This document shows, in pieces, positions 1 through 64,000 of a stretch of DNA of 64,000 nt. How positions within the stretch are numbered: position 1 is the stretch's first letter; every line of letters starts with the position of its first letter. A program made the translations under genes and the position numbers. The DNA lies in IMG/VR virus record IMGVR_UViG_3300029893_000001, positions 1 to 64,000 of that record; one strand, given 5' to 3'. The notes under the pieces were generated by a model. The model worked only from the letters and a program-made list of their open reading frames with translations. It was not told where the DNA came from and did not search any database.

Positions 1-116
1 CCTCTTCTAGAGTATCAAACATTTCCTTGTCGTGAGTATCCAGTTCATCGCTTTCGGTATACTCATCTACTTCGTACCACGTGGGCATATGTCCCTCTGA
101 GCTTGGACGTTAAACG

Positions 117-148
117 AAAGAAAGGGCCGGTGTTCCGGCCCTTTCTTT
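117..148. terminator. Intrinsic terminator hairpin (likely bidirectional)
   Basis: AAAGAAAGGGCCGG-tgtt-CCGGCCCTTTCTTT perfect inverted repeat at the end of minus-strand ORF 148..372. Confidence 0.8.
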
Positions 149-372
149 CAGTCCTTCGAGCTTTTTGCTCTCTCGTTCAAGAGATCCACGAGTTCGATGG
201 CCAGATTTTCCGCAGTCTGCCAATCTCCATCGATGATATAGAAATCGGCGATGCGCGTCTCGTCCAATCCGCCTTCATGTCGGAAGACAGCAACGTGCGG
301 GACCTCAGCGCACGTCGCCGTGTGCCAGTCGTACAGACCGGTCCAGTCCTCTTCCTCCTCGGGCCTCTCCAT
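148..372 (-). CDS. Hypothetical phage protein
   Basis: ORF coupled to 378..854 and followed by a terminator. Confidence 0.6.
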   Translation of the reverse strand: MERPEEEEDWTGLYDWHTATCAEVPHVAVFRHEGGLDETRIADFYIIDGDWQTAENLAIELVDLLNERAKSSKD

Positions 373-377
373 TGGAA

Positions 378-854
378 TCAGGCCTTCGCCTTCTTCTTGG
401 ACTTCTCGGACTTCGGCCGCGTCCAGCCCATCTCCTCGTAGAAGTCGAGTCCGTATCGGACGCAGAAGTCGCTGAGCGCGCTCCTCGCCTTCTCGAACTC
501 CGGGTTCGGTGAACCACCGGTTCCCGAAGGATCCGCGTCCACCGTCTCGGGAAGGGACTTGACCTTGTTCACGAGACGGCTCTTCTCGGTCGCGATGAAC
601 GTCTCCAGCATTTCCTTCCGGAACTGCTCGGGGCCCTTCGTGATGTTGTACTCGAACGTGGTGGTGATGAGCTTCTCGCTCGACTTCACGTAGATCGGGA
701 CGACGAGCTTCTTCTTCTTGGGATCGTAGCTCATCTCACCGGACAGCGAAAACTCGATGTACTCTCCGGTCTCGCCCTTGAAGATCATGAGCGTCCCACG
801 GCTGATGCGCAGGTGCTCTCCGTCCGTGGTCTCGAAACGTGCACGATTCGACAT
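378..854 (-). CDS. Hypothetical phage protein (strong GC3 codon bias)
   Basis: GGAGG RBS upstream; lies downstream of the promoter motif at 926-942. Confidence 0.7.
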   Translation of the reverse strand: MSNRARFETTDGEHLRISRGTLMIFKGETGEYIEFSLSGEMSYDPKKKKLVVPIYVKSSEKLITTTFEYNITKGPEQFRKEMLETFIATEKSRLVNKVKSLPETVDADPSGTGGSPNPEFEKARSALSDFCVRYGLDFYEEMGWTRPKSEKSKKKAKA

Positions 855-904
855 GATTTACCTCCACACTTTCTTGTGCTTCACGGGTTGTTGGGACTAG
901 CAGG

Positions 905-944
905 GTCAACCCTGCCGACACCGTTTAGTATCGGCAGGGTTGAC
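905..944 (-). promoter_or_regulatory. Phage promoter motif embedded in a perfect 14-bp inverted repeat
   Basis: GTCAACCCTGCCGA (905-918) and TCGGCAGGGTTGAC (931-944); the minus strand reads CAACCCTGCCGATACTA. Confidence 0.7.
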
Positions 945-2510
945 GTCCTTTACTAGTCGAGCGGGGGATTCCCAATGAGGGCGTCGACCGTATCGACGAG
1001 ATCTGCCATCTCCTCAGGAGAGAGGCGAATCTCTTCTCCGGAGAGAATTGCTCGGTTCTTCGCGTCACGTAGCCAACGGAGAGCGGAATCCTTTCGGCCT
1101 CGACTGGCCTGATCCTTCGCGTTGAGCAACGCCCACTTCACAGAGCCGGGTGTCATCAATCGTCTAGCGCCTGTTCGATCCACTGCTTCACCAGACCATA
1201 AGGTCGATTGATGAAGTAGGTGAACTTGTCGTCTCGCTGTCGCAGGACAGTCACGTTTGCTTCCTGACGATGGGCCGAGACACTGATGACCTCGTCGGGA
1301 TCGATCATCGCGCTCTCTCCGTTCGTGAGAGGCATCTCCAGAAGATGACCGACGAACTTCGGTGCCTCCCCTACCGGCTGCGCCGTGGCCGAAGGAGGAG
1401 CCGACGGAGGGACGAACTCATGGATTCGACGTGCAGGGATACTCATGATTGACAGGTTCCTTTTCGAATTGACAGGTGGGGAAATTGGTTGGAGGTAGTT
1501 AGCCCCCGAACTCTGATTACCAGGACCGAACGTAGCCGTAACCGGGGCAGCCGGTACGAGGGCACTTGACCCGTTCGTATCCGTCAGGACCTCCGCTGTA
1601 ATCCCTCCCGGAGTAACGTTCGACCTCTTCTGGAAGGTATTCTATGACTGCTTCACAGTCCCGGCAGGTTACGCGTTTCGGCTTCGGACCTTCAACGATC
1701 TTTGCCATATCATTAACCCGGATAGACTCCGATGACGGCCGAGTTGACGTGTTCACAGAAATGGGTCTTGAGCTTGTCGCTCACTTCGAACCACATTTCC
1801 AGTTCCTTGGGGTTCCATGAGCCACTCGGGATTCCCGACTCACAGTGAATCACGACATCGGCGTTCGGCGCCCATTCCCCTGGATCGTCTTCACCGAGAA
1901 AGGTTGCTTCCTCGATGATCTTGCGACGACGAGCCGGGTCCGCCGAAATGTATCGACCGAAGACTTCGTCGATTGCCGAACGGACCCTCTCCAGGATATC
2001 CGGAGTACTCATCTCACGACCTCACGGAAGGGAAAATCCGTGGCCGCCATCAGGACACGACCGATGCGTTGGCCGAAATTGGCTCCGGCGTCGTAGCACT
2101 CGTTCGCGTTCTGGTTGTCGTCCCACGTCATCCCGATATAACTCTCATCCTGTTCGCGCTCTGCGACGAGGCCGTCGATGACTCCGATCTTGAATGCCTC
2201 ACGGGCTTCACTGTCCGCCAGAATGCCACGGACTGTGAACGAGATCGGAAGAGCCCAGATGAAAGACTCCAGCTTCTTGATCATTACTCCCTCACCTCGT
2301 GGTTGCTTTCAGGCACAAAGACCTGAGCGACTCCATTCGGAACGTACCTGTTGTCCCAATCCTTCATGTGGGGATCGGTGTCGAGTAGTACCGAAGTAGG
2401 TTGGCTGTCGGAAATCCCACTTCCTTCTAGGCACACGACGACCACGGTGTCCCCTTTCAGAGGGGATTCTTCCCTAACTCGCTTCAGCTCAGCGATCATT
2501 TCGTCGATGG

Positions 2511-2966
2511 TCATCCGTACACGACCTCGCCCAGAAGGCAGAGCTGAAGGAAAACATCTCCGGTACACGCGTCGTAGTTCGTGCTGAGGAAATCTCCCCA
2601 ATGGCGCGGGTACTTCTCTGCCATGAGAGTCAGTCCTCGCTGTACCGCATCGCGGTCGAGTACGAGAGGAGCGTACTTCTTGTCCGTGCCCTCGTCGAAG
2701 ACGCGACAGATCACCGCACCGCCATCCAGAAGCGGGTAATCGTTGTGCTTGAATACCTCGTCTTCGTCAATGACGGGGCGGACAACCTTCGGCTCTCGGT
2801 AGTCCATGATGCGACACCAGTAACTGACTCCGCCCTCGAAGCCAGAGCAGATCAGACTGGCAACATCTCGGGCAGAAACGTCGATCTGAACCTTGAACCC
2901 GTCCGGTGGGCCGCAGTCAACCTCGAACTTTGAAACCTCGTCGTTCTTACCATTGGACATCATCAT
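2511..2966 (-). CDS. Conserved-looking phage hypothetical protein
   Basis: EGGVSYW...DA..GDVFLQLCLLGEVVYG motif typical of a phage early-gene family. Confidence 0.6.
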   Translation of the reverse strand: MMMSNGKNDEVSKFEVDCGPPDGFKVQIDVSARDVASLICSGFEGGVSYWCRIMDYREPKVVRPVIDEDEVFKHNDYPLLDGGAVICRVFDEGTDKKYAPLVLDRDAVQRGLTLMAEKYPRHWGDFLSTNYDACTGDVFLQLCLLGEVVYG

Positions 2967-3692
2967 TCTCCTTCCTTATTTTCGGCTCCTGCGTGCAACG
3001 AGAGCGATTTTCCCTAAAAGAGCAATCTGAGGGCGCGGAAGCGCTATGTTGTGGGTGTGGCTGGTGCCAGAGAAAACCGCACTCATTGCACGCAGGAGCG
3101 TGCTTTATACTAGGACGTGAGGTCGATGAAGGACCAAACCGTGTGGTCCTCCGAGAAGTGTGCCTTCAGAATCTTGACGATTCGAGACCGAGGTGAGAAG
3201 GCACACTTCTTTTTGTCATCGCCTACGGAGGCAATTGCACCAAGTAAGTAGGCGAGATCCGCTCCGACTCTACCGCGGAAAGTCTCGGTGCTGACCAGGA
3301 CTGCGGTGTATACATCCTTCATCAGAAGGAGACGCTTTCGGTCGTTCATTTTCATCCCTTCAACGAAGACGGGCCCGAAGATTTATGATCTCTTGGGCTG
3401 CAAGTTGTTGACCTGGCGACGAAGTCTCGAACGCTCTCGGGATCGAGAACACCAGGAATGCCAATCATCCACGGCTCTCCCGGTTCTTCCTTGTTCTCGA
3501 AATCGACGTACTCCTGGGCCTTCTCATGTGAGGGGAACACCGTTGCCTCACTAGGGTCCAGAGTGTCGATATGCATCTCTGATGGTTCGCTGCCCTGCGG
3601 GACTGGCCGATTGAAGACGATCAGGTATGCACCAGTGAACTTATTGAAGACCACACACTTTTCTTCTTCGGCGTCTTCACGGTCAGCTTCGG

Positions 3693-4991
3693 TCATGCGC
3701 CCATCCTTCGTTCGGCCTCGGACTCACGGATGTAGTCGTAGTGGTCGTTGATGATCTCGTCAGCCGCCTTTAGGGCAACCTCGCTGGTTCGCTCGCGATT
3801 GATCACGAGTGACGTCGTACGGCCCCCACACTCGTAGCAGTTGACGTTGTACGATCCACGGAAGTACTCCTCAGCGAAATCAGGGTCCTCGCTGAATTCG
3901 TCCGCCGTGATTCCGTGAGCGTCGATGCTGGGGTTCACGTGCTCGCCCTTTCCGTCGCAGGTCCCGCAGACCTCCCACTTGAGGTGCAGCACGTGCTCGA
4001 CCATGCCGGGTTCCAGGAATCGAAGAACCCAATCTCCGAGTTCCTCTCGCGCCTTCTGAACGAGTTCCATCGAAGCGTTAGGCCACTGCTCCATGTCGTA
4101 GTCCTGGAGACCGAGCCAGGACCGGAGCGTCTCCTCGTACTGCTCCTTCGTGGTCTCTCCGTGGACCATCCTATTCAGCGCCCGGCCAAGGCTACCGAAC
4201 GAAATGCTTCCAGTCGAGAACATGTCCCAGCCCTTCGACGCACGGAGCTTGCACTTCTGGAAGAAGTTCAGGCCTTGCTCGTCCTCCTGGTCACGAATGA
4301 TCCATTCCATGGCACCGATTCCGAAGTGGAACGGAATCCTTGGTCCGGAGCCCTGCGTCATGTAGTATGGCAGGTTGTCTTGCTGGATCTCTCGAAGCGA
4401 GAAAACCTTACGTCCGTTCTTCTTGAACCACAGGCGAATGCTCGGACGAGTACGATTTTGCGAGTCGTCCTTATCTAGCTGAATCCAATCGCGGGGACCG
4501 AATTGCAGAGACAGAACGATCGTATGCGGAGCCTTGGGCCTTTCGGTGTCCCATTGGCTTTGCCAGCGGCTCGCAAGATCCACTGAGAGGTATCCCTTGA
4601 AGAAGTTGTAGAAGCTCTTCGTACGAAGGGCGTCCACCAACATCTCTCGAAGCGTGCCCTGAAACCAGGTACGCCGGGACTCCGGAAGGAAGTCCATGTA
4701 TCCCTCGGGTCGCTCGGGGAAATGGATGCTCCACCCGTAGCAGCTTCCCATGTACTTGGGCTCGATCTTCTTGCTATCGACGAGACGATCGATCACCTCA
4801 TCGATGAACTTCGAGATACTCTCGTCGAGTTGCTCCCCTCGAAGCTCCAACTCCGACTTCTCCCGCAGAGGAGCCGCGGGAAGATCGGGCTCGACGTAGA
4901 AAGTCGCGGTCATGGCATCCAGGTCGATCTCGACCTCGGGAAGCGACTTGAGGTCGGACCCATACATTGCCATCCTGTCTCGACGGTCCAT
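3693..4991 (-). CDS. Phage protein with C-terminal DnaJ-type CxxCxGxG zinc finger
   Basis: CGTCDGKG...CYECGG motifs; downstream of the promoter motif at 5034. Confidence 0.65.
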   Translation of the reverse strand: MDRRDRMAMYGSDLKSLPEVEIDLDAMTATFYVEPDLPAAPLREKSELELRGEQLDESISKFIDEVIDRLVDSKKIEPKYMGSCYGWSIHFPERPEGYMDFLPESRRTWFQGTLREMLVDALRTKSFYNFFKGYLSVDLASRWQSQWDTERPKAPHTIVLSLQFGPRDWIQLDKDDSQNRTRPSIRLWFKKNGRKVFSLREIQQDNLPYYMTQGSGPRIPFHFGIGAMEWIIRDQEDEQGLNFFQKCKLRASKGWDMFSTGSISFGSLGRALNRMVHGETTKEQYEETLRSWLGLQDYDMEQWPNASMELVQKAREELGDWVLRFLEPGMVEHVLHLKWEVCGTCDGKGEHVNPSIDAHGITADEFSEDPDFAEEYFRGSYNVNCYECGGRTTSLVINRERTSEVALKAADEIINDHYDYIRESEAERRMGA

Positions 4992-5033
4992 TATTCATTT
5001 TCCTTTCTGCGGTCGGTGGTCGACTGCCCTGGC

Positions 5034-5050
5034 TAGTATCGGCAGGGTTC
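5034..5050 (-). promoter_or_regulatory. Repeated phage promoter motif
   Basis: plus strand TAGTATCGGCAGGGTTC, about 42 nt upstream of the 4991 start. Confidence 0.75.
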
Positions 5051-5388
5051 GGTCTACCTAGACCGGCGCCCCGTCGCACAGTCGTTCTTCACCCACCAGA
5101 CATGCACTACACCAGCCGCAAGCAAGATGGGGATTTAGACGCTCGGAGTCGAAACGCGCAAGGCGTTTCTTGGCAGCGGAGAGCTTCTTTTCGGCGTCAG
5201 CTACAGCCTTTTCCAGTTGTGCACGGTCTGCTTGATACTTGTCGTACTTCTCTTTTGACTTGCGCCGCGACGTCATAGTTCTCAACGCTTTTCTCGACGA
5301 GAGAGTTCACGGTGAAACTCGACGTTCATCGCCGTCGACTACCAGATAGATCTCCTGCGACATGACAGAGCCTCCGGCTTAAATGACG

Positions 5389-5412
5389 AAAAGCCTGCAT
5401 TAGCAGGCTCTT
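5389..5412 (-). terminator. Intrinsic terminator
   Basis: AGCCTGC-atta-GCAGGCT stem with minus-strand T tract after ORF 5416..5619. Confidence 0.6.
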
Positions 5413-5990
5413 CAGTCAGGCGACCTTGCGGTCTTGTTCCCGGGCCCTCTTCCACTCCATCGTGAAGAAGGTCACCAGATGAACCTTGTTTTTCTGCCAC
5501 ACGTCCCAAGATCGCTGTTTCGTCTTCACGTGTTCAACGATCGTCTTGAGAGGGATCTCTCGGTGTGCAGCTTCTTGTAGGACTTTGAATAGACTCCGAA
5601 GAATCTCCTCGTCCGTCATTCAGTTCACCATCTTCTGTGCGGTGTTCTTCGCACCGAAGATTTGGTCCCAGCCGGTCTTGAATGCCTTGCTGTTGACCAT
5701 CGCGGGTCCCTGAGACGTGGCCCTTCCCACACGGCCGTGGTTTCGAAGGAGAGTGAAAGGACCGGCCTGCTGGATTTCCACCAGTTCCACGTTGGGATCG
5801 AGAGGCTTCCCTTCCTCGAAGGGGCGGAGGGTTCCTAGCGCTACCGCGCCATCGCGTTCGAAGAGAACGTGTTGACCTTCGTGGGTTTCACATTCGCCCA
5901 GAATGATTCCCACGTGTTCGGAAGGCTCTTTCTTGTCATCTTTATCAGTCACAATTGACCTCCCGCTGCCCGATGTAGGCGGCTACGGCT

Positions 5991-6007
5991 TACTATCGGG
6001 AGGGTTC
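5991..6007 (-). promoter_or_regulatory. Repeated phage promoter motif (variant)
   Basis: TACTATCGGGAGGGTTC, about 39 nt upstream of the 5952 start. Confidence 0.65.
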
Positions 6008-6641
6008 GCTCTACTAGAAGTCTTCTGACGCACCTTCCGGATCCTCGTCCCAATGTGCCGGCACCAAACGAAAATCCTGTTCTAACTCGTCCACGGAGAC
6101 ATAGATTACTGGACGACCGCGCCCTGGTCCAGCGAGTGCTACTGTACCATCTTCGCCGATCGCTGTCACCTCCCATGAGCATAGATCGAATCCGATGGGC
6201 TTTCCCTGCCATCGCTGACCCGTTGCAACTGTGGTTTGTGACATAGCTACTTCTTCCGTATCGCTGACATTTGGCGTAGGATGAGGTTCACGGTGAGGAC
6301 ACCGCAAGCATTGTTGAAGCTCGTTTCCTGCGCGTAGGATTCGCTCGGAGGGTTCTCGGGTACAACCACCACAATGTCGTCGAACCCCTTTCACCTCAAC
6401 AATTCGACTTCAGTCCCACAGGGCTTGACGACGCAAATCGAAGTTACTTCCTCTCCTTCTACAGAACGGCCGCCCCACTCTGTCATGAAGAGGTCGTACC
6501 AAAATTGCGCCCGAGCCATTGCGTCGTCATAACTATTTGCCACGAATTTGAAACGTCCGCCACGTGAGAAGTATGCGTACGCTACAAATTCGGGCTTTGT
6601 CATAATGACGAGATAATATCGAGCGCGCCCGTGATTAAACG

Positions 6642-6678
6642 AAAACGGGCCCCGAGCACATTGCTCGGGGCCCGTTTT
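6642..6678. terminator. Intrinsic terminator
   Basis: 17-bp perfect stem AAAACGGGCCCCGAGCA / TGCTCGGGGCCCGTTTT after ORF 6713..7438. Confidence 0.85.
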
Positions 6679-6712
6679 ATCGGTTTATCGGTCCTGTCCT
6701 AGAGGAAGAGGA

Positions 6713-7438
6713 TCAGATGTCCAGGCTGTCCAGGAGCCCGTCGAGGTCTTCCGAAGAAAGGTCCTCGGACCCGTTCTCCTCCGAAGCCTCCTCCGTCTCC
6801 TCCTCGTCCGAGGTGAGCGCTGCGACCGCCGCCGCGACCTCGTCCTCGTCCTCCGAGGCCTCCTCGGTCTCTTCCTCCTCGGTCTCCTCCGAGGCCACCG
6901 CCTGAGCGGCCGGCTTCGAGGGGGCCGCCTTCGCCGGAGCGGCGGCGGGCGTCTCCTTCCGACGACCACGACGCTTCATCGGCGTGCCGTCCTGCTTCAC
7001 ACCGTAGGGCGCCAGCGGCCGACCATCGGCGTCCGTTCCGTACGGCGCGGTCTCCGAAACCGAACCCGGAACCTGAAGAGCCTCGATCTGCTCCTCCTTG
7101 ATCGTACGAACCTTCTTGGTGGGCCCCGCCGCCGGGGGCGTGGTCTTCGTCTTCGCGGGCGCCTGCCTGGCCTTCGCGGGGGCCGGAGCCGCGGGAGCGG
7201 CGGCGACCGGAGCCGCCCCGACCGGGATGCGCTCGAAGCTGAAGCCCTGCTCCTTCAGGGCGATGCGCAGGTTGCGGAGCGAAACCGCGAGCGGGTCGTT
7301 GGTCAGACGGCCCTCTCGGGCGAGCTGGTTGTTCAGCTCCGCGACGCGGTTCTCGATGACGGTGCTGAACGCACCCTCCAGCATCGCGGGAATCGGCTTC
7401 GGGGTGTGGGTGCGGGTCTGAGGCTTGGTCTTTGCCAT
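6713..7438 (-). CDS. Putative nucleoid-associated or DNA-mimic protein (Pro/Ala linker, KRRGRRK basic patch, very acidic tail)
   Basis: DGTPMKRRGRRK motif followed by an E/D-rich C-terminus; own promoter and terminator; extreme GC3. Confidence 0.6.
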   Translation of the reverse strand: MAKTKPQTRTHTPKPIPAMLEGAFSTVIENRVAELNNQLAREGRLTNDPLAVSLRNLRIALKEQGFSFERIPVGAAPVAAAPAAPAPAKARQAPAKTKTTPPAAGPTKKVRTIKEEQIEALQVPGSVSETAPYGTDADGRPLAPYGVKQDGTPMKRRGRRKETPAAAPAKAAPSKPAAQAVASEETEEEETEEASEDEDEVAAAVAALTSDEEETEEASEENGSEDLSSEDLDGLLDSLDI

Positions 7439-7512
7439 GATGTATGTATCTCCTTAGGAACAGGTACCGTTGTTGTAGAACTCTCGGCGGCGAACTGCCG
7501 CCAGACGCTATC

Positions 7513-7529
7513 TATTATCGGCAGGGTTC
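7513..7529 (-). promoter_or_regulatory. Repeated phage promoter motif
   Basis: TATTATCGGCAGGGTTC upstream of the 7438 start. Confidence 0.75.
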
Positions 7530-8444
7530 ATGTCCCCACCGATAGTGCGTGGGATTTATGGAGTAGTCGCGAGTTCCTCGGGCGGAATTCGATGCTCGAC
7601 GATGTTGAATAGGAACACGCTTTCGATGTTGGGTTCTTCGTCGAGGTATTCACATCCGCTACGCTCTTGGTGTCCGATGTAGGGGCCCCACTTGTGCCAC
7701 CTCCACCCACCATTATGACCTTTCCGTACTTCGGTCAGGAACACCGTGAACTTTCGCGGTCCCATTAGGACCTCATGGTAGTCTGGATGCTGAAGTAGAT
7801 TCTCAATCCCGTCGCATACTCCATACGACAAAACCAGTCCAACATCACATCCAACCAATAGGCCGACGGCAACGTGCAGTCAAGTCTATTGGGCGCGGAT
7901 TGCGACGATTTCTGGTGGCTTGGTGTTAGCTCACCACTTCTTGCGCGGTGGGTCCATGGGATCGAATGGATGACGCGGTGCGGCAGGAGGCTCGGGAGGA
8001 GGCAACGATGCCGCCCTTTCGAGCTGCCGACGAAGCTGCTGGATGATGCGTCCGCACTCTTCGGCGCGGATCATGAACGCCTCTCCGGCGGTCTCGTCCA
8101 GACTCTTGACCTCTCGGGCCATCCTGAGGTACGCCTCACGGTCGTTCGTGAGCTGCGACATCAGGAACCTGAGAGTGAATTCGTCAAGAGGGTTGCGCCA
8201 ATCCATATCCATTTAGTCACCCGGTGGGAGAATAATCTCCTCCTCAGAAGCGAAGAACCATTTTGGGCGTGTCCCTTGGGGCAGGATGACATAACCCCGG
8301 TTCATCACCCACCATATAACGAACGGGATGTTCTCGATTTTCACCCTGTCCGATGCAATGGCTCGGGCGTCGGACAGGGTGAGAAGTTTTTCTGGTTCCT
8401 CCGATTCTGTATGAATCGGTACAATATTCCTTGTCATCCGTTAG

Positions 8445-8975
8445 TCAAGAGACGACGGTGACTAGAGAAGGATGTACTCGGAACTTGGCTCCTTTCACGT
8501 GCCTCGATCCGCGGTCTTCCAATGTTTCCACGAGCACGCTCTTCTTGTTGATCTTGAGAACTCGGCCCCTCGTCTTTTCCCCGTTTTCCCGACCAAACTC
8601 CACGGTCGCGCCTCTCTTAAGGCCTTGCGGAGCGGAAGTCGGGATCTTGTCCTTGCCTCGCGTAAACCGGTAAGTTTCGACGGCGTCGAAGACCAACGAG
8701 TCCAGAGCGGTACTGGCACTTCGGGAGTACAGATCGGCGAACTCGGGCTCTTTTGCCGAGGCAACCTTCACCGCGACGGGAAGCAGTTTCTTCTCAGCCC
8801 ACTGATGTGAGAAGGGCTCGATCCACTGATAGGAATTCGAACCACCGGTTCCTCGATTCTTGACGTACGCGACGTCACGCCCCTTGATTACCAAGATGGC
8901 CTCGAATTGAGGAGTTTCCTCTCCCCTACCCAACCAAACGTTCTTGAGCGTGAAGAACGAATCAATGGTCGTCAT
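8445..8975 (-). CDS. Hypothetical protein with C-terminal SH3-like barrel
   Basis: LKRGATVEF...GRVLKINKKSVLVE...FRVHPSLV pattern. Confidence 0.5.
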   Translation of the reverse strand: MTTIDSFFTLKNVWLGRGEETPQFEAILVIKGRDVAYVKNRGTGGSNSYQWIEPFSHQWAEKKLLPVAVKVASAKEPEFADLYSRSASTALDSLVFDAVETYRFTRGKDKIPTSAPQGLKRGATVEFGRENGEKTRGRVLKINKKSVLVETLEDRGSRHVKGAKFRVHPSLVTVVS

Positions 8976-9563
8976 CGCTTAGCTCCAATCTGCTGGGTCA
9001 GTCGCGTGAGCGCCTCGATTGCTCCATCATCGTGGGGATTTCGCATGAGTGAAGCTTGCCTTTGGTAAAAGGCAAGTAGATTCAGAGCAAGCTCTTGGGG
9101 TGTTGATTGAACGAATGCCCCCTCGGCCATCCCCAGAAGTGCTTCCGCTGCGATCTCCCGGGCCTTCTTAGCCTCCGGAGAACTGTGATCCAGGGTTTCG
9201 TCTTCGCTGAATTCGGTATCGACGATCACCGCAGCCAGGTGACGAAGGTACTCCCTTACCTTCTGTTCACGAAGATTCTTATCGTACGACATCACTATCG
9301 CTTTCTGGCGAGCAACTCGCCGGCCTTGTACGCGAGGAATACTTGTCCTGCGTCCATCCCCCGAAACGAATCGGACGTCAGGCAGTCCTCCAACGAGACA
9401 TACGAACAGACGTTGGCACAGGTCACAATCGCTCGATCGATTTGAGCGTGATCGTCACAGCATCCTGGTCTGGTGCATATCCGGCTGTCGCATATTCGAC
9501 AGCGAGGTCCGCTCATGAAAGCGTGGAACGCTTCCATCATTCTGAGAAATGCGTGGCTCATGT

Positions 9564-10184
9564 TCAGGCAGACGGGGCGAAGAATGAACACGGATCAGTG
9601 GTGAGTGGCGACGTTCCCGACACAAATCGGCAGTCCACATTTAGACCACCAGATACGGGCACCAGAGTGCAACGATATCGCCATACACCATGCCTGATAT
9701 CGCATTCATAGGTGTACAACGACCCCAGGAGGATGACGTCACAAGGACCATCAAAGATGGGATTCGTAACCGTGCCATCATCGAATTCATACTCGCATGC
9801 ACTAAGACGAGTCAACGGAACGTATCCGTAATCCGTCTCTGTGCACCCCATCAGTCGATGGGTGATTCGGTAACTACCAGAAATATCTGGTACATCGGTG
9901 CAGGTTAGCGGAGGTCCGGAGTCCGGCCCGGCGTCAGCAAACATGCTCGCGTCAGAACCAGAATCGAACACCGCTGCGTCTGTTCCAACGTCCGAACCCG
10001 AATCGCTGCCTGAATCGATTTCTGTCGTGGCGTCGATTTCAGCGTCGCTTGCATCGACTAGGATTTGAGCATCGATTTGAGCGTCGGCCATTGAATCGCG
10101 GGGGCCTCCGTCCCGAGGACCGAGGGCGCTCAGGTCGAACGAGCACCCACAGAGAATGAGTGCGCAGAGGATATGCCTGGCCAT
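9564..10184 (-). CDS. Myxobacteria-style lipoprotein
   Basis: Signal peptide with lipobox-like LCGC, DAG/DSG/DAA low-complexity linker, Cys-rich C-terminal domain. Confidence 0.7.
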   Translation of the reverse strand: MARHILCALILCGCSFDLSALGPRDGGPRDSMADAQIDAQILVDASDAEIDATTEIDSGSDSGSDVGTDAAVFDSGSDASMFADAGPDSGPPLTCTDVPDISGSYRITHRLMGCTETDYGYVPLTRLSACEYEFDDGTVTNPIFDGPCDVILLGSLYTYECDIRHGVWRYRCTLVPVSGGLNVDCRFVSGTSPLTTDPCSFFAPSA

Positions 10185-10771
10185 TAGTAGTAGCTCTTTT
10201 CGGCGGCGTTCCGCCCTTCCGTGGTGATGCTCGTCGCGCCTGCTTTGTTGCGGCTCAAGAAACCTCGTGCCACCAGCGAATCGATTTCCGATGCAGTCGC
10301 CCCCAGTCGCTCCAGGTATTCTTTCCTGTAGCTGCTCTTGATTCCCTTGAAGACGCCGAGAATCTTTGCTTCCTTTTCGCTGACGTTCGTCGTCGGCGGA
10401 AGGAGCTGGGGATTCATATTCTTCGGACTGATGTAGATGGTCGCCGAAGCCGGATATCCCGTGCCCCCACTCCCCATCCCAGAGATGAAGGCGATATCGC
10501 GCGGAATCTCGACACTCTCGTCAGAGTCATCGATCGTCTTCGTGAACATGTTCGAGCCCCCGAAGGAGCCCCACGTGATCTTACACTCTTCGGTATCGTC
10601 GAGACGACATGCCACGACGTACCCGCGACGGCCTCGTCCGCTGGGCGGTCGCGTGAAGAAAGTCTCTTGGACGCACACCTCGACGTCCTTTCGGCAATAG
10701 CCGGCCATCCCCAGCCCCTTCTGGATGGAGGGCGGAAGTTCGCTGACCTTCATGTAGTGACCCATGATCAT
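10184..10771 (-). CDS. Hypothetical protein, possible C-terminal winged helix
   Basis: LVARGFLSRNKAGATSITTEG wing-like motif; downstream of a promoter motif. Confidence 0.5.
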   Translation of the reverse strand: MIMGHYMKVSELPPSIQKGLGMAGYCRKDVEVCVQETFFTRPPSGRGRRGYVVACRLDDTEECKITWGSFGGSNMFTKTIDDSDESVEIPRDIAFISGMGSGGTGYPASATIYISPKNMNPQLLPPTTNVSEKEAKILGVFKGIKSSYRKEYLERLGATASEIDSLVARGFLSRNKAGATSITTEGRNAAEKSYY

Positions 10772-10808
10772 TTCCTCCCTGCCGCTGACAAGCGGCGATC
10801 ACGGGCTT

Positions 10809-10825
10809 TATTATCGGCAGGGTTC
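10809..10825 (-). promoter_or_regulatory. Repeated phage promoter motif
   Basis: TATTATCGGCAGGGTTC, 38 nt upstream of 10771. Confidence 0.75.
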
Positions 10826-11059
10826 AGCGCTCTTCGTATGCACGCCGCAGCCGTCGTAAGGCGTTCGGAACAAGAGTGAGCACCACCCCACGAACGCTTT
10901 CGATCCCCTCGCAGATTCCCGTTTGAGGATCTACTAAGTAAGCCGCGCACCCGTCCGTAACCATGTAGGCCTGACCGTTACGCCATTCGCAGAACTGCAA
11001 AATGATTCGGCCACCAACAGCATTGGTGGCCGAATAGGACGGTGTATTACGTGGCTCGC

Positions 11060-11224
11060 TCATCGGTCTTCGTTGATCTCGATGCCCTGCGATGCTGAGC
11101 AGCCGACATCGTAATGGGCTCCACCGAAGGAGACCCCAAACAAAAATACCCAGACGACGAGGAATACCACAAGGCACCCACCGCAACTTGCGTATCCATC
11201 AGAGCTTCCTTCATTGTCAGACAT
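11060..11224 (-). CDS. Small membrane protein
   Basis: GGAGG RBS; MSDNEGSSDG...LVVFLVVWVFLFG hydrophobic helix; HYDVGCS motif. Confidence 0.6.
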   Translation of the reverse strand: MSDNEGSSDGYASCGGCLVVFLVVWVFLFGVSFGGAHYDVGCSASQGIEINEDR

Positions 11225-12226
11225 TGGTCTCCTCCTACGCAATGGGACGAATGTTCTCTAGCGCAATAGGCCCTACTTCAAGGACGCCGCACTTAGGACA
11301 CATCTTGCCGTCGTATTTTTCAGCGCCTTCGTCCGGTTCGACCCATAAACCAATCTTGGTGGGATTGACTGGATCGTCGCCTCGAACGTGACGAACAGTT
11401 CCTTCGAAGCTGTGAAGTTCTGCTCCGAACTTCATTTGGGCCCCTGCGAGTGCCGCCGGCCCCGTGACATGGAGTCTCTCAACGTGGACTCTGGTACCTT
11501 TTGTGATGTAGGCTTCCACTGGCTACTCCTTCTCGTCTGGCCACAGAAACTGCAAAAGCACGTAGCCTAAAGCTACCCACCCAGCCAAGTATAGTAGCCC
11601 CAGATCCACGTTACGGCCACGGTTCGTCGCCGTCGTCGTCTGAGCTGAATCCTGGGCCTGTCCAAAGCATGGCGGTCGTCATGACGAACGTTCCCAAGAC
11701 TAGGACCGCCAAGAAGATGTCTGCAAATTCAGCAAGGTTCCGTAGTTCCATTCTATTTCCTCCTCTTCCGACAAACGCTCTCGCACCTTTTCAAGCTGAG
11801 CTACAACATGTTCGTTATGGTGCTCGGTATCCGAGTCGTCCAACACATATACTTGGCCATAATCGGGGTCGATCCACATCGTGTTAGGGTCCCCGTCAGC
11901 ACGAAAACAAAAACCGAGACACGAATCTTGGTGAGGACTAGGAGATGCAATAGATTCCATCTTACCACGGATTCTAAAGCCACCGACTACGATTTCGACC
12001 GGACTTCCAACTTTCAGAAGTGCCATCTCCTCGTCGTCCGGTTCATGTTCCGGCATTTCAAAATGACGGATCCTTCTTTGAAGATGTGCGACTTCGCTTT
12101 CGAGATCGGCTGTAAGGCGTCGAAAATGATTTGCGTCCTGACTGGTCATGGCCCATCGAACAACTGCGAAAAAGCAAAACAGGCCGAGAACGATGAAAGC
12201 TAGCGTCATTTAGTTCCTCCAAAAAG

Positions 12227-12258
12227 AAAATGGGGGCCGCCGAAGCGACCCCCATTTT
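12227..12258 (-). terminator. Intrinsic terminator after the CCA enzyme gene
   Basis: AAAATGGGGG..CCCCCATTTT stem with long minus-strand T tract. Confidence 0.75.
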
Positions 12259-13519
12259 AGAGAAGAGTACGAGCTTTGGTGAGAAGAATCTGCTTCTCGT
12301 TTCGTGCCGGGTCGTCGAGCACGAACTCCAGGAGCTGCTTAAGCAACTCTCCTAGCTTGCGCGAGGGAGGGATGCCTAGGTGCTCTTGCAGTTCATCGCC
12401 GGAAACGGCAAGGCCTTTTAACTCCAGCGGCACGCCTGGGTCCAGAACCTTCCTGAGACGCTCCCGGAGGGCGATTCGATCGCTCTCCGAGCTGCCGTAG
12501 GGGTTCGACAGGTACACCAGCTCAGCGTCGCGTAGGTAACGAACACCGATATTGCTGGCCCACCTTCGAATTGCGGAATCTTCCCAGGCTAGCATCTCTG
12601 ACACTGAAGGTGCCTCACGAAGTCCAAGAGCTACCCGCTTGATAAGCTCTCGGTCCGCGTTGGACGTCTTCATTGCTCTAAGCCAGATTTCAATGGCTCG
12701 TTCACTGGCCCTGGCCTCCAGAAGAACAGCAGCCATTGCCAAAGGAAAGTTCCTGGGTGCCGAATCTAGCCGAGTCATCGCCCTAGAGAATCTGGCTGCC
12801 TCTAACTCAGCCAGGGGGCCTCCGATTGAGTCTAGAATCCCGGTTCGCTTCATGATGTAGAAAGCGGTAGAGGGCCAGCGTGCCTTTTCTACTGCCTTCA
12901 CCCACTCGGCTAGAATCCGTTCCGACGCCACCTTAGAGAAAGTCTCTAAGTTCGGACGAATTGCCTCTTCCGTGGAGCGCTCCAATTCACACTGGAGTGC
13001 CGCACAGAATCGAGCAGCCCTCAGAACTCGAAGGCCGTCCTCCTTGAACCTTTCCATCGGGTTGCCGACCGCCCGAATGACTTTGGCTTGGAGGTCCTTT
13101 CTTCCGCCCCATGGGTCTGTGATTTCCCCTGAAACAGGATCGGCTGCGATGGCGTTGACGGTGAAATCCCGACGTGCCAAGTCTTCTTCGACTGACTTCA
13201 CGAAGAAAACTTCGTCAGGTCGCCTACCGTCCGAATATGCACCTTCACCACGAAGAGTGGTGACCTCATATCCTTCACGGCCAATCATCACCGTTACGGT
13301 CCCGTGCTGGATTCCAGTTGGGATCGTGTGGGGAAATAGCGACTGGACGTCTCCGGGGAGAGCCTCGGTCGTCAAATCCCAATCTGCTATTTGATTTCCT
13401 GCGCCTCGAAGAAGGTCACGAACGCAACCACCTACAATCCAGGCCTGAAAGCCTGCGCTGCGGAGCGTTGCCGCGACCTGACGGACAGGCTCAGGGATTA
13501 GCGTAGGATCTATTTTCAT
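12257..13519 (-). CDS. cca: CCA tRNA nucleotidyltransferase (class II)
   Basis: VGGCVRDLL..DWD, RGEGAYSDGRRP loop, DLARRDFTVNA and EDGLRVLRAARF motifs. Confidence 0.92.
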   Translation of the reverse strand: MKIDPTLIPEPVRQVAATLRSAGFQAWIVGGCVRDLLRGAGNQIADWDLTTEALPGDVQSLFPHTIPTGIQHGTVTVMIGREGYEVTTLRGEGAYSDGRRPDEVFFVKSVEEDLARRDFTVNAIAADPVSGEITDPWGGRKDLQAKVIRAVGNPMERFKEDGLRVLRAARFCAALQCELERSTEEAIRPNLETFSKVASERILAEWVKAVEKARWPSTAFYIMKRTGILDSIGGPLAELEAARFSRAMTRLDSAPRNFPLAMAAVLLEARASERAIEIWLRAMKTSNADRELIKRVALGLREAPSVSEMLAWEDSAIRRWASNIGVRYLRDAELVYLSNPYGSSESDRIALRERLRKVLDPGVPLELKGLAVSGDELQEHLGIPPSRKLGELLKQLLEFVLDDPARNEKQILLTKARTLL

Positions 13520-13738
13520 TATGACCTCCCTCGTGAGCGTAGACTTACGGCTCTCCGCAATCCAGTTGCTCGTCTGCGAGCTTAACTAGCTCGCTAGCCC
13601 TCTTGATGTCTCCAGACTCTAGAGCTTCTCGTGCTTCTCCAAGTGAATTGCCAGAGTCGATGATTGCATCGGTGTTCTCCGATGACACCGACATACTAGT
13701 AAGACGTTGACTCACTTGGTTGATTTTGTCTTTGATGT

Positions 13739-14095
13739 TCATCGCTTCCCACCAAAAACAACAGCCTTCCATGACTCCATGAAGGACTGGATGTTTTCCT
13801 GTCCAACAGGGTTTGCGGAATGGATTCGGTAGTCAGGGCACGAGTCCGGATAGTTTCTTTCCAGCCAGCGAAGGAACTTCATGACCGTTTCGGGTGCTGC
13901 CCCAGGGCCAGAGATTGCATACCTGGGTACCGGCACGCCTAGATCGTGATCCAGTGCCATGAAGAACGGAGGACCCCACATCTTCACGTAATACATGGCT
14001 TGGTCGCAATCGCGACACCAAATGAAGTCGGTGATTTCCGGACACTCGACAGAAGGGTTACGCAGATCGTCCAGCCACAACTTCCATTTCATCAT
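13739..14095 (-). CDS. Cyclic-phosphate processing receiver-domain protein
   Basis: LWLDDLR...LDHDLG...IHSANPVG signature. Confidence 0.8.
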   Translation of the reverse strand: MMKWKLWLDDLRNPSVECPEITDFIWCRDCDQAMYYVKMWGPPFFMALDHDLGVPVPRYAISGPGAAPETVMKFLRWLERNYPDSCPDYRIHSANPVGQENIQSFMESWKAVVFGGKR

Positions 14096-14190
14096 GTCTT
14101 CACCATTTTCAATGATTCACACACGGCGTCCCCAGCCGGAGTCAATATTACTGCTGCCGTGCGTGGAAGGATTTGTTTTTCACCCACCAT

Positions 14191-14232
14191 CAGGGCTTGG
14201 CGTGGAAATAGCAGGGCTTGGCGTGGAAATAG
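14191..14232. repeat. Perfect 21-bp in-frame tandem duplication inside ORF 14092..14394
   Basis: CAGGGCTTGGCGTGGAAATAG x2, encoding LFPRQAL twice. Confidence 0.95.
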
Positions 14233-14397
14233 TTCCACGTGAACAAGACCCTGCTGTTGCAGACGGACGGCCATCATGTAGTCTTCCGGATTTTGGTCCG
14301 GATAGAAATCAAGACTACCACCGCCAGTCTTTTGATGGCAGTGGTAGACTTTACCTAGGAAGAAGGCATCGCTGGCTGTGAGTTCAAAAGCCATAAT

Positions 14398-14556
14398 TCA
14401 CCGAGAAGGTGTTACTTCGATGCCGTCGCACGAGCACCCTACGTCGTAGTGCTCACCATCGATGGAAATCCCGAACAGAAAGCACGATCCGTCCGAGCTT
14501 CCGCTATCCGACTTGTTCTTCGAGCAGGAGCAGTCTTCCTTGGTTTCCTGTGTCAT
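14398..14556 (-). CDS. 52-aa paralog of 11060..11224 (below the ORF-track cutoff)
   Basis: Manual translation MTQETKEDCSCSKNKSDSGSSDGSCFLFGISIDGEHYDVGCSCDGIEVTPSR; GGAGG upstream. Confidence 0.6.
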   Translation of the reverse strand: MTQETKEDCSCSKNKSDSGSSDGSCFLFGISIDGEHYDVGCSCDGIEVTPSR

Positions 14557-15201
14557 GTCGTGGCCCTCCTGATTACTTCTTTCCGAACGATGCGATCCGA
14601 TAATCGCATATGAACTCGCCCCAGGCTGTCTGCCTGGTCGAGTAGACTTCTACAGGGTCTCGGCTCTCTCGACGAATCGTCTTGGCTTCGTTGATCACCG
14701 ATTCCTTCGTACCGGTAAAGAAGTGTCGAATCTCTTGGCCGCTCTTCTTACTGCGAATCACGATGAAGAACATCTCAGTCTCCTAGGCCCACCGCGGTCC
14801 TTCTCGCCGCAGCCGACCAGATTCGAATTCCTCCCACTTCCAGGCAAGGTACTCTCTGAAGTCGTTTAGAGTATCGTCGGTCCCTCCGAGGGTTCGCATC
14901 GACCAGAAGAAAACCTCAGAGTAACTGCCCGAAGGCCGGGAGAACGCCATCTCCTGGCACCAGCCCCACCATGCATTGTTACGCTTGCGGTGCATGAGAG
15001 CAAAGAGCAGAACCAATTCGCAGGCGATCTTTACCTCTTGTTCATCTCGTTCTGGCTCCATCTCTCTAGGAGGCGGCGGTTCTGGGGTAGGCCTGGGCAC
15101 GAAGAACCATTCGTCAGAAGAGGAGAGGCGCAACGCGCCTTGATAGGTATCCCTGGCCTTCTGAAGCTTTTGCTTTTTCCGCTTTAGCTTCCTCTTCAGA
15201 G

Positions 15202-15978
15202 TCATGCTGCTCCTGACAGACTGGCGTTGGATTCTGCCTGTGCATCGAGAAGAGCCTTGATCAGGTCTCCCTTACGCACCTTTCCAGCATGCGTCTTGTT
15301 CCTGAACATTCCGAGGCTTACAGCGGTAGCCACCAATGCCTTCTTGTCCATCTTGGTGTAGTCCACCGTAACCGGAACGGCTGGAAGATCACACTTCTGG
15401 ACCTCGAATAGGGCGCAGAAGTTTTCCCACATCGTCCGGTCCTGGAAGATGAGGAAGTGGTTGTTCAGCTCGAACCATCCGAGCGTAGGCTCGCGAGCCT
15501 CATACTCCGACAACGGGTCAAGAGCACGAGTGAAATCGGTTCCGCGCTTGACATGGAATGAGTTGGAGTCGGAAAGAAGAAGACGAACTCTGTCTTGGAC
15601 TTCTTCGAGCATGTAGTCGACGGCGATGCCGTAGATTCCTACGTACTTGGCGGGAGGAAACGCCTGCCCCTTCTTAGGGTACTTCCGACTCCAATTCAGT
15701 TCGCGTTCATGCGGTCCAACCACGAATGCGAAGGATCGCAACTTCTGTTCTTGCGCATATTGCGCCAGTGTATTGAGACACTGAGGGAGCGTGCCGAATT
15801 CGTATTCGGCGGCCCCCATGTAGTCGATAGTACAGATGGGGTCGAGGACGCTCCACGCATCCTTAGATAACCCCAGCAGGCCTCCTCCGAATACGTGGTG
15901 CGGCTTGATGCCTTCCTCGTTGGCGTACGGTCGCGGACCCTTCAGCCGCTGAATGAGGTTCGTGCTTCTCAACGTCAT
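15202..15978 (-). CDS. Phage hypothetical protein (DYMGAAEYEFG motif)
   Basis: Long ORF with ATGA coupling on both sides. Confidence 0.6.
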   Translation of the reverse strand: MTLRSTNLIQRLKGPRPYANEEGIKPHHVFGGGLLGLSKDAWSVLDPICTIDYMGAAEYEFGTLPQCLNTLAQYAQEQKLRSFAFVVGPHERELNWSRKYPKKGQAFPPAKYVGIYGIAVDYMLEEVQDRVRLLLSDSNSFHVKRGTDFTRALDPLSEYEAREPTLGWFELNNHFLIFQDRTMWENFCALFEVQKCDLPAVPVTVDYTKMDKKALVATAVSLGMFRNKTHAGKVRKGDLIKALLDAQAESNASLSGAA

Positions 15979-16638
15979 GCGGCCTTTTCCTTCCTCTTCT
16001 TGGTGCCGGCGGTCCTAAGGAGCTTGACTGCGGCATCACGTCGCGCCTTGCGTGCCTTAAGAACCCGAATCATCTGGGGAATCGAAACCTTCCAGACCAG
16101 CTTCGCGCCCTTCTTCGCGTGGTAATTCCGGATGCCGTACCCGATGACGGTCGAATCCAGCTTACGATCCTTGAGGGTTTGAAGTGCGAGCTTCACGCAC
16201 AGCCGCTTCGCCTCTTCCTCAGATCGTGCGTGGCCGACTTGCATCTCTGCCACGCGCAGGAGTCCCTGTGCCATCAGGGTTGCTCCCTTCCTGTGACCCT
16301 GGACCGTGTTGACCTCCGGGTACATCATGAACACCAACCACATGAGAACCTCCCTTGCCGACGTTGACTATTCTGAGCGCAGGCTACGACGAATTGCGCG
16401 GTTACGGAGCGTGACGTCGTTCACGGCCTCGAAACCAGTCTTCTCCATGAAAGCAAATTCATCCTCGGCTGTCCTATGAGCAATAGCCTCGGAAATGCCG
16501 TCACGTTGAAGCTTGATGGCTTCGTATCGAATCCAGCCCTTCTTGAACTCAGCGAACTGTTCCGCACTCATTTCGCCGGTAGTCAGAAGAACCGAGCTGG
16601 GATTACCGACCAAACCCATCCGGGCCTCCTTTTGCTCT

Positions 16639-16655
16639 TATTATCGGCAGGGTTC
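16639..16655 (-). promoter_or_regulatory. Repeated phage promoter motif
   Basis: TATTATCGGCAGGGTTC, 20 nt upstream of 16619. Confidence 0.75.
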
Positions 16656-17533
16656 GAGCTTCTCTGGACTAGAGCCAATTGTTACGCTATTTCAGCCTTG
16701 GATTTCTCTTGGCGAGGGATTAGGCCCTTCAAGAAATCCCATCCAGTATGTCCGAGCTGGTTTACCTGGTCGTCAAGATACACCGGTAGATTTGCCATCG
16801 CCCCGGTGCTCTCGGCCATCGCAGCTAGCACAGCGGATCGTGGATTTTTGGAGAAGAATTCTGCCAGCGTGGCCGTAGCCCCATACCAAATCATTGCCTC
16901 AATCTTTGCCGCATTGCGGTCTTTGACGGGCAGTTGGTCAGGGTCCAGCACCGCAAGATCCAATGCTGCCTCCAGAACAGCGGGATCCGGAGCATCAGGA
17001 GCGACAGCATGTAGCGTTGCTCGCCACAAAGGCTTTACCCAGTCGGGATAAACTTCGTCAACTGAGATTGCGAAGAACACTTCGAAATCAAAATTGACTG
17101 TGGTCTCCGCGACCAAGATCGTACCAGGGTCATCCCAGTGGTCTGCCCACCCGCGGAACGTTCGGTATGCAGGCAGAGAATCTAGACGTGCTTCGAGGAG
17201 ATGAACCCGCCCACCTTCACGTCGAACCGTCTGGCCCTCGATTACCACAGTTTCCATCTTTCTTCCGTGTTGCGATTTGCGCCCACTGACTCAGTCTCGA
17301 CTGGACTTCTGGATCGTTCGGCGCAAAGCTTTGAAGGACGTCCTGAACGACACTGGCGTGGATTAGCTCGTCTTCGGTATGCCAGGTGTAATTCTTCTCC
17401 TCTGGGAGGCCCTTCCAGTTGACCCGGTATACGTTTCCAACACCAATTCGGACGGCCGTTTCAATGACGATTCCTTCCTCCTGATGTTGGTGGTTTCGGA
17501 CTCTATCCTTTAGCTGGAATTGCGAGGCCATTT

Positions 17534-18094
17534 TTACTCCGGTAGCTTATCCGTTTTGCCCTGAAGGTAGCGAAGCAGGTCTACGCGACCAGAGTACAGT
17601 GCAGGAATCGTCTCGTTCCCGAGAAAGCGGTGAGCAAAGAAACGATGCCATCCATCCATGATCTCTGGAAGAGGATAGACGTTTCCGTAATGACAGTGGT
17701 TGTCGACCGAAATGGGATCTTCAAGAGACTCGGGGTTCTTGATGAGCCAAAGAATGCGGGCAGCGTGCCAAAAACGATCAGTGACTCGCGACGTTGCCAG
17801 GTCGTGTGATTCGTAGGCTCGAAGGTCTTCGATGTGGTCCTCGTCCACTTCTTCTACGTCCTGAAGAGTGAAGGGCGTATCACATCCCCATGGGTCGAGG
17901 TCCTCAGGAATGAATTCCAGTAGACGGGCCATCTTAAGGAGGTCTACCGTGTCGGCAAAACCTCTCTTAGCGTGCTCTTCTGAGAGGCCATGGTCTTGGA
18001 GAAAGCAGGCCAGGGCCAATTCATCAGTCTTCGCGTTCCGGTATCCCCATATAGGTCGACCGTCGACTACGACCTTGCAGTAGAATTTCGGCAT
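17534..18094 (-). CDS. ParB/sulfiredoxin-like domain protein
   Basis: PISV...IMDGWHRFFAH..LG..IPA motif. Confidence 0.6.
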   Translation of the reverse strand: MPKFYCKVVVDGRPIWGYRNAKTDELALACFLQDHGLSEEHAKRGFADTVDLLKMARLLEFIPEDLDPWGCDTPFTLQDVEEVDEDHIEDLRAYESHDLATSRVTDRFWHAARILWLIKNPESLEDPISVDNHCHYGNVYPLPEIMDGWHRFFAHRFLGNETIPALYSGRVDLLRYLQGKTDKLPE

Positions 18095-19221
18095 TCGGCC
18101 TCCAACATGTCGAGAAGGTATTCGTCGAAGCTTGCACGCCGGGCGATTTCTTCCCAGAGGGCCTCAAGAACCTTCTCGTTGGCTAGAATATCGTCTGCGA
18201 ATTTCTCGTTGAGGATGACTTCTCGATTCTTTTCGTCGTCCTTCCAGAGGAGTACGCGATCCTCGTCAAAGCGCTGAATTCTGGAGGGATTCTCACGGAA
18301 ATAGTTCCGTAGGAACTCGCATCGCTCCTGTCGTTGCTTCGCTCTCTTCTCCTGGTACTGTCGGCCCGACTGTTCGATGGCCTCCGCCCAGCCTTCAAGG
18401 CTTGACTTTTCTCGCTTAGGTGTGACGCTCATGTCAGTCCTCCGAAAGTTCGGCGATGATCGTCCGTTCGGCCGAAAGGATGATCTCGACAAATCGATAG
18501 TCTTTGCCTCGCAGTTTCCACGTATAGGGAATGAACGTTTCGTAGTCTCTTCCCTCGAATTCAAAAGTGACACGACCGTCACCAGCCAGGCGAATGTCTG
18601 GCTCGATAGGCCGGCATGGAACATGGGTAGGAGGGTAGGAGTAATCCATCACTTTTCCTCTGGAAAGGCAGAACGAAGACACCTCATGATGAGCTTCCAG
18701 ACGTTTGCTGATTTGCGTGGATAGTTCTCGACGTGACCTTCTCGAACAGCCCTCACACGACCACGTAGTGGATTCTCAGTCGTCCCCCGCCGACAAACTA
18801 CAGCCTTGTAGTTGCCTCTGACTTGTGTTCCTGATCCGTCGTTAGCGATGTACATTCGCCCGATCTCACGACGGCGTTCCTCGGACCCCAAAGGCCACAA
18901 TTCGATCTTGACAACAATCATCAGTACATGCGTTTTAGATCGAACTCGATGTCCCAGTCTTCAGTGCTGGCCCAGCTTTCTTTCAGGAACTCTAGAAGGA
19001 CGCAGCGGGTGCAGCCCCGTCGGGAGTTGTTCGGATTCTCATCCGAACAAGATGTTCTCGTATGCGGAGTGATGGCCAGGAAAGCGTCAGATCGCTCCCG
19101 GATGACGGCAAACATGGCTTCCTTTGCCTCCCGTTCGCGCCGTTCGCGCTCTAGACGTTCGGCTTCTGCTTGCGCCTTCCGGGCCTGTTCACGCCGGTTT
19201 AGTTCGGCGTAAAGCTCTTCG

Positions 19222-19470
19222 TCAGATAGATCCTTGGGGTCCACCATGCTCATCCTCCACAACTTCCCAGTCAGTCGCAAGAATCTGACACTGACTGGGC
19301 CGCCATTCCACATCCGGCCACTTGTCCGTGGGATCGCTAACTACAATCTGAGTAAACGGCCGACCCATTGGTGTTCGGAACTCGTGCATCACCAGGTACG
19401 ATGGTGCATGCTCGGGCCGGCGCACTCGCTTACCTTCCCGCATGTTCTGCAGCGCCTCGCTGAAATCCAC
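19222..19470 (-). CDS. Tad2/DUF2829-like anti-defence sponge protein
   Basis: GGAGGA RBS + GTG; DFSEALQNMREGKRVRR...WRPSQCQILATDWEVV matches the family pattern F.EAL..LK.GK.V.R...W.PSQ.D.LA.DW. Confidence 0.75.
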   Translation of the reverse strand: MDFSEALQNMREGKRVRRPEHAPSYLVMHEFRTPMGRPFTQIVVSDPTDKWPDVEWRPSQCQILATDWEVVEDEHGGPQGSI

Positions 19471-19472
19471 GG

Positions 19473-20555
19473 TTATTCCTCCCGATCCTTCGAAAGGACA
19501 TACGTGTGACCGTGAAGCGCCGTATCGAGATCCTTGTGCCTCACATGAGGCGCAATCCAAATGATTTTCCGTAACTCGCGCCCAGGTCCGTAGGCTTGCC
19601 GTCGCCAATGTCCACGCACCAGGCTCTTATAGGCAACCGAACGAGTGTCTCCGGTCCGCAGAGCTTCTCGCTCTTCGCGGCTCATCTTTTGGCGGCTACC
19701 AACGACGTGCAAACGAGTGGCTTGTAGCTTACGACGCCTCTCCTGTGCCTTCCTGCCCTTCTTTCCCTTCAGCTTGTTGATCTGAAGAATCGCAGGCTGG
19801 ATAACATCAGGGTCCGGGCTGGATAGATAGAGGCAAAGATTTGCCACGAACTGAGCAAAAAACAGCGACGTTTCCGTCCACGTCAACTCAGTCCCGTCCG
19901 GCCTACGTGCTTGAACCTTGGACGGGTAACGGTTAAGCAGCGCCGCTTCTGCGAGGTCGAGCCCAGGGACAAGCGGAAGAGAGAATGTTAGCGCAGCGTC
20001 ATCGGACGCCGTTTTGCTGGCTCGGTTCGGTTCGCCATACACCGCCATAGCAAGACGTGGGAATTGCTTTTCCCAGACGCCGCGTGCCACGAGGATCATC
20101 GTACAGTCATGCCATCCGGTGTCGTCGCTCCAAATCTCGATGATACCACGAGGAATGGTAACGACGAAAGCTTCGAACGGCAGATGAAGGTCTTCGACTG
20201 TAAGACCACGAAGATCTGTAGCAGCGAGTCGAAGTGCTAGCGGTTCGGAAACCTCGAAGATGTTGGGGCTCGAAGAGACTGCGAGAATCTTACGAGCAAT
20301 CCATCGCATGATAACGGTGACGACACCGCTACGGATTCCGATTTCTCGTTCGATAGCGTGAGGACCTTCAGCCTGTAGCATCTCGACAGGACTCGGATAA
20401 TCAAGGGCACCTCCTCCCTTGATTTCAGCCTCCGCTGCCGCCGTGCTAAGCTGAACGTCAAGCACAGTGCGGGCTAGGGGTTTACCAGCGCGAAAGCGCC
20501 GCTCGGCCTCTTCGAGCCGAGCAAGCGCTTTTTCCATGTCGAATTTGTCAGGCAC
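19473..20555 (-). CDS. Phage protein with VRGHWRRQ..G C-terminal motif
   Basis: Motif VRGHWRRQAYGPG...IWIAPH. Confidence 0.6.
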   Translation of the reverse strand: MPDKFDMEKALARLEEAERRFRAGKPLARTVLDVQLSTAAAEAEIKGGGALDYPSPVEMLQAEGPHAIEREIGIRSGVVTVIMRWIARKILAVSSSPNIFEVSEPLALRLAATDLRGLTVEDLHLPFEAFVVTIPRGIIEIWSDDTGWHDCTMILVARGVWEKQFPRLAMAVYGEPNRASKTASDDAALTFSLPLVPGLDLAEAALLNRYPSKVQARRPDGTELTWTETSLFFAQFVANLCLYLSSPDPDVIQPAILQINKLKGKKGRKAQERRRKLQATRLHVVGSRQKMSREEREALRTGDTRSVAYKSLVRGHWRRQAYGPGRELRKIIWIAPHVRHKDLDTALHGHTYVLSKDREE

Positions 20556-20972
20556 TCAGTCGTCCCATTCAACCCTGGGGGTGACTTCCTTGACCTGGCC
20601 GTTCTTGAAAACCCAGCGCCAGAAGGCGCCGTCTTCGCCCTGCATCTCGATGTAACTTCCCTCTTCGACGAATGGTGCGATGGTCTTGAACATCTCCATC
20701 TCGTCACCGATCTTCTCGCCCTCGAAGGAGATATCGACGATGTTGCCCTCGTCATCCATCTCGGGAACGTAGCGCCATTCAGTCATGGCATCTTCGAGAG
20801 TGGGCGCCTTGTTGACGATTTCCTGGTCGACCCAGGCCCACTGTGGCTTGTCCTGCCAGTAGCCGGATCCCTTCTTGGAAGGATTCATTCGCTTCATGGC
20901 AGCAAGCGCCTGTTCTTTCACAGAGGCAGGAATTCTAAACTTCGAATCCATCATGCTGATGTGATAGCCCAT
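20556..20972 (-). CDS. Phage hypothetical protein
   Basis: GEK...IAPFVEEGSYIEMQGEDG..WRW motif. Confidence 0.6.
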   Translation of the reverse strand: MGYHISMMDSKFRIPASVKEQALAAMKRMNPSKKGSGYWQDKPQWAWVDQEIVNKAPTLEDAMTEWRYVPEMDDEGNIVDISFEGEKIGDEMEMFKTIAPFVEEGSYIEMQGEDGAFWRWVFKNGQVKEVTPRVEWDD

Positions 20973-21388
20973 TTTCTAACACTCCTCCTTACCGATGAAC
21001 AATGCGTTTAGCTCTTGGTCGATTTGTGCTCGGGTCTTAGCAGCCTTCTCTCTGGCAAGGTCTACTTCGACCACCAAGCGCTTCCTGTATTCATCGCTGA
21101 TGGGCCGAGTATTCGCGTGGAAAGCGACAGACTCTTGCCTCTCAGACTCGCGAGCAGCGCACCAGTACTCATCGAGCAATCGACCAAGATACTTTCGGTT
21201 TGCGGCCGAAAGTCTCGTACGAAGCTCCTTCAACTCGTCTAGTACAGCAATGAGGTCCCGAGGCGAAACTTGTGCTGGGTAGTCGTAGTTCGCGATGACC
21301 GGGTCTTCGTGGTCTGGCTCAGCCAACTGCGCCTCGGCCTCCTCCCGCAAGCTTCGAAGCACGTCATCGTCAACTCTTCGTACGGTCA

Positions 21389-22099
21389 TCATGCTGCCCA
21401 TTCGTCAAGGCCTGACTCATCCAGGTACACGCTGACCCGTCCCTTTCGAACATCGAGACGAATTACCATCTCGCAGTAAGACGACATGTCGTCTCGAAGT
21501 AGTTTGTCTGCCTTTTGCTCGATCTCGGCGAACATGGTCGCAAGCCTGTATGGGCTGATTCCGTAGTAGCGCCGGGCCGCAAGTCGATACCCACGACGCA
21601 ACCACCCAACGACCCGACGAAGAAAAAGCTCTACGACATGGCCCCATCGCCCCGCGTCTTGTGAAGACGTGTCCTTGCAGTCTTCGCAGTCCTCGCAATC
21701 CTCTCGGATTGCCTTTCGCGCTTCTCGGACTGCCGTCTCGATCCATTCTTCGACATGACCGTCCAGTCGGGTGGTCCGTCCGGGGTCATCGATTCCATTC
21801 TCGATGCCCCCATACTTCAGACCCAGATCGCGTCCGATCTCCTCACCGACGTGAGTACCGGGGCAGAGGCCACTTGCCTTACGATTCCAATAGCCGCCCT
21901 CTCCACGGACGTAGAGGGCGGCCCCGAAAGCCAGCAGCTCTTCCTCGACGGTGCCTGTGTCATTCCGTCGATGTTCGAGAAGATCGTGCGCGACGCCCAT
22001 CCCCCAGAGCGGGACGTACGTCGACGGTGCTCCTACAAGGAGCCAGCCATCCTCCCCATAGTCTTCGTGCTCCTCGCGTCGAAAACGCTGGATTAGCAT
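21389..22099 (-). CDS. Hypothetical protein (AHDLLEH putative metal-binding motif)
   Basis: First gene after the promoter motif at 22142. Confidence 0.55.
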   Translation of the reverse strand: MLIQRFRREEHEDYGEDGWLLVGAPSTYVPLWGMGVAHDLLEHRRNDTGTVEEELLAFGAALYVRGEGGYWNRKASGLCPGTHVGEEIGRDLGLKYGGIENGIDDPGRTTRLDGHVEEWIETAVREARKAIREDCEDCEDCKDTSSQDAGRWGHVVELFLRRVVGWLRRGYRLAARRYYGISPYRLATMFAEIEQKADKLLRDDMSSYCEMVIRLDVRKGRVSVYLDESGLDEWAA

Positions 22100-22141
22100 T
22101 GAATTTTCGCCTTTCTGCCGGGACTCCGGCGGTCAAGGCTT

Positions 22142-22158
22142 TAATATCGGCAGGGTTC
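22142..22158 (-). promoter_or_regulatory. Repeated phage promoter motif
   Basis: TAATATCGGCAGGGTTC. Confidence 0.75.
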
Positions 22159-24421
22159 AGTCTTCGTCGGGCTCTGCTACGTGATCTTGATCCTGAGCTT
22201 CGGTTTCTTCGGTGGTCGTTCCGTCTTCGAGACAGTGTCGCCACCGCCCGTCTCCGTCACAATAGACGGTGCACCCACATGCCACACAGGCGAATAAGTC
22301 GCTCATGAGCGAAACGGCCGCGTGAATCTTTCGCCAGTCAGTAAGTCGAGGACGTCCCAGCCCTTCCGGGTCTCCGCCCTCACCTCGACGATCCCAAGCG
22401 TTCCCAACTTCTGGGCGATTTCCTGGTACTTAGCACCATAGCGACCGACGTGGGCATGCTGATACCCGCCTTCCTCGTCGGAGGCTACACGCAAGGCAGT
22501 GTCCATGTCCACAGGGGCAGGACTCCCCGGGGTGTAGCGCGGTGCCACGTTGAAATGGACTGCTCGCCTCCGGTGCATGTGGAGGAAATCGTCCAGTTGG
22601 TCAGCAATGTGCTCCTTCACAAACGTATTTCCCAAAACGTGTTCCGTCATGAAAGGACTCCCACTGTGATTTCGTCGAATTCGATGTTCGTTACCCCGAC
22701 CGCAGAAAGCAGCTCGACCTTCTGAACAAGAGCCGAAGTGATTTCATAAGCCAGCTCTTCGTCCGAAGGATTTTCAAGCTCGATGGGTAGTGTACCAGAG
22801 AAATGGCCCTGCTTGGCTCCACCCACTGCGGTAAGCTTAAGAAAGGGATCGATGTTCTTCCGGAGCTTCCTCCAGAAGTCACGAGTTATGCGATCGGTGA
22901 ATTCTGTGCGGGCTTTGAAGAAGACGATCATCGTTTCTTTTCCTCACGTTCGCGGATATCTTTAGCTATCCGTTCCACGTGAGCCGCAGCAACTTTCTTT
23001 CCGATCCCAGTATGCTCGGAGAAATTGTGAATCACCCGCTCAAGGGCGACTTGCAGGTGCTTCAGGCTGGCTTTCCACTGAACCTCGGCCACTTTCCTGT
23101 ACCTCAACTGCGCGTTCTGCTAGGGAGAGTCCCCAGTAGATAGCGTAGCCGATACCAGAAATCATAGCACCGCTCAGCACACAGCACAACAGCATCCAGG
23201 CGAGCCAAGCCCCGCCGAATAGCTTCAGGAGGCTGCGCAGTGACGAATGCACGGCTCGGTCAGTGGTATGCATCGAGCGTTTCATACTGCTTCCTCCGTC
23301 TGACTAACTTCCCAGCGGCCCACTTCACGGTAGTAGTGCCCTTCAATCTCTAGGGAAATATCCCTAAAGTTCAGACGAACAACAAGGTTGTCCCTCATGT
23401 CGTTGTACCCGTATTCTTGGGTCATGAAGTTGAGTAGCGCGTGCTCTGCGAATGTTACGCAAAATGGGCGCTTCGAAGATTTCAACTCGTCGAGTCGGTC
23501 AAGATACTGCGAAGGGACTCGTATTTCCTCCCCACCGTCAGAATAAAAATCCCAGTAGACAGCAACGAGCTTTCTTTTGGAGCCGCGATCGGTTCGTTCT
23601 GTTCCGTAGCCGATCTGGTAGATTTGTCCGCTCTTTCGGCAGATCGCAATAGTCCACCCGGGAGATCTGTACGAAATGCCACCAAAGATTCTTGTGCTAA
23701 CTTCTTCTGTCAGAAGCTCGTTTCCGTACGGATCGAGGACAAGAAGCGTCTGATCTCCGAATTTCAAGTTGAAATTCGTGAGCTTCGAAAGCGGAGGAAT
23801 TTTGGTGCGACAAGCCGTGCTTTTCCACCCTGAGTCTGATTTGTAGACTCGACGAATGGTCTTTCCCTCTACACCACGTATCGGAACAGACTTGTAGTCA
23901 ACTTCCTTGAGCTTTTTGGCCATGGAGGCTCCGATGTTAAAAGGCTTTGACGCTCACCCGCCTTCAGGATCAAACTGATCGGGTTCGGAGTCCGCCTTAG
24001 GGTAGTACTTGCGGTTGGACCGGGCCTCCCACCCATCCCTGCTGTCGCTCTCTAGATCCCAGTTCGGTTCAATGAGATTCAGCGGCTCATGTTCCCAGCC
24101 CAATACATCTGCCACCTCTTTGAGCTTTGCATTTAGAGGCTTGTAATGCGGTCTCACCCCGCCCTTGCGATAGATTCCGGAGTGGAATACCCGAGTGACT
24201 ACTTGTCCGTGTCCTTCCGCTTCCATCAGCGCAAGGTTTACGTCTAGCCGGTGGTCACCGAACGGATTCTGTTCAGGGTATACTACCACCGAAATGCCAG
24301 CTCGGTCGAAAGAGTAGAAATGAAGGTCCTGGACTGCGTCTTCCCAGGTCTCGGCTTCCACTTCAAACCACGCAGTTTGGTTCGGCTTCACCATTCGACA
24401 TCGAAACTTCATGTAGATCCC

Positions 24422-24814
24422 TCAGGCGTTCTTTAGGCTAACGATTCGCACGTTTCGGCCTATGCCCTTGAGCCCTTCGTTGCCCCCACCCCTCGCACGG
24501 GCCCCCGTGGACGTGAAGTACGCAGAGTTTTGAGCTACACGTGCGGGAAATCTTGCGTCTGCGATGTACACGTTGTCCCAAGTGTTCGCAGTGGCTTCTC
24601 GGATCACTCTGCACTTGAAACCAGCACAGACAAGACCAGTAACAGTATCCATCACGCAAGCATCTAGATTGATGCCGCAGACAGTAACGATGTTACCGTG
24701 CCGCTTCCGGTGAAGGGCCTCACGAACTTCGACTGCACCATTATCTTGGCGCTTCTTCACCAGCGATAGTTTGGCGTATCGTCCGATTGCTTTTTGCAGC
24801 AATGGTGATGTCGG
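24422..24814 (-). pseudogene. Isochorismatase/cysteine-hydrolase-like gene lacking its N-terminus
   Basis: K..DNG...VTVCGINLDACVMDTV.GL...VIREAT motif; the frame hits a stop just upstream, at the edge of the GC-rich insert. Confidence 0.55.
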
Positions 24815-24943
24815 CTACTTGCCGTTCGACAGCGAAGCGCGGACTTAATGTCCGCCTTTCGCATCATTCTGGCAAGTGGGCTCGCATCTCGACTTGCCAA
24901 TCGCGGTCGTTACGCGTACCTTTGATCCGCGTACCGCTTCGAG

Positions 24944-25423
24944 ATGGCAACCATGCGATCCGCCGAGTTCTTCGCCACCCACCCCGTGTTCACGCACGAG
25001 GAGTACCTCGCGGCACGCGGAGGGCGTGGGGACCGGAGCCCTCGGACGGCCGACAGCCTGCTCACCCGCCATGCCGCCGCCGGAAGGATCCTACGCGTCC
25101 GCCGGGGGCTGTACGCGTCCGTACCGGCCGGCGCGACGCCGGACACGTTCCAGGTGGATCCGTTCCTGCTGGCGACCAAGCTCGCCCCCGATGCGGCCGT
25201 CGCCTACCACGCCGCGCTGCAGTTCCGGGGCAAGACGTACTCGGTGTGGCACCGCTTCACCGTCCTCACTCGCAGCCACGTGCGTCCGCTGACCTTCCAG
25301 GGGAGCGAGTTCGTGGCGGTCCGGCCGCCGCGCGCCCTCAAAGGGCTTCCAGATCTCGGCGGCGGCATCACCTCGGAGCCGCACGCCGGCGGGACCGTCC
25401 GCGTGACGACGTTCGAGCGTACC
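24944..25423 (+). pseudogene. Type IV TA antitoxin AbiEi-like gene, truncated after RVTTFERT
   Basis: RVRRGLY w[13 protein letters not shown] and VRVTTFERT motifs; the reading then runs into an unrelated antisense fragment; very high GC. Confidence 0.75.
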
Positions 25424-25589
25424 CGAGCGGCCAGGCCCACGCGCTGTGCGGTTCGAGCACGCCCGGGATGCACACGCGCACGCGGCCGAGGCCCTCGGGG
25501 TCCTTCCGGTGGGTGACGTAGCCGACGTACATCCCGAACCGCCGGGTGTCGTGGGCCTCGATGTCGTCGTCGAACTGGCTGAAGGACAT
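25420..25589 (-). pseudogene. N-terminal fragment of a gpV/VgrG-type baseplate spike (OB fold)
   Basis: [25 protein letters not shown]...AWAWPLG, cut after about 56 aa. Confidence 0.75.
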
Positions 25590-25605
25590 GCTCACCTCGC
25601 AACGC

Positions 25606-25968
25606 TCATCCCGGCCTCCGGGTCCTCGGCGCCGATGGGCCGGCCGTCGCGCCGGTACTCGGAGTCAAGAATCCTTTGCCTCGGCCGTTTTCGTACGGCA
25701 CTGGAGTCTTGAATTGGCCTGCCGTCGCGTCGAGAACTCTATCGGTACGGCGGTGTTTCAAGAACCAGTGAGGCTCCCCTTCATGCCATATGAAGCACGG
25801 TTTCCATTCGTCTCCGAGGAGGTGGAATAACACCTCACTCGCAACATAACAGTGCCCAGCTAGCGGGTTGGGGTTTCCTCTGTATGGGGGTTGACGCAGG
25901 TCATCGGTCAGGAAGGTTTGAACCTTCCTGACCAATGCCTCTGTTGTCAGCCTATGCAGATGCGGCAA
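25606..25968 (-). pseudogene. Phage protein (GHCYVASE...HWFL...LDAT..QF) with C-terminus apparently replaced after GKGFLTP
   Basis: Abrupt GC shift at about 25661. Confidence 0.55.
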
Positions 25969-25980
25969 GGAGCGCTCCGC

Positions 25981-26391
25981 TCAGGATTCGAGAGCGGCGA
26001 TCCGCTTCTGAAGTTCCTTCTCCGAGAGTGCGGAAAGCTTGCCGTCCTGCTTCTCGGCGAGAATCTGGAGCAGCTTCTCCCTCTCCTTCTTGTTCTCTGC
26101 GCGACGCTTTGCGTTCTCCTCGTCGGCGAGCTTGACCGCGATAACGCGCTTGACGACTTCGAGCGTCATCTCCAGCCGGGTGTGAGCCGGGGTCTTGGCA
26201 GTCGACACGAAGCTCTCCTCGGTCGCGTCCTTGAATGCCTTGTTGACAGCACGAGCAATGGCGTCGAGGTTGAAGCCGTCGGTCGAGCGCAGCGGGACAT
26301 CCCAGAGCGCCTCAACTGACAGCTCACCACGCGTAGACGTGAAGCGGAGCTTGTTGCGGGTGGCGTACTCGAAGAGATCGTTGCTGTTCAT
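25981..26391 (-). CDS. Conserved large-phage coiled-coil protein
   Basis: FEYATRNKLRF.STRG.LSVE.LWD motif; partner of the upstream 690-aa gene. Confidence 0.7.
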   Translation of the reverse strand: MNSNDLFEYATRNKLRFTSTRGELSVEALWDVPLRSTDGFNLDAIARAVNKAFKDATEESFVSTAKTPAHTRLEMTLEVVKRVIAVKLADEENAKRRAENKKEREKLLQILAEKQDGKLSALSEKELQKRIAALES

Positions 26392-26417
26392 GTTCTCTAT
26401 CTCCTGTCTGTTGTGGT

Positions 26418-28490
26418 TCAGATACCGACGTGGATGTTAAAGATGCGCTGCTTCTTGCCCTGCTGGGCGCGGACGAGGAACGTGTCCTTCTTAGTGGAAG
26501 AAAAGCCAAGACCAGCCAGGTGCCCATCCGTGGGGCGGCACTTGGTCTTGTCGCCGATGACCTCGAACACCTTCCGGTGCTCTTCAAGACGCGGGTGGAG
26601 GAACTCGTTGTAGAACCCGCGCATGTCCTCGTCGCTCTTCGCGCCCTCCAGGACAAAGAAGGTGTGCTTGTTCCCCACGGCGTTGTCACCCCAGTAGTTC
26701 GGGCTGAGCATCACCATGTTAACCTTGACGTACTGCTCGGTCGTCAGGCCCCACTTCTCCTGAGAGATGTTCGAGGCCGTGATGCCGGAGTCGCCCGGCT
26801 CGATGCGCTCGATGACGCCGTTCCTCATGTGCAGCGTCACCACCGTGACATTCTGATGGTTGCGGACCGGCTTGTTGTACGAGTAGTGCGTGAGCTTGCC
26901 CTCGCTCTCCACCTCGATGACGAACCCGGGGTTGCTGCTCTCGCGGAAGGTGTAGTTATTCACGACGACTCGGTACGGCCCATCCGGCGGCTGGGTCGCC
27001 CATACCACGTTCTCGACGGGCTCGCGCGTCGTGCCGCGGCCGGCGTTCATGTCGACGTCGAGGGTGCCGCCTGTCCAGCCACGCTTGTTCCCGAAGTAGA
27101 TGTGGTCACTCAGGCCCCGCATTCCGCGCCCCGAGGGCTCGTGGATGTGGAGGTCGAGATCATCGTAGTTGAACCACGACAGCGAGACCCGGAGGATCGC
27201 ACCATCCACCTTGCCGCCGGCCTTCTTCACGCGCTCCTTGATCGAGTCGGCGACGTTGCCACCATAGGACCACGCGAAGTCGTTGGTCCAGCGGAAGAGC
27301 TGCTTCGGTTCCGGATACACTGGCGCCGTCAGGGCCATCAGGTTCCCGAGGTGCTTCCCGGTGAAGAAGACTTCCATGGCCTGCGTCTTGGGAAGCACGC
27401 TGGTCATGAAGTCTTCGAGCGAGATGTCCTCTGCGCGCTCTTCGTCCTTTGTGTGGCTTTGGGCCGTTGCCCTGGCGTGCTTCATGAGCACGTCGCCGAT
27501 GCCGCCCTTCATCAGGGGGCGAGCAGCACCATCGACCCATTTCACGTCGTTCACCGACACATCGCCGATGACAGCGAACCGACGCTCCAGAGCCTGTTCA
27601 AGGCCTAGTGCTTCGATGGTTTCCATCGCCTTCTTAACCATTCCAGGCGTGATGAGGGCCGTCGTCCGCTTATAATTCTGTGGAGCGACCTTCGTCTCGA
27701 AGCTACGCACCGCACGTTCAAGCTCCTGACCATCAGAGAGATCCTGAACTAGAGTGCCGATGACAGTATTACGAAACCTGGCAGCAGGACTGCCAGCATT
27801 CGCCCACGTGAAGAGCAAACGCTCTGCAGCCTTCTTCGATAGGAAATCGCGCTGCATCTTCTGGAATTCGACAACGGCACGCTTGTGTTCCTCGCCGCGA
27901 TACAAGCTGTTGCTCTCGATAAGAGAGAGGACGGTGCTGACGGCATCGGGCGTGAGTTCGAGAAGACCACGCTCGAAGACATGGACCGTGGTCCGGTAAT
28001 TTCCGCGATCGGCGTCCGGAGTAGCGGAACGGAAGCCATGCGGGATCACCTCCGTATAGAAGTGCTCCCAGGTCAGGGCCTTATGCGACTCCTTGTCGAG
28101 CGAGTGCGACTGCTGCGCGCCGAACTGCGTCTCATTCTTCCCGACACGGAAGATGTCGCGAATGCCCACCGAATTTACGGCGTTCCGAAGCGCCGCAGCG
28201 ACTGTGGCATAGTGCTCAGGGGCACGCTCTGCTGCGTGATCCCAGATAGTACGCACCTTTCCATTCGAGAGGGTAACCACACAGCCGGCACGGCGGATGA
28301 AATTTCGACAGCACGAGCAGTCATGCTCGGTGCGCACCTTGAAAATGGGGTCGGTCCCCTCCGGGAAGGACGCCAGGTATGTCGACCAGAGGGCGTCACC
28401 GTCCAAATCTGCGACGAAGACGGCGTTGTTCTTCACGATGTCCTGGAAAGAGGCGGCGACTATGCGAGCGAACGCAGAGAAAAGAGTCAT
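26418..28490 (-). CDS. Conserved large-phage protein with YfaP/DUF2135-like domain
   Basis: HDCSCCR; DDLDLHIHEP...LDVDMNAG...PVENV motif; start reassigned to MTLFSAF with AGGA RBS. Confidence 0.7.
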   Translation of the reverse strand: MTLFSAFARIVAASFQDIVKNNAVFVADLDGDALWSTYLASFPEGTDPIFKVRTEHDCSCCRNFIRRAGCVVTLSNGKVRTIWDHAAERAPEHYATVAAALRNAVNSVGIRDIFRVGKNETQFGAQQSHSLDKESHKALTWEHFYTEVIPHGFRSATPDADRGNYRTTVHVFERGLLELTPDAVSTVLSLIESNSLYRGEEHKRAVVEFQKMQRDFLSKKAAERLLFTWANAGSPAARFRNTVIGTLVQDLSDGQELERAVRSFETKVAPQNYKRTTALITPGMVKKAMETIEALGLEQALERRFAVIGDVSVNDVKWVDGAARPLMKGGIGDVLMKHARATAQSHTKDEERAEDISLEDFMTSVLPKTQAMEVFFTGKHLGNLMALTAPVYPEPKQLFRWTNDFAWSYGGNVADSIKERVKKAGGKVDGAILRVSLSWFNYDDLDLHIHEPSGRGMRGLSDHIYFGNKRGWTGGTLDVDMNAGRGTTREPVENVVWATQPPDGPYRVVVNNYTFRESSNPGFVIEVESEGKLTHYSYNKPVRNHQNVTVVTLHMRNGVIERIEPGDSGITASNISQEKWGLTTEQYVKVNMVMLSPNYWGDNAVGNKHTFFVLEGAKSDEDMRGFYNEFLHPRLEEHRKVFEVIGDKTKCRPTDGHLAGLGFSSTKKDTFLVRAQQGKKQRIFNIHVGI

Positions 28491-28626
28491 GGTTTCGTTT
28501 CCTATTCGCACATTTCGGGCGTGAGCTTCACGAGTTTGTTTACGGAGCGGTGAGTTGCCACCCATTCATCGTCGACCGTGTATAGGTAGGCATATTCCCC
28601 GAATTCCATGTGTCTGTCTCCGTACT

Positions 28627-28679
28627 CAAAACCAAACGGCGGAGGATACCTGATTGGCACCCTCCGCCGTTTGGTTTTG
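28627..28679. terminator. Intrinsic terminator
   Basis: 19-bp stem CAAAACCAAACGGCGGAGG / CCTCCGCCGTTTGGTTTTG. Confidence 0.8.
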
Positions 28680-28684
28680 TTGTT

Positions 28685-29461
28685 TCAGAGCTTGTCGAGA
28701 CCTTCGTCTCGGATGGTCTTCTTCGAGAGCTGCCTCTTCTCGACGGCGAGACGAACACAGCCGGGAACGATCTCTCCGGCGTGAGTGGCGTTACCGTGGG
28801 CTCCGGAAAGCTCCATGCATCCGTAGGGGCCCACCTTGAACTCCTTCCGGAGAACCACGTCGTAGCCGCTGTGGCCAAAACGAAGATGGGTGTAACGGAC
28901 CCAGAACCAAACACCCAGGATCTGGCGGTATTCCTCGAAGTCGTTGATGACCTTTCGGGGATCATGAGCGGAGGGACGACGCCGGAACCTCCTACCTCGA
29001 TAACCCTTCTTCGGCTTGAACGCCTTCAACAGACCGTGCGGATCCACGTAGAATTCGCCGGGCGAGAGCGGCATGAATTCGCCACCGTAACCGAGGTCGG
29101 AGCGATGGGGAACCCCATCGATCCACATGGGCGTCAGCTCCACAAAATCCCGATACAGGTGGTCAAGGACGTGCTTCTGGGTGGTGCTGCTCGGGCGAAG
29201 GTGCTCCCGGATTTCCGAATTCACCTTGTTCCAGGGCCGCCCCACATTCTTTCGAAGGAAACCCTTCAAGGGCGGAAAATACTCGTTGAGATACTTTCCG
29301 CTGTAGTACCGGATGTTGGGGAACTTCATCGACTCCTTCTTCGGGAGATCGTCCCACTTCTCCGGGTTCTTGCCCTTACGTCGGTCGGAACGAAGGTTCG
29401 CCTTACCGTCTCCGCCGAAGCGGGGCCTTTCCACGAGCTTCTTAGCGATATCGTTACGCAT
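28685..29461 (-). CDS. Basic conserved hypothetical protein (VERPR...GRPWNKV.SEI family)
   Basis: Recognisable bacterial hypothetical-family motif; RBS and terminator. Confidence 0.65.
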   Translation of the reverse strand: MRNDIAKKLVERPRFGGDGKANLRSDRRKGKNPEKWDDLPKKESMKFPNIRYYSGKYLNEYFPPLKGFLRKNVGRPWNKVNSEIREHLRPSSTTQKHVLDHLYRDFVELTPMWIDGVPHRSDLGYGGEFMPLSPGEFYVDPHGLLKAFKPKKGYRGRRFRRRPSAHDPRKVINDFEEYRQILGVWFWVRYTHLRFGHSGYDVVLRKEFKVGPYGCMELSGAHGNATHAGEIVPGCVRLAVEKRQLSKKTIRDEGLDKL

Positions 29462-30246
29462 TTCATTCCTTTCGGTTGGGGTAACCTAAAGTTCTGAAAC
29501 GCGAACAATCCTTTCCGTGCTGAAGATCATTTTCTTCTCCGTTAGTGGTTGAATGTTAGTGGCTCAAAGGCCGCCGGTCCAGGTCTTTTCCACGTTGCCT
29601 CCTACGACGCCTGTGAAAAGTACCACAGAATTGCCGCAAGGATAGCGGCGTCGACCAGAAAGAAGATCACGCAGCCAAGCTTGTCCTTCTTCGATCGGGG
29701 CGAGTCTCCTGCTGACGCAACGAGAAACCCTGCGAGGAAGTCATCGGCGTCGAAATCGTCATCAGACATGTGGTCCCTTTTACAAGTCGATGATCACTAT
29801 TCCACGTTCTGGGGCGGGCTCAGGACGCGGAAATTCAGATAGCGGGGGTTGAGGTAGTTCAACAGTTGGTGTGGGCGCTGTTCTTTCTGGCGCCTGGCTT
29901 CACGTTCACGTATTTCAGTGATGATGTGAGCAGGAAGCATCTACCTCGTCTCCTTCTATCGAAGGATAACACCAAGTTAGACGCTAATTACCGATTTTCC
30001 TCTTCATCCAAGATTCGCTGCGCGGCCTGTGTCAACTCCCTCGCATACTCCAAAACTCGGTCTGCCGGAATTGATTCGTCTTGCCCCAGAACTACGAGCA
30101 AGATATTTCGCATTACAAGCCCCTGTCGAAGGCTGGCGCTGATATGATTCCATCCCGCTCCAAGCTCCGCTTTTGCGAGCTTGATCTCGCGCTCTGCGAT
30201 CTGCTCGGCTTGCGTCTTCCTGCGTGGCATATCCGCCTTCCCTCCG

Positions 30247-30323
30247 TATCAATTGATATTCACTTATATCGGCTGGTAGAAACGGTCCAAACCGCTCGTT
30301 ATAAACGAATATCAATTGATATT
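30247..30323. promoter_or_regulatory. Pair of AT-rich palindromic operator-like sites
   Basis: TATCAATTGATA (30247-30258) and AATATCAATTGATATT (30308-30323) upstream of ORF 29988..30230. Confidence 0.65.
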
Positions 30324-30564
30324 GCTGATAATCAATCTCGAAGCCTGAGGGCTGATTCCGCAGTGCCCGTTGCCCGACAAGCGTCACAGGCGTACTGATC
30401 CACTACAACCTCAGGACTCTGACGAGACGGGTTCCAAACGGTTCGCACTATATCCCTGTATCCTAGACCTCCACACCATTCGCACACCTTCTTATCTGTG
30501 GTGTAGAGCGTCCAGAGAATCTCCTCCAGGCTCATCTCTGTCCAGTGCTTCATGCCGCCTCTGC

Positions 30565-30581
30565 TAGTATCAGCAGGGTTC
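30565..30581 (-). promoter_or_regulatory. Repeated phage promoter motif (variant)
   Basis: TAGTATCAGCAGGGTTC, 12 nt upstream of 30553. Confidence 0.65.
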
Positions 30582-31360
30582 AGTCGTCCAGAGAGATTCC
30601 GAATGCTGCTGCAAGCTTCCTGTTTAGCTCCTGCCTGCGCTTAATTGCAGCACGAAGTCCAGCGTGGACTTCGGCATTCGACTTAGCGACCATTTGGATG
30701 GTCTCTCTGAGCGATTGAATTGCATCGGTCGCTTCGATGATGGTCTCAACGACCTCTTTCGCGCTGTCGACTCGTTCCTTGTGACTACTTGTCCGCTTTT
30801 TGGGCAACCCGAGTAGCAGACGAGCCTTATCGATTTGATCCATTAGTTCCGCGATACAGATGCCGTCTTCCATTTCAGGCGACATTTTGCTCCTCGGTTT
30901 TCAGGTAACGCATGTATGCGGCTGTGCCCAGGAGATACCACGGCTCCTGTTGATCAAAACCCCACACCTCGACGAATTGCTCTCCCTGTTGCGCACGAGG
31001 AAAATGCTTCTTGATTTCCTGAATCGTGCAAAGTTCTAGCTCTCCAGTCTTGTCTTTCTGGATAGCACGGAAACGCTCTCGCGTTAGAACCAACTTAACG
31101 CCATCGCCGAACCTTGCGGTGGCATTGGTATACCTACCGAGGCCCTTGATCAAATGCCATCCGCTTTTCATGTCATCTTTTCCGTGAAAAGTAGATATCT
31201 GCGCCCACGTGCATCATAACACCAAAGCTGACACAGTGAGCTAGGATGAATAACCACGTTACGACTGTCATGTCGTGAGACGCAGCGACCAATACCCCTA
31301 CGAGGGCGATAAGGGTAGCAAACCCTGACACGAAATAGACAGCGTATTTACGCGTGAGGC

Positions 31361-32038
31361 TCATCTAAATCCCTCGAAAATGTACCCGTGGTCTTCCCCG
31401 TCCACGATCATTCGAATCGAGCAGTTAGCGGGATTTGGTTCAGACTCGAACCAGTCGACGCTCTTATGACACCACATCATCACGAATGCACGAATGGTGA
31501 CCCCGTGAGCAACGATGATAAGGTCATCAATTCCATGTCGCTCTGCGTCTCGATGGAACGTACCGAAGGCCTGGTGAACACGCTGCGCAACATCGAATCG
31601 AGATTCCCCGAGCGGCATCCTAGCCCAGAAGCGACCCTCGAATGCTTCGCACTTAGCGTAATGCGCGTGCTCTGCTGGGTAGAGTCGAGGAAGCTCTTCG
31701 TCCGGAACTCCGTCAAACAGTCCGAATTGCTGCTCGCAGAGAAGTACGTGCTCTCGAACGGTTCCGATGTATCGGTTTCGGTTCACTATCTCATGAGCGG
31801 TTTCACGCGCGCGAAGGTACGGGCTCATCCAGAGCCGAACATTTGCGCACTGCTTGTTCATTTCGTATGGAGTGAGTCCAAGCCGTTCCATGCGCCGCAT
31901 GCGAAGGAATTCACCCGCCTTCCGAGCCTGCTCGACACCTTCGGGGCTGAGTCCAATGGCGTGGTCTGGCGTCTCGCGGTGGACAGTCGGATCGATATTC
32001 GCCACGGATTGGCCGTGCCGCACAAGATAGATTCTCAT
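31361..32038 (-). CDS. Histidine phosphatase (phosphoglycerate mutase family)
   Basis: LVRHGQS, SPYLRARET, EQQFG, GES and VAHG motifs. Confidence 0.9.
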   Translation of the reverse strand: MRIYLVRHGQSVANIDPTVHRETPDHAIGLSPEGVEQARKAGEFLRMRRMERLGLTPYEMNKQCANVRLWMSPYLRARETAHEIVNRNRYIGTVREHVLLCEQQFGLFDGVPDEELPRLYPAEHAHYAKCEAFEGRFWARMPLGESRFDVAQRVHQAFGTFHRDAERHGIDDLIIVAHGVTIRAFVMMWCHKSVDWFESEPNPANCSIRMIVDGEDHGYIFEGFR

Positions 32039-32378
32039 TGGGCCTTCTCCTTCGGGAGCGCAGTCATCGGTCGACCACCAAATCTCTTGTCCTTCGTCTG
32101 GTCGATCTTTTCCTTCTGGAGCCGCTGCTCCACGAATTTTTCCGCCTTCTTCAGGGCATCCATCATACTATTGCCGTAGAAGAAGGTCTTTGCGGTCGTC
32201 AGCCCACCAATGCCAAGACACCACGCGAGAACCTCTTTCCTACCACGAGGAAGTTTGATGTCGTGCAGCCTTGCTAGCTTCTCTTCGATAAGGACTCGCG
32301 AAAACACGGTTCCAGCAACGGAGTGCGACATTCCTAAATCGTAGAGCGCCCGTTCTAGCTTTTCAATTCGAGCGTTGT

Positions 32379-32966
32379 TCATCCTAGCTCCTGAAGGCGA
32401 GCTGCAATTTTCTCCAGCCATTCCTTCTGTTGCGCGATTTCACGGTCAAGGAATCGTTCGACGTCTTCCCTAATCTCCAGCCGGTGTTCTGAAAGCACCT
32501 CTAGAAGAACCTCAGTCGGTTGACTCCAGAACTCTACGGTCTTGCTGTAGATTTCCCTAGCTGCGGCCAGCCAGTCCGGTCGCACGTTGTTCGGAATCGT
32601 AACGATCTTCGAGAACTTACAGATCGAATACGGGACCCAGGGGTGATCTGACCTCTGGTCAATCTCGGTTGTGACGCCACCCCACTCGTGGGGCTGTAGC
32701 ATAGGTCGTGTGAAAAAGTCCTCCTCGAACTCTAGGAGGTCCGACGCCGGGTCCGATTCCTCGTAGTGCGCAACCATTGTACCATCCTCAGCCCACTCGT
32801 AACCGTTCCCGATCGTGAGGAAAAGATGGTCCAGCACCTTCGTCCGACTCTTCTCATAATCAACGTCCCGGAACAAGAGAGGCCACTGACGAATTTGTTG
32901 GGAAATGTAGCGGTCGAGGTTCACTGTAAATCTCTGAAAGATGTTCGGCGGGATGATTCCAGCCAC
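32379..32966 (-). CDS. Phage hypothetical protein (HLFLTIGNGYEW motif)
   Basis: Long ORF; true start uncertain. Confidence 0.55.
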   Translation of the reverse strand: MAGIIPPNIFQRFTVNLDRYISQQIRQWPLLFRDVDYEKSRTKVLDHLFLTIGNGYEWAEDGTMVAHYEESDPASDLLEFEEDFFTRPMLQPHEWGGVTTEIDQRSDHPWVPYSICKFSKIVTIPNNVRPDWLAAAREIYSKTVEFWSQPTEVLLEVLSEHRLEIREDVERFLDREIAQQKEWLEKIAARLQELG

Positions 32967-33871
32967 CGTGGAGTGGGTTGTAGAAAGGGCGGGGCTTCAG
33001 CTCTACAGCGCCCGTATCACACCTGCGAAGGGCGGTCCTCTTTTACACGTGGGAGCGAACTATCCCTATACGCGCGAACGAGTGGAACCCCTGACAGACG
33101 AGGAGAGCAACGCTCTTCGCAAGAGAATTAAGAAGGAATTGCTGAAGAGTGGGTACAAGTCTAAGGTCCGACCGTTCATTCATGACGACGACGTTGACTA
33201 CAACGACTTTCGTCTCAAGGTGATTCTCAAAGCTAAAGATGTCGACCCAGAATGGTACGCCAGGCTCTGTCGTCTATGGAAGGCGCGTAAGAACCTAAAC
33301 CGCCTCTAATCGGTGTCGTCGGGTCCGTGACAGTTGCTTCTCGGATGCAGGAAATCCGAAAAGCAAAACCACTGTCCCCGACGAAGTCTCCTGTATTCGT
33401 CCTCCGAGACGCTCCACGTTGCCGTCTGCCCACGATAAGCGATGTCCACTGTCCAGTTTTCTGGAATGTGGGTGCAACCGTCATCGTTACAAATAGTTCG
33501 TGCTGGATGGTGCTCCTTGCTTGTGACAACGCCTTCCTGGATATCGTGGAAGTAGTGGTACACACCCCAGACGATCATGCACAGGGCAAGAACGAAGCCT
33601 ATCACGTGTAGCATGTGTAGGTCCGTAGGCAGTCGCCACTTGAAGCGCCTTTTCTTCTGGGCCTTCTCCTTGGCAAGGCGAGCCTCCGCCTCTTGGAGCT
33701 TCCGCAACTTCTCCTCATCGTCGCTCTTGACGCGACGAAGCTCCTCTCGAAGCCGGGCAAGTTCCTTTTCTTGAGAAGCAATGTGTGGATCGCGAAACAT
33801 CATTGCTTTCCTTTACGGTTCTGCTTTACGGTTTGGGCCGTCGGTTTACGATTAGCCTTGACACTTAAAGG

Positions 33872-33911
33872 GAAATGCCTCCGTTAGGACCATTCCTAAC
33901 GGAGGCATTTC
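33872..33911. terminator. Intrinsic terminator after rIIB
   Basis: 18-bp perfect stem GAAATGCCTCCGTTAGGA / TCCTAACGGAGGCATTTC. Confidence 0.8.
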
Positions 33912-33942
33912 GGGAGGAGGCTAATGAGTCGAGCGAAAAGGA

Positions 33943-35151
33943 TCAGCTATCGCTGTTAGGCTCCTGGCCGAGCAACTCCGCCTTGCGGACCGAATTGTCC
34001 TGACGGATATCGTTCACCAGGGTGTCGCGGCCCGCCTTCAAGGCGGTACGCACCGAGCTGTAGAGGTGGCGCCGAACGGCCAGCTCCGCGATCTGGTTGC
34101 GGGTCATCTTGTCGAAAGGCACGTCTCCGACCATCATCGCTTCGACGACGAGGTCCTTTCCGAGCCAGCGAGCCTCGTTGGTCGAAGCGAAGATACCCTG
34201 ACGGGCCGCCTCACGACAGATATCGTCACGGCCCATCGCCGCGAAGCTCGCTCGGCGCTCCTCTTCGGAGGGCTCGCGAAGCTGATATTCCTGCTCCTCC
34301 GACTCCTCGAAATCCTCGTTCTCGATCTCGTCGTCGGAATAGACAGGCTTGATCAGTTCACGAGCCGTGTCCTTGTCCTGGTAGACGTTGACGACTTCAT
34401 ACCGGCAGCAGCGAAGCTTCTGGGTCTCGTACAGCGGGACGCTCACGCAGTCCTTCGGGTTCACCTTCACCACGATCATGGTGTTTCCATACCCACGAGC
34501 GTAGGAAAGCGTTCCGACGTGGAATCCGGCACCGCAAGCTACGCCGCGATTGTCATCCACCCTGTCCCACGGCATCTCGTGCACCTTGCCTGGGGACATG
34601 TCGAAGGACCTGGAATGGCAATCGACGAGCGTCTCGTAGTACTCCCCGGTATCCGGATTTCGAAGCTTGCCGGTCGTGACTCCCTTGTACCCGAGGAAAC
34701 ACCCATCCTCGGTGAGCGGGAACTTGCCCTGCTCCAGGAAATCGAAGAGCGCCTCGCGGCTCTCCTGTCGGGGGTTCTGCTCCAGATTCACGAGGAATCG
34801 GACGAACGACGTGTACGGAAGGCCCGCCTCCTTCAGCTCCAGGATTCGCTTCGTGAGCGAATTGTGGAGCGGCTTTCCCTTCACGGTAACCACTCCGTGC
34901 TCGACCTCAACGTCATTGACGCCGACAGCCAGGAGTTCCTGGCGAAGATCGAGGCGATCCTGACGAATGAGACGGAGCAGAGTCTCGCAGCGTGCTCCCT
35001 CTTCCTCAGGGGTCTCGCCTTCCGGACGCGTGATCCGCGAGACGATTTCCTTGTAGTTGGGGTGACCCGGATCGACCTCGTACGGATGCCCGTCGAGGAC
35101 CAGCGTGAGCTGCTTGTCTAGGAACAAAGAACCAATTCGCTTAGCCATCAT
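33943..35151 (-). CDS. rIIB: rIIB-like protein
   Basis: NP...LFDFL...LTEDGCFLGYKGV...CGAGFHVG...VKVNPKDCVSVP; directly downstream of rIIA. Confidence 0.85.
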   Translation of the reverse strand: MMAKRIGSLFLDKQLTLVLDGHPYEVDPGHPNYKEIVSRITRPEGETPEEEGARCETLLRLIRQDRLDLRQELLAVGVNDVEVEHGVVTVKGKPLHNSLTKRILELKEAGLPYTSFVRFLVNLEQNPRQESREALFDFLEQGKFPLTEDGCFLGYKGVTTGKLRNPDTGEYYETLVDCHSRSFDMSPGKVHEMPWDRVDDNRGVACGAGFHVGTLSYARGYGNTMIVVKVNPKDCVSVPLYETQKLRCCRYEVVNVYQDKDTARELIKPVYSDDEIENEDFEESEEQEYQLREPSEEERRASFAAMGRDDICREAARQGIFASTNEARWLGKDLVVEAMMVGDVPFDKMTRNQIAELAVRRHLYSSVRTALKAGRDTLVNDIRQDNSVRKAELLGQEPNSDS

Positions 35152-35187
35152 CAGCCTCCCTTAACAACCTGACTAGGTACGAGTCTC

Positions 35188-37446
35188 TCACTCGTTCTCG
35201 TCATCATCTTCTTCGTCTTCGACTTCCTTCACGTCGTCCGTAGGAGCGCCCGTCGTTGCGACGGGACTTGCACGACGCTTTTCATCCATCATGGAGATGT
35301 ACTCTGCCACTGCCACGTACGTAGCATTCTTGTTCGTCCCATAGTCGTCGTACCCATAGCCGTAACCGTGATCGATGTGCCGGAGAATCACGTTGAAGAG
35401 AGGGTAACGAACCAGGAGCCTCTGGGAGTACACCACCTTTTCTGCCTTGCTTCCATGAGGGAGCACCAGACCCAACGCCCCATCCGTATGGTCCGGGCTC
35501 TCCAGGGCTGGCTGAAGCCGAACAAACGGAGGGACCTTTCTCTCCCACGTATAGATTCGATCGAACGTCTTCGAAAAGCGAACGATGTAGCTATCATCAG
35601 CGATGAGCGACTTCTCTTGCAGAGTCGCCGCAAGCTTCCGAGTGCGTTCGATCCTGTTCCGTTCTCTCGACTCCACGTGAGAGAAGAACTCGTAAGCGTA
35701 GCGGAAATCCGAATTGGACAACCAGAATTCGGTGAGCTTCGCCCGAACATAGGCGTCTAGCGTCATCCAGTTTTCCTGATTCTCAAACTTGGACTTGTAC
35801 GCCGTTCGAACCCCCACCAGACCTCCGTCAGGCACATCGATTCCAAGGGCCTTAAGGTTCTGCAGGGCGGCCCGAAGCTGAACCGGCTTCGATGCGAGCG
35901 TGCAGCCGTCTGGATTCCAACGAGTGATCTCAACGTAGACACCCAGGTCCGGCTCGTCGAGATCGATTTCAGCCTCCTTCCAGAAGCAATCGCTGTATCC
36001 GGCGCCATCCATATCGAACTGGAAAGCTCTGGCCTTCGAGCCAGCAAGGCGACTACGACGCCCACCGACCCCACCACCGCCAGTTCGAGCGCGCTTCGGA
36101 ACGGTGGAGGTGAGGACCAGGCTCTTTTCAGGAACGCCGACCGTGTTGCAGAATGCCTTGAGAGCCGCCTTGTTGACCACCGACACGAGGTACGTGTGTT
36201 GACCTCGGTCAAAATGATCCCTGACGTAGTTGCCTAGCCGATACTCGGCACCGCCGAAATCGGCGAGGTAAAACGTCGTCTCGACGGGGTCAATACGCGT
36301 CGTCTTGTTAATCGAAGCGCTGTTAGGAGCGGACGACCGACCACCACGGGGCTCGACAGCCGTGAACTTCAGGACGGAGATTCCCTTGTCGGACGGGATG
36401 TCGATCGTATTCTTGACGATCCTTCCCCTCCACTTCGGCTGAATGTTGAGCTTCTTGAGCCCGGTCCCGTCGAGGAACTTGAACGCACTGACCGTCGCTT
36501 CCCAGAACGTGTGCGACTCTTCGATCTTCCTGGACGCCAGCTCCACGATTTCATCGTAAATCTGTTCCAGTCGATCGTTGATGTTCTGGACAGAGAACTC
36601 CGTCCACTGAATCGATTCGCGGCTGGGAGTCATCTCGAACGAGCCGAGGGGGAAATCCACGACGATGGACAGCCCCAGAACCTTCTTGGCGTTCGAGCTA
36701 AACCCGCTACGGGTGGCCTCGATAGGATACTCGACATTTCCCATCGTGCAGATGTTGCCACCTTCAAGACGCTGGAAAAGCTTCCAGCCATCTCCCTCCA
36801 AGACCGGGTCTTCGGGGTACGAATCCGGCTCGAAGCCTGCGACTCCCTTCACGATGGGCTTGACGACGAAGGGCCGAAGCGCAATCTTCGCCGCCCTCTT
36901 GAAGTCGTAGAAGTCATTCTCATCCACCGAGAACGAAACCTCCAAGCCATTCGGCTCGTCGGTCGGCTGCTCCGCCATCTTGAGGATCTGCGGGAAGCCA
37001 TGTTCGTTGATGATGGCGTTGTAGTGGTACTTGATCCCGTTGTAATAAGAAATCACCGTGAACTTACGGGTGTAAGCGTACGGGCTCTTGGAACCAAGAC
37101 CAAAGCACCCCGTCATCGCGTCCGAGTGCTGCTTCGTGCTCTTGAAGTACGTGGTGTAAACCTGTCGAATACCCATCTCCGACAGGCCAACTCCGTAGTC
37201 CCGAATCTTGAAGACCGGAGCCAATGAATTCGGGAGGTACAACTCGAACGGACGGTCGGTCGTGCCGGCTTCGACATGGGCATCCCACGCGTTGCAGCAC
37301 AGCTCACGAACGATCGCACGGAACGGATCCGAATAGAGGCCCTTCGAGAGAACGCTGAACGCATGAGCGCTAATCTCGATGGAGAAATCACTGGGCCCGA
37401 AATCGCCGTCCATCTGGACAGCCGCGCCCTGAGAAGGTAGACGCAT
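35188..37446 (-). CDS. rIIA: rIIA-like protein (GHKL ATPase N-terminus)
   Basis: LYSD..RAIVRELCCNAWDAH, IRDYGVGLS, STK...GCFGLGSKSPYAY. Confidence 0.88.
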   Translation of the reverse strand: MRLPSQGAAVQMDGDFGPSDFSIEISAHAFSVLSKGLYSDPFRAIVRELCCNAWDAHVEAGTTDRPFELYLPNSLAPVFKIRDYGVGLSEMGIRQVYTTYFKSTKQHSDAMTGCFGLGSKSPYAYTRKFTVISYYNGIKYHYNAIINEHGFPQILKMAEQPTDEPNGLEVSFSVDENDFYDFKRAAKIALRPFVVKPIVKGVAGFEPDSYPEDPVLEGDGWKLFQRLEGGNICTMGNVEYPIEATRSGFSSNAKKVLGLSIVVDFPLGSFEMTPSRESIQWTEFSVQNINDRLEQIYDEIVELASRKIEESHTFWEATVSAFKFLDGTGLKKLNIQPKWRGRIVKNTIDIPSDKGISVLKFTAVEPRGGRSSAPNSASINKTTRIDPVETTFYLADFGGAEYRLGNYVRDHFDRGQHTYLVSVVNKAALKAFCNTVGVPEKSLVLTSTVPKRARTGGGGVGGRRSRLAGSKARAFQFDMDGAGYSDCFWKEAEIDLDEPDLGVYVEITRWNPDGCTLASKPVQLRAALQNLKALGIDVPDGGLVGVRTAYKSKFENQENWMTLDAYVRAKLTEFWLSNSDFRYAYEFFSHVESRERNRIERTRKLAATLQEKSLIADDSYIVRFSKTFDRIYTWERKVPPFVRLQPALESPDHTDGALGLVLPHGSKAEKVVYSQRLLVRYPLFNVILRHIDHGYGYGYDDYGTNKNATYVAVAEYISMMDEKRRASPVATTGAPTDDVKEVEDEEDDDENE

Positions 37447-37495
37447 TTTTGTTAGTAGCCTTTCTGGAGCTGAGGAGCCCCGTCCTCGCCCTACT

Positions 37496-37512
37496 TACTA
37501 TCGGCAGGGTTC
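37496..37512 (-). promoter_or_regulatory. Repeated phage promoter motif driving rIIA-rIIB
   Basis: TACTATCGGCAGGGTTC, 50 nt upstream of rIIA. Confidence 0.75.
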
Positions 37513-38462
37513 AGCCCATTCTAGAAGTGGAATGTGACGGTAGTCAAACAAAATGGCGTGCCTCATCTTCGTCGAGGAGCAACCGCCATGGCTTTTGGCT
37601 TACTCCCGCCGGAAGGCGTAGCGCGAGAAGCACCTTACCGAGCACATATGCAGCAACGTAGGCCGCGCACTCTTCGTTTGTTGCGGGCTCTCGTCCTTTC
37701 TTAAGCGCGTACTCGCTAGGCCGAACGCGATAATGGAAAAGTCTCTGATGACCGAAAGCCTCCTCCATTCCTGCTCGAAATGCTTGATGTTGGGGATTCT
37801 CGACGTCTTCTCCAGACTTTCGCTCTCGCCGCCAAGAGAGATCCCGCTCGAAATAATCGACCCAATTCAAGCACCCCATTTTGTGGGGGTCGCTTTCCCA
37901 TGGGTCTTCGATTGGAATAGCCCCACTGACACTGACCAGACGAGTACCATACGTGCTCTTCAGGTACTCTCGCTTTTTCGTCTTTTTGTCTCTCGTGTAA
38001 GACCAACGAAGTGTTACCGGCTCGTCGTAAATTGCTCTCATTTCGGCGTTGATACGAGGAATCAACGCTGAGAGGTCATCCTGCGTCCGGCGAATCACGA
38101 AGTACAAAGAACCGTCTGGCCATGAATAAGCGTGGCAATGTTCCACACCCAGCTTCATAAGCGCACACTCGACGATCATCCCTGCCTCACTCACGGCAGC
38201 ACTTGCCTGACGGCTCGCTTCGTCGTCGCCGAGGTTGCCGATATAGGGGCCCGGCGCGTAGCTGAAGCTCAGGTGCCAGTAGAGGTACTGGCCCCTGTCA
38301 ATCAGGGGCTGCCCAAACGGGCGCACCGAAAAGACCTTGTGCCTCGGATGGATAGCACGAAGAGCCAACGAAGGGAAGCGGTCGGGAAGAGGAAAGTGCT
38401 CTACGACCTCAGCGGACTCCTCCCCCTTCTTCGGAAGGTACACAATTTCGTGGAGTTGCATA

Positions 38463-39248
38463 TTACGTTTCCGGGTTCTTTGGTTCGTGACGAGCGCAGT
38501 AAAACCTATCAGCGAACACTCGGTGCGATCGTTCTTGGGCACTCCATTCGCGAAGTGGCTGGTCGCATACAAAGCACACGCCGCCTTTTGCCTTGACCAC
38601 TTTGAATCCCTTGGGCTGGTCAAACATGCCCATCCCGAGGGGCTTTTGCTCAACACCGCACTTCGGGCATTTCCCTCGAAAATACCCTGATATAAAGGCA
38701 GCTACGTGTCCGAGCTTGCCTTCGTGTCCCTCCCACCCACAAGACTTGCAGCGTTTCAAGTCCCACTTTTTCCACAGTGGACGACCAGGTTCCGCAAGTA
38801 TTCTAGGAACTTCCGCTCGTACCGTGGCAAGTTCTGCGCGCAGTGCGGGCAGTAGTTGCGTGACACATTCACGACACGCACCGATGGACACGTGATTTTG
38901 CACGCGCACAAAAGATTCTCGGAATTCCACAGCCGCTATCGTGCCCCAGGCCTTGATCATCCCGCGATTGCGACCGGAACGATACCGTATGGGCTCAGCC
39001 TTCTTGCCGCAGACCCGACAAGAGGAACTCATACTCGTTCTCAGGAATATCAGCTCGCCGTTTCGTTGCGCTTCTGAGATTACGTCAGCAACAAATGCGG
39101 CACCCTCAGGAGCTAGTTCTGAAAGTCTCTGTATTGCTGCGAGACGGGCTTTGGCTAGCTTTACCTCGTGCCGCAGCTTTTCGCTTAAATCATCTCGCGC
39201 GTCTAGATAGACGAGCTGTTCGTCTGTAAGTTCGACGCTGGTTCCCAT
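38463..39248 (-). CDS. Multi-CxxC zinc-finger phage protein
   Basis: Several CxxC pairs. Confidence 0.5.
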   Translation of the reverse strand: MGTSVELTDEQLVYLDARDDLSEKLRHEVKLAKARLAAIQRLSELAPEGAAFVADVISEAQRNGELIFLRTSMSSSCRVCGKKAEPIRYRSGRNRGMIKAWGTIAAVEFRESFVRVQNHVSIGACRECVTQLLPALRAELATVRAEVPRILAEPGRPLWKKWDLKRCKSCGWEGHEGKLGHVAAFISGYFRGKCPKCGVEQKPLGMGMFDQPKGFKVVKAKGGVCFVCDQPLREWSAQERSHRVFADRFYCARHEPKNPET

Positions 39249-39961
39249 TGCCTTGCCTCCCTTTTCTGGAGTTCGATCTCTTCGTAGATTACGAACGCTA
39301 GCCCCTTGGCCAGCTCGGTTGGTTCGGCTGCTTCACGAAGAGCCTGTACCAACCGAACGATAGAACGAGGAGCTAAATCGAGATCGAAATTAGAGGGGAG
39401 GATTCGAGAAAGGCCCTTACGCGTCAGCGGGATGTAAAGCCACCAAAGAGCATCCGCTTCAATCGCAATGGCATCGATTTCATTCCCCGCTCGCTGGGCC
39501 GGGAGCAGCGCCTCAATAGCTCTGGATATGCTCAAGGCCCGTTCCGATTCGAACTCCACGTTACCAGTGAGTGCAACGTGATGGGCCATCTCATGAACGA
39601 GGTCTTCTGCTACATCCAGAAGCTCTTCGGCTGAGCGCTTTTCGAGGTCTTCCTCTGTGAATCCTCGATGGTATTCTCCAATATTCTCTAGAAGTTGTTG
39701 ACAAGCCAGAATGATTTGAGCCTTAGTCGGCTTTGCTCCAAAGAGCCTCCTCCGTTCTTCACGGAGTCGCTGCCTAAACTTCACAGCTCCTGGATTTCAT
39801 AGAAAGCCAGACTCGATTCCGGCGAATCATACTGGCAGATATAGCTCTCAACGGCCTCGGCCGCTTCTTCCTCAGTCTCAAACGACTCGACATAGTCCCA
39901 CTCAACGGGATCCCCGTTGATGGGACTTGAGAATCCGAAGAATCGAACCTTCATGTCGACC

Positions 39962-40636
39962 TCACTTTTTCTTTTGCGTGTACGTCGTATATGCACGGGG
40001 GTCGATGCGGTCCCCGAGAAGAAGCTCAAAGATCTCATTGAGACTGTCGATCGCTGCCTGCCCGGCCGGGGTGGTGGGTGTTGTCTGCAATAGAGCTAAG
40101 CATTTTCTACATCTATGACCCCTAGCCCGTTCGGCACGTGCGGGAGTTGTCCAGACCACAGGCTCTGACTTGCACTGGCAATAGAGCGGAACGTTACCTT
40201 GGGCTCTTTCGTACTCTTCATTGAAGAGATCGTGGCACCGTCGAGGATTAGGGTAGCCAAGAGCGGTCATTACTCGAACCCATTCCGGTCCATGATGAGC
40301 ATTACGCCTTCCACGGAACTTAGCACGCACAGGGTCATGGGCTCGCATGGCGTCCACCATGATATGCGCTAATTCATGGAAGACAGTCTCTCGCTTTTCT
40401 GTCTCGGGCGCCACCTTCCACAGCACCGTTGAAAGCCTAATAATGGCAGTGCTTGTCTTCTTGGAGTAGAGAGCAAGACCTACTGTCCTACTCATTCTAT
40501 CACTCCACTCCAACACCAAAATCGAACGAATATGTTCGAGTAGTTCTGGGGTCAGAATGCTTTCATCCTTGGCCCGGAGGAAAGCCTCCTGGAGCCACAG
40601 CATTGCCCTTTTTCGGTCCTTGTAAGGAAGCAGCAT
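39962..40636 (-). CDS. SprT-like zinc metalloprotease
   Basis: TVFHELAH...HHGPEWVRVM plus C-terminal CxC/CxxC. Confidence 0.85.
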   Translation of the reverse strand: MLLPYKDRKRAMLWLQEAFLRAKDESILTPELLEHIRSILVLEWSDRMSRTVGLALYSKKTSTAIIRLSTVLWKVAPETEKRETVFHELAHIMVDAMRAHDPVRAKFRGRRNAHHGPEWVRVMTALGYPNPRRCHDLFNEEYERAQGNVPLYCQCKSEPVVWTTPARAERARGHRCRKCLALLQTTPTTPAGQAAIDSLNEIFELLLGDRIDPRAYTTYTQKKK

Positions 40637-41801
40637 GACGGTATTTTACAGTAGTCGAATGACTTGTTCGTCCACTTACCACCACCAGCGCTTGTCTAGG
40701 TCGTGACTCTGCTCAGTTGTGAGAGCGTGGATGCTCCCCGACCATTCCACGCGAAAAGGTTGCAATACCTTCCCCACCGCCACCATGGAACCGTAGACTT
40801 TCTGTCCATCGACCGCTACTAGCGCGGGAAGGCCACAATCTCCAGTGCACCAAGAGTGGCCGCAACCCTCCACCCCATCCACTGTGACTGTGGGATGCCA
40901 CCTACCATCCGGATACTTCTTGTTATCCGAGCTAATCTTCACTGATCCTTTGGGCAATGAAGGCATGTTACTTCACCCCAAATCAACTAGAGCCCCTACT
41001 TCTATTTCTGAAGTTTCATATCCGTCTAGCGAGTCAGGACGGTTATACCTATTTTGCTCATCATTGAAATGAAACTCTGCGGCGGCGCGCGCATCCTCCT
41101 CCGTCTCGAATACCCCCAAGAAAGTCATGGCTGAGAAGGTATACCCATCACTCCAGGTCCAGTGCAGAACTACTAGTTTCACAACCCCTCCGGATGCAGC
41201 CGCCTAAACGTATAGTCGGTGTACTTGCCACGAATTTCAGTAATTCGCACAACGTCACCCACAGCGAACCGAGCACCAGGCGGATCGACGTCGGCGGCTT
41301 CTAAACTATGGCTCACGCGACTCTTAGCTTGAGCGTCCAACCAAGGACCAGAAATGGTCACGAGTTGTGCAGGAGGATCTTGTCGGTAATCTAAGAACGT
41401 GTCAATGACCACTCCTTCCGAATATGGGTGACTCGATCCGTGGCGACCAAACCGCGCACAGTGGTCAACACACCAGAGCCACGTCCGCTCTGGGACGTCA
41501 GAAGGAATATTCTGGCGCATCGTTTGAAGTAGATGGCGGTGCGCATCGCGCCGAGCCTGCTGCTCTTGAACTTTCTGTTCATCCAGTAAGAGCCAACTCC
41601 GGTAGGCCCCAAAAATGGCACCTGCTACCGCAGTAGTTATGAAGAGGGCTTCAAGAACAGACTTTGTCCTCCTCCAGAACGTAGCCCAAAACTTCTTCCG
41701 ACGTGCACGACGTTCCTCGGAGGCCCGCTGTCGTTCTTCTTCAAGCTGGCGCTCCAGCAACATAGCCTTGTGCTGAAGGTGTTCTTTTTGGTCTCGAAAA
41801 C

Positions 41802-42527
41802 TCATGCAACCACCGCGAGGTGCTTCTTTACCCTCTCCGCCGCTCCGTGTGCTTCGAACGCGATCCCCCTATTCGTCTTGCGCAGCCACTTCGACTTCAT
41901 ACAAAGTCGACAATCCGAACACGGAATTCCTCGCGTCTGCTGCGGACAGGGGAGCCATTCCACGTCCGACCCAGGAAGCCTGTAGGCCTTATCGGAGGTA
42001 TGCTTCGGCACGACAACCGCGGGGGCGTATCCCCGCCTGCGCGCCTTCTTCGCCAACTTCGGATCTTCCATAGAGGCGAGAACAGAAATAGGACCCCAGT
42101 CACGTGCCGGTACGGTCTCCCAGCCGTGAGTGTACGTCCATACTTCTCCGCCGCCTCGGGCCTTCCATTCTCGCGCAGCATCTGCCAAAATCTGGGCAGC
42201 TCGTCGAGTACGAGCGTCGCCAGACACGTGCATCCGCAAATCGCGACCCCCACGAGCCCCATCCTGGGGAATAGGACCTCCACGAAATGCTGCACGAATT
42301 GCACGTCGCTCTGCGCGGGCTGCGGCTTCAGGTCGCATTCCTGGCGTAGCCTGCTTATTAAGGCGCTGAACGTGAAGACCCACGCGTCCGTATTCTGCGT
42401 AACAGCCTTCGCCACGAAGGGCGCACGAAGTAGGACACGAAACACTGGTGGCCACATACGTGGCTGAAATCTGACCCTTGCCCGCGATCTTTTTATTCGC
42501 CGAGCTTTCTGCAAGAATTGCAACCAT
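41802..42527 (-). CDS. Gp88-like Cys-rich (Fe-S/radical-SAM-like) phage protein
   Basis: CPTSC...GCYA, RMHVSGD, WTYTH, CP....C..C.LC, IAFEAHG. Confidence 0.6.
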   Translation of the reverse strand: MVAILAESSANKKIAGKGQISATYVATSVSCPTSCALRGEGCYAEYGRVGLHVQRLNKQATPGMRPEAAARAERRAIRAAFRGGPIPQDGARGGRDLRMHVSGDARTRRAAQILADAAREWKARGGGEVWTYTHGWETVPARDWGPISVLASMEDPKLAKKARRRGYAPAVVVPKHTSDKAYRLPGSDVEWLPCPQQTRGIPCSDCRLCMKSKWLRKTNRGIAFEAHGAAERVKKHLAVVA

Positions 42528-42566
42528 GAATAGCTCCCTGCAATTCGCCGTACTGGCGACAACGAC

Positions 42567-42583
42567 TAGTATCGGCAGGGTTC
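42567..42583 (-). promoter_or_regulatory. Repeated phage promoter motif
   Basis: TAGTATCGGCAGGGTTC directly after terminator 42600-42630 on the minus strand. Confidence 0.8.
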
Positions 42584-42599
42584 AGCCCTAAACGGGGAC

Positions 42600-42630
42600 A
42601 CCCGCTGGGGACGCAAGGTCCCCAGCGGGT
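42600..42630 (-). terminator. Intrinsic terminator
   Basis: ACCCGCTGGGGAC / GTCCCCAGCGGGT stem. Confidence 0.7.
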
Positions 42631-42920
42631 TTACAGGGCTTCTTCTGGATCCTGATTTCGGTCTCGCTTAGCTGCTATTTCGTCCTCTACAGCAAGCTCA
42701 TGAAGCCGGAGCCTATGCCATTCATCGAAGTGCGCGTAGTATTCTTGCTCCCCAGCAAGGCCACGTTTGTACGCGTCGTTGGTCTTCTTTGCCCAATGGG
42801 CCGTTGCAAGACTTAGAACCTTGCGGACCAACTTTTCCAAGAAGTCGGCATCCTTCTTGGCGATGGCCTTAATCACCTCTTCTGACATAGGACCCCTTTA
42901 CAGGACCTCGACAGACGCGG

Positions 42921-43682
42921 TCATTCAGCGGCCTGAAGCGGAGCGGACTCGATATCTCTGTACATCGTGCCCCCGGAGAGCACAGCGGAGGGAACCCACC
43001 CCGACCCCTTCACAAAGGCCGTAGCCTCCTCACGGGTCGGAAGACGATCCTTCCACCCCCTGGCAATCGATTCCTGATCCCAGGTTGTTCCCGTCGTACA
43101 GAGGTACTCAATCAGCTCCTCCGGAGTAGCAAAGACCGGCGTAATCGGAGAGCCGCCCGAAACAGTCTCCCAGACCTGCCAGCCCTTTCCCTTCGGCGGG
43201 GCCTTCCTTCGCCAGCGCCTTCGTGCCTGGTGCTGCGTCTCGTCTGCCACGACACGGCACTCCCCCTTACAGACAGGGCACATGAATGTCTTCGTCAGAG
43301 AAACACGAAGGGTCTTAGCTAGATGGCGCATGATGTCATATGCAACCATGCGAGGATCCGTGACTGTCGATCCTCCGTACGTGTACGGAATCTTGTTGTG
43401 ACGCCGGTATTCAGGGGCCACACTTCTCTGAAGGGCAATCAAGAAGCGAAGCTCTTCAGGAGTCAGGTCCTCTGCCTCTGAAGGCAGAAGGCCCTTCTTC
43501 GCATTGAACTCAGCCGACGCATAGATTGCGTTTCCCAATCGGCTGTACCCTGTAGGACGTCCTTCCAATCCACGGCAGGAATGGCATTCGACGCATCCAT
43601 CCGGCGGAGGCACGTAGCCTTCCCAGGGATGGCCGAGAGGCCAATCGAAGTCGAGAGGAACTCGCTTGATTTCACAACCCAT
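42921..43682 (-). CDS. Phage protein with split CxxCxG zinc finger (WQVWETVS.GSP family)
   Basis: Motifs CHSCRG, CPVCKG, GWQVWETVSGGSPITPVF. Confidence 0.6.
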   Translation of the reverse strand: MGCEIKRVPLDFDWPLGHPWEGYVPPPDGCVECHSCRGLEGRPTGYSRLGNAIYASAEFNAKKGLLPSEAEDLTPEELRFLIALQRSVAPEYRRHNKIPYTYGGSTVTDPRMVAYDIMRHLAKTLRVSLTKTFMCPVCKGECRVVADETQHQARRRWRRKAPPKGKGWQVWETVSGGSPITPVFATPEELIEYLCTTGTTWDQESIARGWKDRLPTREEATAFVKGSGWVPSAVLSGGTMYRDIESAPLQAAE

Positions 43683-43988
43683 TTGATTACGCTTCCTTCT
43701 TTCCTACGATTCCGCCAAGAGGTCTCTTGGGCTTGGCGATGCCATAGCGCATCCGAGAAATTCGGTGCGCCTGTTCGAGCGCGTGCTTGTAGTTTTCCTG
43801 GAGCTGCTGAAGCGCTTCCGGATCGAGGTCCTTATCCTTCAGTTGGCGAAGGTACTCATTCGCCTTCTTGTTCCACCGGTTCCTCGACGTGTCGAGGATA
43901 TGAAGCAGTACCTTCTCGATGTCCTCAGAGGATCTCGTGCAGAGGCCCCGTACAAGGGCCTGCAAGGCGTCCTTGGTGACTTCTGCCA

Positions 43989-44792
43989 TCAATCATCCTC
44001 TTCTACGTCATACGGTAGAGGAATGTCAGGGAATTCGTCGTTCGACAGTGGTACCGAGGCCATGTGATAGTGTGCGTAGCAAACCCCAGATTCCGGACGG
44101 GACTCAAGTTCTTGCGCAGGACCCACCTGGCGAAGATCTTCGCGCTGCTCTCCAACCCGCGCATTGGCCAGAACGTGTAGCAAGCCTGCTTCGATGTCGA
44201 TGATGTATACCCACTCGATGAAGAGCTTGTCGCTCGTCTTCTCGGTCATGAAGGAATCCTTCACCGGACTCTCGACGTGCGAGTGGTGCTTCATCTCGGG
44301 ATCGGGGTAGCCGGTCTTCTTGAAGGCCGCGATTACCTCCAGGCCGGCGTCGGTCTCGTGCTTGTAGCCCGAGTCGTACTCGCCGTAGGCGCCCATCTTC
44401 TTGATGGTCTTGTCCCAGAGATCCCCACGGATCTTCTTCTGGTGAGCGAGCCACACGTCCTCATTCGTGTGCCGAATGAAGCTCTCTCGCTGGTACTCCG
44501 GGATTCCCTCGATGCCCTTCTTCTGGAAGTCGAAGATGTGGTCGAAGGGAGTGACGAGGAGATTGGCCCCTCCGGGAGTTGCCTTCTGCCCGCAGTAGGG
44601 GCAGCGGCCTCCACGAAGACTGTCCTCCCAGGACCGAGACTTGGTCAGCACCTTGACGAGCTGAGCTGCACCGACTTCCTTGATCCTATCCCAGACGTCC
44701 TTGCCCAGACCGCCGGGGTACGAATCGAAGTGGTTGTAGATGCCCTTCCAGTGCTCCAGGTTGCCCCAGGCAACCGCTCCACGGGTACTCAT
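43989..44792 (-). CDS. Phage protein (MSTR...YNHFDSYP..LG...EWVYIID family)
   Basis: Motif recognition; ATGA coupling. Confidence 0.6.
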   Translation of the reverse strand: MSTRGAVAWGNLEHWKGIYNHFDSYPGGLGKDVWDRIKEVGAAQLVKVLTKSRSWEDSLRGGRCPYCGQKATPGGANLLVTPFDHIFDFQKKGIEGIPEYQRESFIRHTNEDVWLAHQKKIRGDLWDKTIKKMGAYGEYDSGYKHETDAGLEVIAAFKKTGYPDPEMKHHSHVESPVKDSFMTEKTSDKLFIEWVYIIDIEAGLLHVLANARVGEQREDLRQVGPAQELESRPESGVCYAHYHMASVPLSNDEFPDIPLPYDVEEDD

Positions 44793-45897
44793 TTCATCAA
44801 TCCTTTCTGTGGTTTACTTGATGACCACGTTGACCGAATACCAGCCCTTCTCTCCGTAGTCGCAATCGATGCGAGCTACGCTCTCAGCAAGGGCTCCGAG
44901 ATCTGCCTTGAGGGAGGCCCTCACCTTGTCTCGCATGACGTCGCACTCCCCGTCTCGATCTCGCTCAGATAAGCTTTCGAGTCGGTTTGCACGAAAGCCG
45001 CAGGAGACATTCATGGTCTGCACTTCGACAGGGTCCACTTCACTTCTGGACCAGGCGAATTGCCGGCACACGCTCAGGAGAATCGGGGAGATCTTGTTGA
45101 GCAGCTTGCTGCGCTCGGCGTTCTTGTCGGATTCCCCTCGAAGGCCAGACCACCCGCTCAACCGGCTGATGACCTGTTGAGCGAGATACGTGGCGAAGTC
45201 TTCTCCCTTCGGAGCGCTGCTGAACAGAGAGTAGGCCGTGAGTTGACCATCGCGGCCCATCTGAATGTCGCAGCGAATCCTTTCGTCCTGGTCATCCTTG
45301 ATTCGGATGATGTAGGAGTAGGCAGGAACCTCTTGCGATTCCCACCCAGGCGACGCCCATGCGAAGCACACGATGGTGCTGGGATCTACGAGCCTCTCCT
45401 TGATGAGGCTCGTGATCTTCTCTCCGGCCTCACGCAGCTTCGAAGGGATCTGCGTCTCAGCGAACTTGATGACCTCTGCACGGGCCTCGGTCTGGAGGCG
45501 CACGTAGTGCTCGCGCACTCGCTTCACCGCCGCCAGGAGCTTCGTCGAGGTTTCGTCCTGGCACGTGACCTGATGCAGTTGCTCAGCGCCGCCGACCACC
45601 GCCGTCATGCGGTCAAGAGCCATCGTCGCCGTCTTCCACTTGCTGTATCCAGGGATCATCGCTGCCCCTCGACCGCAGTGGCCGCCTTGACTCGACCGCC
45701 TTCCATCATGATCGACTCCTCGTGGACGAGGAAGCTGTTCATCATGCAGCTCGCATCCCATCCTCTGTCGATCTTCTGTTCGCCGTACTTATCCTTACTG
45801 CGCTTACCGCATGCTGCGCATACGAAGACCTGCCCGGCAGGAGCAACATGATTTCCCATGGATTTCCTTTCTGGGCTTTGTTTTGCCCCTCGTCCTC

Positions 45898-45914
45898 TAT
45901 TATCGCCAGGGTTC
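45898..45914 (-). promoter_or_regulatory. Repeated phage promoter motif (variant)
   Basis: TATTATCGCCAGGGTTC, 39 nt upstream of 45859. Confidence 0.65.
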
Positions 45915-45945
45915 GCTGCATTCGAAACTGTGGTTATATCCTGGC

Positions 45946-46554
45946 ATGACAGAAAAAGAACTGAACCCCGCCACCGTATTTCCGGTGCAGGTAACAGCGA
46001 GCTTTAAACCAGCAGCAACCGATTCAATTCGCTGGGACGGGAAACCCTGCCCGTGCCAGGAGCCTCCCTACGCCCCCAAATGGGGAGGCGGCTTTAGGGA
46101 TAAGCGTGGAAAGTACGACCACGCGGCTGTCGATATTATGGCAGCCGAGGGCACTCCTATCCTTGCCCCATGCGATGGAGAGATCCCAGAATCCTACCGA
46201 ATGAAGCTCGACGGTGTCAACAAGAAACACCCAGGCTCAGGCGAAGGAAAGAAAGCAGGACACTACTTCATCCTAGTTTCTGAGGATGGCCATTGGGCGT
46301 GGTACGGCAGCCATATGATGGAGCCATGCTTGTTCGCCCCTGGCGATAAGGTGAAGGCCGGAGACTTACTTGGCTATGTAGGAAAGACGGGTAATGCAAT
46401 GTCTGCTAACGGACGTGGCTGCCCACATCTTCACCTTGCCCTAACTGCACTTACGAAAGAAGCAAAAAGAAGTGCACGCAAGGCCGGAGTAGATTCAAAC
46501 AGGGCAGGCAAGGTAGACCCTATTCCCTATCTGAAACCGTTAGAGCCTAAGTAA
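45946..46554 (+). CDS. M23 family peptidoglycan endopeptidase
   Basis: HAAVDI (HxxxD), PGDKVKAGDLLGYVGKTG and PHLH (HxH); start reassigned to ATG 45946. Confidence 0.88.
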   Translation: MTEKELNPATVFPVQVTASFKPAATDSIRWDGKPCPCQEPPYAPKWGGGFRDKRGKYDHAAVDIMAAEGTPILAPCDGEIPESYRMKLDGVNKKHPGSGEGKKAGHYFILVSEDGHWAWYGSHMMEPCLFAPGDKVKAGDLLGYVGKTGNAMSANGRGCPHLHLALTALTKEAKRSARKAGVDSNRAGKVDPIPYLKPLEPK

Positions 46555-47160
46555 CACTCAGTCAAATACCGGCGGTCCTTTCCACGAAGGCTGCGCTACC
46601 GGATTGACGTAGTTGAATCGGCTACCACCAAAATCTATTTCACCAGTTTCCTCTGGCTTACGGCCAGGCAGCTGATTGAGGTCGGTGCGGCTGAGCACAA
46701 TTGCGCCCTTCTTGTGACCCAACAGCATCAGCTTAGCGAAGTACTCCCAACTAGAACGAGGAAGAAACTTTTCCTTGACCTGCTTGAGGGTCATAGGCTT
46801 ACGGGCCTTTACCACCGCCTCCGAAATGGCCTTCGCAGCGTCTACCATTAGCTGCTCTCTTGAGCGATCCGCCTTCTGGTCCTCGTCATCCTCCAGTTCG
46901 GCAATTAGTCGGCGTCTGGCTTCGCGGGTCATGGGATTTTTCATATTATTACTCCCAAATTCTATCAAAGGTGGCTATAAGCCATTCAATCCAGTCCTGT
47001 GTCCGGTCATTGATAGTCCAACTGTATAGGACGGCGACAGGAAGCCAAACCGGACAGAGGCCTACTAGTAAAGCAGTTGTCAATAACCTGAACGGCAGTG
47101 ACAATAGTCTAAACAGGACCCTGTAAGTCCTCGATTTAGTAGAATTGCCGACATCAGGCG

Positions 47161-48258
47161 GTGCTGCATCCCTGTAAGACACGTGAACCTCAGGTGTTAA
47201 AAGACATTCTAACTGGGGCTGCAGCCGGCGACCGACGAACAATTAGAGACAATACAGCGACAGATATCACTCCTGTTAGGAGATTCACAGCCGCAGTAGC
47301 GGATGGAGATCTATACCGAATTGTTGAGCCGGCTGTAACAATCAACTTGCCTCCTAGCGCCTATGTCTGTGATGGCCTTGGAGGCACATACAACGTCAAT
47401 CAATTCAGAGCGGGGGATTCTGGGATTCCTCCCGCACTAGTTTTTGCTAACTTCAAGTTCGTCCAGAACTCTAATTCGCTAACTAACAACTATTTCACTA
47501 GATCACATGTACAGCTGTTTGGTTGCGAGCTTACCGTTGACGGCGGAGCCCTGCCGTTCAGAACTGTAGGTGAGTCAATATTCAGTGGCGGAGATTCCAA
47601 CGTCTTCTCAGAGTCGGAGATTGGCGCAACTTTGTCTGGACTCACTAAATCGTCTTGGGCAGGTTGGGGTTCATACGTACACTCTGCTGGCGGATTTCAG
47701 CCACGAGATTCCTTCACAGGATATGCTGTATGTGTCGGAGGGAATTTGTCCGTACCAGATCGCTGTAGAGTATTCTTAGTGAGTGGAGCCGTTGAGCACA
47801 GTCATGCTACAACAGCAGCAGTGGACATTAACAGTGGAAATGAACAATCAATTCAGATAGGGACCTTCTCAGCCTTAGTAGGAATTACTCCACTAATCAC
47901 GAACCTAGCCGCCGGTCCTGCTCTTCGTATTGACGTTGGAAGCCTAGCAGGCGGAGGTAAATCCTTTGCACTAATTCAAAAGGCTACGCTAACCTCAACA
48001 GGAGGTCGAGTAGTACAAGTTCGCGGTGGGGGTCAAGTTAACATCGACGATGCAACCACAGGGACCGGCACTATAGGTATTGACGCAAGCTACGGTGCAC
48101 GTGTGTTTATCCACGGAGCATGTGGCATTTTGGGCAATGCTGGTAATGACTTAACAGTCGATGCAGGTAGCACCTTTGGGACAGCAGCTTCATTGGCTGC
48201 TGCAGGGGATGCTAGATTCAACGCTACAAATGGTAGTGCAATCGTACGTCAGGGCTAA
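47161..48258 (+). CDS. Tail-fibre/beta-solenoid-like C-terminal module, apparently lacking its N-terminus
   Basis: G/A/T/V-rich beta-type sequence, low GC3, opposite strand to neighbours, no convincing RBS or start. Confidence 0.5.
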   Translation: MLHPCKTREPQVLKDILTGAAAGDRRTIRDNTATDITPVRRFTAAVADGDLYRIVEPAVTINLPPSAYVCDGLGGTYNVNQFRAGDSGIPPALVFANFKFVQNSNSLTNNYFTRSHVQLFGCELTVDGGALPFRTVGESIFSGGDSNVFSESEIGATLSGLTKSSWAGWGSYVHSAGGFQPRDSFTGYAVCVGGNLSVPDRCRVFLVSGAVEHSHATTAAVDINSGNEQSIQIGTFSALVGITPLITNLAAGPALRIDVGSLAGGGKSFALIQKATLTSTGGRVVQVRGGGQVNIDDATTGTGTIGIDASYGARVFIHGACGILGNAGNDLTVDAGSTFGTAASLAAAGDARFNATNGSAIVRQG

Positions 48259-48593
48259 TTCACACTAGCCTAGGTAGGCCATGAACTAGATCTGGCTCTG
48301 CCTCGTCGTCCAACAAAACCCGAATCACGTGCTCCGTCCTGACCTGTATAGGGTGCTCCAACCAACGGAAACTCACCCAATACATGTTGTGGATACTCAC
48401 ATCCACAACAGTCCCAAGAACAAATCCACTCACCTTGAAACGGTTCTCCGCTACTTCGACTGCGTGATCTCTGAGGTCCTCTCTGACCTGTTCAATATGC
48501 TCGACTACCATATGGGTGGCCACCACAACGGTCTTGCCTCGGTAATCGAATCCCCAGGAGTCTCGAATATTCTGCTGCGACATCTGCATGTTC

Positions 48594-49421
48594 TCAGGCT
48601 CCTATTCCCACCATCTGCTTCCAGCGATCCTCGATCATCTGAGAATAGAGGTGAGACGGTAATCCGTATGCCCCCAACGAGTGGGCATCGTTTGCCTCCA
48701 CCATCAGTGTTGGAGTGCGAATTAGCTCAGGGCGTTCTGGAAAGTTAGCAACCCCTATATCAATAGAAAAAGCGATCTGCGGGATTGCTTTTGCAGTTCT
48801 AAGTATTTTCCGAACCACTGCGGCGTCTGGAAACACGAGCGGGTCGCCTTTATAGTGCCTCAGCCCAACCATCTCTCCATGATGGATGAAAGCCCTGTAT
48901 TCAGAGAGCCATTCAATCACGTGGAGCTTCCACACGCGGAAGTTATCCGGAACATGAGCAATACTAATCAAGTCGGAGAACTTTGAGACGACGAGCCCAG
49001 TGAACGCCTTATGTTCTTGACTCGGCTTAATGAAGCACGGCTTGAAGCCAGGCGATTGAACCGCCTCTTTGACTTTCGATAGTGAAACCTCAACCGGAGG
49101 CCTGTCCATGAACTTCCGAAGGACGTGTGGATACGTCTCGTAACGCGGCGGAGCTACTCCAATTTGCTTCAGGGCAGCCCTTACGTCATTAATGCTTCCG
49201 TGTACGATAGTCTCTGCTGTCAAGCTGAGAGTCTGACCGTGCAACTGTTCAGCGGTGTACGGACGAACTTCGTATCCACGATTGTAGAATCCCTTGAACG
49301 CAAGGTAGGCATTCTCATTAATCCATTCGCCTGCGTCGTCCTTGGGGAGGTAAACGACTGTCACCGGATCTCCACGTGAATTCCTGTTTCGTGTTCGAGT
49401 TCGAAAAACCGCTTCATGCAA
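48594..49421 (-). CDS. ATP-grasp domain protein (R2K/DUF4343-like)
   Basis: FIKP...KAFTG, SEYRAFI, IDIG, VEANDAHSLGAYG. Confidence 0.8.
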   Translation of the reverse strand: MHEAVFRTRTRNRNSRGDPVTVVYLPKDDAGEWINENAYLAFKGFYNRGYEVRPYTAEQLHGQTLSLTAETIVHGSINDVRAALKQIGVAPPRYETYPHVLRKFMDRPPVEVSLSKVKEAVQSPGFKPCFIKPSQEHKAFTGLVVSKFSDLISIAHVPDNFRVWKLHVIEWLSEYRAFIHHGEMVGLRHYKGDPLVFPDAAVVRKILRTAKAIPQIAFSIDIGVANFPERPELIRTPTLMVEANDAHSLGAYGLPSHLYSQMIEDRWKQMVGIGA

Positions 49422-49716
49422 CGCTGTTCGGCCCGTTCCATGGATCTAAAGGCGGTGATAATCTCTTGGAGGTGATCTTTCGCGTACTGCTTTGCAGAAC
49501 GTGCAGACCAGAAAATGTCAAATGTGAGAGTCCTGTTGTGCCTGGTTACACACAAAGACCACTCTTTTCTGCCTCTGTACACAGACGAGGGAGTTCCCTC
49601 AATAGAGAACTCGTACGAATCCCAACCTCCGTCCGGTCCCTCGTGAGTCCAGCGGTACTGAGTCTCTCTTTGAAGAGACCAGACGGGGTTGGAGTGCTTC
49701 TTGGCTTTCTTGCTGC

Positions 49717-50220
49717 TCATTCTGTTGCGATTTCCAGTGCCTCTCGAACTCGCAAATACCCAGAACCTGTCATCGACTTCCGACCACGAGTGGCCATCTT
49801 ATCGACCCTGTTGTTCATAGCAAATGCGTAGCCGAGAGACGGGTCTTGGTGACCCTTTACATGCTCGGTGAGCACTTGGACGCCGCACTTTTGATACAAG
49901 TCTTGGATCCAACCACGAATCCGAATCATCTCTCGATCACGAACTCTGGACCTGAGCGGCCCCTTCCGTGCGTGACGGAGAGCACACTCAGAGTCCGAGC
50001 GTATTCGAAAGGCGTGAATCTCCTCTCCCCATTCACGAACGGCCAAGGATAGACCCATGTGAATGGCGAACAGCTCGGCGTGGTTGGAGCAAGTCACAAG
50101 ATCGCTGGGGCAGGAACCGTAGTGGACGAGGCGGCCTTTGTCGCTCTCAATGTACACAGCCCATCCACCAGACTGATTGTGGTGGTTGTACGAGCCGTCG
50201 GTGTAGAGCGTTACCAACAT
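49717..50220 (-). CDS. rnhA: Ribonuclease HI
   Basis: YTDGS, NHAELFAI, RSDSE, HVKGH and NNRVDKMA catalytic motifs. Confidence 0.88.
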   Translation of the reverse strand: MLVTLYTDGSYNHHNQSGGWAVYIESDKGRLVHYGSCPSDLVTCSNHAELFAIHMGLSLAVREWGEEIHAFRIRSDSECALRHARKGPLRSRVRDREMIRIRGWIQDLYQKCGVQVLTEHVKGHQDPSLGYAFAMNNRVDKMATRGRKSMTGSGYLRVREALEIATE

Positions 50221-50290
50221 GGTCGCCTCCCTTCGCTTTCCTTCTACATAACAACTTCTCCCTTTAGAATCGCGGAGGACACGATATGTA

Positions 50291-50325
50291 CCCGCTACGA
50301 TTCAGTATCCATCACGTTCCACAAA
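50291..50325 (-). repeat. Degenerate trailer-end CRISPR repeat
   Basis: CCCGCTAC-GATTCAGTATCCATCACG, same orientation as the array repeats. Confidence 0.75.
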
Positions 50326-50408
50326 AAGAAAAGTCGCATCACAGACATAGCAGCAAGTTACTTTTGGTCAAACCGCAGGGCCTCTGTCGAGGCGAGTTCT
50401 ACTATTCC

Positions 50409-50740
50409 CCCGCTACCGATTCAGCATCCATCGCGGGTTACGACCGTGCTCGCCCGAGCGTCTCGCTGGCACGCCCACTATCCCGCTACCGATTCAGCAT
50501 CCATCGCGGGTTACGACTTCCCAGCGATCGGCCCTCGCTGGGCTCGTTTCGAGCAACCCCGCTACCGATTCAGCATCCATCGCGGGTTACGACCTTGGGC
50601 GAGCGTTACCTACATCGCATGAGGCCCAGCCCCCGCTACCGATTCAGCATCCATCGCGGGTTACGACGACCAACTGAAGAACCTTGTCCCCCATGGAGTT
50701 ACGGCCCGCTACCGATTCAGCATCCATCGCGGGTTACGAC
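50409..50740 (-). CRISPR. CRISPR array, 5 identical 36-bp repeats and 4 spacers (37, 40, 38, 37 nt)
   Basis: Plus-strand repeat CCCGCTACCGATTCAGCATCCATCGCGGGTTACGAC at 50409, 50482, 50558, 50632 and 50705; orientation inferred from the degenerate trailer and the leader/cas side. Confidence 0.97.
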
Positions 50741-50990
50741 GGGTCCCTCAACTCTGCTGTATTTTCAAGGACCTACAGACTGCTTTGCGAGAGGGTCTTG
50801 CAACGTCCTTATTTTCGCGACCCGGGATGGAGACTGAAACGATACCGAGACGCCTACTCAGCCTACGTTCTCGGATGGAATTCCCCTTGATTTTCAAGGG
50901 TCTGAGTACCTTCGCGAGCGGTGCCCAGTGTCTAGCGATCACTGGACCCCTCGCGCTCGGGCCTAAGCGGGAGGCCCTTTATCACAGACG
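50741..50990 (-). ncRNA. Leader plus putative tracrRNA, anti-repeat at 50814-50849
   Basis: The minus-strand transcript pairs with the repeat at 26/36 Watson-Crick plus 4 G-U positions; extra hairpins CCCTTG/CAAGGG and CCAGTG/CACTGG. Confidence 0.72.
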
Positions 50991-52385
50991 TTACGTCTGA
51001 GAAGACTTACCTCGAAGTCTGCCCGCCGAACGCTTAGCGCTGGTTTTGGCATCGGGTAGTGCAGACGGCTTCCCGTCACGGAGAAGCATGTTCCAGACGT
51101 AGATCACGTCTACAGAACGTTCGAGAAGACACTTAGAACACCTGAATGTGGTACCATTTACGTCTTCGTTTACAGTACCGCAATTAGGGCAAGTTCTCGA
51201 ATTGTAGTCAGAAGGGACTACTTCTACCTCCCACCCCTTCTTCTTTGCGGCCCACAAAATGGCTTCCCTAAGCTGCGCCAATGGAAAACTACGAACGATC
51301 TGTTCGACGTGTTTTCCTAGTTCGGGAGCACCATCTTTTGCCGGGTTAGTCCAATCCTCGATGAGGATTCTGGTCACACCGCGGCGTTCACCCAAACGAA
51401 TGGCGTGAGCTGCGACTTCCTGGCATTTGGTTCGAACCCATCGTTCTTCTGCACCTTTGAGCTTGGTGACACGTTCGTAATGGCGTGCGTGACCGTGGCC
51501 TTTGGCTCCTGTGCCTAGCTGCCGGCGATGACTACTCAAAGATCGTAGTCTGGCTTTGTACACATCCTTGTACCGACGGATGTCTTCTCCCGTTTCAAGG
51601 ATCGTAGTGTAAGCTTCCTGTGACCCTTCCCTAGAAATAGCAACAGACAGGAAGTTTCGGACTCCACGATGAAGTGCCATCGTGCGGCCCTTCGAAACCT
51701 CTTCTACCTCAAAGGAATAGGCAACAAAAGCCTGCCACTTTTGCTTTCCATCGTGAGTCTCACGCACCAATCGAAGGTCCCCCATAGAATCTGGATTCTG
51801 AAGGATCCTCTTAATGGCAGCAAATCCACTGGTGTGGTAGGGCCGAACAACAATACGCGTCCACGGGCCCTTCAGAAGCTGTACGCTGAGAACGGCGCTG
51901 CCGTTCTCAGAGGTCAGCTTAACGCCTTGTCCAACGACGTAAATGGGTGACGGCGACTTGAACGAGGGAAGCGACATCGTCCCTTTCCACGCTTCCTTCT
52001 TCCATTTCTGCCAACGAGCGAATGCCGCGTTAGAAAGTCCAAGAACAGGGGAGCTTGATGGCTGAAGCTGACTGAGTTGGTCGTCTCCTGCATAACTCTT
52101 CTTACGGGCCACTCTGTCGGCTGCCTGCCGACGTTCATTCTCCCAGGAGTCTCTAGTTAAACGATAGGAATCGGTGCGTGGATGTAGATCTTTGCCTCCA
52201 GGGCCCAGGCCGTTTCCCTTCTTGTACTTTCCTGCTCGGTCATTCACCTCTAGGTCGGTGATGACCGAATTCAGTACGCGGTGAAGAGGAAGCTGAATAG
52301 TTCTGAGCTGGGATCCCAAGGTATCCCAGTCACAGTCTAACGGCTTAACGACCTCAAGCCGCAGTGTTGCGATGAGCGTTGCCAT
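50991..52385 (-). CDS. cas12f: Cas12f (type V-F/TnpB-derived) effector with RuvC-I Asp->His, probably nuclease-dead
   Basis: LEVVKPLDCDW, G.MSLPSFK, GAKGHG, RuvC-I MALHRGV, RuvC-II ILIEDW, SRTCPNCG..FRCSKC zinc ribbon, RuvC-III SVDVIY; adjacent array. Confidence 0.9.
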   Translation of the reverse strand: MATLIATLRLEVVKPLDCDWDTLGSQLRTIQLPLHRVLNSVITDLEVNDRAGKYKKGNGLGPGGKDLHPRTDSYRLTRDSWENERRQAADRVARKKSYAGDDQLSQLQPSSSPVLGLSNAAFARWQKWKKEAWKGTMSLPSFKSPSPIYVVGQGVKLTSENGSAVLSVQLLKGPWTRIVVRPYHTSGFAAIKRILQNPDSMGDLRLVRETHDGKQKWQAFVAYSFEVEEVSKGRTMALHRGVRNFLSVAISREGSQEAYTTILETGEDIRRYKDVYKARLRSLSSHRRQLGTGAKGHGHARHYERVTKLKGAEERWVRTKCQEVAAHAIRLGERRGVTRILIEDWTNPAKDGAPELGKHVEQIVRSFPLAQLREAILWAAKKKGWEVEVVPSDYNSRTCPNCGTVNEDVNGTTFRCSKCLLERSVDVIYVWNMLLRDGKPSALPDAKTSAKRSAGRLRGKSSQT

Positions 52386-52962
52386 GCTTAGTCTTGCTCT
52401 TCTTTGCCAACTTCTTTTCAGCTCGAAACTTTTTGACTTCTTCCTTCAACAACGCAACCTGTTGACGGAGTCTTTCGTTCTCTTCTCGGAGCTTTTCGTT
52501 TTCCTTTACGAGGACCGAGTACGATTTATTCCCAGACTTCTGTGCAGCACGCACTGTCTGCTGCTCCTTGACAATGCGCTGCGCCTGCGAATCAGTTAGA
52601 TGCCCATTGCTTTTTTGCGCAATTAGGGCTCTATCGATGGCTTCCTTCATTTCGGGAGCGCCCCTAAGACGTCCAACGTGGGCCAAAATCTTGACAGGTG
52701 CCTTTTCAACCACTTCAGGCGGCAGTGTCTTCACGGCACGGCGATAAGATGAAAACCGAGACACGTCTTGTCGATCGCGAAGAAGACCCTGAGTTTCGCA
52801 AAACTTCAGAAAATCCTGTCCGGATCCCTGCCAGAGATGGGTGTGCTCCTCAGCACTTGCCAAGAAATTGTACCACGCCTTTTCAGAATCCAAATACGCC
52901 TGTCTCAGGCGCTTAGCTTCTGTGATGAACTGTTCTGGGGTCATGGAACTAAAATCGTACAT
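52354..52962 (-). CDS. Uncharacterised Cas12f-associated protein with C-terminal coiled coil
   Basis: Overlaps cas12f start by 32 nt; LVKENEKLREENERLRQQVALLKEEV heptads; 19 nt downstream of a promoter motif. Confidence 0.75.
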   Translation of the reverse strand: MYDFSSMTPEQFITEAKRLRQAYLDSEKAWYNFLASAEEHTHLWQGSGQDFLKFCETQGLLRDRQDVSRFSSYRRAVKTLPPEVVEKAPVKILAHVGRLRGAPEMKEAIDRALIAQKSNGHLTDSQAQRIVKEQQTVRAAQKSGNKSYSVLVKENEKLREENERLRQQVALLKEEVKKFRAEKKLAKKSKTKHGNAHRNTAA

Positions 52963-52980
52963 GGGTCACCTCGTATACTA

Positions 52981-52997
52981 CAGTATCGGCAGGGTTC
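52981..52997 (-). promoter_or_regulatory. Repeated phage promoter motif driving the cas operon
   Basis: CAGTATCGGCAGGGTTC. Confidence 0.75.
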
Positions 52998-53199
52998 GAG
53001 TCCTGAAAGAGGATCAATTCTGCTTCCGTCAGAATCATTTCGTCTTCGATTTCTTCGAAGTCTGGGTACGCTTCTTTCGGAAGAGATTGGACGAAGGGAC
53101 GTACATTTTGATTTGGCCGGTCTTCATTCGGCGCTTGCATTCTGGACACGTCTCTGTAGACGTAACAATCCCCGTCACTCCATCGGCAGTAAGACATGA

Positions 53200-55479
53200 C
53201 TACTTCTTCCTGGTGCTCTTCTTACCGCTCTTCTTCGCCGCTGTCTTTTTCGCCCTTTTCTTAGGGGCCTTCTTGGCGGTCCTCTTAGCGGATTTCTTAT
53301 TGGCCACCTTGAAGAACAGTTCTGCCCTAGGAAGTAATTTCTCGTACTCTTCCTTGGTGAGTACTCGAATTCCATCCTTTTCTGTTCTTTCACGCACTGC
53401 CTTGCGCTTCGTTGGATCTGTCATCCATTCAGTGCCGTAGTCGAAGGCCAACTCCACGAGTGTTTCGCCCATGTGAGAAACCTCCCCGACCTTCACCACT
53501 CTAGCTACGGAGTAAAGAGGGATCACGGTATCCCCAGCGTGACATGTCCAGAAACAGTTATGCTCTGGAGGCTGCCCATTATCCTGCCAATGATTGATGG
53601 CATATCGCTCAGCGTCTTCTTTCTTCGCCCAGTACCCCTTGGCCCAAGCAAAATGACCGTCGGTCAACTTTCTGGCGTCGAATTCAATCGCATAGGCGTC
53701 CTCAGGAACCCAACGCTGGGCCTCAATGTGCTTCTTGTGCTTTTCGGTAAAGGTCGGACCGAGGTCAAATCGCTCCACCCAGGCTTCGGCACGACCGGGC
53801 TGTTCTAGCCACCACACGTAATCAGGATCTGCAAAGTCTGCATAGACCTTTGCCAACTCTCGATACCGCTTGACAGCCAACATCATGCGATCTCGAACGT
53901 GGTGGACACCCCTACAACGCGAATCGTCGTGAACATTGGTCCCGAACGAAATAACGGACTCCAACACACGGAGGGCCAGCTTCGCGAACGAGGGAGCGAG
54001 AGGCTCAGACCTAAACAATCCGCTGTAGTTCTCCGAGAACGGGCGCCAGCCACACTGGCGACGAAAAGTAGGAGGATCGATGTCAGGTACAGAAGGGTCT
54101 ACGCAGGACTGCGGAAATCCCTTTTCGTGCCATTTTACCCCGTTTCCAATACTGCAGAGCGTGTGGTCGGCTACTCGCTGCCACGATGAATTTCGCTGGT
54201 CCTCGGTCATTTCTGACCAAGGAATCACCTTTTCGTTGTCACGATAGGCGTTCCTCACGACACCGAACAGGGTGGGCCACCTCCTCACCTGAGCTTGAAC
54301 AAAGGCGTGGGCATTCACCTCCACCTCATCCCAAGACTTCAGAAGATCCTTCACGGGGTCAGGCTCACGCACCCATTCAAATTCAGCGTATACCGTCCCG
54401 TCGTCCAAGTCTCTATCTACGTCGTCGTGATGTTTGAACTTGTAGACTCCGGGCGTTACGTCAATGACTTCAGCGCGCGCAGTTTCCAGCGACCCACCGA
54501 ACTTCTTGGCTCTTCGATGGAACTCGTCGAAGTCGCACAACGAGTACCACCACAAATCAGTACAGATCCCGGCGACACGCTCGCCTTCGAAATTAGGGTC
54601 TTCTTCACGAGCGACCCAATCCGTACCGTCCCAATACTCCTCTGCCGGTTCACTCGCGATCTTGAACTTCTCGTCGGAAATCTTGAAGACTCCGGGGCAA
54701 GTGTTCCCCACGAAGGCGTGAGCCATTCCAACAGCGGCATACGCCTGGGCAGTCTGTCGACAGCCTAGAACAGTGTTCACGCTTTCGATCTCGCCATCGC
54801 CCTCCGGAAGAGGGAACCACTCGCGGAGGTCGTTCGCGACGACAATCTTACCGCTGGGAACGTTTAGCTCCCACTCATTGGGCTCGAACCCGTTAGGCAA
54901 CGCACAAGGCTCGCCGGCAATCCTGATTACCAGACCGTCAGTTTCTAGCGACAATCGCTTAGCGCCACAGTAAGAGCAGCCGTCATGACCAAGGACTCCT
55001 CCGCCGGAACCGAGAGGGATCCAGCGGTTCAACGCCTTCTTGGCCCTAATAGCTTCCTGCAGGTCTGTAGCGTCTTCGTCGGACTTAAATCCGAACAGCC
55101 ACAACTCAGACAGAATGCGCTTCTTGAAGCCAGCGAAATCGTATATGGCAGCACCACTCTTCCAGTGCCCCCTTACATCTACGTCGAGAGATGCGCTCTT
55201 GAGCAAGACCGAGACCTTCAAATGAAGGTCGCGATTTATCTTAGGCAGGCTCTTCTCATCAGGGTCATCCGAATCCTTGAAGAATTCGTGAAGATGACTC
55301 TCTGCGTTGGCAGTGGACAATACAGAAGGATGGGCCTGACGTAGCTCCGATTCGTCATAGATGCCGTCTTCGGTTTCCACGGGCCACTGCGTGGATCCTC
55401 GTGATCCACGAGGCACTGCCACGACCGTGGTCTGCTTCCCGGTCCCCACTACAAGGGCCGTATCTCCAGGCTTAAACAT
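53200..55479 (-). CDS. 759-aa hypothetical protein with histone-H1-like Lys/Ala tail
   Basis: C-terminus KKSAKRTAKKAPKKRAKKTAAKKSGKKSTRKK. Confidence 0.65.
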   Translation of the reverse strand: MFKPGDTALVVGTGKQTTVVAVPRGSRGSTQWPVETEDGIYDESELRQAHPSVLSTANAESHLHEFFKDSDDPDEKSLPKINRDLHLKVSVLLKSASLDVDVRGHWKSGAAIYDFAGFKKRILSELWLFGFKSDEDATDLQEAIRAKKALNRWIPLGSGGGVLGHDGCSYCGAKRLSLETDGLVIRIAGEPCALPNGFEPNEWELNVPSGKIVVANDLREWFPLPEGDGEIESVNTVLGCRQTAQAYAAVGMAHAFVGNTCPGVFKISDEKFKIASEPAEEYWDGTDWVAREEDPNFEGERVAGICTDLWWYSLCDFDEFHRRAKKFGGSLETARAEVIDVTPGVYKFKHHDDVDRDLDDGTVYAEFEWVREPDPVKDLLKSWDEVEVNAHAFVQAQVRRWPTLFGVVRNAYRDNEKVIPWSEMTEDQRNSSWQRVADHTLCSIGNGVKWHEKGFPQSCVDPSVPDIDPPTFRRQCGWRPFSENYSGLFRSEPLAPSFAKLALRVLESVISFGTNVHDDSRCRGVHHVRDRMMLAVKRYRELAKVYADFADPDYVWWLEQPGRAEAWVERFDLGPTFTEKHKKHIEAQRWVPEDAYAIEFDARKLTDGHFAWAKGYWAKKEDAERYAINHWQDNGQPPEHNCFWTCHAGDTVIPLYSVARVVKVGEVSHMGETLVELAFDYGTEWMTDPTKRKAVRERTEKDGIRVLTKEEYEKLLPRAELFFKVANKKSAKRTAKKAPKKRAKKTAAKKSGKKSTRKK

Positions 55480-55515
55480 AGCTTACTCAACTTCGCTCTA
55501 CGTAAAGCGTAGGTT

Positions 55516-56091
55516 TCAATGTTGCTCCGGCTTCGGACGACGAAGAAGCGCCGGAAGGCGCTCACCATCCAAATCCCATCCGTGGAAGGCAGCAAGAGAT
55601 ACGAGTCTGTCAACGATGTCTCTTGTATCAGCCTCCTGTTCGAAAAGCTCTGCCACCTTTTCGATGAGTCCCTCTTCTGCCAATTCTACGCAGACGCCTG
55701 GCGTGTGAGCCCTAAGCTTGTCGATCAGGTCCTTCATGTACGCGCGACGAAGACCTGAATCAATCCAGCTATCGCTCTCGTCGTCCTGGGCAGCCCTGAT
55801 CATGCGCTCCCTGAGCGATTCAGGAATCTCTGCGCCGCACTTCAGAACGATATACGCGAAGACCTGCCACCCAACATTTATGTACTGGGTGTTGTCGGGC
55901 CTACGATCATGCACCTCTCGGATGTATTTGACCATCTTGTCAAGGTTTTGCTCTACAACGTCACGCGTAAAGGCGTGCGCCTCGTCGTTCGTCTCAGCTT
56001 CTGCGTGGTACACCCCAAGAAGCTTAGCGAAGTCATATCGCCAATCTAGAGGCGGATCACCACCCATCACTGTTTCAGACCACCATCCCAT
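55516..56091 (-). CDS. Phage hypothetical protein (MGWW...GGD family)
   Basis: GGAGG RBS, coupled ORF. Confidence 0.55.
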   Translation of the reverse strand: MGWWSETVMGGDPPLDWRYDFAKLLGVYHAEAETNDEAHAFTRDVVEQNLDKMVKYIREVHDRRPDNTQYINVGWQVFAYIVLKCGAEIPESLRERMIRAAQDDESDSWIDSGLRRAYMKDLIDKLRAHTPGVCVELAEEGLIEKVAELFEQEADTRDIVDRLVSLAAFHGWDLDGERLPALLRRPKPEQH

Positions 56092-56780
56092 TAGTCCTCC
56101 CTCCGGTCAAAAGTCTTGAAGAATTCCTTCGCGAGTAGGTCCTCTCTTGGACCTTCGGGGACAGGCCGACCCGCTCTTTTGTCAATACGGTCTGCTATCG
56201 CAAGTATCTCGTAGGCGAAGTCTCGAAGATTGTTTGCGTCAATCTGCTTCGCCACAGCCTTATCGCCTGCGTTCCACTGGATAGTCGCATCCAGCTCGTC
56301 TCCAGTGTCCTCAACGCGAACGTAGTTTGTCTGGTGAGACTTCCCTAGAGGCCCGTGAATCTCGACCCGTTTCAGGTCAGAACCTTCGTCCCAAGAAGTC
56401 CAGACTGCCCCGACTGCGTGACAGCAACGTCTTCGTTCTTCCTGCTTGGGCTTCGATCTCACGACAGCTTTTCCTTAGGAATGTTAGGCTGTGACAGTTC
56501 GATGATTTTAGCCAGGCTTTTACCGGCTAGGGCCGTGTGGGCTCGGCATTCGTGGAGACTGGCGAGAAGGTTCGAGACGTGCTCCTCAAAGTCCTGCCTG
56601 GCCATCTCCAACTCCGCCATTTCGTTCATGACACTCTCGACGGGCATCCCCTCGGAGTGAGAGGCATCAGGAAGAATGTCTTCGCGACGAGGGTATTTCA
56701 CAACCCTACGTAGCTTGGTCATCGTCTCAACAAGAGAGACCAAATCCTTTCGGATGGTTTCAAGAGGCTTTGAGAGATCC

Positions 56781-57593
56781 TCAATCAGCTTCGATTGTTC
56801 TGTCACTCTTTTCCTCTGTGGCGAGGTACTTGTTGATGTATTCGCGGTCCTGAGAGAAGATAGGGATCTCGTTGTCCACATCCCATCGGGATCGATTTAC
56901 CGTCACAATATCCCCAACAGCGATAGCGGCCGGCGCTGTATACGTAACCCGAACAACGCAGCGGCCACGCTTGTGCCTCGTGGGCAGATCGTTCCAATTC
57001 TGCCCCTTCTGAAAGCACATTTCCTGTAGCAGCTTCGTGTTCTTATTGTGGCACTCTTTGTGGGAGTACATCGAGCGAGCCAGCATCTGAATGCTATTTC
57101 GGCTAGCGTCCTGCTGTCTCCACAAGAAGTAGTTGCAGACGTCGGCCTCAGGGACATTGTACGCCCTGCAATCGAACACGGCAGGACGAATCAAGCTCGC
57201 CTTGTTCAGCACGTCTGGCTGATCAAAGATCTTCCAAGACCACGCAGTAAACGTAGCAGCGGCAATTGCAGCCGGAACCGAACAGATCTTCTGCAGGCGC
57301 CCATCGAAGTACGCTTGTGACGTCAGGGTTTTGTACCCATGGACGAGAATGGAAATCTCGTCACTTTGCACATAGGCAATTTGAGCACCCTGAATCTGTT
57401 CACAGAGCGCTTGCGCAGTGATATCCATGACATCGTTGAGGCGCTCGTCCCACGGCCGCCTGAGCCCCTTGGTGTAAGTATGGAACGCCTTTCCGTCGAT
57501 ACGGAGGATGATCGGCATGCGCGGTACGAGAATGCCATCAGCAGCCTTCTCATATGCCTTCATTCGATCGCCAAGAGTAGTCTTGTCACTCAT
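56781..57593 (-). CDS. tRNA(His) guanylyltransferase Thg1-like protein (3'-5' polymerase)
   Basis: RMKAYE, RIDGKAFHTYT, YVQSDEIS, FDGR..K, FDCR and WRQQDASRNSI motifs. Confidence 0.93.
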   Translation of the reverse strand: MSDKTTLGDRMKAYEKAADGILVPRMPIILRIDGKAFHTYTKGLRRPWDERLNDVMDITAQALCEQIQGAQIAYVQSDEISILVHGYKTLTSQAYFDGRLQKICSVPAAIAAATFTAWSWKIFDQPDVLNKASLIRPAVFDCRAYNVPEADVCNYFLWRQQDASRNSIQMLARSMYSHKECHNKNTKLLQEMCFQKGQNWNDLPTRHKRGRCVVRVTYTAPAAIAVGDIVTVNRSRWDVDNEIPIFSQDREYINKYLATEEKSDRTIEAD

Positions 57594-57888
57594 TCTTGAA
57601 TTCCCTCACCTAAACGTTAGACGCCGCTGCATGACAGGAGTCATATTGCTTACACAATCAGGACAGTATGCTGTCATCGTGTAGCTGTGCTTATCTTGCC
57701 CCCAGTTGTCTGGAATTGAGATTGAGAGTTCTGGGGTAGAACGGGTGCCGAATGTATCCGAGTCGTCCACCATATCGACACTGATCTCAGCCCAGTATTC
57801 TTCGGTAGACTGGCAACCCGGCGTAGAGCAGCTCACTCTGGCTCGAATTTCAATCATGACTTCTTCTCAGCGGCGCTTAAACAGAGAA

Positions 57889-57907
57889 GGCCCGGAAGAT
57901 CCGGGCC
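57889..57907 (-). terminator. Intrinsic terminator
   Basis: GGCCCGGA / TCCGGGCC stem with minus-strand TTCTCTGTTT tail. Confidence 0.55.
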
Positions 57908-58752
57908 GTTGGTCGAAGAGTCCCCTGCTGTCAGAGAAAATCTCGAACCGACTCCAACAAAATCCTGATCTGTGACGCAGATAGCTTGTCGTCTACATCC
58001 ACACCTTCAGGAGTCACCCGAGTGACACGAATTGGAAGATCGAATGTCTTCGCTTGCAGCTTGCGAACGGCAGCAAGTAAGTCTTCGTCCGATGCACCTG
58101 AGTCAAGTTCCGGAAGAATGTCCAATAGCTTGTCTCGAAGGGCAGGAGCGGAAAACGTATTGACTGCTCCAGAAGGCCACCCGCCACTGAAGCCTTCTTG
58201 GAACCCATTAGGGTCAGCCGAGACCGGACCCGCTTCTGGAAGATCGTCAACAACGCCTTTACGCTTCCAAAACTTGGCCACCATCACTGGATTTGCTGTG
58301 AGCAAATCTGCCAGTGCGTCTATCGCACGGGAATTCTTTGACAAACGCTCTGTTACGGAAGGGATCGTTCGATCATTGCCAAAGAGAGCATTGATTTCAG
58401 CACGAACATCGGTGGCCGTCCACTGCGGGAAGTTGACTGCAGCGAGGAAGATAAGAGTCATCTCCTCCTTCTCAGTCCACTTAGGATACTTGTCGTTCCC
58501 GAAGTGCATCTCAAGCGCTCCGACCGGACAGCAGGTTCAGCTTTCCGTACTTGATGGTGATCTTGTTGCTTCTCTCGTTGTAGGAGAGAAACAACGTGCC
58601 TCCACGCGGTCCGACCGAATAGTACTGTCGCTTGCTACGTCGACGCCACTTGAGATCGTCCTTCGGGTACCTGTTGTTAAGACTCTTCGACTCCCTAGCC
58701 TGGGGAAAGTCTGCGAAGAGCTTGTCGAAAACAGCGTTCGTATCCATGTTCC

Positions 58753-59118
58753 CTACTCCAACAAAGCGAATGCACCCTGCGGACCCAAGAATACCATCTT
58801 GGCGCTGTACACCGGAACCAGGCTTTCTTTTACAACAAAGGTCTCGGTGCTATACGGGTTGTAGTAGATTTCGGTCCAACCTTTACGGTTGTTGTACTCG
58901 CAGAGTGCGCTAAATCCAACGGAGTGTAGGGTTCCTCGGACCCCTGCATGGACGTTCTTCTGCTTCGTAGCGAGTACTCGCGCTCTACCCCTCGCTCCAA
59001 CAACTAGTCGTGCGTCCTGAATGCAGACACACGTGTTCCGAACAGCCACACGACCCGTAGACTCATCCCTCACAGAGTAGCATTTCTTGTGAAGGTTGCG
59101 GTAAGAGAACGCCTTCAT
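58753..59118 (-). CDS. Conserved phage protein (YRNLH...KNVHA..YNPY)
   Basis: Motif recognition; 19 nt after a promoter motif. Confidence 0.65.
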   Translation of the reverse strand: MKAFSYRNLHKKCYSVRDESTGRVAVRNTCVCIQDARLVVGARGRARVLATKQKNVHAGVRGTLHSVGFSALCEYNNRKGWTEIYYNPYSTETFVVKESLVPVYSAKMVFLGPQGAFALLE

Positions 59119-59136
59119 GGCGTCTCTTTACACTGC

Positions 59137-59153
59137 TACTATCGGCTGGGTTC
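59137..59153 (-). promoter_or_regulatory. Repeated phage promoter motif (variant)
   Basis: TACTATCGGCTGGGTTC. Confidence 0.7.
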
Positions 59154-59480
59154 GCGAGGACCCATCCATCTCCAGACGGATGCGCCCTTGTCGAAGCGAA
59201 GGTTTCCTGCGAGGACCTGGGCTGTGAGGTAATCGTGTGTCAGCCTTTCAGCATACTGCGCTGCAGCCTGGGGCGATGGCGGTATCACCCCCACCATCTT
59301 CGCGGTCAGTTCAGCTTGCAAAAGAGGAAGAACCTCTACAGGAGCAGTATCAGTTACGGAGATGACGAGTTTCATGCTTCGACCGAAGCTGACTCCGTAA
59401 GAGGGTATCCTCTTTTGCAGGGCTGGAACATACTGCTGGACAACATGAACGCAAAACTTCGGAGCGTCCATGTCATCCCC

Positions 59481-59918
59481 TCAGTTGAAGTCGGTCAGAT
59501 AACCCGACCGATGGTAATCCCCCTCTTTGACCCCATTAAGACGCCCGAGTGCATTCGAGAGAATACGGCAGAGAACATGCGTGGTATCGCTGTACTCATC
59601 CCCGTAGATGACGTATACCCCATCGTCCTTTGGATCGATAACCTTCGATGCTTCGGAGCAGTAGTCCGAATACTTGTCGTCGTCATCGTAAGGGTTTCGG
59701 AGAATGGATTTGGCTTCAGCCTTCTGCTCCTTGGTCACAAGGAACGAAGAGCACGATTCCCGGCTCCAGAGGTGAGAACCCAAATAACCGTCACCCAGTT
59801 CGTGAGCTTCGATGAAAGCTTTGACCTGTGGGTCGTCCAGAACCTCCTTGGGGAAGTAGTAGACGCACGAACTAGAATTGGTGATGAAACCAACGTTCAC
59901 TGTGACACGTCGTGTCAT
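59481..59918 (-). CDS. Phage TNSSS-motif protein
   Basis: GFITNSSS near the N-terminus; AGGAGG RBS. Confidence 0.6.
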   Translation of the reverse strand: MTRRVTVNVGFITNSSSCVYYFPKEVLDDPQVKAFIEAHELGDGYLGSHLWSRESCSSFLVTKEQKAEAKSILRNPYDDDDKYSDYCSEASKVIDPKDDGVYVIYGDEYSDTTHVLCRILSNALGRLNGVKEGDYHRSGYLTDFN

Positions 59919-60447
59919 AAATCCTCCTGTTACCAGGCTTTTCGAAGACTAAAACGACCGCAACCTATGCTGCCAGGCTGGTGAGCACGTACATGAAAGT
60001 GACCTTCATGCATGAACGTTGCTCTGGGGTGACACAATTGTACGGCACCCCTAATCTATGAGCGGCGCCCAGAGTGAACACATCCTGGCACGTCTTCCGG
60101 GCTTCCGTACACAGGGTGTCATACTCCTCTTTGGAAGCAAACAGTACGAGCCTCGGTGTCATGTCGCCGGATGTCATGATGTCAACTCCGATTGGAATCT
60201 CGATAGTATGCCGACGCTGCCTCAGGCCCCACTAGGAACAGGGTCAACAAAGCAGCGAGGAAAATGCCAGTTTTAGCTGCGCACCCGAAGCACTGGAGGG
60301 AGGTGTCGAACGTCCCGTCCGACGTACAGACCAAATGAGCACCGTGCTCCTTCTTGTTCCAGTACTTCGTCGTAATACCATTCGAAACGGTCATTCGAAG
60401 AATGACCTCTTCTCCGGGCTCGGGCTGCCAAAACTTGAGCGGTTCCT

Positions 60448-62160
60448 TCACTTCATCCTCATCTCAAAAAGCGTCTCACCGCGGGTGAAGCCAAGACGAC
60501 CGCCTCTCTTTACGAGGTGCATATCGCCTCCCAGTGCTTTGTCCTCGACTACCTTCACTGACGACGAGCCCTTCTTGGAGCTGAAGAGTTCGAGATTTTC
60601 ATCTTCAGTCAAGCAGGCGCAAACCCCGGTGTCCAGTACAACGAAATTTAAGCCAGTAGGTGTGATATCTTCCACCTCGCGTACATCGTACGACGTGAAG
60701 TCGTCCGTAAATCTGAAGATAAATCGATTGTACTTGCCGTTTTTCGTCGTGATAGCCATCAAGACGCCCCCGTCGAACTTGATGTCTACGACCTTGACCG
60801 GATCTAGCTCCGGAATTCGAATCTGATAGCTCGCCTTGGACCGAGGGAACAGCGAGACGAAGGTTGAGCCTAGCATGTCCTGAAGCACGCCGCCCTGAAA
60901 GAGTCGGCTCGCCCTCTCCATGACCGTGGCCAGCTCTCGCGTGGACGCGATGATCTTCGGCCGCCCGTCGGCGTGCTGAGTCTCGGTGAGCACCACCTCC
61001 AAGACACGGTCTCGGTTCCGAATGTACAGGCGCCCGTCGTACGACGCCAGCTCGTCAGCACGTGACACGAAGGGAATCGCGTCACCACTGACACCGCACA
61101 GCATCACCTGCGACGTACTCTGGTCGATACGAGCCACTACGGGATACTGTCCAACCGGGGTAAATCCTACCTCGATAGGGTCGGGGGAATAGAAGGCAGT
61201 TCGAGGCCCAACCCAAACAGACCCGTCTTGGGTTTGAGTAATTCCTGTACTCGCGTTTCCGAAGTAAAAGAATCGCCTAATTGTGTGCGGGTACTCCTGG
61301 AGCTTCTTGATGTCCAGGTGGCCCGATGAAACGATCGTCCGGATCTGCTGAACAGCCCACGCAACAGCCTGCAAATCTGTCGGGGGCGGCAAGCGCTTCT
61401 TGTCCTGAAAGACCGCCTTGAACCAAGAACGGTATGCTTCAGGAATGACATCCAATGGGTAACAGACCCGAGGCACCGAAACAGCCGGATCAAATACGGA
61501 GGCGCACGCCTTCATGCGGTCTTCGAGCGCCTTGATAGACGGGTGCTTTCCTTTGTACGGATGAATCCCAATGAAGAGCTGGAACGCCAGAATCCCAAAG
61601 CTGAACCAGTCGCTTAGCTCGGTGAAATCACCATGAAGCGTGAGAGGATCGCGGACGGACGGCATAATCGCCGTGGCCGGATAATGCTTCGTCTGGTAGC
61701 TGTCGACGTCGATCCAAAACGCTTGGCCAAAATCCTTCGATACGAGGACGTTCATCTCGTTCAGGTCTACAACAAGCACCCCTGCCTTGTGAATTTCGAC
61801 CACGTTCTTCTGCATCGTTTGAACGAGCGAAAGAACCTTCTGGTGGTCCAGTCCCTCACGCTCCCGGAAGGAGCGAGGGAAAAGCTGGCATAAGGCGAGG
61901 GTATCCGAAATGAATCGCATCGTATACCCAAGCGACCTCCCCCGCTCATCACAGATGATGTCCTTGGGACGAATCACGTTCGGGTCGGAGATTCCAGAAA
62001 GCTCCGATATCTTCCCCTCGGGGATCATCTTTTTCGGGTCAGTGTACAACTTGTAGGCTACCTGGCCCTTTACGTACACTGAGCCTTCCCCACCGGAAGC
62101 AAGGAAGTCATTCTTCGACAGATTCACGGCAGTGGAGCTGCCTTTGACGTAGACCTTCAT
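60448..62160 (-). CDS. YegI-like Ser/Thr protein kinase with C-terminal beta-rich domain
   Basis: SGGEGSVY, YKLY, VVDLNEMNVLV, IDVDSYQ, DWFSF...GIHPYKG. Confidence 0.85.
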   Translation of the reverse strand: MKVYVKGSSTAVNLSKNDFLASGGEGSVYVKGQVAYKLYTDPKKMIPEGKISELSGISDPNVIRPKDIICDERGRSLGYTMRFISDTLALCQLFPRSFREREGLDHQKVLSLVQTMQKNVVEIHKAGVLVVDLNEMNVLVSKDFGQAFWIDVDSYQTKHYPATAIMPSVRDPLTLHGDFTELSDWFSFGILAFQLFIGIHPYKGKHPSIKALEDRMKACASVFDPAVSVPRVCYPLDVIPEAYRSWFKAVFQDKKRLPPPTDLQAVAWAVQQIRTIVSSGHLDIKKLQEYPHTIRRFFYFGNASTGITQTQDGSVWVGPRTAFYSPDPIEVGFTPVGQYPVVARIDQSTSQVMLCGVSGDAIPFVSRADELASYDGRLYIRNRDRVLEVVLTETQHADGRPKIIASTRELATVMERASRLFQGGVLQDMLGSTFVSLFPRSKASYQIRIPELDPVKVVDIKFDGGVLMAITTKNGKYNRFIFRFTDDFTSYDVREVEDITPTGLNFVVLDTGVCACLTEDENLELFSSKKGSSSVKVVEDKALGGDMHLVKRGGRLGFTRGETLFEMRMK

Positions 62161-62471
62161 GTATCTCGCCCGAATATCTCGTGGAGTGCTGAGCGCACGG
62201 ATTCAGCGCTGCCGTCTAGCCTGAGAACAGAAAAACCGCTCATGATTGGAGTCGTAACCCGCGACTTGTGGAAGGCAGAGGCTAATTGGCCCATGAATTC
62301 CGTCTCTTCAGCCGCCTTTTCCGCTTCCTCGAAATCAGAGTAGCGTACGTCCCACGCCGCTTCCGCATCCTGAGCCATCGGGCCCGATGCTCCGCAACCC
62401 AAACACACGACTCGAATGAGGGCTATCTGAAGGGCTGGTTCGATAGCCCCACAAAAGGGGCATTCTCTCAT
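62157..62471 (-). CDS. Lar-like restriction alleviation zinc-finger protein
   Basis: ECPFCG...VCLGCGASGP...AAWDVR. Confidence 0.65.
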   Translation of the reverse strand: MRECPFCGAIEPALQIALIRVVCLGCGASGPMAQDAEAAWDVRYSDFEEAEKAAEETEFMGQLASAFHKSRVTTPIMSGFSVLRLDGSAESVRSALHEIFGRDT

Positions 62472-62648
62472 CGCTGTACTCGCTTCATTTTTCGGGTTGG
62501 CCTGTCCCACCTCCAGAGCATTTTAGAGATGGCGTCAACTGCAACCTGTCCTACGATTTCAGCCGCCTCGCGAAGGAGTTTTTCCTCTCGAACACGCTCT
62601 TCCCATTCTGCAGCACTCATCAACTCGCGCTGCTGAAGAAGAGCGTCC

Positions 62649-63064
62649 TCATACAGAAGTTGTCTCGCCGCTTTGAGGTCCATGATGACGTAGGTAGTTA
62701 GTAGCTCTCTGGGTGAGGCGGTAGTTTGTTACGGCAAATTTGGTCCCGTCTTGGGACGACTTCCCGCGAGAACGCCCCCTACGAAGATAGCCATTCAGGG
62801 CCAAAGATTCCATTTGATCTTTTGCTTCCCTGAACCTGAAATTATCTCGAATGAAATCGCGAGCGCCGTAGTAATCCCGAGCAACTTCAGCACAAAAAAC
62901 AGGCTTGCTCCGACGTTGGATCCAGTGAAGGAGTAGCACGTCCCGCGTCTGCAGACCGGTTTCGGACCGGATGGCCTCTGCCATCGCAAAACTTCTGCTC
63001 GTGATATTCTTATGATCGCAAAACTTCTGCTCGTGATATTCTTATGCTGCCAATGTACCTTCAT
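62649..63064 (-). pseudogene. Winged-helix-like gene frameshifted by a 32-bp duplication
   Basis: With one repeat copy, the ATGA-coupled start at 63064 reads MKVHWQHKNITSRSFAMAEAIRS... in frame with 62649..62984. Confidence 0.7.
62983..63046. repeat. Perfect 32-bp tandem duplication
   Basis: ATCGCAAAACTTCTGCTCGTGATATTCTTATG x2. Confidence 0.95.
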
Positions 63065-63312
63065 CGGTATTTCCACCGTCTTTTCTTGGCGCGCTTTTCT
63101 GTGCCTGGCATACCCTTCGGGATGCCCTGTGGCCCAGGCACTGGCAAGCCGTTCAACTTGGCAAAGAAAATGACAAGGCTCTCTCCGATGAGCTGACGGA
63201 TGCGCAGAGATTCGTCCATCGTAAAGACGAACGGGTCTAGCGAAGTGTGCTTGCTATGCTGCTCGACGATGCGAGCCAGCTTTTTCACATTCGCAATGGG
63301 TCTTGCCATGAC

Positions 63313-63329
63313 TATTATCGGCTGGGTTC
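63313..63329 (-). promoter_or_regulatory. Repeated phage promoter motif, directly before an apparently leaderless gene
   Basis: Minus strand GAACCCAGCCGATAATAGTCATG; ATG at 63309. Confidence 0.7.
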
Positions 63330-63611
63330 AGACCACTATCTCCGGCCGAAGCCACCTTGGATTCAGGGCTTCCTCGGTCCCTCGAATCTCATTAGCACAG
63401 GTATCGCAGAGGGGAGAATGCACGTCGTCGGCGCCAAAGCAATAAGGGTAGCGCTTGCGACAGCGTAGGCACACGTACGTTTTGCACGTACGCCCGTTGT
63501 CGCTCAAGTACCGTGAACAGGGTCCCCCATCGCACGGACAATATGCATCGACCGGCCAATGACGTGCTCTGGTCTTCGTGATGTGGTCAATGGCCTCTGA
63601 CGGAAGGCGCT

Positions 63612-64000
63612 TCATGCGTCGTCCATTGCAATGGCGGCTACAGAGAGATCGTCGTAGTGAACCCACCCCTTTTCCTGACAGGTCTTCGTCAGGAACTTTC
63701 GGACTCTACGAACAACGAATTCGCCCTTCATGTTCTTGAATTGGGTCAGCTCGTTGAGAATCGCATCAAGCGCTACTGGTGTGGCCCTTTTGCTGGTCTC
63801 ACTCGCCTCGATTCCCTGAAAGGACAACACCCCATCCGATAGAAGCATCACCAAGTCGTACTTTTTAGAGTCGAAGAACATGTGATAGGGACGAAACCAG
63901 TCTCCCTCCGTAGAGTAAAACTGGTGCGAAGACCGTAACAGAGTTCCAAATTCACCATACTCGATCCGAATAGATGCTGCACCACCTTGCGTATGTTCAA
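63612..64000 (-). CDS. PP2C-family protein phosphatase, C-terminal part (runs off the window)
   Basis: MLLSDG and HYDDLSVAAI motifs; frame open to the window end. Confidence 0.75.
   Translation of the reverse strand, partial: EHTQGGAASIRIEYGEFGTLLRSSHQFYSTEGDWFRPYHMFFDSKKYDLVMLLSDGVLSFQGIEASETSKRATPVALDAILNELTQFKNMKGEFVVRRVRKFLTKTCQEKGWVHYDDLSVAAIAMDDA

What the first reader, a model, noticed from the sequence alone, without database searches (positions are those of the whole stretch)
905..63329. Fourteen copies of a 17-bp promoter motif GAACCCWGCCGATANTA with a sigma28-like -10 core
Seen: copies at about 926, 5034, 5991, 7513, 10809, 16639, 22142, 30565, 37496, 42567, 45898, 52981, 59137 and 63313. 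All face the minus strand, 4-75 nt upstream of a start codon, and one lies immediately after a terminator. Knowledge: GCCGATAA is the FliA/sigma28 -10 consensus. The copy checked (7513) has no TAAA -35; a contiguous GAACCC extension is conserved instead. Inference: the motif is read by a phage-encoded sigma factor/RNAP or a redirected host alternative sigma, and it defines a regulon that includes rIIAB and the cas operon.
Basis: partly seen in the sequence, partly recalled or inferred. Interest (0 to 1): 0.65.

Follow-up and report, generated by a model that had tools for sequence, protein, structure and literature searches.

The report
Lineage-specific promoter of a huge phage
The repeated 17-base motif is real and is almost certainly the main phage-specific promoter of an uncultivated 392-kb phage that has no RNA polymerase of its own; related phages carry their own versions of it, but which protein reads it is still open.

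Summary
The window is the first 64 kb of a 392,328-bp IMG/VR phage. Genome-wide there are 68 copies and none on the plus strand. Sixty are intergenic, with a median of 33-35 nt to a start codon. They are packed every 0.3-1.5 kb at 360-392 kb, and several sit just after strong hairpins.

Two complete relatives carry lineage-specific versions: AAAGyCCrnCGATAsTA and CAACCCTGGCCAyACTA. In the relative with genes on both strands, 57 of 57 copies point the way of the next gene. It is therefore a promoter.

The sigma-28 reading holds only as a partial resemblance. There is no TAAA -35, the CGA core is lost in one relative, and the phage's single sigma looks like RpoD/SigA, not FliA.

No T7-like, N4-like or multisubunit polymerase was detected in any of the three genomes. 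Start codons without a ribosome site cluster 6 and 8 nt after the motif.

Best reading: a -35-less promoter for host core polymerase. GATAnT acts as the -10 (A-11 and T-7 invariant), a 10-bp lineage-specific box abuts it, and transcription starts about 6-8 nt downstream.

The parts
926..942 (-). motif copy CAACCCTGCCGATACTA; 71 nt before the start of the 158-aa gene 378-854; its first 12 bases are repeated inverted 7 nt downstream
5034..5050 (-). motif copy, exact; 42 nt before the 432-aa gene 3693-4991
5991..6007 (-). motif copy GAACCCTCCCGATAGTA; 38 nt before the 110-aa gene 5620-5952
7513..7529 (-). motif copy, exact; 74 nt before the 241-aa gene 6713-7438
10809..10825 (-). motif copy, exact; 43 nt before a gene of about 193 aa ending at 10184; an 8-bp inverted repeat of CCCTGCCG overlaps its ribosome site
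16639..16655 (-). motif copy, exact; 19 nt before the 83-aa gene 16368-16619
22142..22158 (-). motif copy, exact; 42 nt before the 236-aa gene 21389-22099
30565..30581 (-). motif copy GAACCCTGCTGATACTA; 11 nt before a 73-aa ORF; the TGA stop of the upstream gene overlaps the motif's first bases
37496..37512 (-). motif copy, exact; 49 nt before rIIA (35188-37446), which is followed by rIIB (33943-35151); a sigma-70-like TTGACT-18-TAGAAT lies directly upstream (37518-37547)
42567..42583 (-). motif copy, exact; 39 nt before the 241-aa gene 41802-42527
42600..42630 (-). 13-bp GC-rich hairpin (terminator-like, tail GUGUCCCCGUUUAGGG) that ends about 16 nt before the motif copy at 42583
   Evidence: -33.2 kcal/mol, z -5.7
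45898..45914 (-). motif copy GAACCCTGGCGATAATA; 38 nt before a 67-aa ORF
52981..52997 (-). motif copy GAACCCTGCCGATACTG; 18 nt before the 202-aa gene 52354-52962, which is followed by the TnpB/Cas12f-like gene 50991-52385 and a 5-repeat array at about 50440-50740
59137..59153 (-). motif copy GAACCCAGCCGATAGTA; 18 nt before the 121-aa gene 58753-59118
63313..63329 (-). motif copy GAACCCAGCCGATAATA; only 3 nt before the ATG of the 82-aa gene 63061-63309

Best explanation
The motif is the principal phage-specific promoter class of this ~392-kb phage. It drives the densely packed small-gene region at 360-392 kb and about one operon every 5 kb over 1-145 kb, including rIIA/rIIB, the Cas12f-like locus and some tRNAs. 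It most likely works as a -35-less promoter for a sigma-dependent, bacterial-type polymerase, that is, the host core enzyme. In this reading GATAnT (motif positions 10-15) is the -10 element, with A at -11 and T at -7. The ten bases that abut it (GAACCCTGCC, about -22 to -13) form a lineage-specific recognition box that replaces the -35. Transcription would start 6-8 nt after the motif, at motif positions 22-25. Specificity for the box comes from a phage-encoded factor that co-evolves with it. The candidates are the phage's own 450-aa RpoD-like sigma or a still unidentified early or injected factor acting with a sigma. Shown: the anatomy, distribution, orientation rule and lineage-specific variants of the motif, and that no polymerase was detected but a sigma is present.
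For: Promoter nature:
- 68 copies genome-wide, none on the plus strand.
- 60 of 68 are intergenic, although only 12.7% of the genome is intergenic.
- Median 33-35 nt to a start codon.
- Copies sit 10-30 nt after strong GC hairpins, which leaves no room for another promoter.
- Sigma-70-type sites in the dense region are at chance level (7 found against 6.4 expected), and most of those borrow the motif's own GATAAT.
- In relative G005, which has 398 plus-strand and 160 minus-strand genes, 57 of 57 copies point the way of the next gene.
- There is no conserved RNA structure and no Rfam hit.

Sigma-type reading:
- No polymerase was found with PF00940, PF00562 or PF00623.
- No polymerase catalytic motifs were found.
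- phmmer --max and tblastn with T7 RNAP and N4 vRNAP against all three phage genomes gave only noise.
- Pfam and PHROG scans of about 50 of the larger proteins gave no polymerase.
- One sigma-70-family gene is present, with orthologues in every relative found.
- Motif positions 11 (A) and 15 (T) are invariant in all 68 copies and are kept in both relatives' versions.
- ATG codons that open long ORFs without a ribosome site cluster at offsets 6 and 8 after the motif (6 each). All six at offset 6 are preceded by C, and only one lies at offset 0.
- Position 23 is a purine in 77-91% of copies.
- Ribosome-site-like sequences pile up from positions 22-23 onward.

Lineage-specific box:
- The three genomes read GAACCCTGCC, AAAGyCCrnC and CAACCCTGGC.
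- In the sigma orthologues, residues flanking the invariant cores of regions 2.4 and 3.0 differ: SMLYYL, SMLFYV and SILYHI; AIRLKQ, AIRSKL and AVIKKH.
Against:
- The contiguous 17 bp followed by a purine is also the anatomy of T7-type promoters.
- A few genes have an ATG 0-3 nt after the motif (184120, 63329; G002 121088), which a start at positions 22-25 would cut off.
- The pile-up of ribosome sites at position 23 could reflect common descent of promoter-leader cassettes rather than a start site.
- The cores of the sigma's DNA-reading regions are invariant across 8 phages although the box differs.
- The sigma keeps sigma-70-like region 4.2 residues, yet the motif has no -35.
- The sigma gene lies in a motif-free block next to RNR and RecA-like genes, which is the usual place of a late sigma.
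- Two other signals conserved in all three phages, GTTATCT(A) and cTGTAAA-N8-9-ATG, are alternative cognate sites for that sigma.
- If the motif drives the earliest genes, its reader must already be present at infection, which is unexplained.
Confidence: 0.55

Rival explanations
1. T7-style promoter. The 17 bp span -17 to -1 and the conserved purine is +1. It would be read by a phage-encoded, possibly virion-delivered, RNA polymerase of a kind too divergent to recognise, for example one of the giant ORFs without any family hit (2813 aa, 1687 aa, 1204 aa, 1156 aa, 931 aa).
For: The motif is a contiguous block with sharp edges and no upstream element, followed by a purine in 88-93% of copies in three genomes. 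Its variants, with a conserved 3' A-Y-A-n-T-A-R and a variable 5' half, resemble the T7/T3/SP6/K11 promoter series (own knowledge). One gene has its ATG directly after the motif (184120) and others have it 3 nt after. The 2813-aa and 931-aa ORFs lie in the head and packaging block next to portal and terminase.
Against: No hit to PF00940, PF00562 or PF00623. There are no T7 motifs A, B or C outside the DNA polymerase, except a lone LHDSL in the 931-aa ORF with no motif A or B, and no convincing DxDGD. phmmer --max and tblastn with T7 RNAP and N4 vRNAP gave only noise in three genomes. PDB, PHROG and Atlas searches on the giant ORFs were blank. Leaderless ATGs cluster at +6 and +8 after the motif, not at the purine.
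Confidence: 0.15
2. Host alternative sigma. The phage borrows the host's flagellar-type sigma-28 (or another host alternative sigma), which reads GCCGATA as its -10.
For: GCCGATA matches 7 of 8 bases of the sigma-28 -10 consensus GCCGATAA (PMC2859248). CGATA is kept in G000 and G002. The suggested start site lies 8-9 nt after GCCGATAn.
Against: There is no TAAA/TAAAGTTT at n11 upstream, while sigma-28 promoters depend on it. G005's version, GGCCAyACTA, lacks CGA. The box differs between related phages, which fits a phage-borne reader better. A scan of 185,579 species' genomes gave only chance-level singletons in the 120 rows returned, apart from one repeat family.
Confidence: 0.06
3. Not a promoter. 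It would instead be an RNA-level signal in operon transcripts (a processing site, or the operator of a translational repressor), or a DNA-level polar signal for replication, packaging or recombination.
For: Strict strand polarity could arise from gene or replication orientation. Some copies have a downstream inverted repeat of the motif's 5' half that overlaps the ribosome site: 12 bp at 942, 8 bp at 10825 and 376232. The mean is 4.94 against 4.70 +/- 0.10 for permuted pairs.
Against: Copies sit directly after strong hairpins and start transcription-unit-like spacings. There is no consensus structure or covariation. 88% are intergenic, at a fixed short distance from starts, unlike polar chromosome motifs. 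Orientation follows local gene direction 57 of 57 times in G005. No other promoter candidate exists in the dense region.
Confidence: 0.06

Closest known systems
Sigma-28 (FliA/SigD) promoters, TAAAGTTT-n11-GCCGATAA
   Same: The string GCCGATA, and the likely distance from it to the start site.
   Different: There is no -35 TAAA; a GAACCC block abuts the -10. The CGA core is not conserved in the relative G005. The only sigma in the phage is RpoD-like, not FliA-like.
T4 middle promoters (sigma-70 -10 plus a MotA box, read through sigma appropriation by MotA/AsiA) - own knowledge
   Same: A good -10 with no -35, and a phage-specific box that replaces the -35, giving a phage-specific class used for pre-replicative genes such as rII.
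   Different: The box abuts the -10 (about -22 to -13) instead of being centred near -30. MotA and AsiA homologues were not searched for. The box varies between related phages.
-35-less extended -10 promoters of phages that remodel host holoenzyme (e.g. Thermus phage P23-45 middle/late promoters) and minimal -10-only promoters of phage sigmas (T4 gp55 TATAAATA; phiEco32 gp36) - own knowledge
   Same: Recognition rests on the -10 region and the bases just upstream, with no -35, and a phage protein confers the preference.
   Different: The extension here is 10 bp long and sequence-specific, not TGn. TG sits one base further upstream than in the canonical extended -10.
T7-group single-subunit polymerase promoters (T7, T3, SP6, K11) - own knowledge
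   Same: A contiguous block of about 17-18 bp, an AT-rich 3' end followed by a purine, and relatives that differ in the 5' 'specificity' half.
   Different: No single-subunit polymerase gene was detectable in three genomes, and indirect evidence puts the start site 6-8 nt further downstream.

Membership tests
Sigma-28 / FliA-dependent promoter | -10 element GCCGATAA | tested here: inconclusive
   In G000, motif positions 7-13 read G58 C45 C54 G66 A68 T68 A67 of 68. G002 keeps CGATA. G005 reads GGCCAyACTA, so the CGA core is lost.
Sigma-28 / FliA-dependent promoter | -35 element TAAA(GTTT) 11 bp upstream of the -10 octamer | tested here: not met
   Columns -12 to -5 of the 68-copy logo carry at most 0.28 bits and show no TAAA. 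The consensus and the need for the -35 are taken from PMC2859248.
Sigma-28 / FliA-dependent promoter | A FliA/WhiG-family sigma is available to read it | tested here: not met
   The only phage sigma scores best with the RpoD/SigA family (7.7e-17). FliA_WhiG gives 42 bits against a cut-off of 190, and the best PDB matches are SigB, SigA and RpoS. The host's own sigma set is unknown.
T7-type single-subunit RNA polymerase promoter | A contiguous block of about 17-23 bp ending at an initiating purine | tested here: met
   17 conserved bases with sharp edges; the next base is a purine in 60/68, 56/60 and 53/57 copies.
T7-type single-subunit RNA polymerase promoter | A cognate single-subunit polymerase gene in the genome | tested here: not met
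   PF00940 gave nothing, though its control also rang nowhere. Motifs A, B and C were absent except in DNA pol A. phmmer --max and tblastn with T7 RNAP and N4 vRNAP gave only noise in G000, G002 and G005.
T7-type single-subunit RNA polymerase promoter | Transcription starts at the base right after the block | not testable with these tools
Indirectly, leaderless ATGs cluster at +6 and +8, not at 0.
Sigma-70-family -10 / extended -10 promoter without -35 | A -10 hexamer with A at -11 and T at -7 | tested here: met
   In GATAnT, A is present in 68/68 and T in 68/68. Both are kept in G002 (GATAsT) and G005 (CAyACT). The consensus scan itself picks the motif's GATAAT as a second hexamer.
Sigma-70-family -10 / extended -10 promoter without -35 | TGn immediately upstream of the hexamer (T-15 G-14) | tested here: not met
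   TG lies at motif positions 6-7, that is -16/-15, one base further upstream. The whole 10-bp block is conserved instead.
Sigma-70-family -10 / extended -10 promoter without -35 | Start site 6-9 nt downstream of the hexamer | tested here: inconclusive
   Long-ORF ATGs lie at motif positions 23 (6, all preceded by C) and 25 (6). Position 23 is a purine in 77-91% of copies. Ribosome sites begin from positions 22-23. There is no direct 5'-end data.
N4 virion-polymerase hairpin promoter | The promoter forms a short conserved hairpin and a vRNAP homologue is present | tested here: not met
   No consensus pairs in the 14 window copies and no similarity to N4 vRNAP.
T4 middle promoter (MotA/AsiA) | A MotA box centred near -30, with MotA and AsiA genes | not tested
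   No conserved element near -30 relative to the inferred start. MotA and AsiA homologues were not searched for.

The most novel reading that the evidence does not exclude
The motif is the time-zero (early) promoter of a clade of ~400-kb phages that encode no recognisable RNA polymerase. Its reader would be delivered with the DNA: either a virion-packaged sigma-family or appropriator protein that reprogrammes host core polymerase on entry, or a polymerase of an undescribed family hidden among the giant head-block ORFs.
Probability: 0.15. Interest if true: 0.8.

Novelty: new variant of a known kind. Interest (0 to 1): 0.5.

Why it matters
Huge uncultivated phages are known almost only from sequence, and their transcription programmes are unknown. 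This motif provides three things:
- A map of about 60-70 transcription units per genome in a clade of ~400-kb phages.
- A natural series of three diverged promoter versions that can be matched to candidate readers.
- Compact 18-bp parts that may be orthogonal to host promoters.

It also poses a concrete question. The early-looking region shows no host-type promoter and no polymerase gene was detected in the genome, so something must read these sites at the start of infection.

Tried and rejected
- Close GenBank relatives: a megablast of 7 kb against phages found none. tblastn with the 1156-aa ORF found only a hypothetical protein of Virus Rctr197k, and the 1687-aa ORF found nothing.
- Hidden polymerase:
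  - Pfam RNAP families gave nothing.
  - Catalytic-motif regexes gave nothing. A lone LHDSL in the 931-aa ORF led nowhere: Pfam, PHROG and PDB were blank and the Atlas model was poor, pLDDT 0.41.
  - PDB phmmer on the 1156-, 1687- and 2813-aa ORFs was blank.
  - T7 and N4 polymerases used as queries gave only noise.
- Second sigma: only sub-threshold region-4-like helix-turn-helix hits in small ORFs at 386456-386575, 273157-273246 and 306373-306423.
- Host sigma-70 reading: canonical TTGACA-N16-17-TAnnnT sites exist, but they are essentially confined to the tRNA island at 98-139 kb. Genome-wide counts equal the reversed-pattern control.
- RNA-structure reading: no consensus pairs.
- Inverted repeat between the motif and its leader: only weakly above permuted pairs, z about 2.4. 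Kept as an aside.
- Host via motif copies in bacterial genomes: chance-level singletons. The 19 copies in one Methanotrichaceae MAG belong to a multicopy repeat of at least 147 bp and are a chance match amplified by copy number.
- Stop-codon recoding linked to the suppressor tRNA: coding density is 0.93-1.0 in the late region under the standard code, so it was rejected.
- The terminator scan with a strict T-tail criterion misses most hairpins here, because their tails read CGUUUAAG rather than a U-run.

Full report
**Observation**

The pattern GAACCCWGCCGATANTA, with up to 2 mismatches, occurs 14 times in the window at exactly the coordinates given. All copies are on the minus strand, against 0.04 expected from shuffles.

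The window is bases 1-64000 of a single 392,328-bp IMG/VR virus record that CheckV rates complete; its GC content is 53%. Genome-wide there are 68 copies at up to 2 mismatches and none on the plus strand. They are packed every 0.3-1.5 kb at 360-392 kb, occur about every 5 kb over 1-145 kb, and are rare between 145 and 340 kb.

**Anatomy**

- The logo of the 68 copies has sharp edges.
- The base before the motif is T or C. GAACCC is invariant. Positions 6-9 read T/G/C/C at 47-58 of 68. GATA is invariant, position 14 is free, TA is invariant, and the next base is a purine in 60 of 68.
- From -45 to -2 the information content is near zero, so there is no -35 of any kind.
- With my own gene calls (560 genes, 507 on the minus strand), 50 copies are fully intergenic. 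Thirteen overlap only a gene end, and in nine of these the upstream TGA stop is the T plus the GA of the motif. Five lie inside ORF calls.
- The median distance to the next start codon is 35 nt.
- Several copies precede tRNA genes.
- Many copies in the dense region lie 10-30 nt after GC-rich hairpins of -23 to -33 kcal/mol (z -2.7 to -5.7). The hairpin tails read UUCUCGCGUUUAAG rather than a U-run. The window copy at 42583 is one of these.
- In the dense region, sigma-70-type sites are at chance level (7 against 6.4), and most of them use the motif's own GATAAT.

**Relatives**

Scanning IMG/VR for the exact motif found a 58-kb fragment with six copies on one strand. Searching with the phage's sigma found seven further contigs, two of them complete: G002 (424 kb, with terminal repeats) and G005 (388 kb). 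I fetched both whole.

Each complete relative has its own version of the element:

| Genome | Version | Copies at up to 2 mismatches | Strand |
|---|---|---|---|
| G000 | GAACCCTGCCGATAnTA | 68 | all minus |
| G002 | AAAGyCCrnCGATAsTA | 60 | all minus |
| G005 | CAACCCTGGCCAyACTA | 57 | 47 plus, 10 minus |

- G005 has 398 plus-strand and 160 minus-strand genes, and all 57 copies point the same way as the next downstream gene. This removes the worry that the strand bias merely reflects a one-stranded genome.
- Conserved across the three versions are A1, A2, C5, G7, C9, A11, A13, T15, A16 and the purine at position 17.
- Positions 0, 3, 4, 6, 8, 10 and 12 are fixed within a genome but differ between genomes. 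This is the signature of a reader that co-evolves with its site.

**Is it a promoter?**

Five points make a transcription start signal by far the best reading; I put it at about 0.9.
- The copies are intergenic.
- They sit at a fixed short distance from start codons.
- They follow the orientation rule.
- They are placed directly after hairpins.
- No other promoter candidate exists in the dense region.

There is no conserved RNA structure in the 14 window copies (0 pairs) and no Rfam family in the window.

**Who reads it?**

*Polymerase genes*
- Pfam models for T7-type and for both large subunits of multisubunit polymerases find nothing.
- Regex scans of all six frames for T7 motifs A, B and C and for the DxDGD metal site find only the family-A DNA polymerase and noise.
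- phmmer --max and tblastn with T7 RNAP and N4 vRNAP, taken from GenBank records, against the proteomes and DNA of G000, G002 and G005 return only noise.
- Pfam and PHROG scans of about 50 of the larger proteins identify DNA pol A-UDG, an SNF2 helicase, topoisomerase subunits, RNR, SbcC-like and RecA-like proteins, terminase, portal, rIIA/B and a CCA-adding enzyme, among others. None is a polymerase.
- Five giant ORFs (2813, 1687, 1204, 1156 and 931 aa) remain without any hit, so a wholly novel enzyme cannot be excluded.

*Sigma*
- There is one sigma-70-family gene (246993-248345, 450 aa). Its region 2 passes the Pfam cut-off and it matches phrog_351.
- It aligns with regions 2-4 of SigA, SigB, RpoS and RpoD, up to its last residue.
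- NCBIfam ranks the RpoD/SigA family first and FliA/WhiG lower; all matches are far below their cut-offs.

*Start site*

| Evidence | Result |
|---|---|
| ATG opening an ORF of at least 60 codons, without a ribosome site, across 191 promoters in four genomes | Peaks at offsets 6 (six cases, all preceded by C) and 8 (six cases) after the motif; one case at offset 0, four at offset 3 |
| Base at position 23 | Purine in 77-91% of copies |
| First ribosome-site-like tetramer | Piles up at positions 22-25, peaking at 23 in G000 and G002, against a flat control |

These fit a start 6-8 nt after the motif. That is the distance expected from a -10 hexamer GATAnT whose A-11 and T-7 are the two invariant bases. 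They fit a start at the purine directly after the motif poorly. The evidence is indirect, a few genes contradict it (184120, 63329), and cassette ancestry could contribute.

*Sigma-28*
- The resemblance to GCCGATAA is real in G000.
- The -35 TAAAGTTT, which sigma-28 promoters need (PMC2859248), is absent.
- G005 has lost the CGA core.
- The phage sigma is not FliA-like.

For:
- It is the only sigma.
- Its residues at the positions that read -12 and the extended -10 in E. coli sigma-70 are changed (T440 to L, R441 to Y, H455 to N, E458 to Q, by transfer from the SigA alignment). This fits a promoter with G or C rather than T at -12 and a non-TGn extension.
- Residues flanking the invariant cores differ between the three phages.

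Against:
- The cores of regions 2.3, 2.4 and 3.0 are invariant in eight orthologues that are only 39-68% identical overall.
- Region 4.2 keeps sigma-70-like contact residues although the motif has no -35.
- The gene lies after RNR and near a RecA-like gene in a motif-free block, as late sigmas do.
- Two further signals are enriched upstream of genes and conserved unchanged in all three phages, so they are equally good cognate sites for it.
  - GTTATCT(A): 30 of 87 copies are intergenic in G000. It is present before the terminase/portal block and before the RNR-sigma operon. Some copies have TTAnAc about 16 bp upstream.
  - cTGTAAA: it lies 8-9 nt before ATGs that lack a ribosome site.

I therefore commit to the class (a -35-less promoter of a sigma-dependent polymerase with a lineage-specific abutting box; 0.55).

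**Canonical host-type promoters do exist**

Nine intergenic TTGACA-N16-17-TAnnnT sites cluster in the tRNA island at 98-139 kb. Two of them end 10 nt before a mature tRNA 5' end. Another lies directly upstream of the motif copy before rIIA. This suggests that canonical host-type promoters are also used in this genome, and that the motif is a separate class.

**Comparison with known systems, and novelty**

The element works most like the phage-specific -35-less classes: T4 middle promoters, T4 late promoters, P23-45, and the phiEco32 type. It looks like T7-group promoters, and it shares a string with sigma-28 promoters. It fails a defining feature of each (see the membership table).

It is a new variant of a known kind, a phage-specific promoter class, found in an uncultivated clade of ~400-kb phages in which no polymerase gene was detected. 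Jumbo phages that lack a polymerase but carry RpoD-like sigmas have been noted (PMC7824862), but I found no description of their promoters.

**Limits**

No expression data could be obtained. Gene calls are my own heuristic. The host is unknown.

Noticed in passing
window 50440-52385 (-): A 464-aa TnpB/Cas12f-like protein (Cas12f1-like TNB domain; PHROG transposase) is followed by five copies of a 36-nt repeat, GTCGTAACCCGCGATGGATGCTGAATCGGTAGCGGG, with spacers of about 37 nt. This is a miniature type-V-like CRISPR locus on a phage, downstream of the motif copy at 52981-52997.
   Followed up: partly
window 29784, 40650, 42902, 59132 (-); also G000 85502, 187427, 254528, 319650 and sites in G002 and G005: cTGTAAA lies 8-9 nt before ATG start codons that lack a ribosome site. 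The spacing peak is present in all three phage genomes and absent for the control hexamer. It looks like a -10-type element for leaderless mRNAs, and it often sits right after the upstream gene's stop codon.
   Followed up: partly
G000 251948, 258381, 268329 (-); 259582, 272031, 321039, 332339 (+); in the window, TTATCT at 6616 (-): GTTATCT(A) is enriched in intergenic DNA (30 of 87 copies in G000) and conserved unchanged in G002 and G005. It lies before the terminase/portal block and before the RNR-sigma operon, and some copies have TTAnAc about 16 bp upstream. It is a candidate middle/late promoter and an alternative cognate site for the phage sigma.
   Followed up: partly
window 37518-37547 (-) and 8421 (-); G000 98047, 98190, 106287, 106852, 109751, 127071, 129835, 139229 (-): Canonical TTGAC(A)-N16-17-TAnnnT promoters cluster in the tRNA island, where two end 10 nt before tRNA 5' ends. 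One lies directly upstream of the motif copy before rIIA, giving tandem promoters.
   Followed up: partly
G000 89626-180618, 306544-309040, 365491-369932: There are 44 tRNA genes and a tmRNA (130644-131041, tag ANNVVSLFGNVVANDNGTAEPLPLAA). A tRNA with anticodon CUA (an amber suppressor, which aragorn calls 'Pyl') lies at 105653-105726, 22 nt after a motif copy. TAG still ends 90 genes and coding density is high, so there is no sign of recoding.
   Followed up: partly
window 881-942, 10759-10825; G000 376232, 392243, 369963, 381272: In a subset of copies the motif's 5' half (for example CCCTGCCG) is repeated inverted in the leader, often overlapping the ribosome site (12 bp at 942, 8 bp at 10825). 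In read-through transcripts this could mask the ribosome site, so that only promoter-proximal transcripts are translated. Overall the enrichment is weak (4.94 against 4.70 +/- 0.10).
   Followed up: partly
window 30581; G000 76965, 137117, 181026, 184120, 369963, 371809, 375340, 384979: In nine copies the TGA stop codon of the upstream gene is formed by the T before the motif plus its first two bases (T-GA-ACCC). Gene end and promoter overlap with no spacer.
   Followed up: no
G000 360-392 kb (e.g. L016 16246-16294, L017 8548-8596); window 42600-42630: Terminator-like hairpins here end in UUCUCGCGUUUAAG-type tails with a recurrent TTTAA rather than a U-run, so a standard intrinsic-terminator scan misses them.
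   Followed up: partly
G000 386456-386575 (-), inside a 109-110-aa ORF 43 nt after the motif copy at 386731: A small early protein gives weak, sub-threshold sigma region-4-type helix-turn-helix matches (PF04545 E 0.017, PF08281 E 0.029). It is a possible early transcription regulator.
   Followed up: no
loci L097, L101, L109, L137, L153, L158 (CAWDQJ01, Methanotrichaceae MAG): The exact 17-mer occurs 19 times in one archaeal MAG, but only as part of a near-identical multicopy repeat of at least 147 bp on both strands. This is most likely a chance match multiplied by a mobile element.
   Followed up: partly
G000 95509-97149, 90512-92035, 137116-137646; window 12257-13519, 60448-62160: The phage carries Ro60/TROVE-vWA-like, nicotinate phosphoribosyltransferase-like, peptide deformylase, CCA-adding enzyme and Ser/Thr-kinase-like genes, a set centred on RNA and translation maintenance.
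   Followed up: no
G000 296869-305310 (+), 293414-296209 (+), 215990-221053 (-), 202018-205632 (-), 168538-172008 (-): Five giant ORFs (2813, 931, 1687, 1204 and 1156 aa) have no Pfam hit; four of them were also blank in PHROG and PDB sequence searches (the 1204-aa ORF was scanned with Pfam only). The first two lie in the head/packaging block after portal and terminase and could be ejected cargo proteins.
   Followed up: partly

Follow-up and report, generated by a model that had tools for sequence, protein, structure and literature searches.

A phage-borne, probably two-protein CRISPR system derived from type V-F, with a conserved histidine at RuvC-I and a probable DNA-binding role

Organisation of the locus

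The 64-kb window analysed here (positions 1 to 64,000 of the IMG/VR virus record IMGVR_UViG_3300029893_000001) is part of a roughly 400-kb phage contig, and carries on its minus strand, in this order, a 202-aa gene, a 464-aa Cas12f gene, a structured tracrRNA with an anti-repeat, and a repeat array. Taken as a whole, the phage-borne system is best read as two-protein, dual-RNA and type V-F-derived. Its features are as follows:

52354..52962, minus strand: partner gene, 202 aa, its stop overlapping the effector start (ORF)
50991..52385, minus strand: effector gene, 464 aa, AsCas12f-type (V-F1/V-U3), with a His-Glu-Asp RuvC triad (ORF and homology)
51669..51671, minus strand: His239 codon CAT, at the RuvC-I position of the catalytic Asp in AsCas12f (8j12 alignment)
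51357..51359, minus strand: Glu343 codon GAG, RuvC-II, retained (8j12 alignment, conservation)
51129..51191, minus strand: zinc ribbon CxxC...CxxC of the TNB domain, C399, C402, C416 and C419 (conservation, PF07282)
51108..51110, minus strand: Asp426 codon GAC, RuvC-III, retained (8j12 alignment, conservation)
50845..50976, minus strand: tracrRNA scaffold of four conserved helices, directly 3' of the effector stop codon (conserved across 7-10 loci)
50814..50850, minus strand: anti-repeat with regularly spaced mismatches, in the same orientation as effector and array (pairs with the whole 36-nt repeat)
50785..50793, minus strand: CTCGCAA box between anti-repeat and first repeat (invariant or near-invariant alignment columns)
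50409..50740, minus strand: CRISPR array of five identical 36-nt repeats, the only array in the window
50704-50668, 50631-50594, 50557-50518 and 50481-50445, minus strand: spacers S1 to S4; S5 runs from 50408
50291..50322, minus strand: degenerate terminal repeat, 85 nt past the last intact repeat (about 29/36 matching, with small indels)

The effector ORF (52385..50991) overlaps the partner ORF (52962..52354) by 32 nt, and effector gene, tracrRNA and mini-array are co-directional, and no terminator-like site was detected between them. Because the partner start codon in turn overlaps the stop of a co-directional 82-aa ORF upstream (52949-53197), the two genes probably lie inside a longer operon. 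Downstream neighbours, such as an RNase H gene, are not kept in other loci. The assignment to a phage follows from RIIA/RIIB and further PHROG matches in the window, and from the record of the effector protein on both a 403.5-kb contig and a 392-kb IMG/VR contig. No cas1, cas2, cas4 or tnpA was found among the larger ORFs between about 39.9 and 62.2 kb of the window, nor within about 10 kb of the locus, and no transposon ends were found.

An earlier, sequence-only reading of this DNA had described the order of partner, effector, leader and array on the minus strand, a phage as the carrier, and the absence of cas1/2/4 and of an IS200/IS605 transposase, all of which are borne out, the absences over the stretch just given. 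The phage promoter it had placed at 52981 is unsupported: a sigma-70 consensus scan gave no match on the minus strand.

The tracrRNA, anti-repeat and array

RNAalifold folds the tracrRNA scaffold into 29 pairs, with compensatory changes in 13. A recount gave 94.5% of cells paired and 14 covarying pairs, compared with 29-52% paired and 3-5 covarying pairs in a control in which the partners were shifted by 1-3 columns. No Rfam family matches the RNA; judged from the aligned loci, the tracrRNA is real. The anti-repeat sits in the 250-nt gap between effector and array, and its duplex with the repeat is predicted at -45.0 kcal/mol, against -31.3 +/- 3.0 for shuffled repeats. In the window and in loci L005, L012 and L019 the best pairing of the intergenic region is with its own repeat, which is not the case in L003. 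The CTCGCAA box recurs in the distant loci L019, L022 and L023, and may belong to the 3' end of the tracrRNA, mark a processing site or act as a promoter element.

The repeats start at 50740, 50667, 50593, 50517 and 50444, separated by spacers of 37-40 nt. A structured 250-nt leader with an anti-repeat, followed by five identical repeats and a degenerate trailer repeat, had been proposed from the letters of the window, and this description stands, the trailer being a sixth copy at 50322-50291. Arrays of the other loci are likewise short (3-6 repeats) and degenerate at the far end, and for the sole locus recovered twice (L005, L006) the array is identical in two independent samples.

Searches for spacer targets were negative in each collection: the spacers gave no protospacer in the window or in any of the fetched loci, the whole array no target in GenBank phages, S1 and S2 none in JGI metagenome contigs, and S1 and S5 none in GTDB species genomes, while 22-nt seeds of S1-S5 matched only the array itself in IMG/VR. 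Spacers of the related locus Rctr197k, searched against their own 197-kb genome and GenBank phages, gave chance-level matches only.

The effector and its relatives

Searched against the PDB with phmmer, the effector matches AsCas12f (8j12, E 1e-20), and a profile of its family matches Cas12f1 over the full length (residues 4-431, E 1e-43). It also matches the TNB domain of Pfam (PF07282), and PADLOC scores it as Cas12u3 (8e-37) and Cas12f (6e-36). By homology, the effector is a Cas12f1-type protein (type V-F1, V-U3). The 8j12 alignment includes VKPLD.DW, G.MS.PS.K, the glycine-rich GHG box and the zinc ribbon, and hence every motif cited for the earlier claim that the protein follows AsCas12f1 motif by motif. 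Homologues number 41, at 29-72% identity; among the 39 close ones, at identities down to 35%, 19 columns are invariant and 66 more are conserved at >=90%, with C399 and C402 of the zinc ribbon invariant, and C416 and C419 nearly so.

Other identities were tried and rejected. A single Cas12m chain, UnCas12m4a, was matched in the profile search, at E 1e-3 and over the zinc-finger region alone, and the single-sequence PDB search with the effector returned no Cas12m chain. A TnpB of the IS200/IS605 type is set aside by the lack of tnpA and the presence of an array and a separate tracrRNA, and NCBIfam guided_TnpB scores the effector at 62.6 bits where the cutoff is 100. TldR is likewise rejected, since the protein descends from Cas12f1, belongs to a CRISPR locus and carries a specific substitution, not a degraded RuvC. 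Comparison with Cas12f, Cas12m, TnpB and TldR, which the sequence-only reading had proposed, thus came down on the side of Cas12f1 by feature tests.

The short array with its degenerate last repeat, the spacer searches without targets, and locus L007, where a frameshift interrupts the partner and the repeats have degenerated, could all be taken to mark a decaying remnant without present function, either the pseudogene of a dead Cas12f or the relic of a TnpB-type transposon. Such a remnant would hardly retain an intact reading frame and a full-length fold match, belong to a family of more than 40 homologues conserved over their full length in the columns just given, and keep a covarying RNA whose repeat and anti-repeat co-vary between loci; the five identical repeats, and the absence of tnpA and transposon ends, also speak against it. 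This reading is highly improbable, and is effectively refuted by the conservation data.

The active site

In the alignment with 8j12, MALHRGV faces MGIDLGV, IEDWT faces MEDLT, and ERSVD faces EANAD. His239 (codon CAT, read from 51671 to 51669) thus occupies the place of the first catalytic Asp, and Glu343 and Asp426 are retained, as the sequence alone had suggested. The Arg upstream of the second zinc-finger half in AsCas12f (R383), which is needed for cleavage, falls opposite a gap in the phage effector.

The same site was followed through the 162 nearest full-length relatives, a set that includes the best 150 clusters at 50% identity. None of them has Asp at RuvC-I; His occupies the position in 116, Asn in 21 and Arg in 19, and Lys, Leu, Ile and Ala also occur. 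The commonest triads are HED (96), NED (20), RED (9), HDD (7) and REE (7), with HGD, RAD and RQD among the minor ones; Asp is never first, and RuvC-II is Gly, Ala or Gln in some. Within the window's own clade in the tree (48 members, support 1.0), H is found in 45 and R in three. Strong conservation of the triad positions and zinc ribbon would also be expected of an active enzyme, and catalysis of some kind, such as one-metal catalysis or nicking, may still be within reach of a His-Glu-Asp site.

A sequencing error or recent decay of the His codon, which the earlier reading had kept in view should relatives prove to carry Asp, is ruled out by the family-wide His and by the IMG/VR copy of the contig, on which the effector is 100% identical. 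His at RuvC-I is, on this comparison, a conserved family trait, neither error nor recent decay. Among the 39 close homologues, which reach down to 35% identity, His239 is near-invariant and Arg240 and Gly241 are invariant, and the RuvC-I replacement is accordingly read as selected rather than as decay. The His-type Cas12f group as a whole is large, apparently undescribed, and found largely on phage or phage-like contigs.

Whether such a site cuts DNA is the central point. The HED site might belong to an altered but active nuclease or nickase, at work in an ordinary phage interference module that the partner assists or regulates. Possible targets would then be rival phages, plasmids or the host chromosome, as for CasPhi and Cas-lambda. 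Strong purifying selection acts on the three triad residues, on the zinc ribbon and on the RuvC/TNB fold as a whole, as it would in a working enzyme, and multi-spacer arrays are typical of interference systems. Against this, the two metal ions of RNase H-fold nucleases are both bridged by the first RuvC Asp, and characterised Cas12 enzymes that lose it no longer cleave. Cas12m2, with His at the same position, does not cut, and the Arg, Lys, Leu, Ile or Ala found at RuvC-I and the Gly, Ala or Gln at RuvC-II in relatives are hard to reconcile with a shared catalysis. More favourable to the nuclease is the observation that known dead derivatives, dCas12f-sigmaE and TldR among them, mostly have a truncated or scrambled RuvC (PMC13472631), and that conserved, specific RuvC replacements often signify retained activity with altered specificity (Altae-Tran et al., PMC10691335). 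On balance an active nuclease is considered unlikely. The exchange of His for Arg, Lys or Asn, together with the occasional loss of the RuvC-II carboxylate, would fit phosphate or strand binding better than two-metal catalysis.

The partner protein

An AF2 model of the partner (pLDDT 89 for the whole protein, 92 for the N-domain) predicts an all-helical N-terminal domain of about 145 aa, followed by a leucine-zipper helix of roughly 50 residues and then a basic tail. Searches of Pfam, NCBIfam, PHROGs and PADLOC gave sub-threshold coiled-coil matches only and no recognisable helix-turn-helix (HTH) family, and no Sigma70 domains were found in Pfam, NCBIfam or PHROGs. Foldseek, run with the full model and the N-domain against the PDB, returned nothing significant, and the partner profile matched no PDB sequence; weak matches in BFVD are to uncharacterised phage proteins only, one of them labelled DUF3102.

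The partner adjoins the effector in nine of the ten close loci, among which the other neighbours differ, with homologues immediately upstream of it in L001, L002, L003, L004, L005/6, L008, L009/10 and L012. It recurs in other gene orders in L019 (hhalign probability 99.1%), L022 and L023, where the effectors are at 33-36% identity, so that four different gene orders keep partner with effector. The check proposed earlier, whether homologues share the upstream gene, comes out positive in most of the close loci. Since the partner accompanies the effector in four gene orders, these comparisons argue for a functional two-protein system.

Alternatively, the effector may work alone, with the 202-aa protein either an unconnected neighbour or confined to transcriptional regulation of the locus, as an Aca-like protein or an autorepressor dimer would be. 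DNA-binding regulation would suit a helical dimer that ends in a basic tail, and weak fold hints against the PDB (E about 1) point to the HTH region of ParB. Set against this are the survival of the linkage through four gene orders, at 33-36% effector identity and in otherwise unrelated neighbourhoods, the translational overlap of partner and effector in most loci, and the absence of an HTH family from the four databases searched. These points weaken the alternative only, as a dedicated regulator would stay linked too; it is regarded as quite unlikely.

A proposed mechanism

Because the His change and the partner are conserved together across a large group, the His-type phage Cas12f is probably an RNA-guided DNA binder, not a cutter. 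The fuller reading, in which the phage silences chosen DNA by array-guided binding without double-strand cutting, with the partner as co-factor, is given a somewhat better than even chance. By homology to Cas12f, the transcript would be processed into guides, each with a repeat-derived handle and a spacer of about 20 nt, that load onto the 464-aa protein, the tracrRNA anti-repeat being able to pair with each repeat. Since the first RuvC carboxylate is replaced by His-Arg (by Arg, Asn or Lys in some relatives), the complex would most likely open an R-loop and remain on its target DNA with no double-strand break, while the displaced strand would rest in the conserved His/Glu/Asp pocket, as it does in the HDD pocket of Cas12m2. 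The leucine-zipper partner most likely dimerises and serves as a co-factor on the effector complex, turning binding into an outcome, candidates being a stronger roadblock, the bridging of two bound complexes, or the recruitment of a host or phage factor. The biological role would be programmable silencing of competing mobile elements or host genes during infection, using an array that, because adaptation genes are absent, would be inherited rather than actively renewed.

A bolder version of the binding mechanism, possible but doubtful, is a novel two-component RNA-guided effector, in which Cas12f finds and holds DNA and the dimeric coiled-coil partner delivers a new output. At the bound site the partner might, for example, draw in RNA polymerase or stand in its way, bridge or condense the DNA, or load a further factor.

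Significance

If the binder reading is true, a large group, mostly seen on phage or phage-like contigs, joins the natural non-cutters Cas12k, Cas12m, TldR and dCas12f-sigmaE. The altered site is common to at least 150 clusters at 50% identity, which shows that a specific replacement of the first RuvC carboxylate has long been under selection in the Cas12f1 lineage. The conserved partner offers a direct handle on how binding becomes biological effect, its association with the effector being of the kind that led to the discovery of dCas12f-sigmaE, and the system bears on how huge phages turn the mini-arrays they inherit on hosts or competitors. A natural DNA binder of 464 aa, guided by a defined tracrRNA and crRNA and possibly supplied with its own effector module, would also be clearly attractive for technology. 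Should the two-component reading prove true, the locus would represent a natural 'dCas plus effector domain' device of 464 + 202 aa that lets phages reprogram the genomes of hosts or rivals, and a separate type V subtype would be warranted.

Comparison with known systems

The closest known system is AsCas12f1 (V-F1, formerly V-U3), which shares the domain order (WED/REC/RuvC/TNB), the C4 zinc ribbon, full-length homology, 36-nt repeats, and a long tracrRNA with a 3' anti-repeat between effector and array; the phage effector is somewhat larger (464 against 422 aa). It departs from canonical Cas12f in the triad, which is not Asp-Glu-Asp, His-Arg replacing the RuvC-I Asp in the clade, and in RuvC-III, which reads D..[FYA].WNM instead of NAD.NAA.NI. 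Unlike canonical Cas12f loci, the system is phage-encoded, without cas1/2/4, and has a coiled-coil partner gene in nearly all close loci.

The likeness to Cas12m is one of active-site chemistry, not descent. In MmCas12m2 the HDD site takes up a single Mg2+ along with the non-target strand, and the protein silences its targets but does not cleave them (PMC10442227). Cas12m clades likewise vary between H and N at RuvC-I; the triad is HED here and HDD or NED in relatives, RuvC-II being mostly Glu in the phage clade and Asp in Cas12m. Cas12m proteins are about 600 aa, use crRNA alone, are mostly chromosomal or plasmid-borne and have no dedicated partner, whereas the phage clade has a conserved tracrRNA and anti-repeat.

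By analogy, dCas12f-sigmaE of Bacteroidetes, likewise Cas12f-derived and nuclease-inactive, with a small partner that gives the output (PMC13472631), would be the best conceptual model for effector and partner. It is only distantly related to the phage effector (9n9c, E 1e-8), and is C-terminally truncated so that RuvC-III is missing, with arrays lost, a single guide and an operonic ECF sigma partner (rpoE) that bears a C-terminal extension (PMC13472631), while the phage effector keeps Asp426, its C-terminus and an array, and its partner is without sigma-factor domains.

TldRs are similarly compact RNA-guided repressors derived from RuvC nucleases, and differ from the phage effector in their origin from TnpB, their single omega-RNA-like guide without array or tracrRNA, and their degraded RuvC. 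Some are prophage-encoded and repress host genes, which would make TldR an earlier case of a phage employing a dead guide-RNA protein.

CasPhi (Cas12j) and Cas-lambda resemble the present system in being borne by huge phages, with mini-arrays and no adaptation genes, but are active nucleases that use crRNA alone and are barely related to the phage effector, CasPhi chains matching the family profile at E 0.015-0.065 over the zinc finger only. Al-Shayeb et al. (2020) proposed that a phage 'dCas14' lacking a catalytic residue might repress the host glycyl-tRNA synthetase gene (PMC7162821). The Cas14 sequences of that study hold none of the signature motifs of the His-type family, and its dCas14 is a different protein, with no partner and no family-wide His described (PMC7162821).

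Locus organisation and phage setting

The locus was found on the minus strand (50291–52962) with its parts in the order predicted by the sequence-only reading: partner, effector, non-coding stretch, array and decayed repeat.

Features of the Cas12f-type locus in the window
52962–52354, minus strand: partner ORF, 202 aa
52385–50991, minus strand: effector ORF, 464 aa, overlapping the partner ORF by 32 nt
Between effector ORF and array, minus strand: non-coding stretch, 250 nt
50976–50845, minus strand: four conserved helices, upstream of the anti-repeat
50850–50814, minus strand (sense, as the effector): anti-repeat, within the non-coding stretch
50793–50785, minus strand: CTCGCAA box, conserved even in distant loci
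Starts at 50740, 50667, 50593, 50517 and 50444, minus strand: CRISPR array of five identical 36-nt repeats, spacers of 37–40 nt
50322–50291, minus strand: decayed repeat copy, 85 nt past the last intact repeat

The window is phage DNA: its products include homologues of RIIA and RIIB, a protein strongly matching PHROG 1735, Thg1 and a CCA-adding enzyme. The effector protein is recorded on two contigs, one of 403,515 bp and the other the 392,328-bp IMG/VR record IMGVR_UViG_3300029893_000001. The 64-kb window holds no further CRISPR array. The earlier observation that cas1, cas2, cas4 and a transposase are missing stands, as none of cas1, cas2, cas4 or tnpA was found among the larger ORFs at ~39.9–62.2 kb; the phage promoter placed at 52981 was not recovered, a consensus scan giving no sigma-70-type promoter there. 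The partner start is overlapped on its upstream side by a co-directional 82-aa ORF, so that partner and effector are probably part of a longer operon. Directly downstream of the degenerate repeat lies an RNase H gene (49717–50220; Pfam PF00075, E 2e-12). Since RNase H degrades the RNA strand of RNA-DNA hybrids, its position beside a system predicted to form R-loops is suggestive, but the other loci checked do not share this neighbour.

Elsewhere, the window encodes a Thg1-family tRNA-His guanylyltransferase (56781–57593) and a CCA-adding tRNA nucleotidyltransferase (12257–13519), both tRNA repair or maturation functions, and no tRNA genes were found in the 64 kb. RIIB-like (33943–35151) and RIIA-like (35188–37446) genes adjoin at 33943–37446, the PHROG profile match of the 752-aa RIIA-like protein being limited to its N-terminal half. 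A 570-aa ORF (60448–62160) weakly resembles a protein-kinase domain (PF00069, E 1e-6, short of the Pfam cutoff), and a 32-nt unit is exactly duplicated in tandem at 62983–63046.

Effector identity and the RuvC-I replacement

Judged by its sequence, the effector is a Cas12f of the AsCas12f kind (V-F1, formerly V-U3). In PDB it matches AsCas12f structures best, at E 1e-20 when searched as a single sequence and at 1e-43, full length, when searched as a family profile; Pfam detects a Cas12f1-like TNB domain, and the PADLOC models Cas12u3 and Cas12f match at ~1e-36; in the PDB profile search Cas12m, CasPhi, Cas12g and the dCas12f of the sigma-E system matched far more weakly than AsCas12f, or through the zinc finger only. 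Residue-by-residue alignment with AsCas12f agrees with the sequence-only reading, placing His239 (codon CAT, 51671–51669) at the RuvC-I Asp, Glu343 at the RuvC-II Glu and Asp426 at the RuvC-III Asp. As a lead only, the same alignment leaves the effector with a gap where AsCas12f has an Arg needed for cleavage, ahead of the second half of the zinc finger.

A protein search returned 41 effector homologues (29–72% identity), and in an alignment of 39 of these all have Arg240 and Gly241, while His239 is replaced just once, by Arg. An exhaustive profile-free search over 1.84 billion cluster representatives gave 656 relatives, of which 303 fell below 1e-10. Representatives among the matches listed, together with close homologues from the first protein search, provided 162 full-length proteins for alignment, whose residues at RuvC-I, -II and -III form the triads HED (96), NED (20), RED (9), HDD (7), REE (7) and rarer forms. 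Asp at RuvC-I, which in close relatives would have counted against the sequence-only reading, was looked for and occurs in 0 of the 162, so that this refuting check came out negative. A tree of the 162 places the window effector in a 48-member clade (support 1.0), of which 45 carry His and three Arg; His also dominates most other large clades, the exception being a clade of 23 with mostly Asn, so that the sharing of His among homologues, suggested earlier as a check, is widespread. The replacement is old, under selection and a family trait: the first RuvC carboxylate is specifically replaced, and this state is long conserved.

The tracrRNA region and the arrays

The anti-repeat pairs with the whole repeat at -45 kcal/mol, compared with -31.3 +/- 3.0 for shuffled repeats. 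Repeat sequences vary between loci, and the window, L005, L012 and L019 each show their intergenic region pairing more strongly with the local repeat than with those of other loci, an exception being Virus Rctr197k (L003), whose anti-repeat is shortened. In the helix region RNAalifold gave 29 pairs, 13 with compensatory changes, and a recount found 94.5% of cells paired and 14 covarying pairs, against 29–52% and 3–5 when the partners were slid by 1–3 columns. A structured leader with anti-repeat had been proposed, and covariation and pairing bear it out; the region matches no Rfam family. The locus carries a complete, conserved Cas12f-type dual-RNA apparatus, and a decaying relic is essentially excluded.

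Where contigs extend far enough, the relatives' arrays have 3–6 repeats with degenerate distal copies; many contigs stop a few hundred bases past the effector, which is what assembly breaks at repeats would produce. L005 and L006 come from independent samples and have identical arrays. The arrays are short and without adaptation genes, and appear to be inherited. Spacers of the window and Rctr197k had no match beyond their own array in any collection searched. Spacers 1 and 2 of L005 (7682–7795) have a common 11-nt motif in opposite orientation (chance roughly 4e-4), and may target related or palindromic sites; a truncated copy of the repeat closes spacer 2. A further annotated CRISPR array of Rctr197k, far larger at ~1.5 kb, adjoins a disrupted 'similar to transposase' feature of ~1.9 kb (L017:10803–14219; KX853510 record 110803–114219). 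The two lie roughly 7 kb from the His-type Cas12f locus and may represent another type V system of this phage, possibly a broken one.

The partner gene

A partner gene of ~195–225 aa lies directly upstream of the effector in L001, L002, L003 (genes _118 and _117 of Rctr197k), L004, L005/6, L008, L009/10 and L012, usually overlapping it by 4 nt, and the remaining neighbours are unrelated between these loci; in L007 the partner is frameshifted. On the phage contig of L002 (1764–4292), a Ro60/TROVE plus vWA protein and a peptide-chain release factor domain protein lie just upstream of the pair. Loci with effectors of only 33–36% identity hold partner homologues at other positions. In L019 the homologue follows the array (hhalign probability 99.1%, E 5e-19), in L022 it sits between effector and tracrRNA, immediately behind the effector (HMM E 1e-30), and in L023 it comes after a tracrRNA-like region (9e-16). 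In L023, an Arg-Glu-Asp relative, the order at 5414–6220 is effector, ~200 nt of tracrRNA-like sequence and partner gene, with no repeats up to the contig end; it may be a single-guide (array-less) form, or its array may be cut off. The NED-type relative L021 has neither partner nor array. The upstream gene sought among homologues thus proved linked to the effector in several gene orders; the linkage is tight, and its persistence through four gene orders argues that the two form a functional pair.

The partner model is of high confidence (pLDDT 89 overall, 92 for the N-domain) and has seven helices, then one long helix of ~50 residues with leucine-zipper character, and a basic tail. No significant match was found in Pfam, NCBIfam, PHROGs, PADLOC, PDB sequences or PDB folds; weak matches are to uncharacterised phage proteins, one labelled DUF3102. 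The partner would most likely act as a dimeric co-factor of the DNA-bound complex, and a mere regulator of the locus is a less likely alternative.

Proposed mode of action

Both catalytic metals are normally bridged by the first RuvC Asp. Cas12m2 has His at RuvC-I; it does not cut, but binds the displaced strand and a single Mg2+ (PMC10442227). Across the window effector's clade His at RuvC-I alternates with Arg, Asn and Lys, and RuvC-II is occasionally Gly, Ala or Gln, a pattern that fits strand holding better than catalysis. From these points we infer, with moderate confidence, that the effector complex would bind target DNA and hold it without a double-strand break. An altered yet active nuclease or nickase is a less likely but serious rival, because all three triad positions and the zinc ribbon are so well kept.

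Relation to known systems

The system is real, well conserved and found largely on phage and phage-like contigs, and it is of interest chiefly for how large the clade is and for its conserved partner. Altae-Tran et al. (PMC10691335) mentioned, without detail, large branches of Cas12f whose catalytic sites are altered, and a phage 'dCas14' was put forward by Al-Shayeb et al. (2020) as a possible repressor of a host glycyl-tRNA synthetase gene (PMC7162821); the Cas14 sequence file of the latter contains none of the motifs of the His-type family. A search of the literature open without subscription gave no description of the His-type clade, its partner or its tracrRNA. The window system is a Cas12f1 derivative by shared descent, resembles Cas12m in its active-site chemistry (His at RuvC-I in both), follows the same logic as dCas12f-sigmaE, a dead Cas12f with a small partner (PMC13472631), although inactivity here is predicted from sequence, and occupies the same niche as phage mini-CRISPRs. 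It lacks defining features of each of these families.

Follow-up and report, generated by a model that had tools for sequence, protein, structure and literature searches.

Among characterised effectors, those closest to the system described here are AsCas12f1 and SpCas12f1 of type V-F1, whose tracrRNAs of 169 and 153 nt, respectively, are encoded between the effector gene and the CRISPR array (PMC8548392). Both effectors are compact (422 and 497 aa, compared with 464 aa for the phage effector analysed here) and they are its best match among solved structures (8j12, 7wju and 8dzj). The order of effector gene, tracrRNA and array is the same, the likeness being one of layout and RNA length; moreover, in each of these systems the crRNA carries the repeat first and then the spacer, with the anti-repeat residing in the tracrRNA (a predicted one at the present locus). 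The RNA pairs of AsCas12f1 and SpCas12f1 are described as a 'partial duplex' (Bigelyte et al. 2021, PMC8548392), whereas here the whole 36-nt repeat is covered. Further differences are a His in RuvC-I, a conserved accessory gene upstream of the effector and location in a phage genome in which no Cas1 was found.

Huge phages encode 'dCas14', which lacks one catalytic residue and for which repression of host genes was proposed (Al-Shayeb et al. 2020, PMC7162821). As far as the main text of that paper describes it, 'dCas14' has in common with the present effector a Cas14/Cas12f-type protein, a phage of >200 kb, a missing catalytic residue and a lack of adaptation genes; a tracrRNA goes without mention in that main text, whereas here one is predicted to be encoded. 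Changed or unused RuvC chemistry is also known from Cas12m, Cas12c, TldR and dCas12f-sigmaE, compact TnpB/Cas12-type proteins that regulate by binding (PMC13565253; PMC13472631; 10.1101/2023.11.30.569447). Compared with those, the present effector has one of the three catalytic residues changed, to a conserved His, and is accompanied by an array and a putative tracrRNA; no sigma-factor partner was seen at this locus.

The TranC 'transposon-CRISPR intermediates' and a model of omegaRNA splitting were put forward by Jin et al. 2025, as relayed in PMC13565253. In the account given there, the scaffolds of TnpB omegaRNA and TranC lie at the 3′ end of the effector gene and adopt a pseudoknotted fold, as is predicted here, and the order of anti-repeat, loop, repeat and guide at the present locus is what a split omegaRNA hairpin would leave. 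From the elements as relayed, the locus differs by a true multi-spacer array, by the lack of a TnpA among the flanking ORFs scanned and by its single copy in the 392-kb genome. In an OMEGA element the guide directly follows the scaffold and there is no array, whereas here an array of five repeats is present, separated from the scaffold by an anti-repeat and a linker; scaffold copies that lack an array were seen in relatives only.

A further comparison is with the tracrRNA of type II (Cas9) systems, reportedly from work of Deltcheva et al. in 2011. In the processing of type II tracrRNA, RNase III cuts the anti-repeat:repeat duplex; Workman et al. are said to have found in 2021 that a long isoform, tracr-L, acts as a natural single guide, which is a precedent for a tracrRNA isoform in that role. 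The type II tracrRNA likewise forms a near full-length anti-repeat:repeat duplex that is long enough for RNase III, yet its effector family and scaffold are unrelated to those of the present system and its crRNA has the opposite polarity.

A tracrRNA between a Cas12f-like gene and an array is thus an expected part in its expected place, and the core finding is ordinary. More unusual are the features that surround it, namely the RuvC His, the conserved partner gene, a motif-bearing linker of fixed length and scaffold copies without an array in relatives.

Organization of the locus and its relatives

The window analysed, 64,000 nt in length, is the first 64 kb of IMGVR_UViG_3300029893_000001, a 392,328-bp virus record that is complete by CheckV. 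On the minus strand, a 202-aa open reading frame (ORF) is followed by a 464-aa ORF, 250 nt without an ORF of note, a CRISPR array, a degenerate repeat and an RNase H gene, and in the ORF list the genes neighbouring the locus all share one orientation. The features of the locus, in window positions, are as follows.

52354-52962, minus strand: accessory gene (P0043), 202 aa, its end overlapping the start of the effector gene
50991-52385, minus strand: gene of the Cas12f-like effector (P0001), 464 aa, with PF07282 and a profile match to AsCas12f
50814-50849, minus strand: anti-repeat, complementary to the entire 36-nt repeat
50741-50813, minus strand: linker (or leader) that separates the anti-repeat from repeat 1, from motif table and alignment
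50409-50740, minus strand: CRISPR array of five 36-nt repeats, all identical, with four spacers (37, 38, 40 and 37 nt)
50291-50322, minus strand: degenerate terminal repeat, 86 nt beyond repeat 5
49717-50220, minus strand: RNase H gene, 3′ of the degenerate repeat, with no terminator-like site before it

The array starts 250 nt downstream of the effector stop codon in the same orientation, and the same arrangement was found in seven array-bearing relatives. The degenerate repeat marks the trailer end, thus placing the leader on the tracrRNA side. Between repeat 5 and the degenerate repeat (50289-50408) one repeat seems to have been lost. The repeat is also partly self-complementary: in every unit, 21-22 of 36 positions agree between the plus strand and the minus-strand repeat at a 7-nt offset.

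No second match to the spacers was found in the phage's own genome, and spacers 1-4 had no exact 22-mer match in IMG/VR. One candidate target of spacer 4 (50445-50481), in the metagenome-assembled genome OY968768.1 of an uncultured bacterium (L033:5868-5889), shares an exact 22-nt core; as both flanks mismatch, including the repeat-proximal 5 nt, and only 26 of 37 positions agree overall, it was treated as a probable chance match. The RNase H gene was considered as a part of the module and rejected, the neighbour of the array being not conserved in related loci.

In the 392-kb phage genome the effector protein and the scaffold each occur once, and neither a phage-encoded Cas1 nor an RNase III was found there. 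Apart from the effector, none of the flanking ORFs matched a transposase family (eight ORFs against Pfam and four against PHROGs).

The 464-aa effector has about 40 relatives of 35-72% identity, nearly all of them metagenomic. One is in Virus Rctr197k, whose record annotates a CRISPR beside a 'transposase-like protein'; nucleotide similarity between the window and that virus is limited to the intergenic region (50836-50977, 74% identity). For comparison, 20 loci were collected. Their short-read contigs end about 30 nt into the first repeat, so that the full intergenic RNA is still present in most loci.

A covarying scaffold on the minus strand

The scaffold was delimited by an alignment of 19 sequences (151 columns), its covariation and a covariance model. 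It starts about 13 nt past the effector stop codon and consists of the following elements.

50979 to 50843, minus strand: predicted tracrRNA scaffold, about 135 nt
50985-50999, minus strand: helix 0, a hairpin spanning the effector stop codon, from sequence and aligned loci by eye
50959-50977, minus strand: scaffold helix 1
50913-50955, minus strand: scaffold helix 2 (GCGAG..CCAGTG/CACTGG..CTCGC), which encloses a variable hairpin
50902-50906 and 50857-50861, minus strand: arms of the scaffold pseudoknot
50884-50900, minus strand: variable hairpin of the scaffold (CCCTTG/CAAGGG)
50845-50876, minus strand: scaffold helix 4

Two of these hairpins, at 50884-50900 and 50913-50955, had been quoted from the window alone in a preliminary description of this DNA, and both are present. 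That description had also proposed covariance analysis across homologous loci as a check on its reading, and the outcome bears out the tracrRNA part of it: four helices, pseudoknot included, are backed by covariation in the 19 sequences. RNAalifold returned three helices with compensatory changes in 15 of 24 pairs. The pseudoknot was found by eye, as five bases before the variable hairpin that pair with five in the helix-4 loop; with this helix added, 95.1% of cells pair and double changes are seen in 20 of 29 pairs. By comparison, none of 500 shuffles reached any of these measures, and slid partners gave 28-47%. Many of the scaffold pairs are G-U and would be lost on the opposite strand, which identifies minus as the transcribed strand. 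Most relatives also have a hairpin at the position of helix 0, across the stop codon or after it, though with another sequence, as judged by eye.

The covariance model built from the alignment (R1) scored 120 bits at the window scaffold, its sole hit in the 392-kb phage. No Rfam family reached its gathering score across the whole window, and relaxed thresholds on 50250-51100 yielded chance-level matches only; on this basis the predicted tracrRNA is a new sequence family. Judged from the sequence comparisons here and below, the 250-nt intergenic region is predicted to be the minus-strand source of the long tracrRNA that belongs to a type V-F-like (Cas12f-like) system.

The anti-repeat and its co-evolution with the repeat

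The preliminary description had read plus-strand positions 50814-50849 as an anti-repeat that matches the minus-strand repeat at 26 of 36 positions, with four of the ten differences giving G-U pairs and a distance of 73 nt to the first repeat. The sequence was re-read and the match recomputed, and all three values were reproduced: as minus-strand RNA, the segment forms 26 Watson-Crick plus 4 G-U pairs with 6 mismatches, and exactly 73 nt (50741-50813) separate it from repeat 1. The claim that the anti-repeat is full-length stands as far as complementarity to the 36-nt repeat is concerned, yet its first five nucleotides, CTCGG (50849 to 50845), double as the 3′ arm of helix 4, with strong covariation. 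Therefore, the freely available anti-repeat measures about 31 nt unless helix 4 opens. Moreover, changes in this 3′ arm of helix 4 are matched by changes in its 5′ partner arm, whereas the repeat is nearly constant at its 3′ end, so that the two pairings compete.

Some similarity of this kind is expected as background, as the repeat matches itself at 22 of 36 positions with a 7-nt offset, and the anti-repeat might on that account be a fortuitous match or a decayed, functionless inverted copy of the repeat. However, 26/36 is the best match in the 64-kb window, with the runner-up outside the array at 22/36, and the top score among 20,000 shuffles of the 250-nt intergenic region was 23. Comparison among loci argues in the same direction. 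In all seven loci with arrays, whose repeats are quite different from each other, helix 4 gives way to a stretch with complementarity to the entire repeat; the full-length duplex has −45 to −58 kcal mol−1 in six of them and is weaker (−31 kcal mol−1) in Virus Rctr197k (L006). Across 15 loci, the mean duplex energy is −41.5 kcal mol−1 with the locus's own repeat as against −23.0 kcal mol−1 with the repeats of other loci, and the own repeat is the best partner of the anti-repeat in 11 of 15; in the other four, only an uncertain partial repeat was available. The anti-repeat thus tracks the repeat of its own locus across loci with differing repeats, and this co-evolution establishes function and contradicts a chance origin, which we regard as having next to no likelihood.

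In the array of L008 (L008:2132-2796) the repeats themselves differ at up to eight positions, and complementarity to the anti-repeat is almost perfect in the fourth variant.

Folding of the whole region also paired the anti-repeat with repeat 1 in cis (−120.8 kcal mol−1, z −5.1), and the segment from anti-repeat to repeat 1 alone formed a very stable cis hairpin of −59.5 kcal mol−1. Such a hairpin could act as a cis regulator: by folding on repeat 1, the anti-repeat would control read-through into the array, or how the array is processed, and would not chiefly be part of a tracrRNA. Yet the anti-repeat is fused to a large covarying pseudoknotted scaffold, a hallmark of the guide scaffolds bound by effectors, and a tracrRNA of this kind is required by the nearest effectors that have been characterised (PMC8548392); a mainly regulatory role is therefore very improbable.

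Under the reading as a tracrRNA, a hitherto uncharacterised clade of phage effectors of about 460 aa now has its guide-RNA scaffold, strand and anti-repeat defined with covariation support, and thus the system can be reconstituted.

The effector and its accessory protein

The effector scores 36.3 bits for PF07282 (Cas12f1-like TNB domain), whose cut-off is 26.3. A profile built from 29 members of the family matched AsCas12f chains with E 1e-42 over residues 4-432, and matched the Cas12f chains 9nzq, 9i8y and 7c7l as well, with other Cas12f and TnpB structures matched more weakly. The curated NCBIfam cut-offs lie above its scores, which are 48.5 bits against 450 for Cas12f2 and 62.6 against 100 for TnpB.

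The four Zn-ribbon cysteines are invariant in the family. In RuvC, Glu343 (RuvC-II) and Asp426 (RuvC-III) are kept, while the Asp of RuvC-I is replaced by His239 (codon 51669-51671). The family sequence MALHRGV aligns to MGIDLGV of AsCas12f, and the dead variants 8dzj and 7wju read MGIALGV; the site at which their depositors changed Asp to Ala aligns with H239, which identifies the position of the catalytic Asp. At that position, 28 of the 29 members have His and one has Arg, and the motif is HRG instead of DLG. The Glu and the second Asp are kept throughout the family save for one conservative swap each (D for E and E for D), both in single members. The clade as a whole thus carries His-Glu-Asp in place of an intact Asp-Glu-Asp triad.

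The preliminary description had assigned the anti-repeat to the tracrRNA of a Cas12f. The part concerning a long minus-strand tracrRNA is upheld by covariation and by co-evolution with the repeat, whereas the part concerning the effector has to be amended, for with its change of Asp to His in RuvC-I this is not a standard Cas12f. As the first RuvC Asp is replaced by His clade-wide, the complex more likely binds without cutting or has altered chemistry; the His might, on the other hand, still support catalysis.

Homologues of the accessory gene lie directly upstream of the effector gene in at least 14 related loci. The protein has a ParB-HTH/DUF3102-like N-terminal part and a C-terminal coiled coil, as suggested by an Atlas feature and by structure neighbours; since all of the latter score TM <0.5, the assignment to DNA binding is a lead only. 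In Pfam, weak coiled-coil matches were obtained only. By these neighbours, the accessory protein may be a DNA-binding partner. Together, the unusual features named above offer a natural case for asking whether miniature Cas12-type proteins serve huge phages as programmable regulators.

One transcript or two

On the sequence evidence above we propose a mechanism that we hold, taken as a whole, to be quite probable: a minus-strand tracrRNA whose anti-repeat pairs with any repeat of the array, probable read-through, at least in part, into the array, a working complex of two RNAs, and an effector for which binding or altered chemistry is likelier than standard cutting. The RNA would begin at or just past the effector stop codon and fold into the scaffold of about 135 nt, in the order of a hairpin, a helix enclosing the variable hairpin, the pseudoknot, helix 4 and then an anti-repeat of about 31-36 nt. 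Any one of the identical repeats in the array could serve as partner of the anti-repeat, and the pairing would join the crRNA (repeat plus spacer) to the effector-bound scaffold. Scaffold, linker and array would probably be made, at least in part, as one transcript reading through from the effector operon, in which the anti-repeat would first fold back on repeat 1. Host double-strand RNases would then be expected to cut the duplexes of about 30 bp, which is why the working complex is predicted to hold two RNAs. Compared with the cutting of standard Cas12f, the His-bearing complex would more likely bind DNA targets without cutting them, or act by altered chemistry; we infer target binding by the complex.

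Three metatranscriptome runs of the same study contained nothing of the locus over 49500-53000, and a DNA run confirmed the locus sequence over that range. A scan of the window over minus-strand positions 50100-52600 revealed neither a terminator-like nor a sigma-70-like site, and with the scaffold starting about 13 nt after the stop codon an intergenic promoter would not fit. Among the other loci, inspected by eye, only L007 and L015 have a run of T before repeat 1. The sequence thus allows scaffold, linker and array, all on one strand, to be one co-transcript, as the preliminary description had proposed for tracrRNA and pre-crRNA.

The linker holds two conserved blocks. One is the motif GCTCGCAA, which reads TCTCGCAA in the window (plus 50785-50792); in 12 of 15 loci it lies 45-47 nt from the anti-repeat start, and its distance to repeat 1 is a constant 52 nt. 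The other is a GAAATC-like block, GAAAAT in the window (plus 50761-50766), located exactly 18 nt downstream of GCTCGCAA and followed by 20 nt to repeat 1. The length of the linker is 60-62 nt in six of eight loci; that of the window has an 11-nt insertion which forms a local hairpin. Positions outside the two blocks vary freely across loci, and no conserved fold inside the linker was found across loci. Reading the linker as a decayed 'repeat 0' was rejected, since it is as similar to its own repeat (6.75) as to the repeats of other loci (6.9).

From their pattern, the linker blocks could be a promoter or leader of the array, a protein-binding site or an alternative pairing partner. If they were the array's own promoter or leader, tracrRNA and array would be two transcripts, with the tracrRNA ending upstream and all pairing taking place in trans. 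Two blocks at an exact 18-nt spacing and a fixed distance to repeat 1, between which the bases vary and no fold is conserved, are typical of signals at the DNA level. Furthermore, one tracrRNA for five or six repeats would be a poor stoichiometry in a co-transcript, for which reason a separate promoter of the tracrRNA or of the array may exist; the latter would solve the imbalance. However, the blocks are unlike sigma-70 hexamers, the minus-strand scan yielded no promoter-like site, and the putative promoter of the operon, read by eye in L007 and L021, TTGAC(T/G)-17-TAnnnn, is different from them. Nor is there a terminator-like site between the anti-repeat and the motifs (by scan in the window, by eye in other loci), and the GCTCGCAA block is almost a copy of the helix-2 3′ arm in the scaffold (CCGCTCGCGAAGG), which points to a role at the RNA level or in protein binding. 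Two separate transcripts are, on balance, a possible but doubtful arrangement.

The opposite arrangement, suggested in the preliminary description, is a natural single guide, one covalently joined RNA from the scaffold through the anti-repeat, the 73-nt linker and repeat 1 to spacer 1, as an intermediate between omegaRNA and split guides. An engineered Cas12f sgRNA has its parts in the same order, the linker here being a long loop, and the scaffold abuts the effector stop codon as an omegaRNA does. The near-constant linker length and the fixed distance of the motif from repeat 1 are in keeping with such a guide, as are the array-less scaffold copies of relatives described below and the published model of RNA splitting (Jin et al. 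2025, to the extent that PMC13565253 relays it). Against it, all five identical repeats need the same anti-repeat, whereas a guide acting in cis only would serve one spacer in five. The complementarity also ends at the repeat boundary, with at most about 1 bp by eye extending into the leader, and the linker lacks a conserved fold. In L008, the distal fourth repeat variant pairs with the anti-repeat better than repeat 1 does (−65.8 versus −52.7 kcal mol−1). Moreover, as the processing of type II tracrRNA suggests, a duplex of about 30 bp is a likely substrate of RNase III. We therefore consider a permanently joined guide in the window unlikely.

The window's own sequence evidence leans to an anti-repeat that acts in trans, possibly made by read-through, as in the mechanism proposed above. 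A linker that was just a discarded loop would, however, leave unexplained its fixed length and the conserved motif amid randomised positions.

Scaffold copies without an array

A search with the covariance model gave the following numbers of scaffold copies.

Phage of the window, 392 kb: 1
Virus Rctr197k: 1
298-kb phage behind L007: 3
Contig of L021: 2

The second full scaffold of the L007 phage (L007:1941-2067, which is G001:C1:172661-172787) lies upstream of the accessory gene. The unit to which it belongs (L007:1941-2215) includes an anti-repeat and, some 88 nt further on, a single repeat that matches it (duplex energy −56.6 kcal mol−1), after which no more repeats come. Its presumed guide abuts a promoter-like TTGACT-17-TAGACC, as seen by eye, and no second match to that guide was found in the same phage. 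The extra scaffold of the L021 contig (L021:2124-2239) occupies the same position upstream of the accessory gene; after helix 4, two copies of CGGGAAAATCCCCG take the place of the anti-repeat. Downstream, the extra units of L021 and L007 share AGGTTCCAGCG and GTGTGTCGnAAGCTCTTGAC. The third copy of the L007 phage (G001:C1:71607-71719, equal to L032:1501-1613, minus strand) is about 100 kb away from the effector gene, and here a 17-bp hairpin with a 4-nt loop replaces anti-repeat, linker and repeat.

By their sequence, the additional scaffolds of the L007 phage and of the L021 contig resemble single guides that stand alone. Both the L007 unit with its single repeat and the copy with the 17-bp hairpin are counted among the points in favour of a joined guide. 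A more far-reaching reading would have the effector as a non-cutting RNA-guided DNA binder with an HTH/coiled-coil partner, employing split and fused guides alike, with the unit of the window being a fused guide and thus an intermediate in omegaRNA splitting; taken with all its parts, this is distinctly unlikely. As a hypothesis, the evolutionary-intermediate reading fits the published model, and the array-less scaffold copies in relatives hint at it. The relatives are thereby a natural case for asking whether fused and split forms of the guide coexist, as the omegaRNA-splitting model predicts.

Downstream of the third scaffold copy (G001:C1:71607-71719), the sequence continues, in antisense, as far as the 3′ end of a small plus-strand ORF (L032:1139-1432), which by eye looks GroES-like.

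What the first reader, a model, noticed from the sequence alone, without database searches (positions are those of the whole stretch)
52354..52962. Uncharacterised helical/leucine-zipper gene coupled to the dead Cas12f: candidate new Cas accessory
Seen: it is the first gene after the promoter and overlaps the cas12f start by 32 nt. It has an N-terminal helical region (GQDFLKFCETQGL, reminiscent of small phage HTH-like DNA-binding families), a heptad coiled coil and a basic tail. It does not look like a sigma factor, Cas1/2/4 or a transposase. Inference: it may be an effector recruited by the RNA-guided protein, or an autoregulator of the locus.
Basis: partly seen in the sequence, partly recalled or inferred. 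Interest (0 to 1): 0.8.

Follow-up and report, generated by a model that had tools for sequence, protein, structure and literature searches.

The report
Conserved partner gene of non-cutting phage Cas12
This small phage gene founds an unnamed protein family that almost always sits next to CRISPR Cas12 proteins predicted or known to bind DNA without cutting it, so it is probably a new helper subunit for RNA-guided gene silencing, though its mechanism is untested.

Summary
The ORF at 52354-52962 (-) is real. It encodes 202 aa and overlaps the start of a 464-aa Cas12f-like gene by 32 nt. That gene is followed by a tracrRNA-like region and a five-repeat CRISPR array.

The Cas12f-like protein has His in place of the first RuvC Asp. 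All 41 related protein clusters share this change (40 His, 1 Arg).

The 202-aa protein ("acc") has no Pfam, NCBIfam, PADLOC or PDB sequence match beyond its coiled coil. It belongs to a family of about 69 clusters, all 150-250 aa.

In 15 of 16 distinct loci examined, acc lies next to a Cas12 gene. Thirteen are Cas12f-like, in three different gene arrangements. Two are Cas12m, a separate Cas12 type known to silence without cutting. One locus could not be determined.

The AlphaFold2 model (pLDDT 95-96) shows three parts: an N-terminal helical domain resembling the ParB DNA-binding domain and DUF3102, a four-heptad leucine zipper, and a Lys/Arg-rich tail.

My best reading is a dimeric DNA-binding accessory subunit of cleavage-incompetent phage type V effectors. 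Its association with these effectors is well supported. Binding, interaction and silencing are inferred.

The parts
52354..52962 (-). acc gene: 202-aa accessory protein, founding member of an unannotated family
   Evidence: ORF list. 69 homologous clusters, all full length. AF2 model pLDDT 94.8.
52537..52962 (-). acc residues 1-142: helical domain resembling the ParB DNA-binding domain / DUF3102. Putative helix-turn-helix at H51-57 and H64-79, with conserved W44, G48, R69, R74/R75 and N119.
   Evidence: AF2 N-domain model pLDDT 96.5. VIA-align top hit of 48,161 chains is the ParB DNA-binding domain on parS, 6s6h_B, Z 5.8, 99 residues aligned. ESM Atlas TM 0.57-0.61 to ParB-family models. Foldseek hits to DUF3102, ParB HTH and pGP6-D. 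Conserved columns.
52408..52527 (-). acc residues 146-185: leucine zipper (L151, L158, L165, L172), presumed dimerisation helix
   Evidence: Single long helix H148-201. Heptad leucines are 78-97 % conserved. Weak coiled-coil / bZIP / HALZ Pfam hits occur in up to 20 of the 40 aligned members.
52357..52407 (-). acc residues 186-202: Lys/Arg-rich tail
   Evidence: Sequence. Median net charge of the last 20 residues across the family is +5.
50991..52385 (-). Cas12f-like effector, 464 aa, with a His-Glu-Asp RuvC triad (H239 codon 51669-51671; E343 51357-51359; D426 51108-51110). Predicted to bind but not cut DNA.
   Evidence: PDB sequence hits to AsCas12f (8j12, 7wju), E 1e-20. Pfam Cas12f1-like_TNB. 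PADLOC Cas12u3/Cas12f, E 1e-36. His/Arg at RuvC-I in 41 of 41 related clusters.
50745..50990 (-). tracrRNA-like non-coding region, with a full-length anti-repeat at 50814-50850
   Evidence: Nucleotide conservation with L005 and L008. Predicted duplex with the repeat is -45 kcal/mol against -31 +/- 3 for shuffled repeats. The anti-repeat co-varies with the repeat in L005 and L008.
50369..50740 (-). CRISPR mini-array: five identical 36-nt repeats (first bases at 50740, 50667, 50593, 50517, 50444) with spacers S1-S4 of 37-40 nt, plus the stretch after the last repeat, read here as S5 with an arbitrary 40-nt cut. No cas1/2/4 nearby.
   Evidence: The spacers have no match in the window, IMG/VR, INPHARED phages or (S4) GTDB genomes.
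52949..53197 (-). Upstream 82-aa ORF that overlaps the acc start by 14 nt. It shows that acc is not promoter-proximal.
   Evidence: Weak homolog directly upstream of acc in L002 (44.6 % over 65 aa).

Best explanation
The gene encodes a dedicated accessory subunit ('acc') of phage-borne type V CRISPR effectors that bind DNA but do not cut it.

acc has three parts: an N-terminal helical domain shaped like the DNA-binding domain of ParB (but without ParB's CTP-binding head), a four-heptad leucine zipper, and a Lys/Arg-rich tail.

Proposed mechanism:
1. acc is made together with the His-Glu-Asp Cas12f-like protein from overlapping reading frames.
2. It dimerises through the zipper.
3. At sites chosen by the crRNA/tracrRNA-loaded effector, it binds the flanking duplex DNA and probably the effector itself.
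4. This turns a single R-loop roadblock into a more stable, or bridged, nucleoprotein complex that silences genes of the host or of competing mobile elements.

Shown here: the gene and its family; the near-obligate adjacency to Cas12f-like and Cas12m genes; co-divergence with the effector; the fold resemblance; the intact guide-RNA apparatus.

Inferred: dimerisation, DNA binding, contact with the effector, enhancement of silencing, and the inability of the effector to cut DNA.
For: Linkage with Cas12 genes:
- 15 of 16 distinct loci carry a Cas12 gene next to acc.
- acc lies immediately upstream of a Cas12f-like gene (from a 35-nt overlap to a 50-nt gap) in the window, L001-L006, L008, L010, L011, L012-14 and GenBank phage Rctr197k.
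- acc is followed by a 222-nt gap and then Cas12f-like in L018. Cas12f-like is followed by a 219-nt gap and then acc in L019.
- Cas12m is followed by acc with a 1-4 nt overlap in L015 and L022.
- Loci fetched starting from the Cas12f protein also carry acc (L008, L010).

The partners look like binders, not cutters:
- RuvC-I is His or Arg in all 41 related Cas12f-like clusters, inside a conserved MA[LV]HRG motif.
- Cas12m2 has a His-Asp-Asp site and silences by tight binding without cleavage (PMC10442227).

Co-divergence: pairwise identities of acc and the Cas12f-like protein correlate, r = 0.76. A related study reported R2 0.78 for the true partner sigma-E and 0.19 for the autoregulatory HTH (PMC13472631).

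Fold: searches point to ParB DNA-binding domain / DUF3102 / pGP6-D. The zipper and basic tail are conserved.

The guide apparatus is intact and co-varying.

Precedent: in phage VIPR silencers, small predicted DNA-binding Vap proteins enhance silencing or are required for it (10.64898/2026.04.26.720920; 10.64898/2026.10.15.759431).
Against: - There is no direct evidence of DNA binding, dimerisation or contact with the effector. No complex model could be built with the tools available.
- The structural matches are weak by each tool's own standards (VIA Z 5.8, Foldseek E 6e-3 to 0.1, TM 0.36-0.61). There is no sequence-level match to ParB HTH or DUF3102.
- The N-domain is on average slightly acidic (median pI 5.9), which is unusual for a non-specific DNA binder.
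- Adjacency and co-divergence also follow from simple co-inheritance of a two-gene module.
- Characterised Cas12m and dCas12-type repressors work without such a partner.
- No spacer target was found, so silencing of any particular gene is not shown.
- One locus (L016) could not be resolved.
Confidence: 0.5

Rival explanations
1. acc is a sequence-specific transcription factor that autoregulates the acc-cas12f-CRISPR operon. On this reading it works like Aca proteins of anti-CRISPR operons, or like the HTH proteins of dCas12f-sigmaE loci, and does not take part in targeting.
For: The architecture of an HTH-like domain plus a dimerising zipper is typical of repressors. HTH proteins next to dCas12f in Bacteroidota bind inverted repeats upstream of their own gene (PMC13472631). 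Some loci have an inverted repeat near acc (L005, L019).
Against: Several loci, including the window, have no intergenic region upstream of acc: the window, L002, L003, L004, L024, L015 and L022. No shared or consistent operator-like palindrome was found. The putative recognition helix (R69, Y/F70, R74, R75) is conserved across loci whose flanking DNA is unrelated. Co-divergence with the effector is strong (r = 0.76). Translational coupling is maintained with two different Cas12 families.
Confidence: 0.2
2. acc is an adaptor that recruits another machine to the RNA-guided site, for example host RNA polymerase, a nuclease, or a replication or partition factor. This would resemble sigma-E recruitment by dCas12f.
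For: The linkage evidence is the same as for the best explanation. The near-neutral N-domain could be a protein-binding surface. There is precedent for dead Cas12f recruiting a partner protein (PMC13472631).
Against: No third gene is conserved in the neighbourhood. There is no similarity to sigma factors or any enzyme. The fold matches are to DNA-binding domains.
Confidence: 0.12
3. acc acts on the guide RNA rather than on target DNA. It would help pre-crRNA/tracrRNA processing, folding or loading, using its basic tail and HTH-like domain as RNA-binding elements.
For: The C-terminal region is very basic. The RuvC site is altered, so crRNA maturation might need help. Some phage HTH proteins bind RNA as well as DNA (Birkholz 2024, cited in PMC13472631).
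Against: The family serves both a tracrRNA-dependent Cas12f-like system and Cas12m. [quoted passage not shown] The repeats differ completely between loci, so a common RNA ligand is unlikely.
Confidence: 0.08
4. acc is an unrelated phage DNA-maintenance protein (a ParB/DUF3102-type partition or replication factor). On this reading it merely travels with the CRISPR module by conserved synteny.
For: Structural relatives (ParB, SopB, DUF3102, Chlamydia pGP6-D, the Borrelia plasmid-partition N-domain) belong to plasmid and phage maintenance systems.
Against: The surrounding genes differ between loci, and only the acc-Cas12 pair is kept. The pair persists through changes of gene order and of Cas12 family. 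No ParA-like ATPase lies nearby. There are no homologs in 72,556 plasmids.
Confidence: 0.05

Closest known systems
ParB/Spo0J (and SopB, KorB-type) centromere-binding proteins
   Same: The helical DNA-binding-domain fold is the best structural match. VIA-align's top hit is 6s6h_B, the ParB DNA-binding domain on parS, with SopB-DNA (3mkw_B) also listed. ESM Atlas gives TM 0.57-0.61. The order of parts is also alike: a DNA-binding domain followed by a C-terminal dimerisation element with a Lys-rich surface (the latter from general knowledge of ParB).
   Different: acc has no ParB_N CTP-binding domain and no Pfam ParB_N or HTH_ParB match. No ParA partner or parS-like repeats were seen. Dimerisation would be through a leucine zipper. 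acc is linked to Cas12 genes instead.
DUF3102 (PF11300), Chlamydia pGP6-D and the Borrelia Plasmid_parti_N proteins
   Same: These are the best Foldseek and language-model neighbours, and they are also small helical proteins of phages and plasmids.
   Different: There is no sequence-level match. Those families have no known biochemical function, and only three library papers mention DUF3102. None is reported next to Cas12.
dCas12f-sigmaE RNA-guided transcription systems (Bacteroidota)
   Same: A Cas12f-like protein with a mutated RuvC site is encoded in an operon with a small co-evolving partner protein (PMC13472631).
   Different: The partner here is not a sigma factor. The effector keeps full length, a CRISPR array and a tracrRNA, and has a single Asp-to-His change rather than a C-terminal truncation. 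It is closest to AsCas12f (V-U3-like) and is phage-borne.
Cas12m (type V-M) transcriptional silencers
   Same: They have a His at RuvC-I (the His-Asp-Asp site of Cas12m2) and silence by tight DNA binding without cutting (PMC10442227). Two acc family members are translationally coupled to Cas12m genes.
   Different: Characterised Cas12m systems act alone, and no acc homolog was found on plasmids. The window's effector is Cas12f-like, not Cas12m.
VIPR systems with Vap accessory proteins
   Same: They are phage-encoded RNA-guided DNA-binding silencers with a small, predicted DNA-binding accessory gene that enhances silencing or is required for it (10.64898/2026.04.26.720920; 10.64898/2026.10.15.759431).
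   Different: The RNA-guided protein is unrelated (a RAMP-like Vipr that forms filaments on GGYNN vrRNAs). There are no CRISPR repeats. No evidence was found here that Vap and acc are homologous.
TldR (TnpB-like nuclease-dead repressors)
   Same: They are phage-associated, RuvC-inactive TnpB/Cas12-family proteins used for RNA-guided repression (10.1101/2023.11.30.569447).
   Different: TldRs use a single omega-like guide. As described, their conserved neighbours are the genes they regulate or replace (fliC, oppF), not a DNA-binding partner.

Membership tests
ParB/Spo0J family | N-terminal ParB_N (PF02195) CTP-binding domain | tested here: not met
   No Pfam or NCBIfam hit. The model begins directly with the long helix H9-38.
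ParB/Spo0J family | HTH DNA-binding domain recognisable by sequence (PF17762 HTH_ParB) | tested here: not met
   No hit for any of the 40 family members at E <= 0.05. A profile of the N-domain finds no PDB ParB sequence.
ParB/Spo0J family | ParB DNA-binding-domain fold | tested here: inconclusive
   The top VIA-align hit of 48,161 chains is the ParB DNA-binding domain 6s6h_B, but at Z 5.8, below the tool's trust level. ESM Atlas TM 0.57-0.61 by query. Foldseek PDB hit 7bnr_B, E 1.9.
ParB/Spo0J family | Binding to parS-type centromere repeats, and a ParA partner | not testable with these tools
   No ParA-like gene lies in the flanks examined. DNA binding needs an experiment.
DUF3102 (PF11300) | Match to the Pfam model above its threshold | tested here: not met
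   No hit at E <= 1 for the window protein, nor at E <= 0.05 for the 40 members. The only evidence is structural or language-model similarity: Foldseek probability 0.99-1.0 with E 6e-3 to 6e-2, and Atlas score 0.92.
ECF sigma factor (partner of dCas12f-sigmaE systems) | Sigma-70 region 2 and region 4 domains | tested here: not met
   No sigma family appears in Pfam or NCBIfam, and none among the fold-search matches.
bZIP transcription factors | Basic DNA-contact region immediately N-terminal to the leucine zipper | tested here: not met
   The heptad leucines are present, but the basic stretch lies C-terminal to the zipper. The bZIP/HALZ hits are below threshold and cover the zipper only.
Known Cas accessory or defence proteins (Cas1, Cas2, Cas4, TniQ and others) | Match to a PADLOC or NCBIfam Cas model | tested here: not met
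   PADLOC gave 0 families. NCBIfam gave only sub-threshold coiled-coil noise.
Autoregulatory HTH (Aca-like) of the locus | Inverted-repeat operator in a promoter region just upstream of its own gene | tested here: not met
   There is no intergenic region in the window or in six other loci. No repeat was found in 4 of 8 upstream regions, and no shared motif in the rest.
Type V-F CRISPR-Cas (for the neighbouring effector) | Cas12f-like protein with a TNB zinc ribbon, a tracrRNA and a CRISPR array | tested here: met
Type V-F CRISPR-Cas (for the neighbouring effector) | Canonical Asp-Glu-Asp RuvC triad (a DNA-cutting enzyme) | tested here: not met
   His239 replaces the first Asp. The position is His/Arg in 41 of 41 related clusters.
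VIPR/Vap systems | Adjacent vipr (RAMP-like) gene and GGYNN vrRNA repeats | tested here: not met
   The neighbour is Cas12f-like and the repeats are 36-nt CRISPR repeats.

The most novel reading that the evidence does not exclude
The RNA-guided, non-cutting Cas12 proteins may act as programmable loading sites (a guide-specified 'parS') for a headless ParB-like protein. That protein would then bridge or coat neighbouring DNA. This would give phages long-range silencing, or physical tethering or sequestration, of a chosen DNA molecule: a mode of CRISPR action that is neither cleavage nor a simple roadblock.
Probability: 0.12. Interest if true: 0.9.

Novelty: new variant of a known kind. Interest (0 to 1): 0.72.

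Why it matters
Natural RNA-guided DNA binders that do not cut (Cas12m, TldR, dCas12f-sigmaE, VIPR) are a fast-growing topic. What distinguishes these systems is the partner each one brings to the target.

Here an uncharacterised protein family is tied to two separate lineages of such effectors in uncultivated, mostly very large phages. This has three consequences:
- It defines a new Cas-associated gene family.
- It points to a whole clade of His-Glu-Asp Cas12f-like proteins with a conserved MA[LV]HRG motif.
- It offers a compact two-protein module (about 200 + 460 aa) that could be tested as a natural CRISPR-interference enhancer.

It also shows that a GenBank phage (Rctr197k) already carries the module, annotated as 'hypothetical protein' and 'transposase-like protein'.

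Tried and rejected
**Sequence searches of acc**
- Pfam, NCBIfam, PADLOC, PHROGs and PDB sequences returned only coiled-coil noise.
- A profile of the N-domain against PDB sequences found nothing.

**Fold searches**
- Foldseek PDB with the full model and with the N-domain model gave no significant hit.
- VIA-align with the full model was swamped by the long helix.

**Finding more loci**
- The search for related loci with the acc alignment failed because no stretch is conserved enough.
- The same search with the Cas12f alignment found nothing in GTDB genomes and only the window's own contig in IMG/VR.

**Spacer targets**
- There is no match within the window at up to 11 mismatches in 32 nt.
- There are no exact 23-25-nt matches for S1-S4 in IMG/VR apart from the array itself.
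- S4 has no match in GTDB genomes.
- The whole array has no blastn match in INPHARED phages.

**Other checks**
- No acc-Cas12 fusion protein exists among 41 Cas12f-like clusters.
- No promoter and no operator-like palindrome was found upstream of acc.
- Rfam found nothing relevant.
- No RNA sequencing run holds the locus, so expression could not be checked and read laying was not used.
- A sigma-factor identity for acc was considered and rejected, as was a bZIP identity (see the membership tests).
- VIPR/Vap was considered as a possible identity and rejected, because the effector and the repeats are different.
Full report
**1. What is at the coordinates**

The minus strand carries an ATG-initiated ORF at 52354..52962 encoding 202 aa. 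A GAGGTG Shine-Dalgarno-like sequence lies 8 nt upstream of the start. Its last 32 nt overlap, in another frame, the start of a 464-aa ORF at 50991..52385.

The 464-aa protein is Cas12f-like:
- Pfam Cas12f1-like_TNB, E 6e-9.
- PADLOC Cas12u3 and Cas12f, E about 1e-36.
- Best solved relatives are the AsCas12f entries 8j12, 8dzj and 7wju, E about 1e-20.

In those alignments the first RuvC aspartate (MGIDLGV in AsCas12f) is a histidine here (MALHRGV, H239). The RuvC-II glutamate (E343) and RuvC-III aspartate (D426) are kept.

Downstream of the gene, on the same strand, lie two RNA features:
- A stretch of about 250 nt that is conserved at the nucleotide level in related loci. It contains a 36-nt anti-repeat at 50814-50850. 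The predicted duplex with the repeat is -45 kcal/mol, against -31 +/- 3 for shuffled repeats. The anti-repeat co-varies with the repeat in two other loci.
- A five-repeat CRISPR array.

No cas1, cas2 or cas4 gene is present. GC content is the same as in the flanking genes.

The window comes from a phage contig of about 392-403 kb found in subsurface and rock metagenomes.

**2.

The overlap, the helical N-terminal region, the heptad coiled coil and the basic tail are all there.

The statement that this is the first gene after a promoter does not hold:
- An 82-aa ORF (52949..53197) overlaps the start of the gene by 14 nt and abuts a 759-aa ORF.
- That small ORF has a weak homolog in the same position in locus L002.
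- No sigma-70-like promoter was found on that strand.

**3. The protein family**

The protein, called acc here, has no match beyond coiled-coil noise in Pfam, NCBIfam, PADLOC, PHROGs or PDB sequences.

An exhaustive phmmer search of 1.84 billion representative proteins found 69 clusters at E<1e-3. They are 149-249 aa long. Nearly all match a family profile over almost its whole length, at 93-252 bits.

Conserved positions are W44, G48, R69, a Y/F at 70, R74/R75, N119 within a TNGTxISEQSA motif, and leucines at 151, 158, 165 and 172.

The part after residue 140 has a median pI of 10.2. The N-domain has a median pI of about 5.9.

**4.

I examined 16 distinct loci. They are grouped below by arrangement.

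*acc immediately upstream of a Cas12f-like gene (11 loci):*

| Locus | Junction |
|---|---|
| window | 32-nt overlap |
| L001 | 35-nt overlap |
| L002 | 29-nt overlap |
| L003, L004 | 4-nt overlap |
| L005/L006 | 7-nt gap |
| L008, L010 | adjacent; found by searching with Cas12f, not acc |
| L011 | 34-nt gap |
| L012-L014 | 4-nt overlap, with two tandem acc paralogs |
| L024 = GenBank 'Virus Rctr197k' KX853510 | 50-nt gap; genes annotated 'hypothetical protein' and 'transposase-like protein', followed by an annotated CRISPR |

*Other arrangements, in the more divergent branch of the acc tree:*

| Locus | Arrangement |
|---|---|
| L018 | acc, 222-nt gap, Cas12f-like fragment |
| L019 | Cas12f-like, 219-nt gap, acc |
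| L015 | acc overlaps by 1 nt the end of a Cas12m-like gene |
| L022 | acc overlaps by 4 nt the end of a full-length 591-aa Cas12m (PDB 23vw E 7e-48; PADLOC Cas12u1 E 7e-89), followed by the start of a repeat array |
| L016 | about 1 kb; could not be resolved |

That is 15 of 16 loci with a Cas12 neighbour. Nothing else in the flanks is conserved between loci.

Pairwise identities of acc and of the Cas12f-like protein correlate at r = 0.76 (28 pairs). The value is 0.74 after removing the close relatives. acc evolves faster than the effector.

No acc homolog occurs in 72,556 plasmids. None was seen fused to Cas12.

**5. The partner proteins**

All eight full-length Cas12f-like partners and Rctr197k lack the RuvC-I aspartate. 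Among 41 clusters related to the window protein (35-100 % identity), the position is His in 40 and Arg in one. It sits within a conserved MA[LV]HRG motif, while RuvC-II and RuvC-III are largely kept. A strictly conserved His-Arg-Gly argues for a selected, non-canonical site rather than decay.

Cas12m2 has a His-Asp-Asp site, binds one Mg2+, does not cut double-stranded DNA, and silences transcription by tight binding (PMC10442227).

By that analogy the window protein is predicted to be a binder, not a cutter. This is an inference and was not tested here.

**6. Structure of acc**

AlphaFold2 with the family alignment gives a confident model. pLDDT is 94.8 for the full length and 96.5 for residues 1-140. 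The model has seven helices in residues 9-142 and one long helix from 148 to 201.

Searches point repeatedly, but weakly, to one fold class:

| Search | Result |
|---|---|
| Foldseek, AlphaFold DB clusters | DUF3102, 'ParB/Spo0J HTH domain-containing', DUF222, pGP6-D; probability about 1, E 8e-3 to 0.1, TM 0.36-0.50 |
| Foldseek, BFVD viral models | DUF3102 phage proteins |
| Foldseek, Swiss-Prot models | Chlamydia pGP6-D |
| ESM Atlas, residues 1-142 | ParB-family models, TM 0.57-0.61 by query; DUF3102 by features, 0.92 |
| VIA-align, 48,161 PDB chains, N-domain model | Top hit is the ParB DNA-binding domain bound to parS (6s6h_B, Z 5.8, 99 of 140 residues); SopB-DNA is also listed |
| Foldseek, PDB | No significant hit |

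The Z-score is below the level the tool advises trusting for helical proteins. I therefore describe the domain as ParB-DNA-binding-domain-like or DUF3102-like, not as a member of either family.

The ParB CTP-binding head is absent.

**7. How it most likely works**

The combination is:
- an HTH-like domain with a conserved arginine-rich helix;
- a classical four-heptad zipper;
- a Lys/Arg tail;
- translational coupling to the effector;
- co-divergence with the effector;
- recurrence with two independent lineages of binding-only Cas12 proteins.

This is best explained by a dimeric DNA-binding accessory subunit that acts with the guide-loaded effector on target DNA. It would stabilise or extend the silencing complex.

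Cas12f enzymes work as dimers on one guide (established for Un1Cas12f and AsCas12f). A dimeric partner would match that symmetry, although this point is speculation.

Phage VIPR systems provide a functional precedent. Their small predicted DNA-binding Vap proteins enhance silencing, and Vap1 is required in natural infection (10.64898/2026.04.26.720920; 10.64898/2026.10.15.759431).

What is shown here is the association and the architecture. Binding, interaction and effect are inferred.

**8. Rivals**

*Autoregulatory repressor.* This is the main alternative. HTH proteins next to dCas12f-sigmaE behave this way (PMC13472631). Several points count against it:
- Many loci lack any upstream intergenic region.
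- No consistent operator-like palindrome was found.
- The putative recognition helix is conserved across unrelated flanks.
- Co-divergence with the effector is strong.

*Other rivals.* Recruitment of a third factor, a role in guide-RNA biogenesis, and mere synteny of a phage maintenance protein are less likely. The reasons are given in the rivals list.

**9. Comparison with known systems, and novelty**

The system works like other exapted, non-cutting RNA-guided DNA binders that come with a partner (dCas12f-sigmaE, VIPR-Vap). It differs in three respects:
- The partner family is unannotated, and none of my literature searches found it described.
- The effector clade is a full-length, CRISPR- and tracrRNA-associated His-Glu-Asp Cas12f-like protein.
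- The host elements are large uncultivated phages.

I rate it a new variant of a known kind.

**10. Limits**

- Context look-ups were capped, so only 16 of about 70 clusters were examined.
- No protein-complex prediction, expression data or spacer targets were obtainable.

Noticed in passing
window 50291-50325 (-): A degenerate sixth CRISPR repeat (8 substitutions and 1 deletion against the 36-nt repeat) lies about 85 nt beyond the last full repeat and about 70 nt upstream of the RNase H gene start (50220). It could be a decayed array end or a repeat-like regulatory RNA.
   Followed up: partly
window 48594-50220 (-): Directly downstream of the array lie an RNase H gene (49717-50220, Pfam RNase_H E 2e-12) and an ATP-grasp R2K-family gene (48594-49421, E 2e-30). 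They are not conserved next to the module in other loci.
   Followed up: partly
L012:951-2411 (also L013, L014): Two tandem acc paralogs (205 aa each, 41.5 % identical) precede one Cas12f-like gene. This locus has no array directly downstream of the effector. A heterodimeric zipper pair is conceivable.
   Followed up: partly
L005:7270-7672 and L008:2386-2782: The two arrays have the same period pattern (71, 73, 72, 74, 71) but different repeat and spacer sequences, and the L008 repeats are degenerate (78-97 %). The arrays seem to drift by point mutation rather than turn over by spacer acquisition.
   Followed up: partly
L024 = GenBank KX853510.1, 119281-121844: The deposited phage 'Virus Rctr197k' (from a methane-oxidising/anammox enrichment culture) carries the same acc, His-RuvC Cas12f-like gene, tracr-like region and 4-repeat CRISPR module. 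Its genes are annotated 'hypothetical protein' and 'transposase-like protein'.
   Followed up: yes
Cas12f-like clade, P0072-P0112: The motif MA[LV]HRG around the substituted RuvC-I position is almost invariant in 41 clusters down to 35 % identity. This suggests a selected non-canonical site, as in the His-Asp-Asp site of Cas12m2.
   Followed up: partly
window 53200-55479 (-): A 759-aa ORF of unknown function has a Lys-rich C-terminal tail. It matches only phrog_33592 (E 1.5e-8) and lies two genes upstream of acc in the same gene string.
   Followed up: no
L016:863-1087: The gene fragment after acc in the one unresolved locus starts with a Ser/Ala-rich stretch. It then reads VRVVQFSILYDGDEE, loosely like the Cas12f-like N-terminal motif LRLEVVKPLDGDWD. 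This is suggestive only.
   Followed up: partly
window 1-64000: No tRNA genes occur in the 64-kb window. Nearly all long ORFs from about 48.6 to 57.6 kb are on the minus strand.
   Followed up: no
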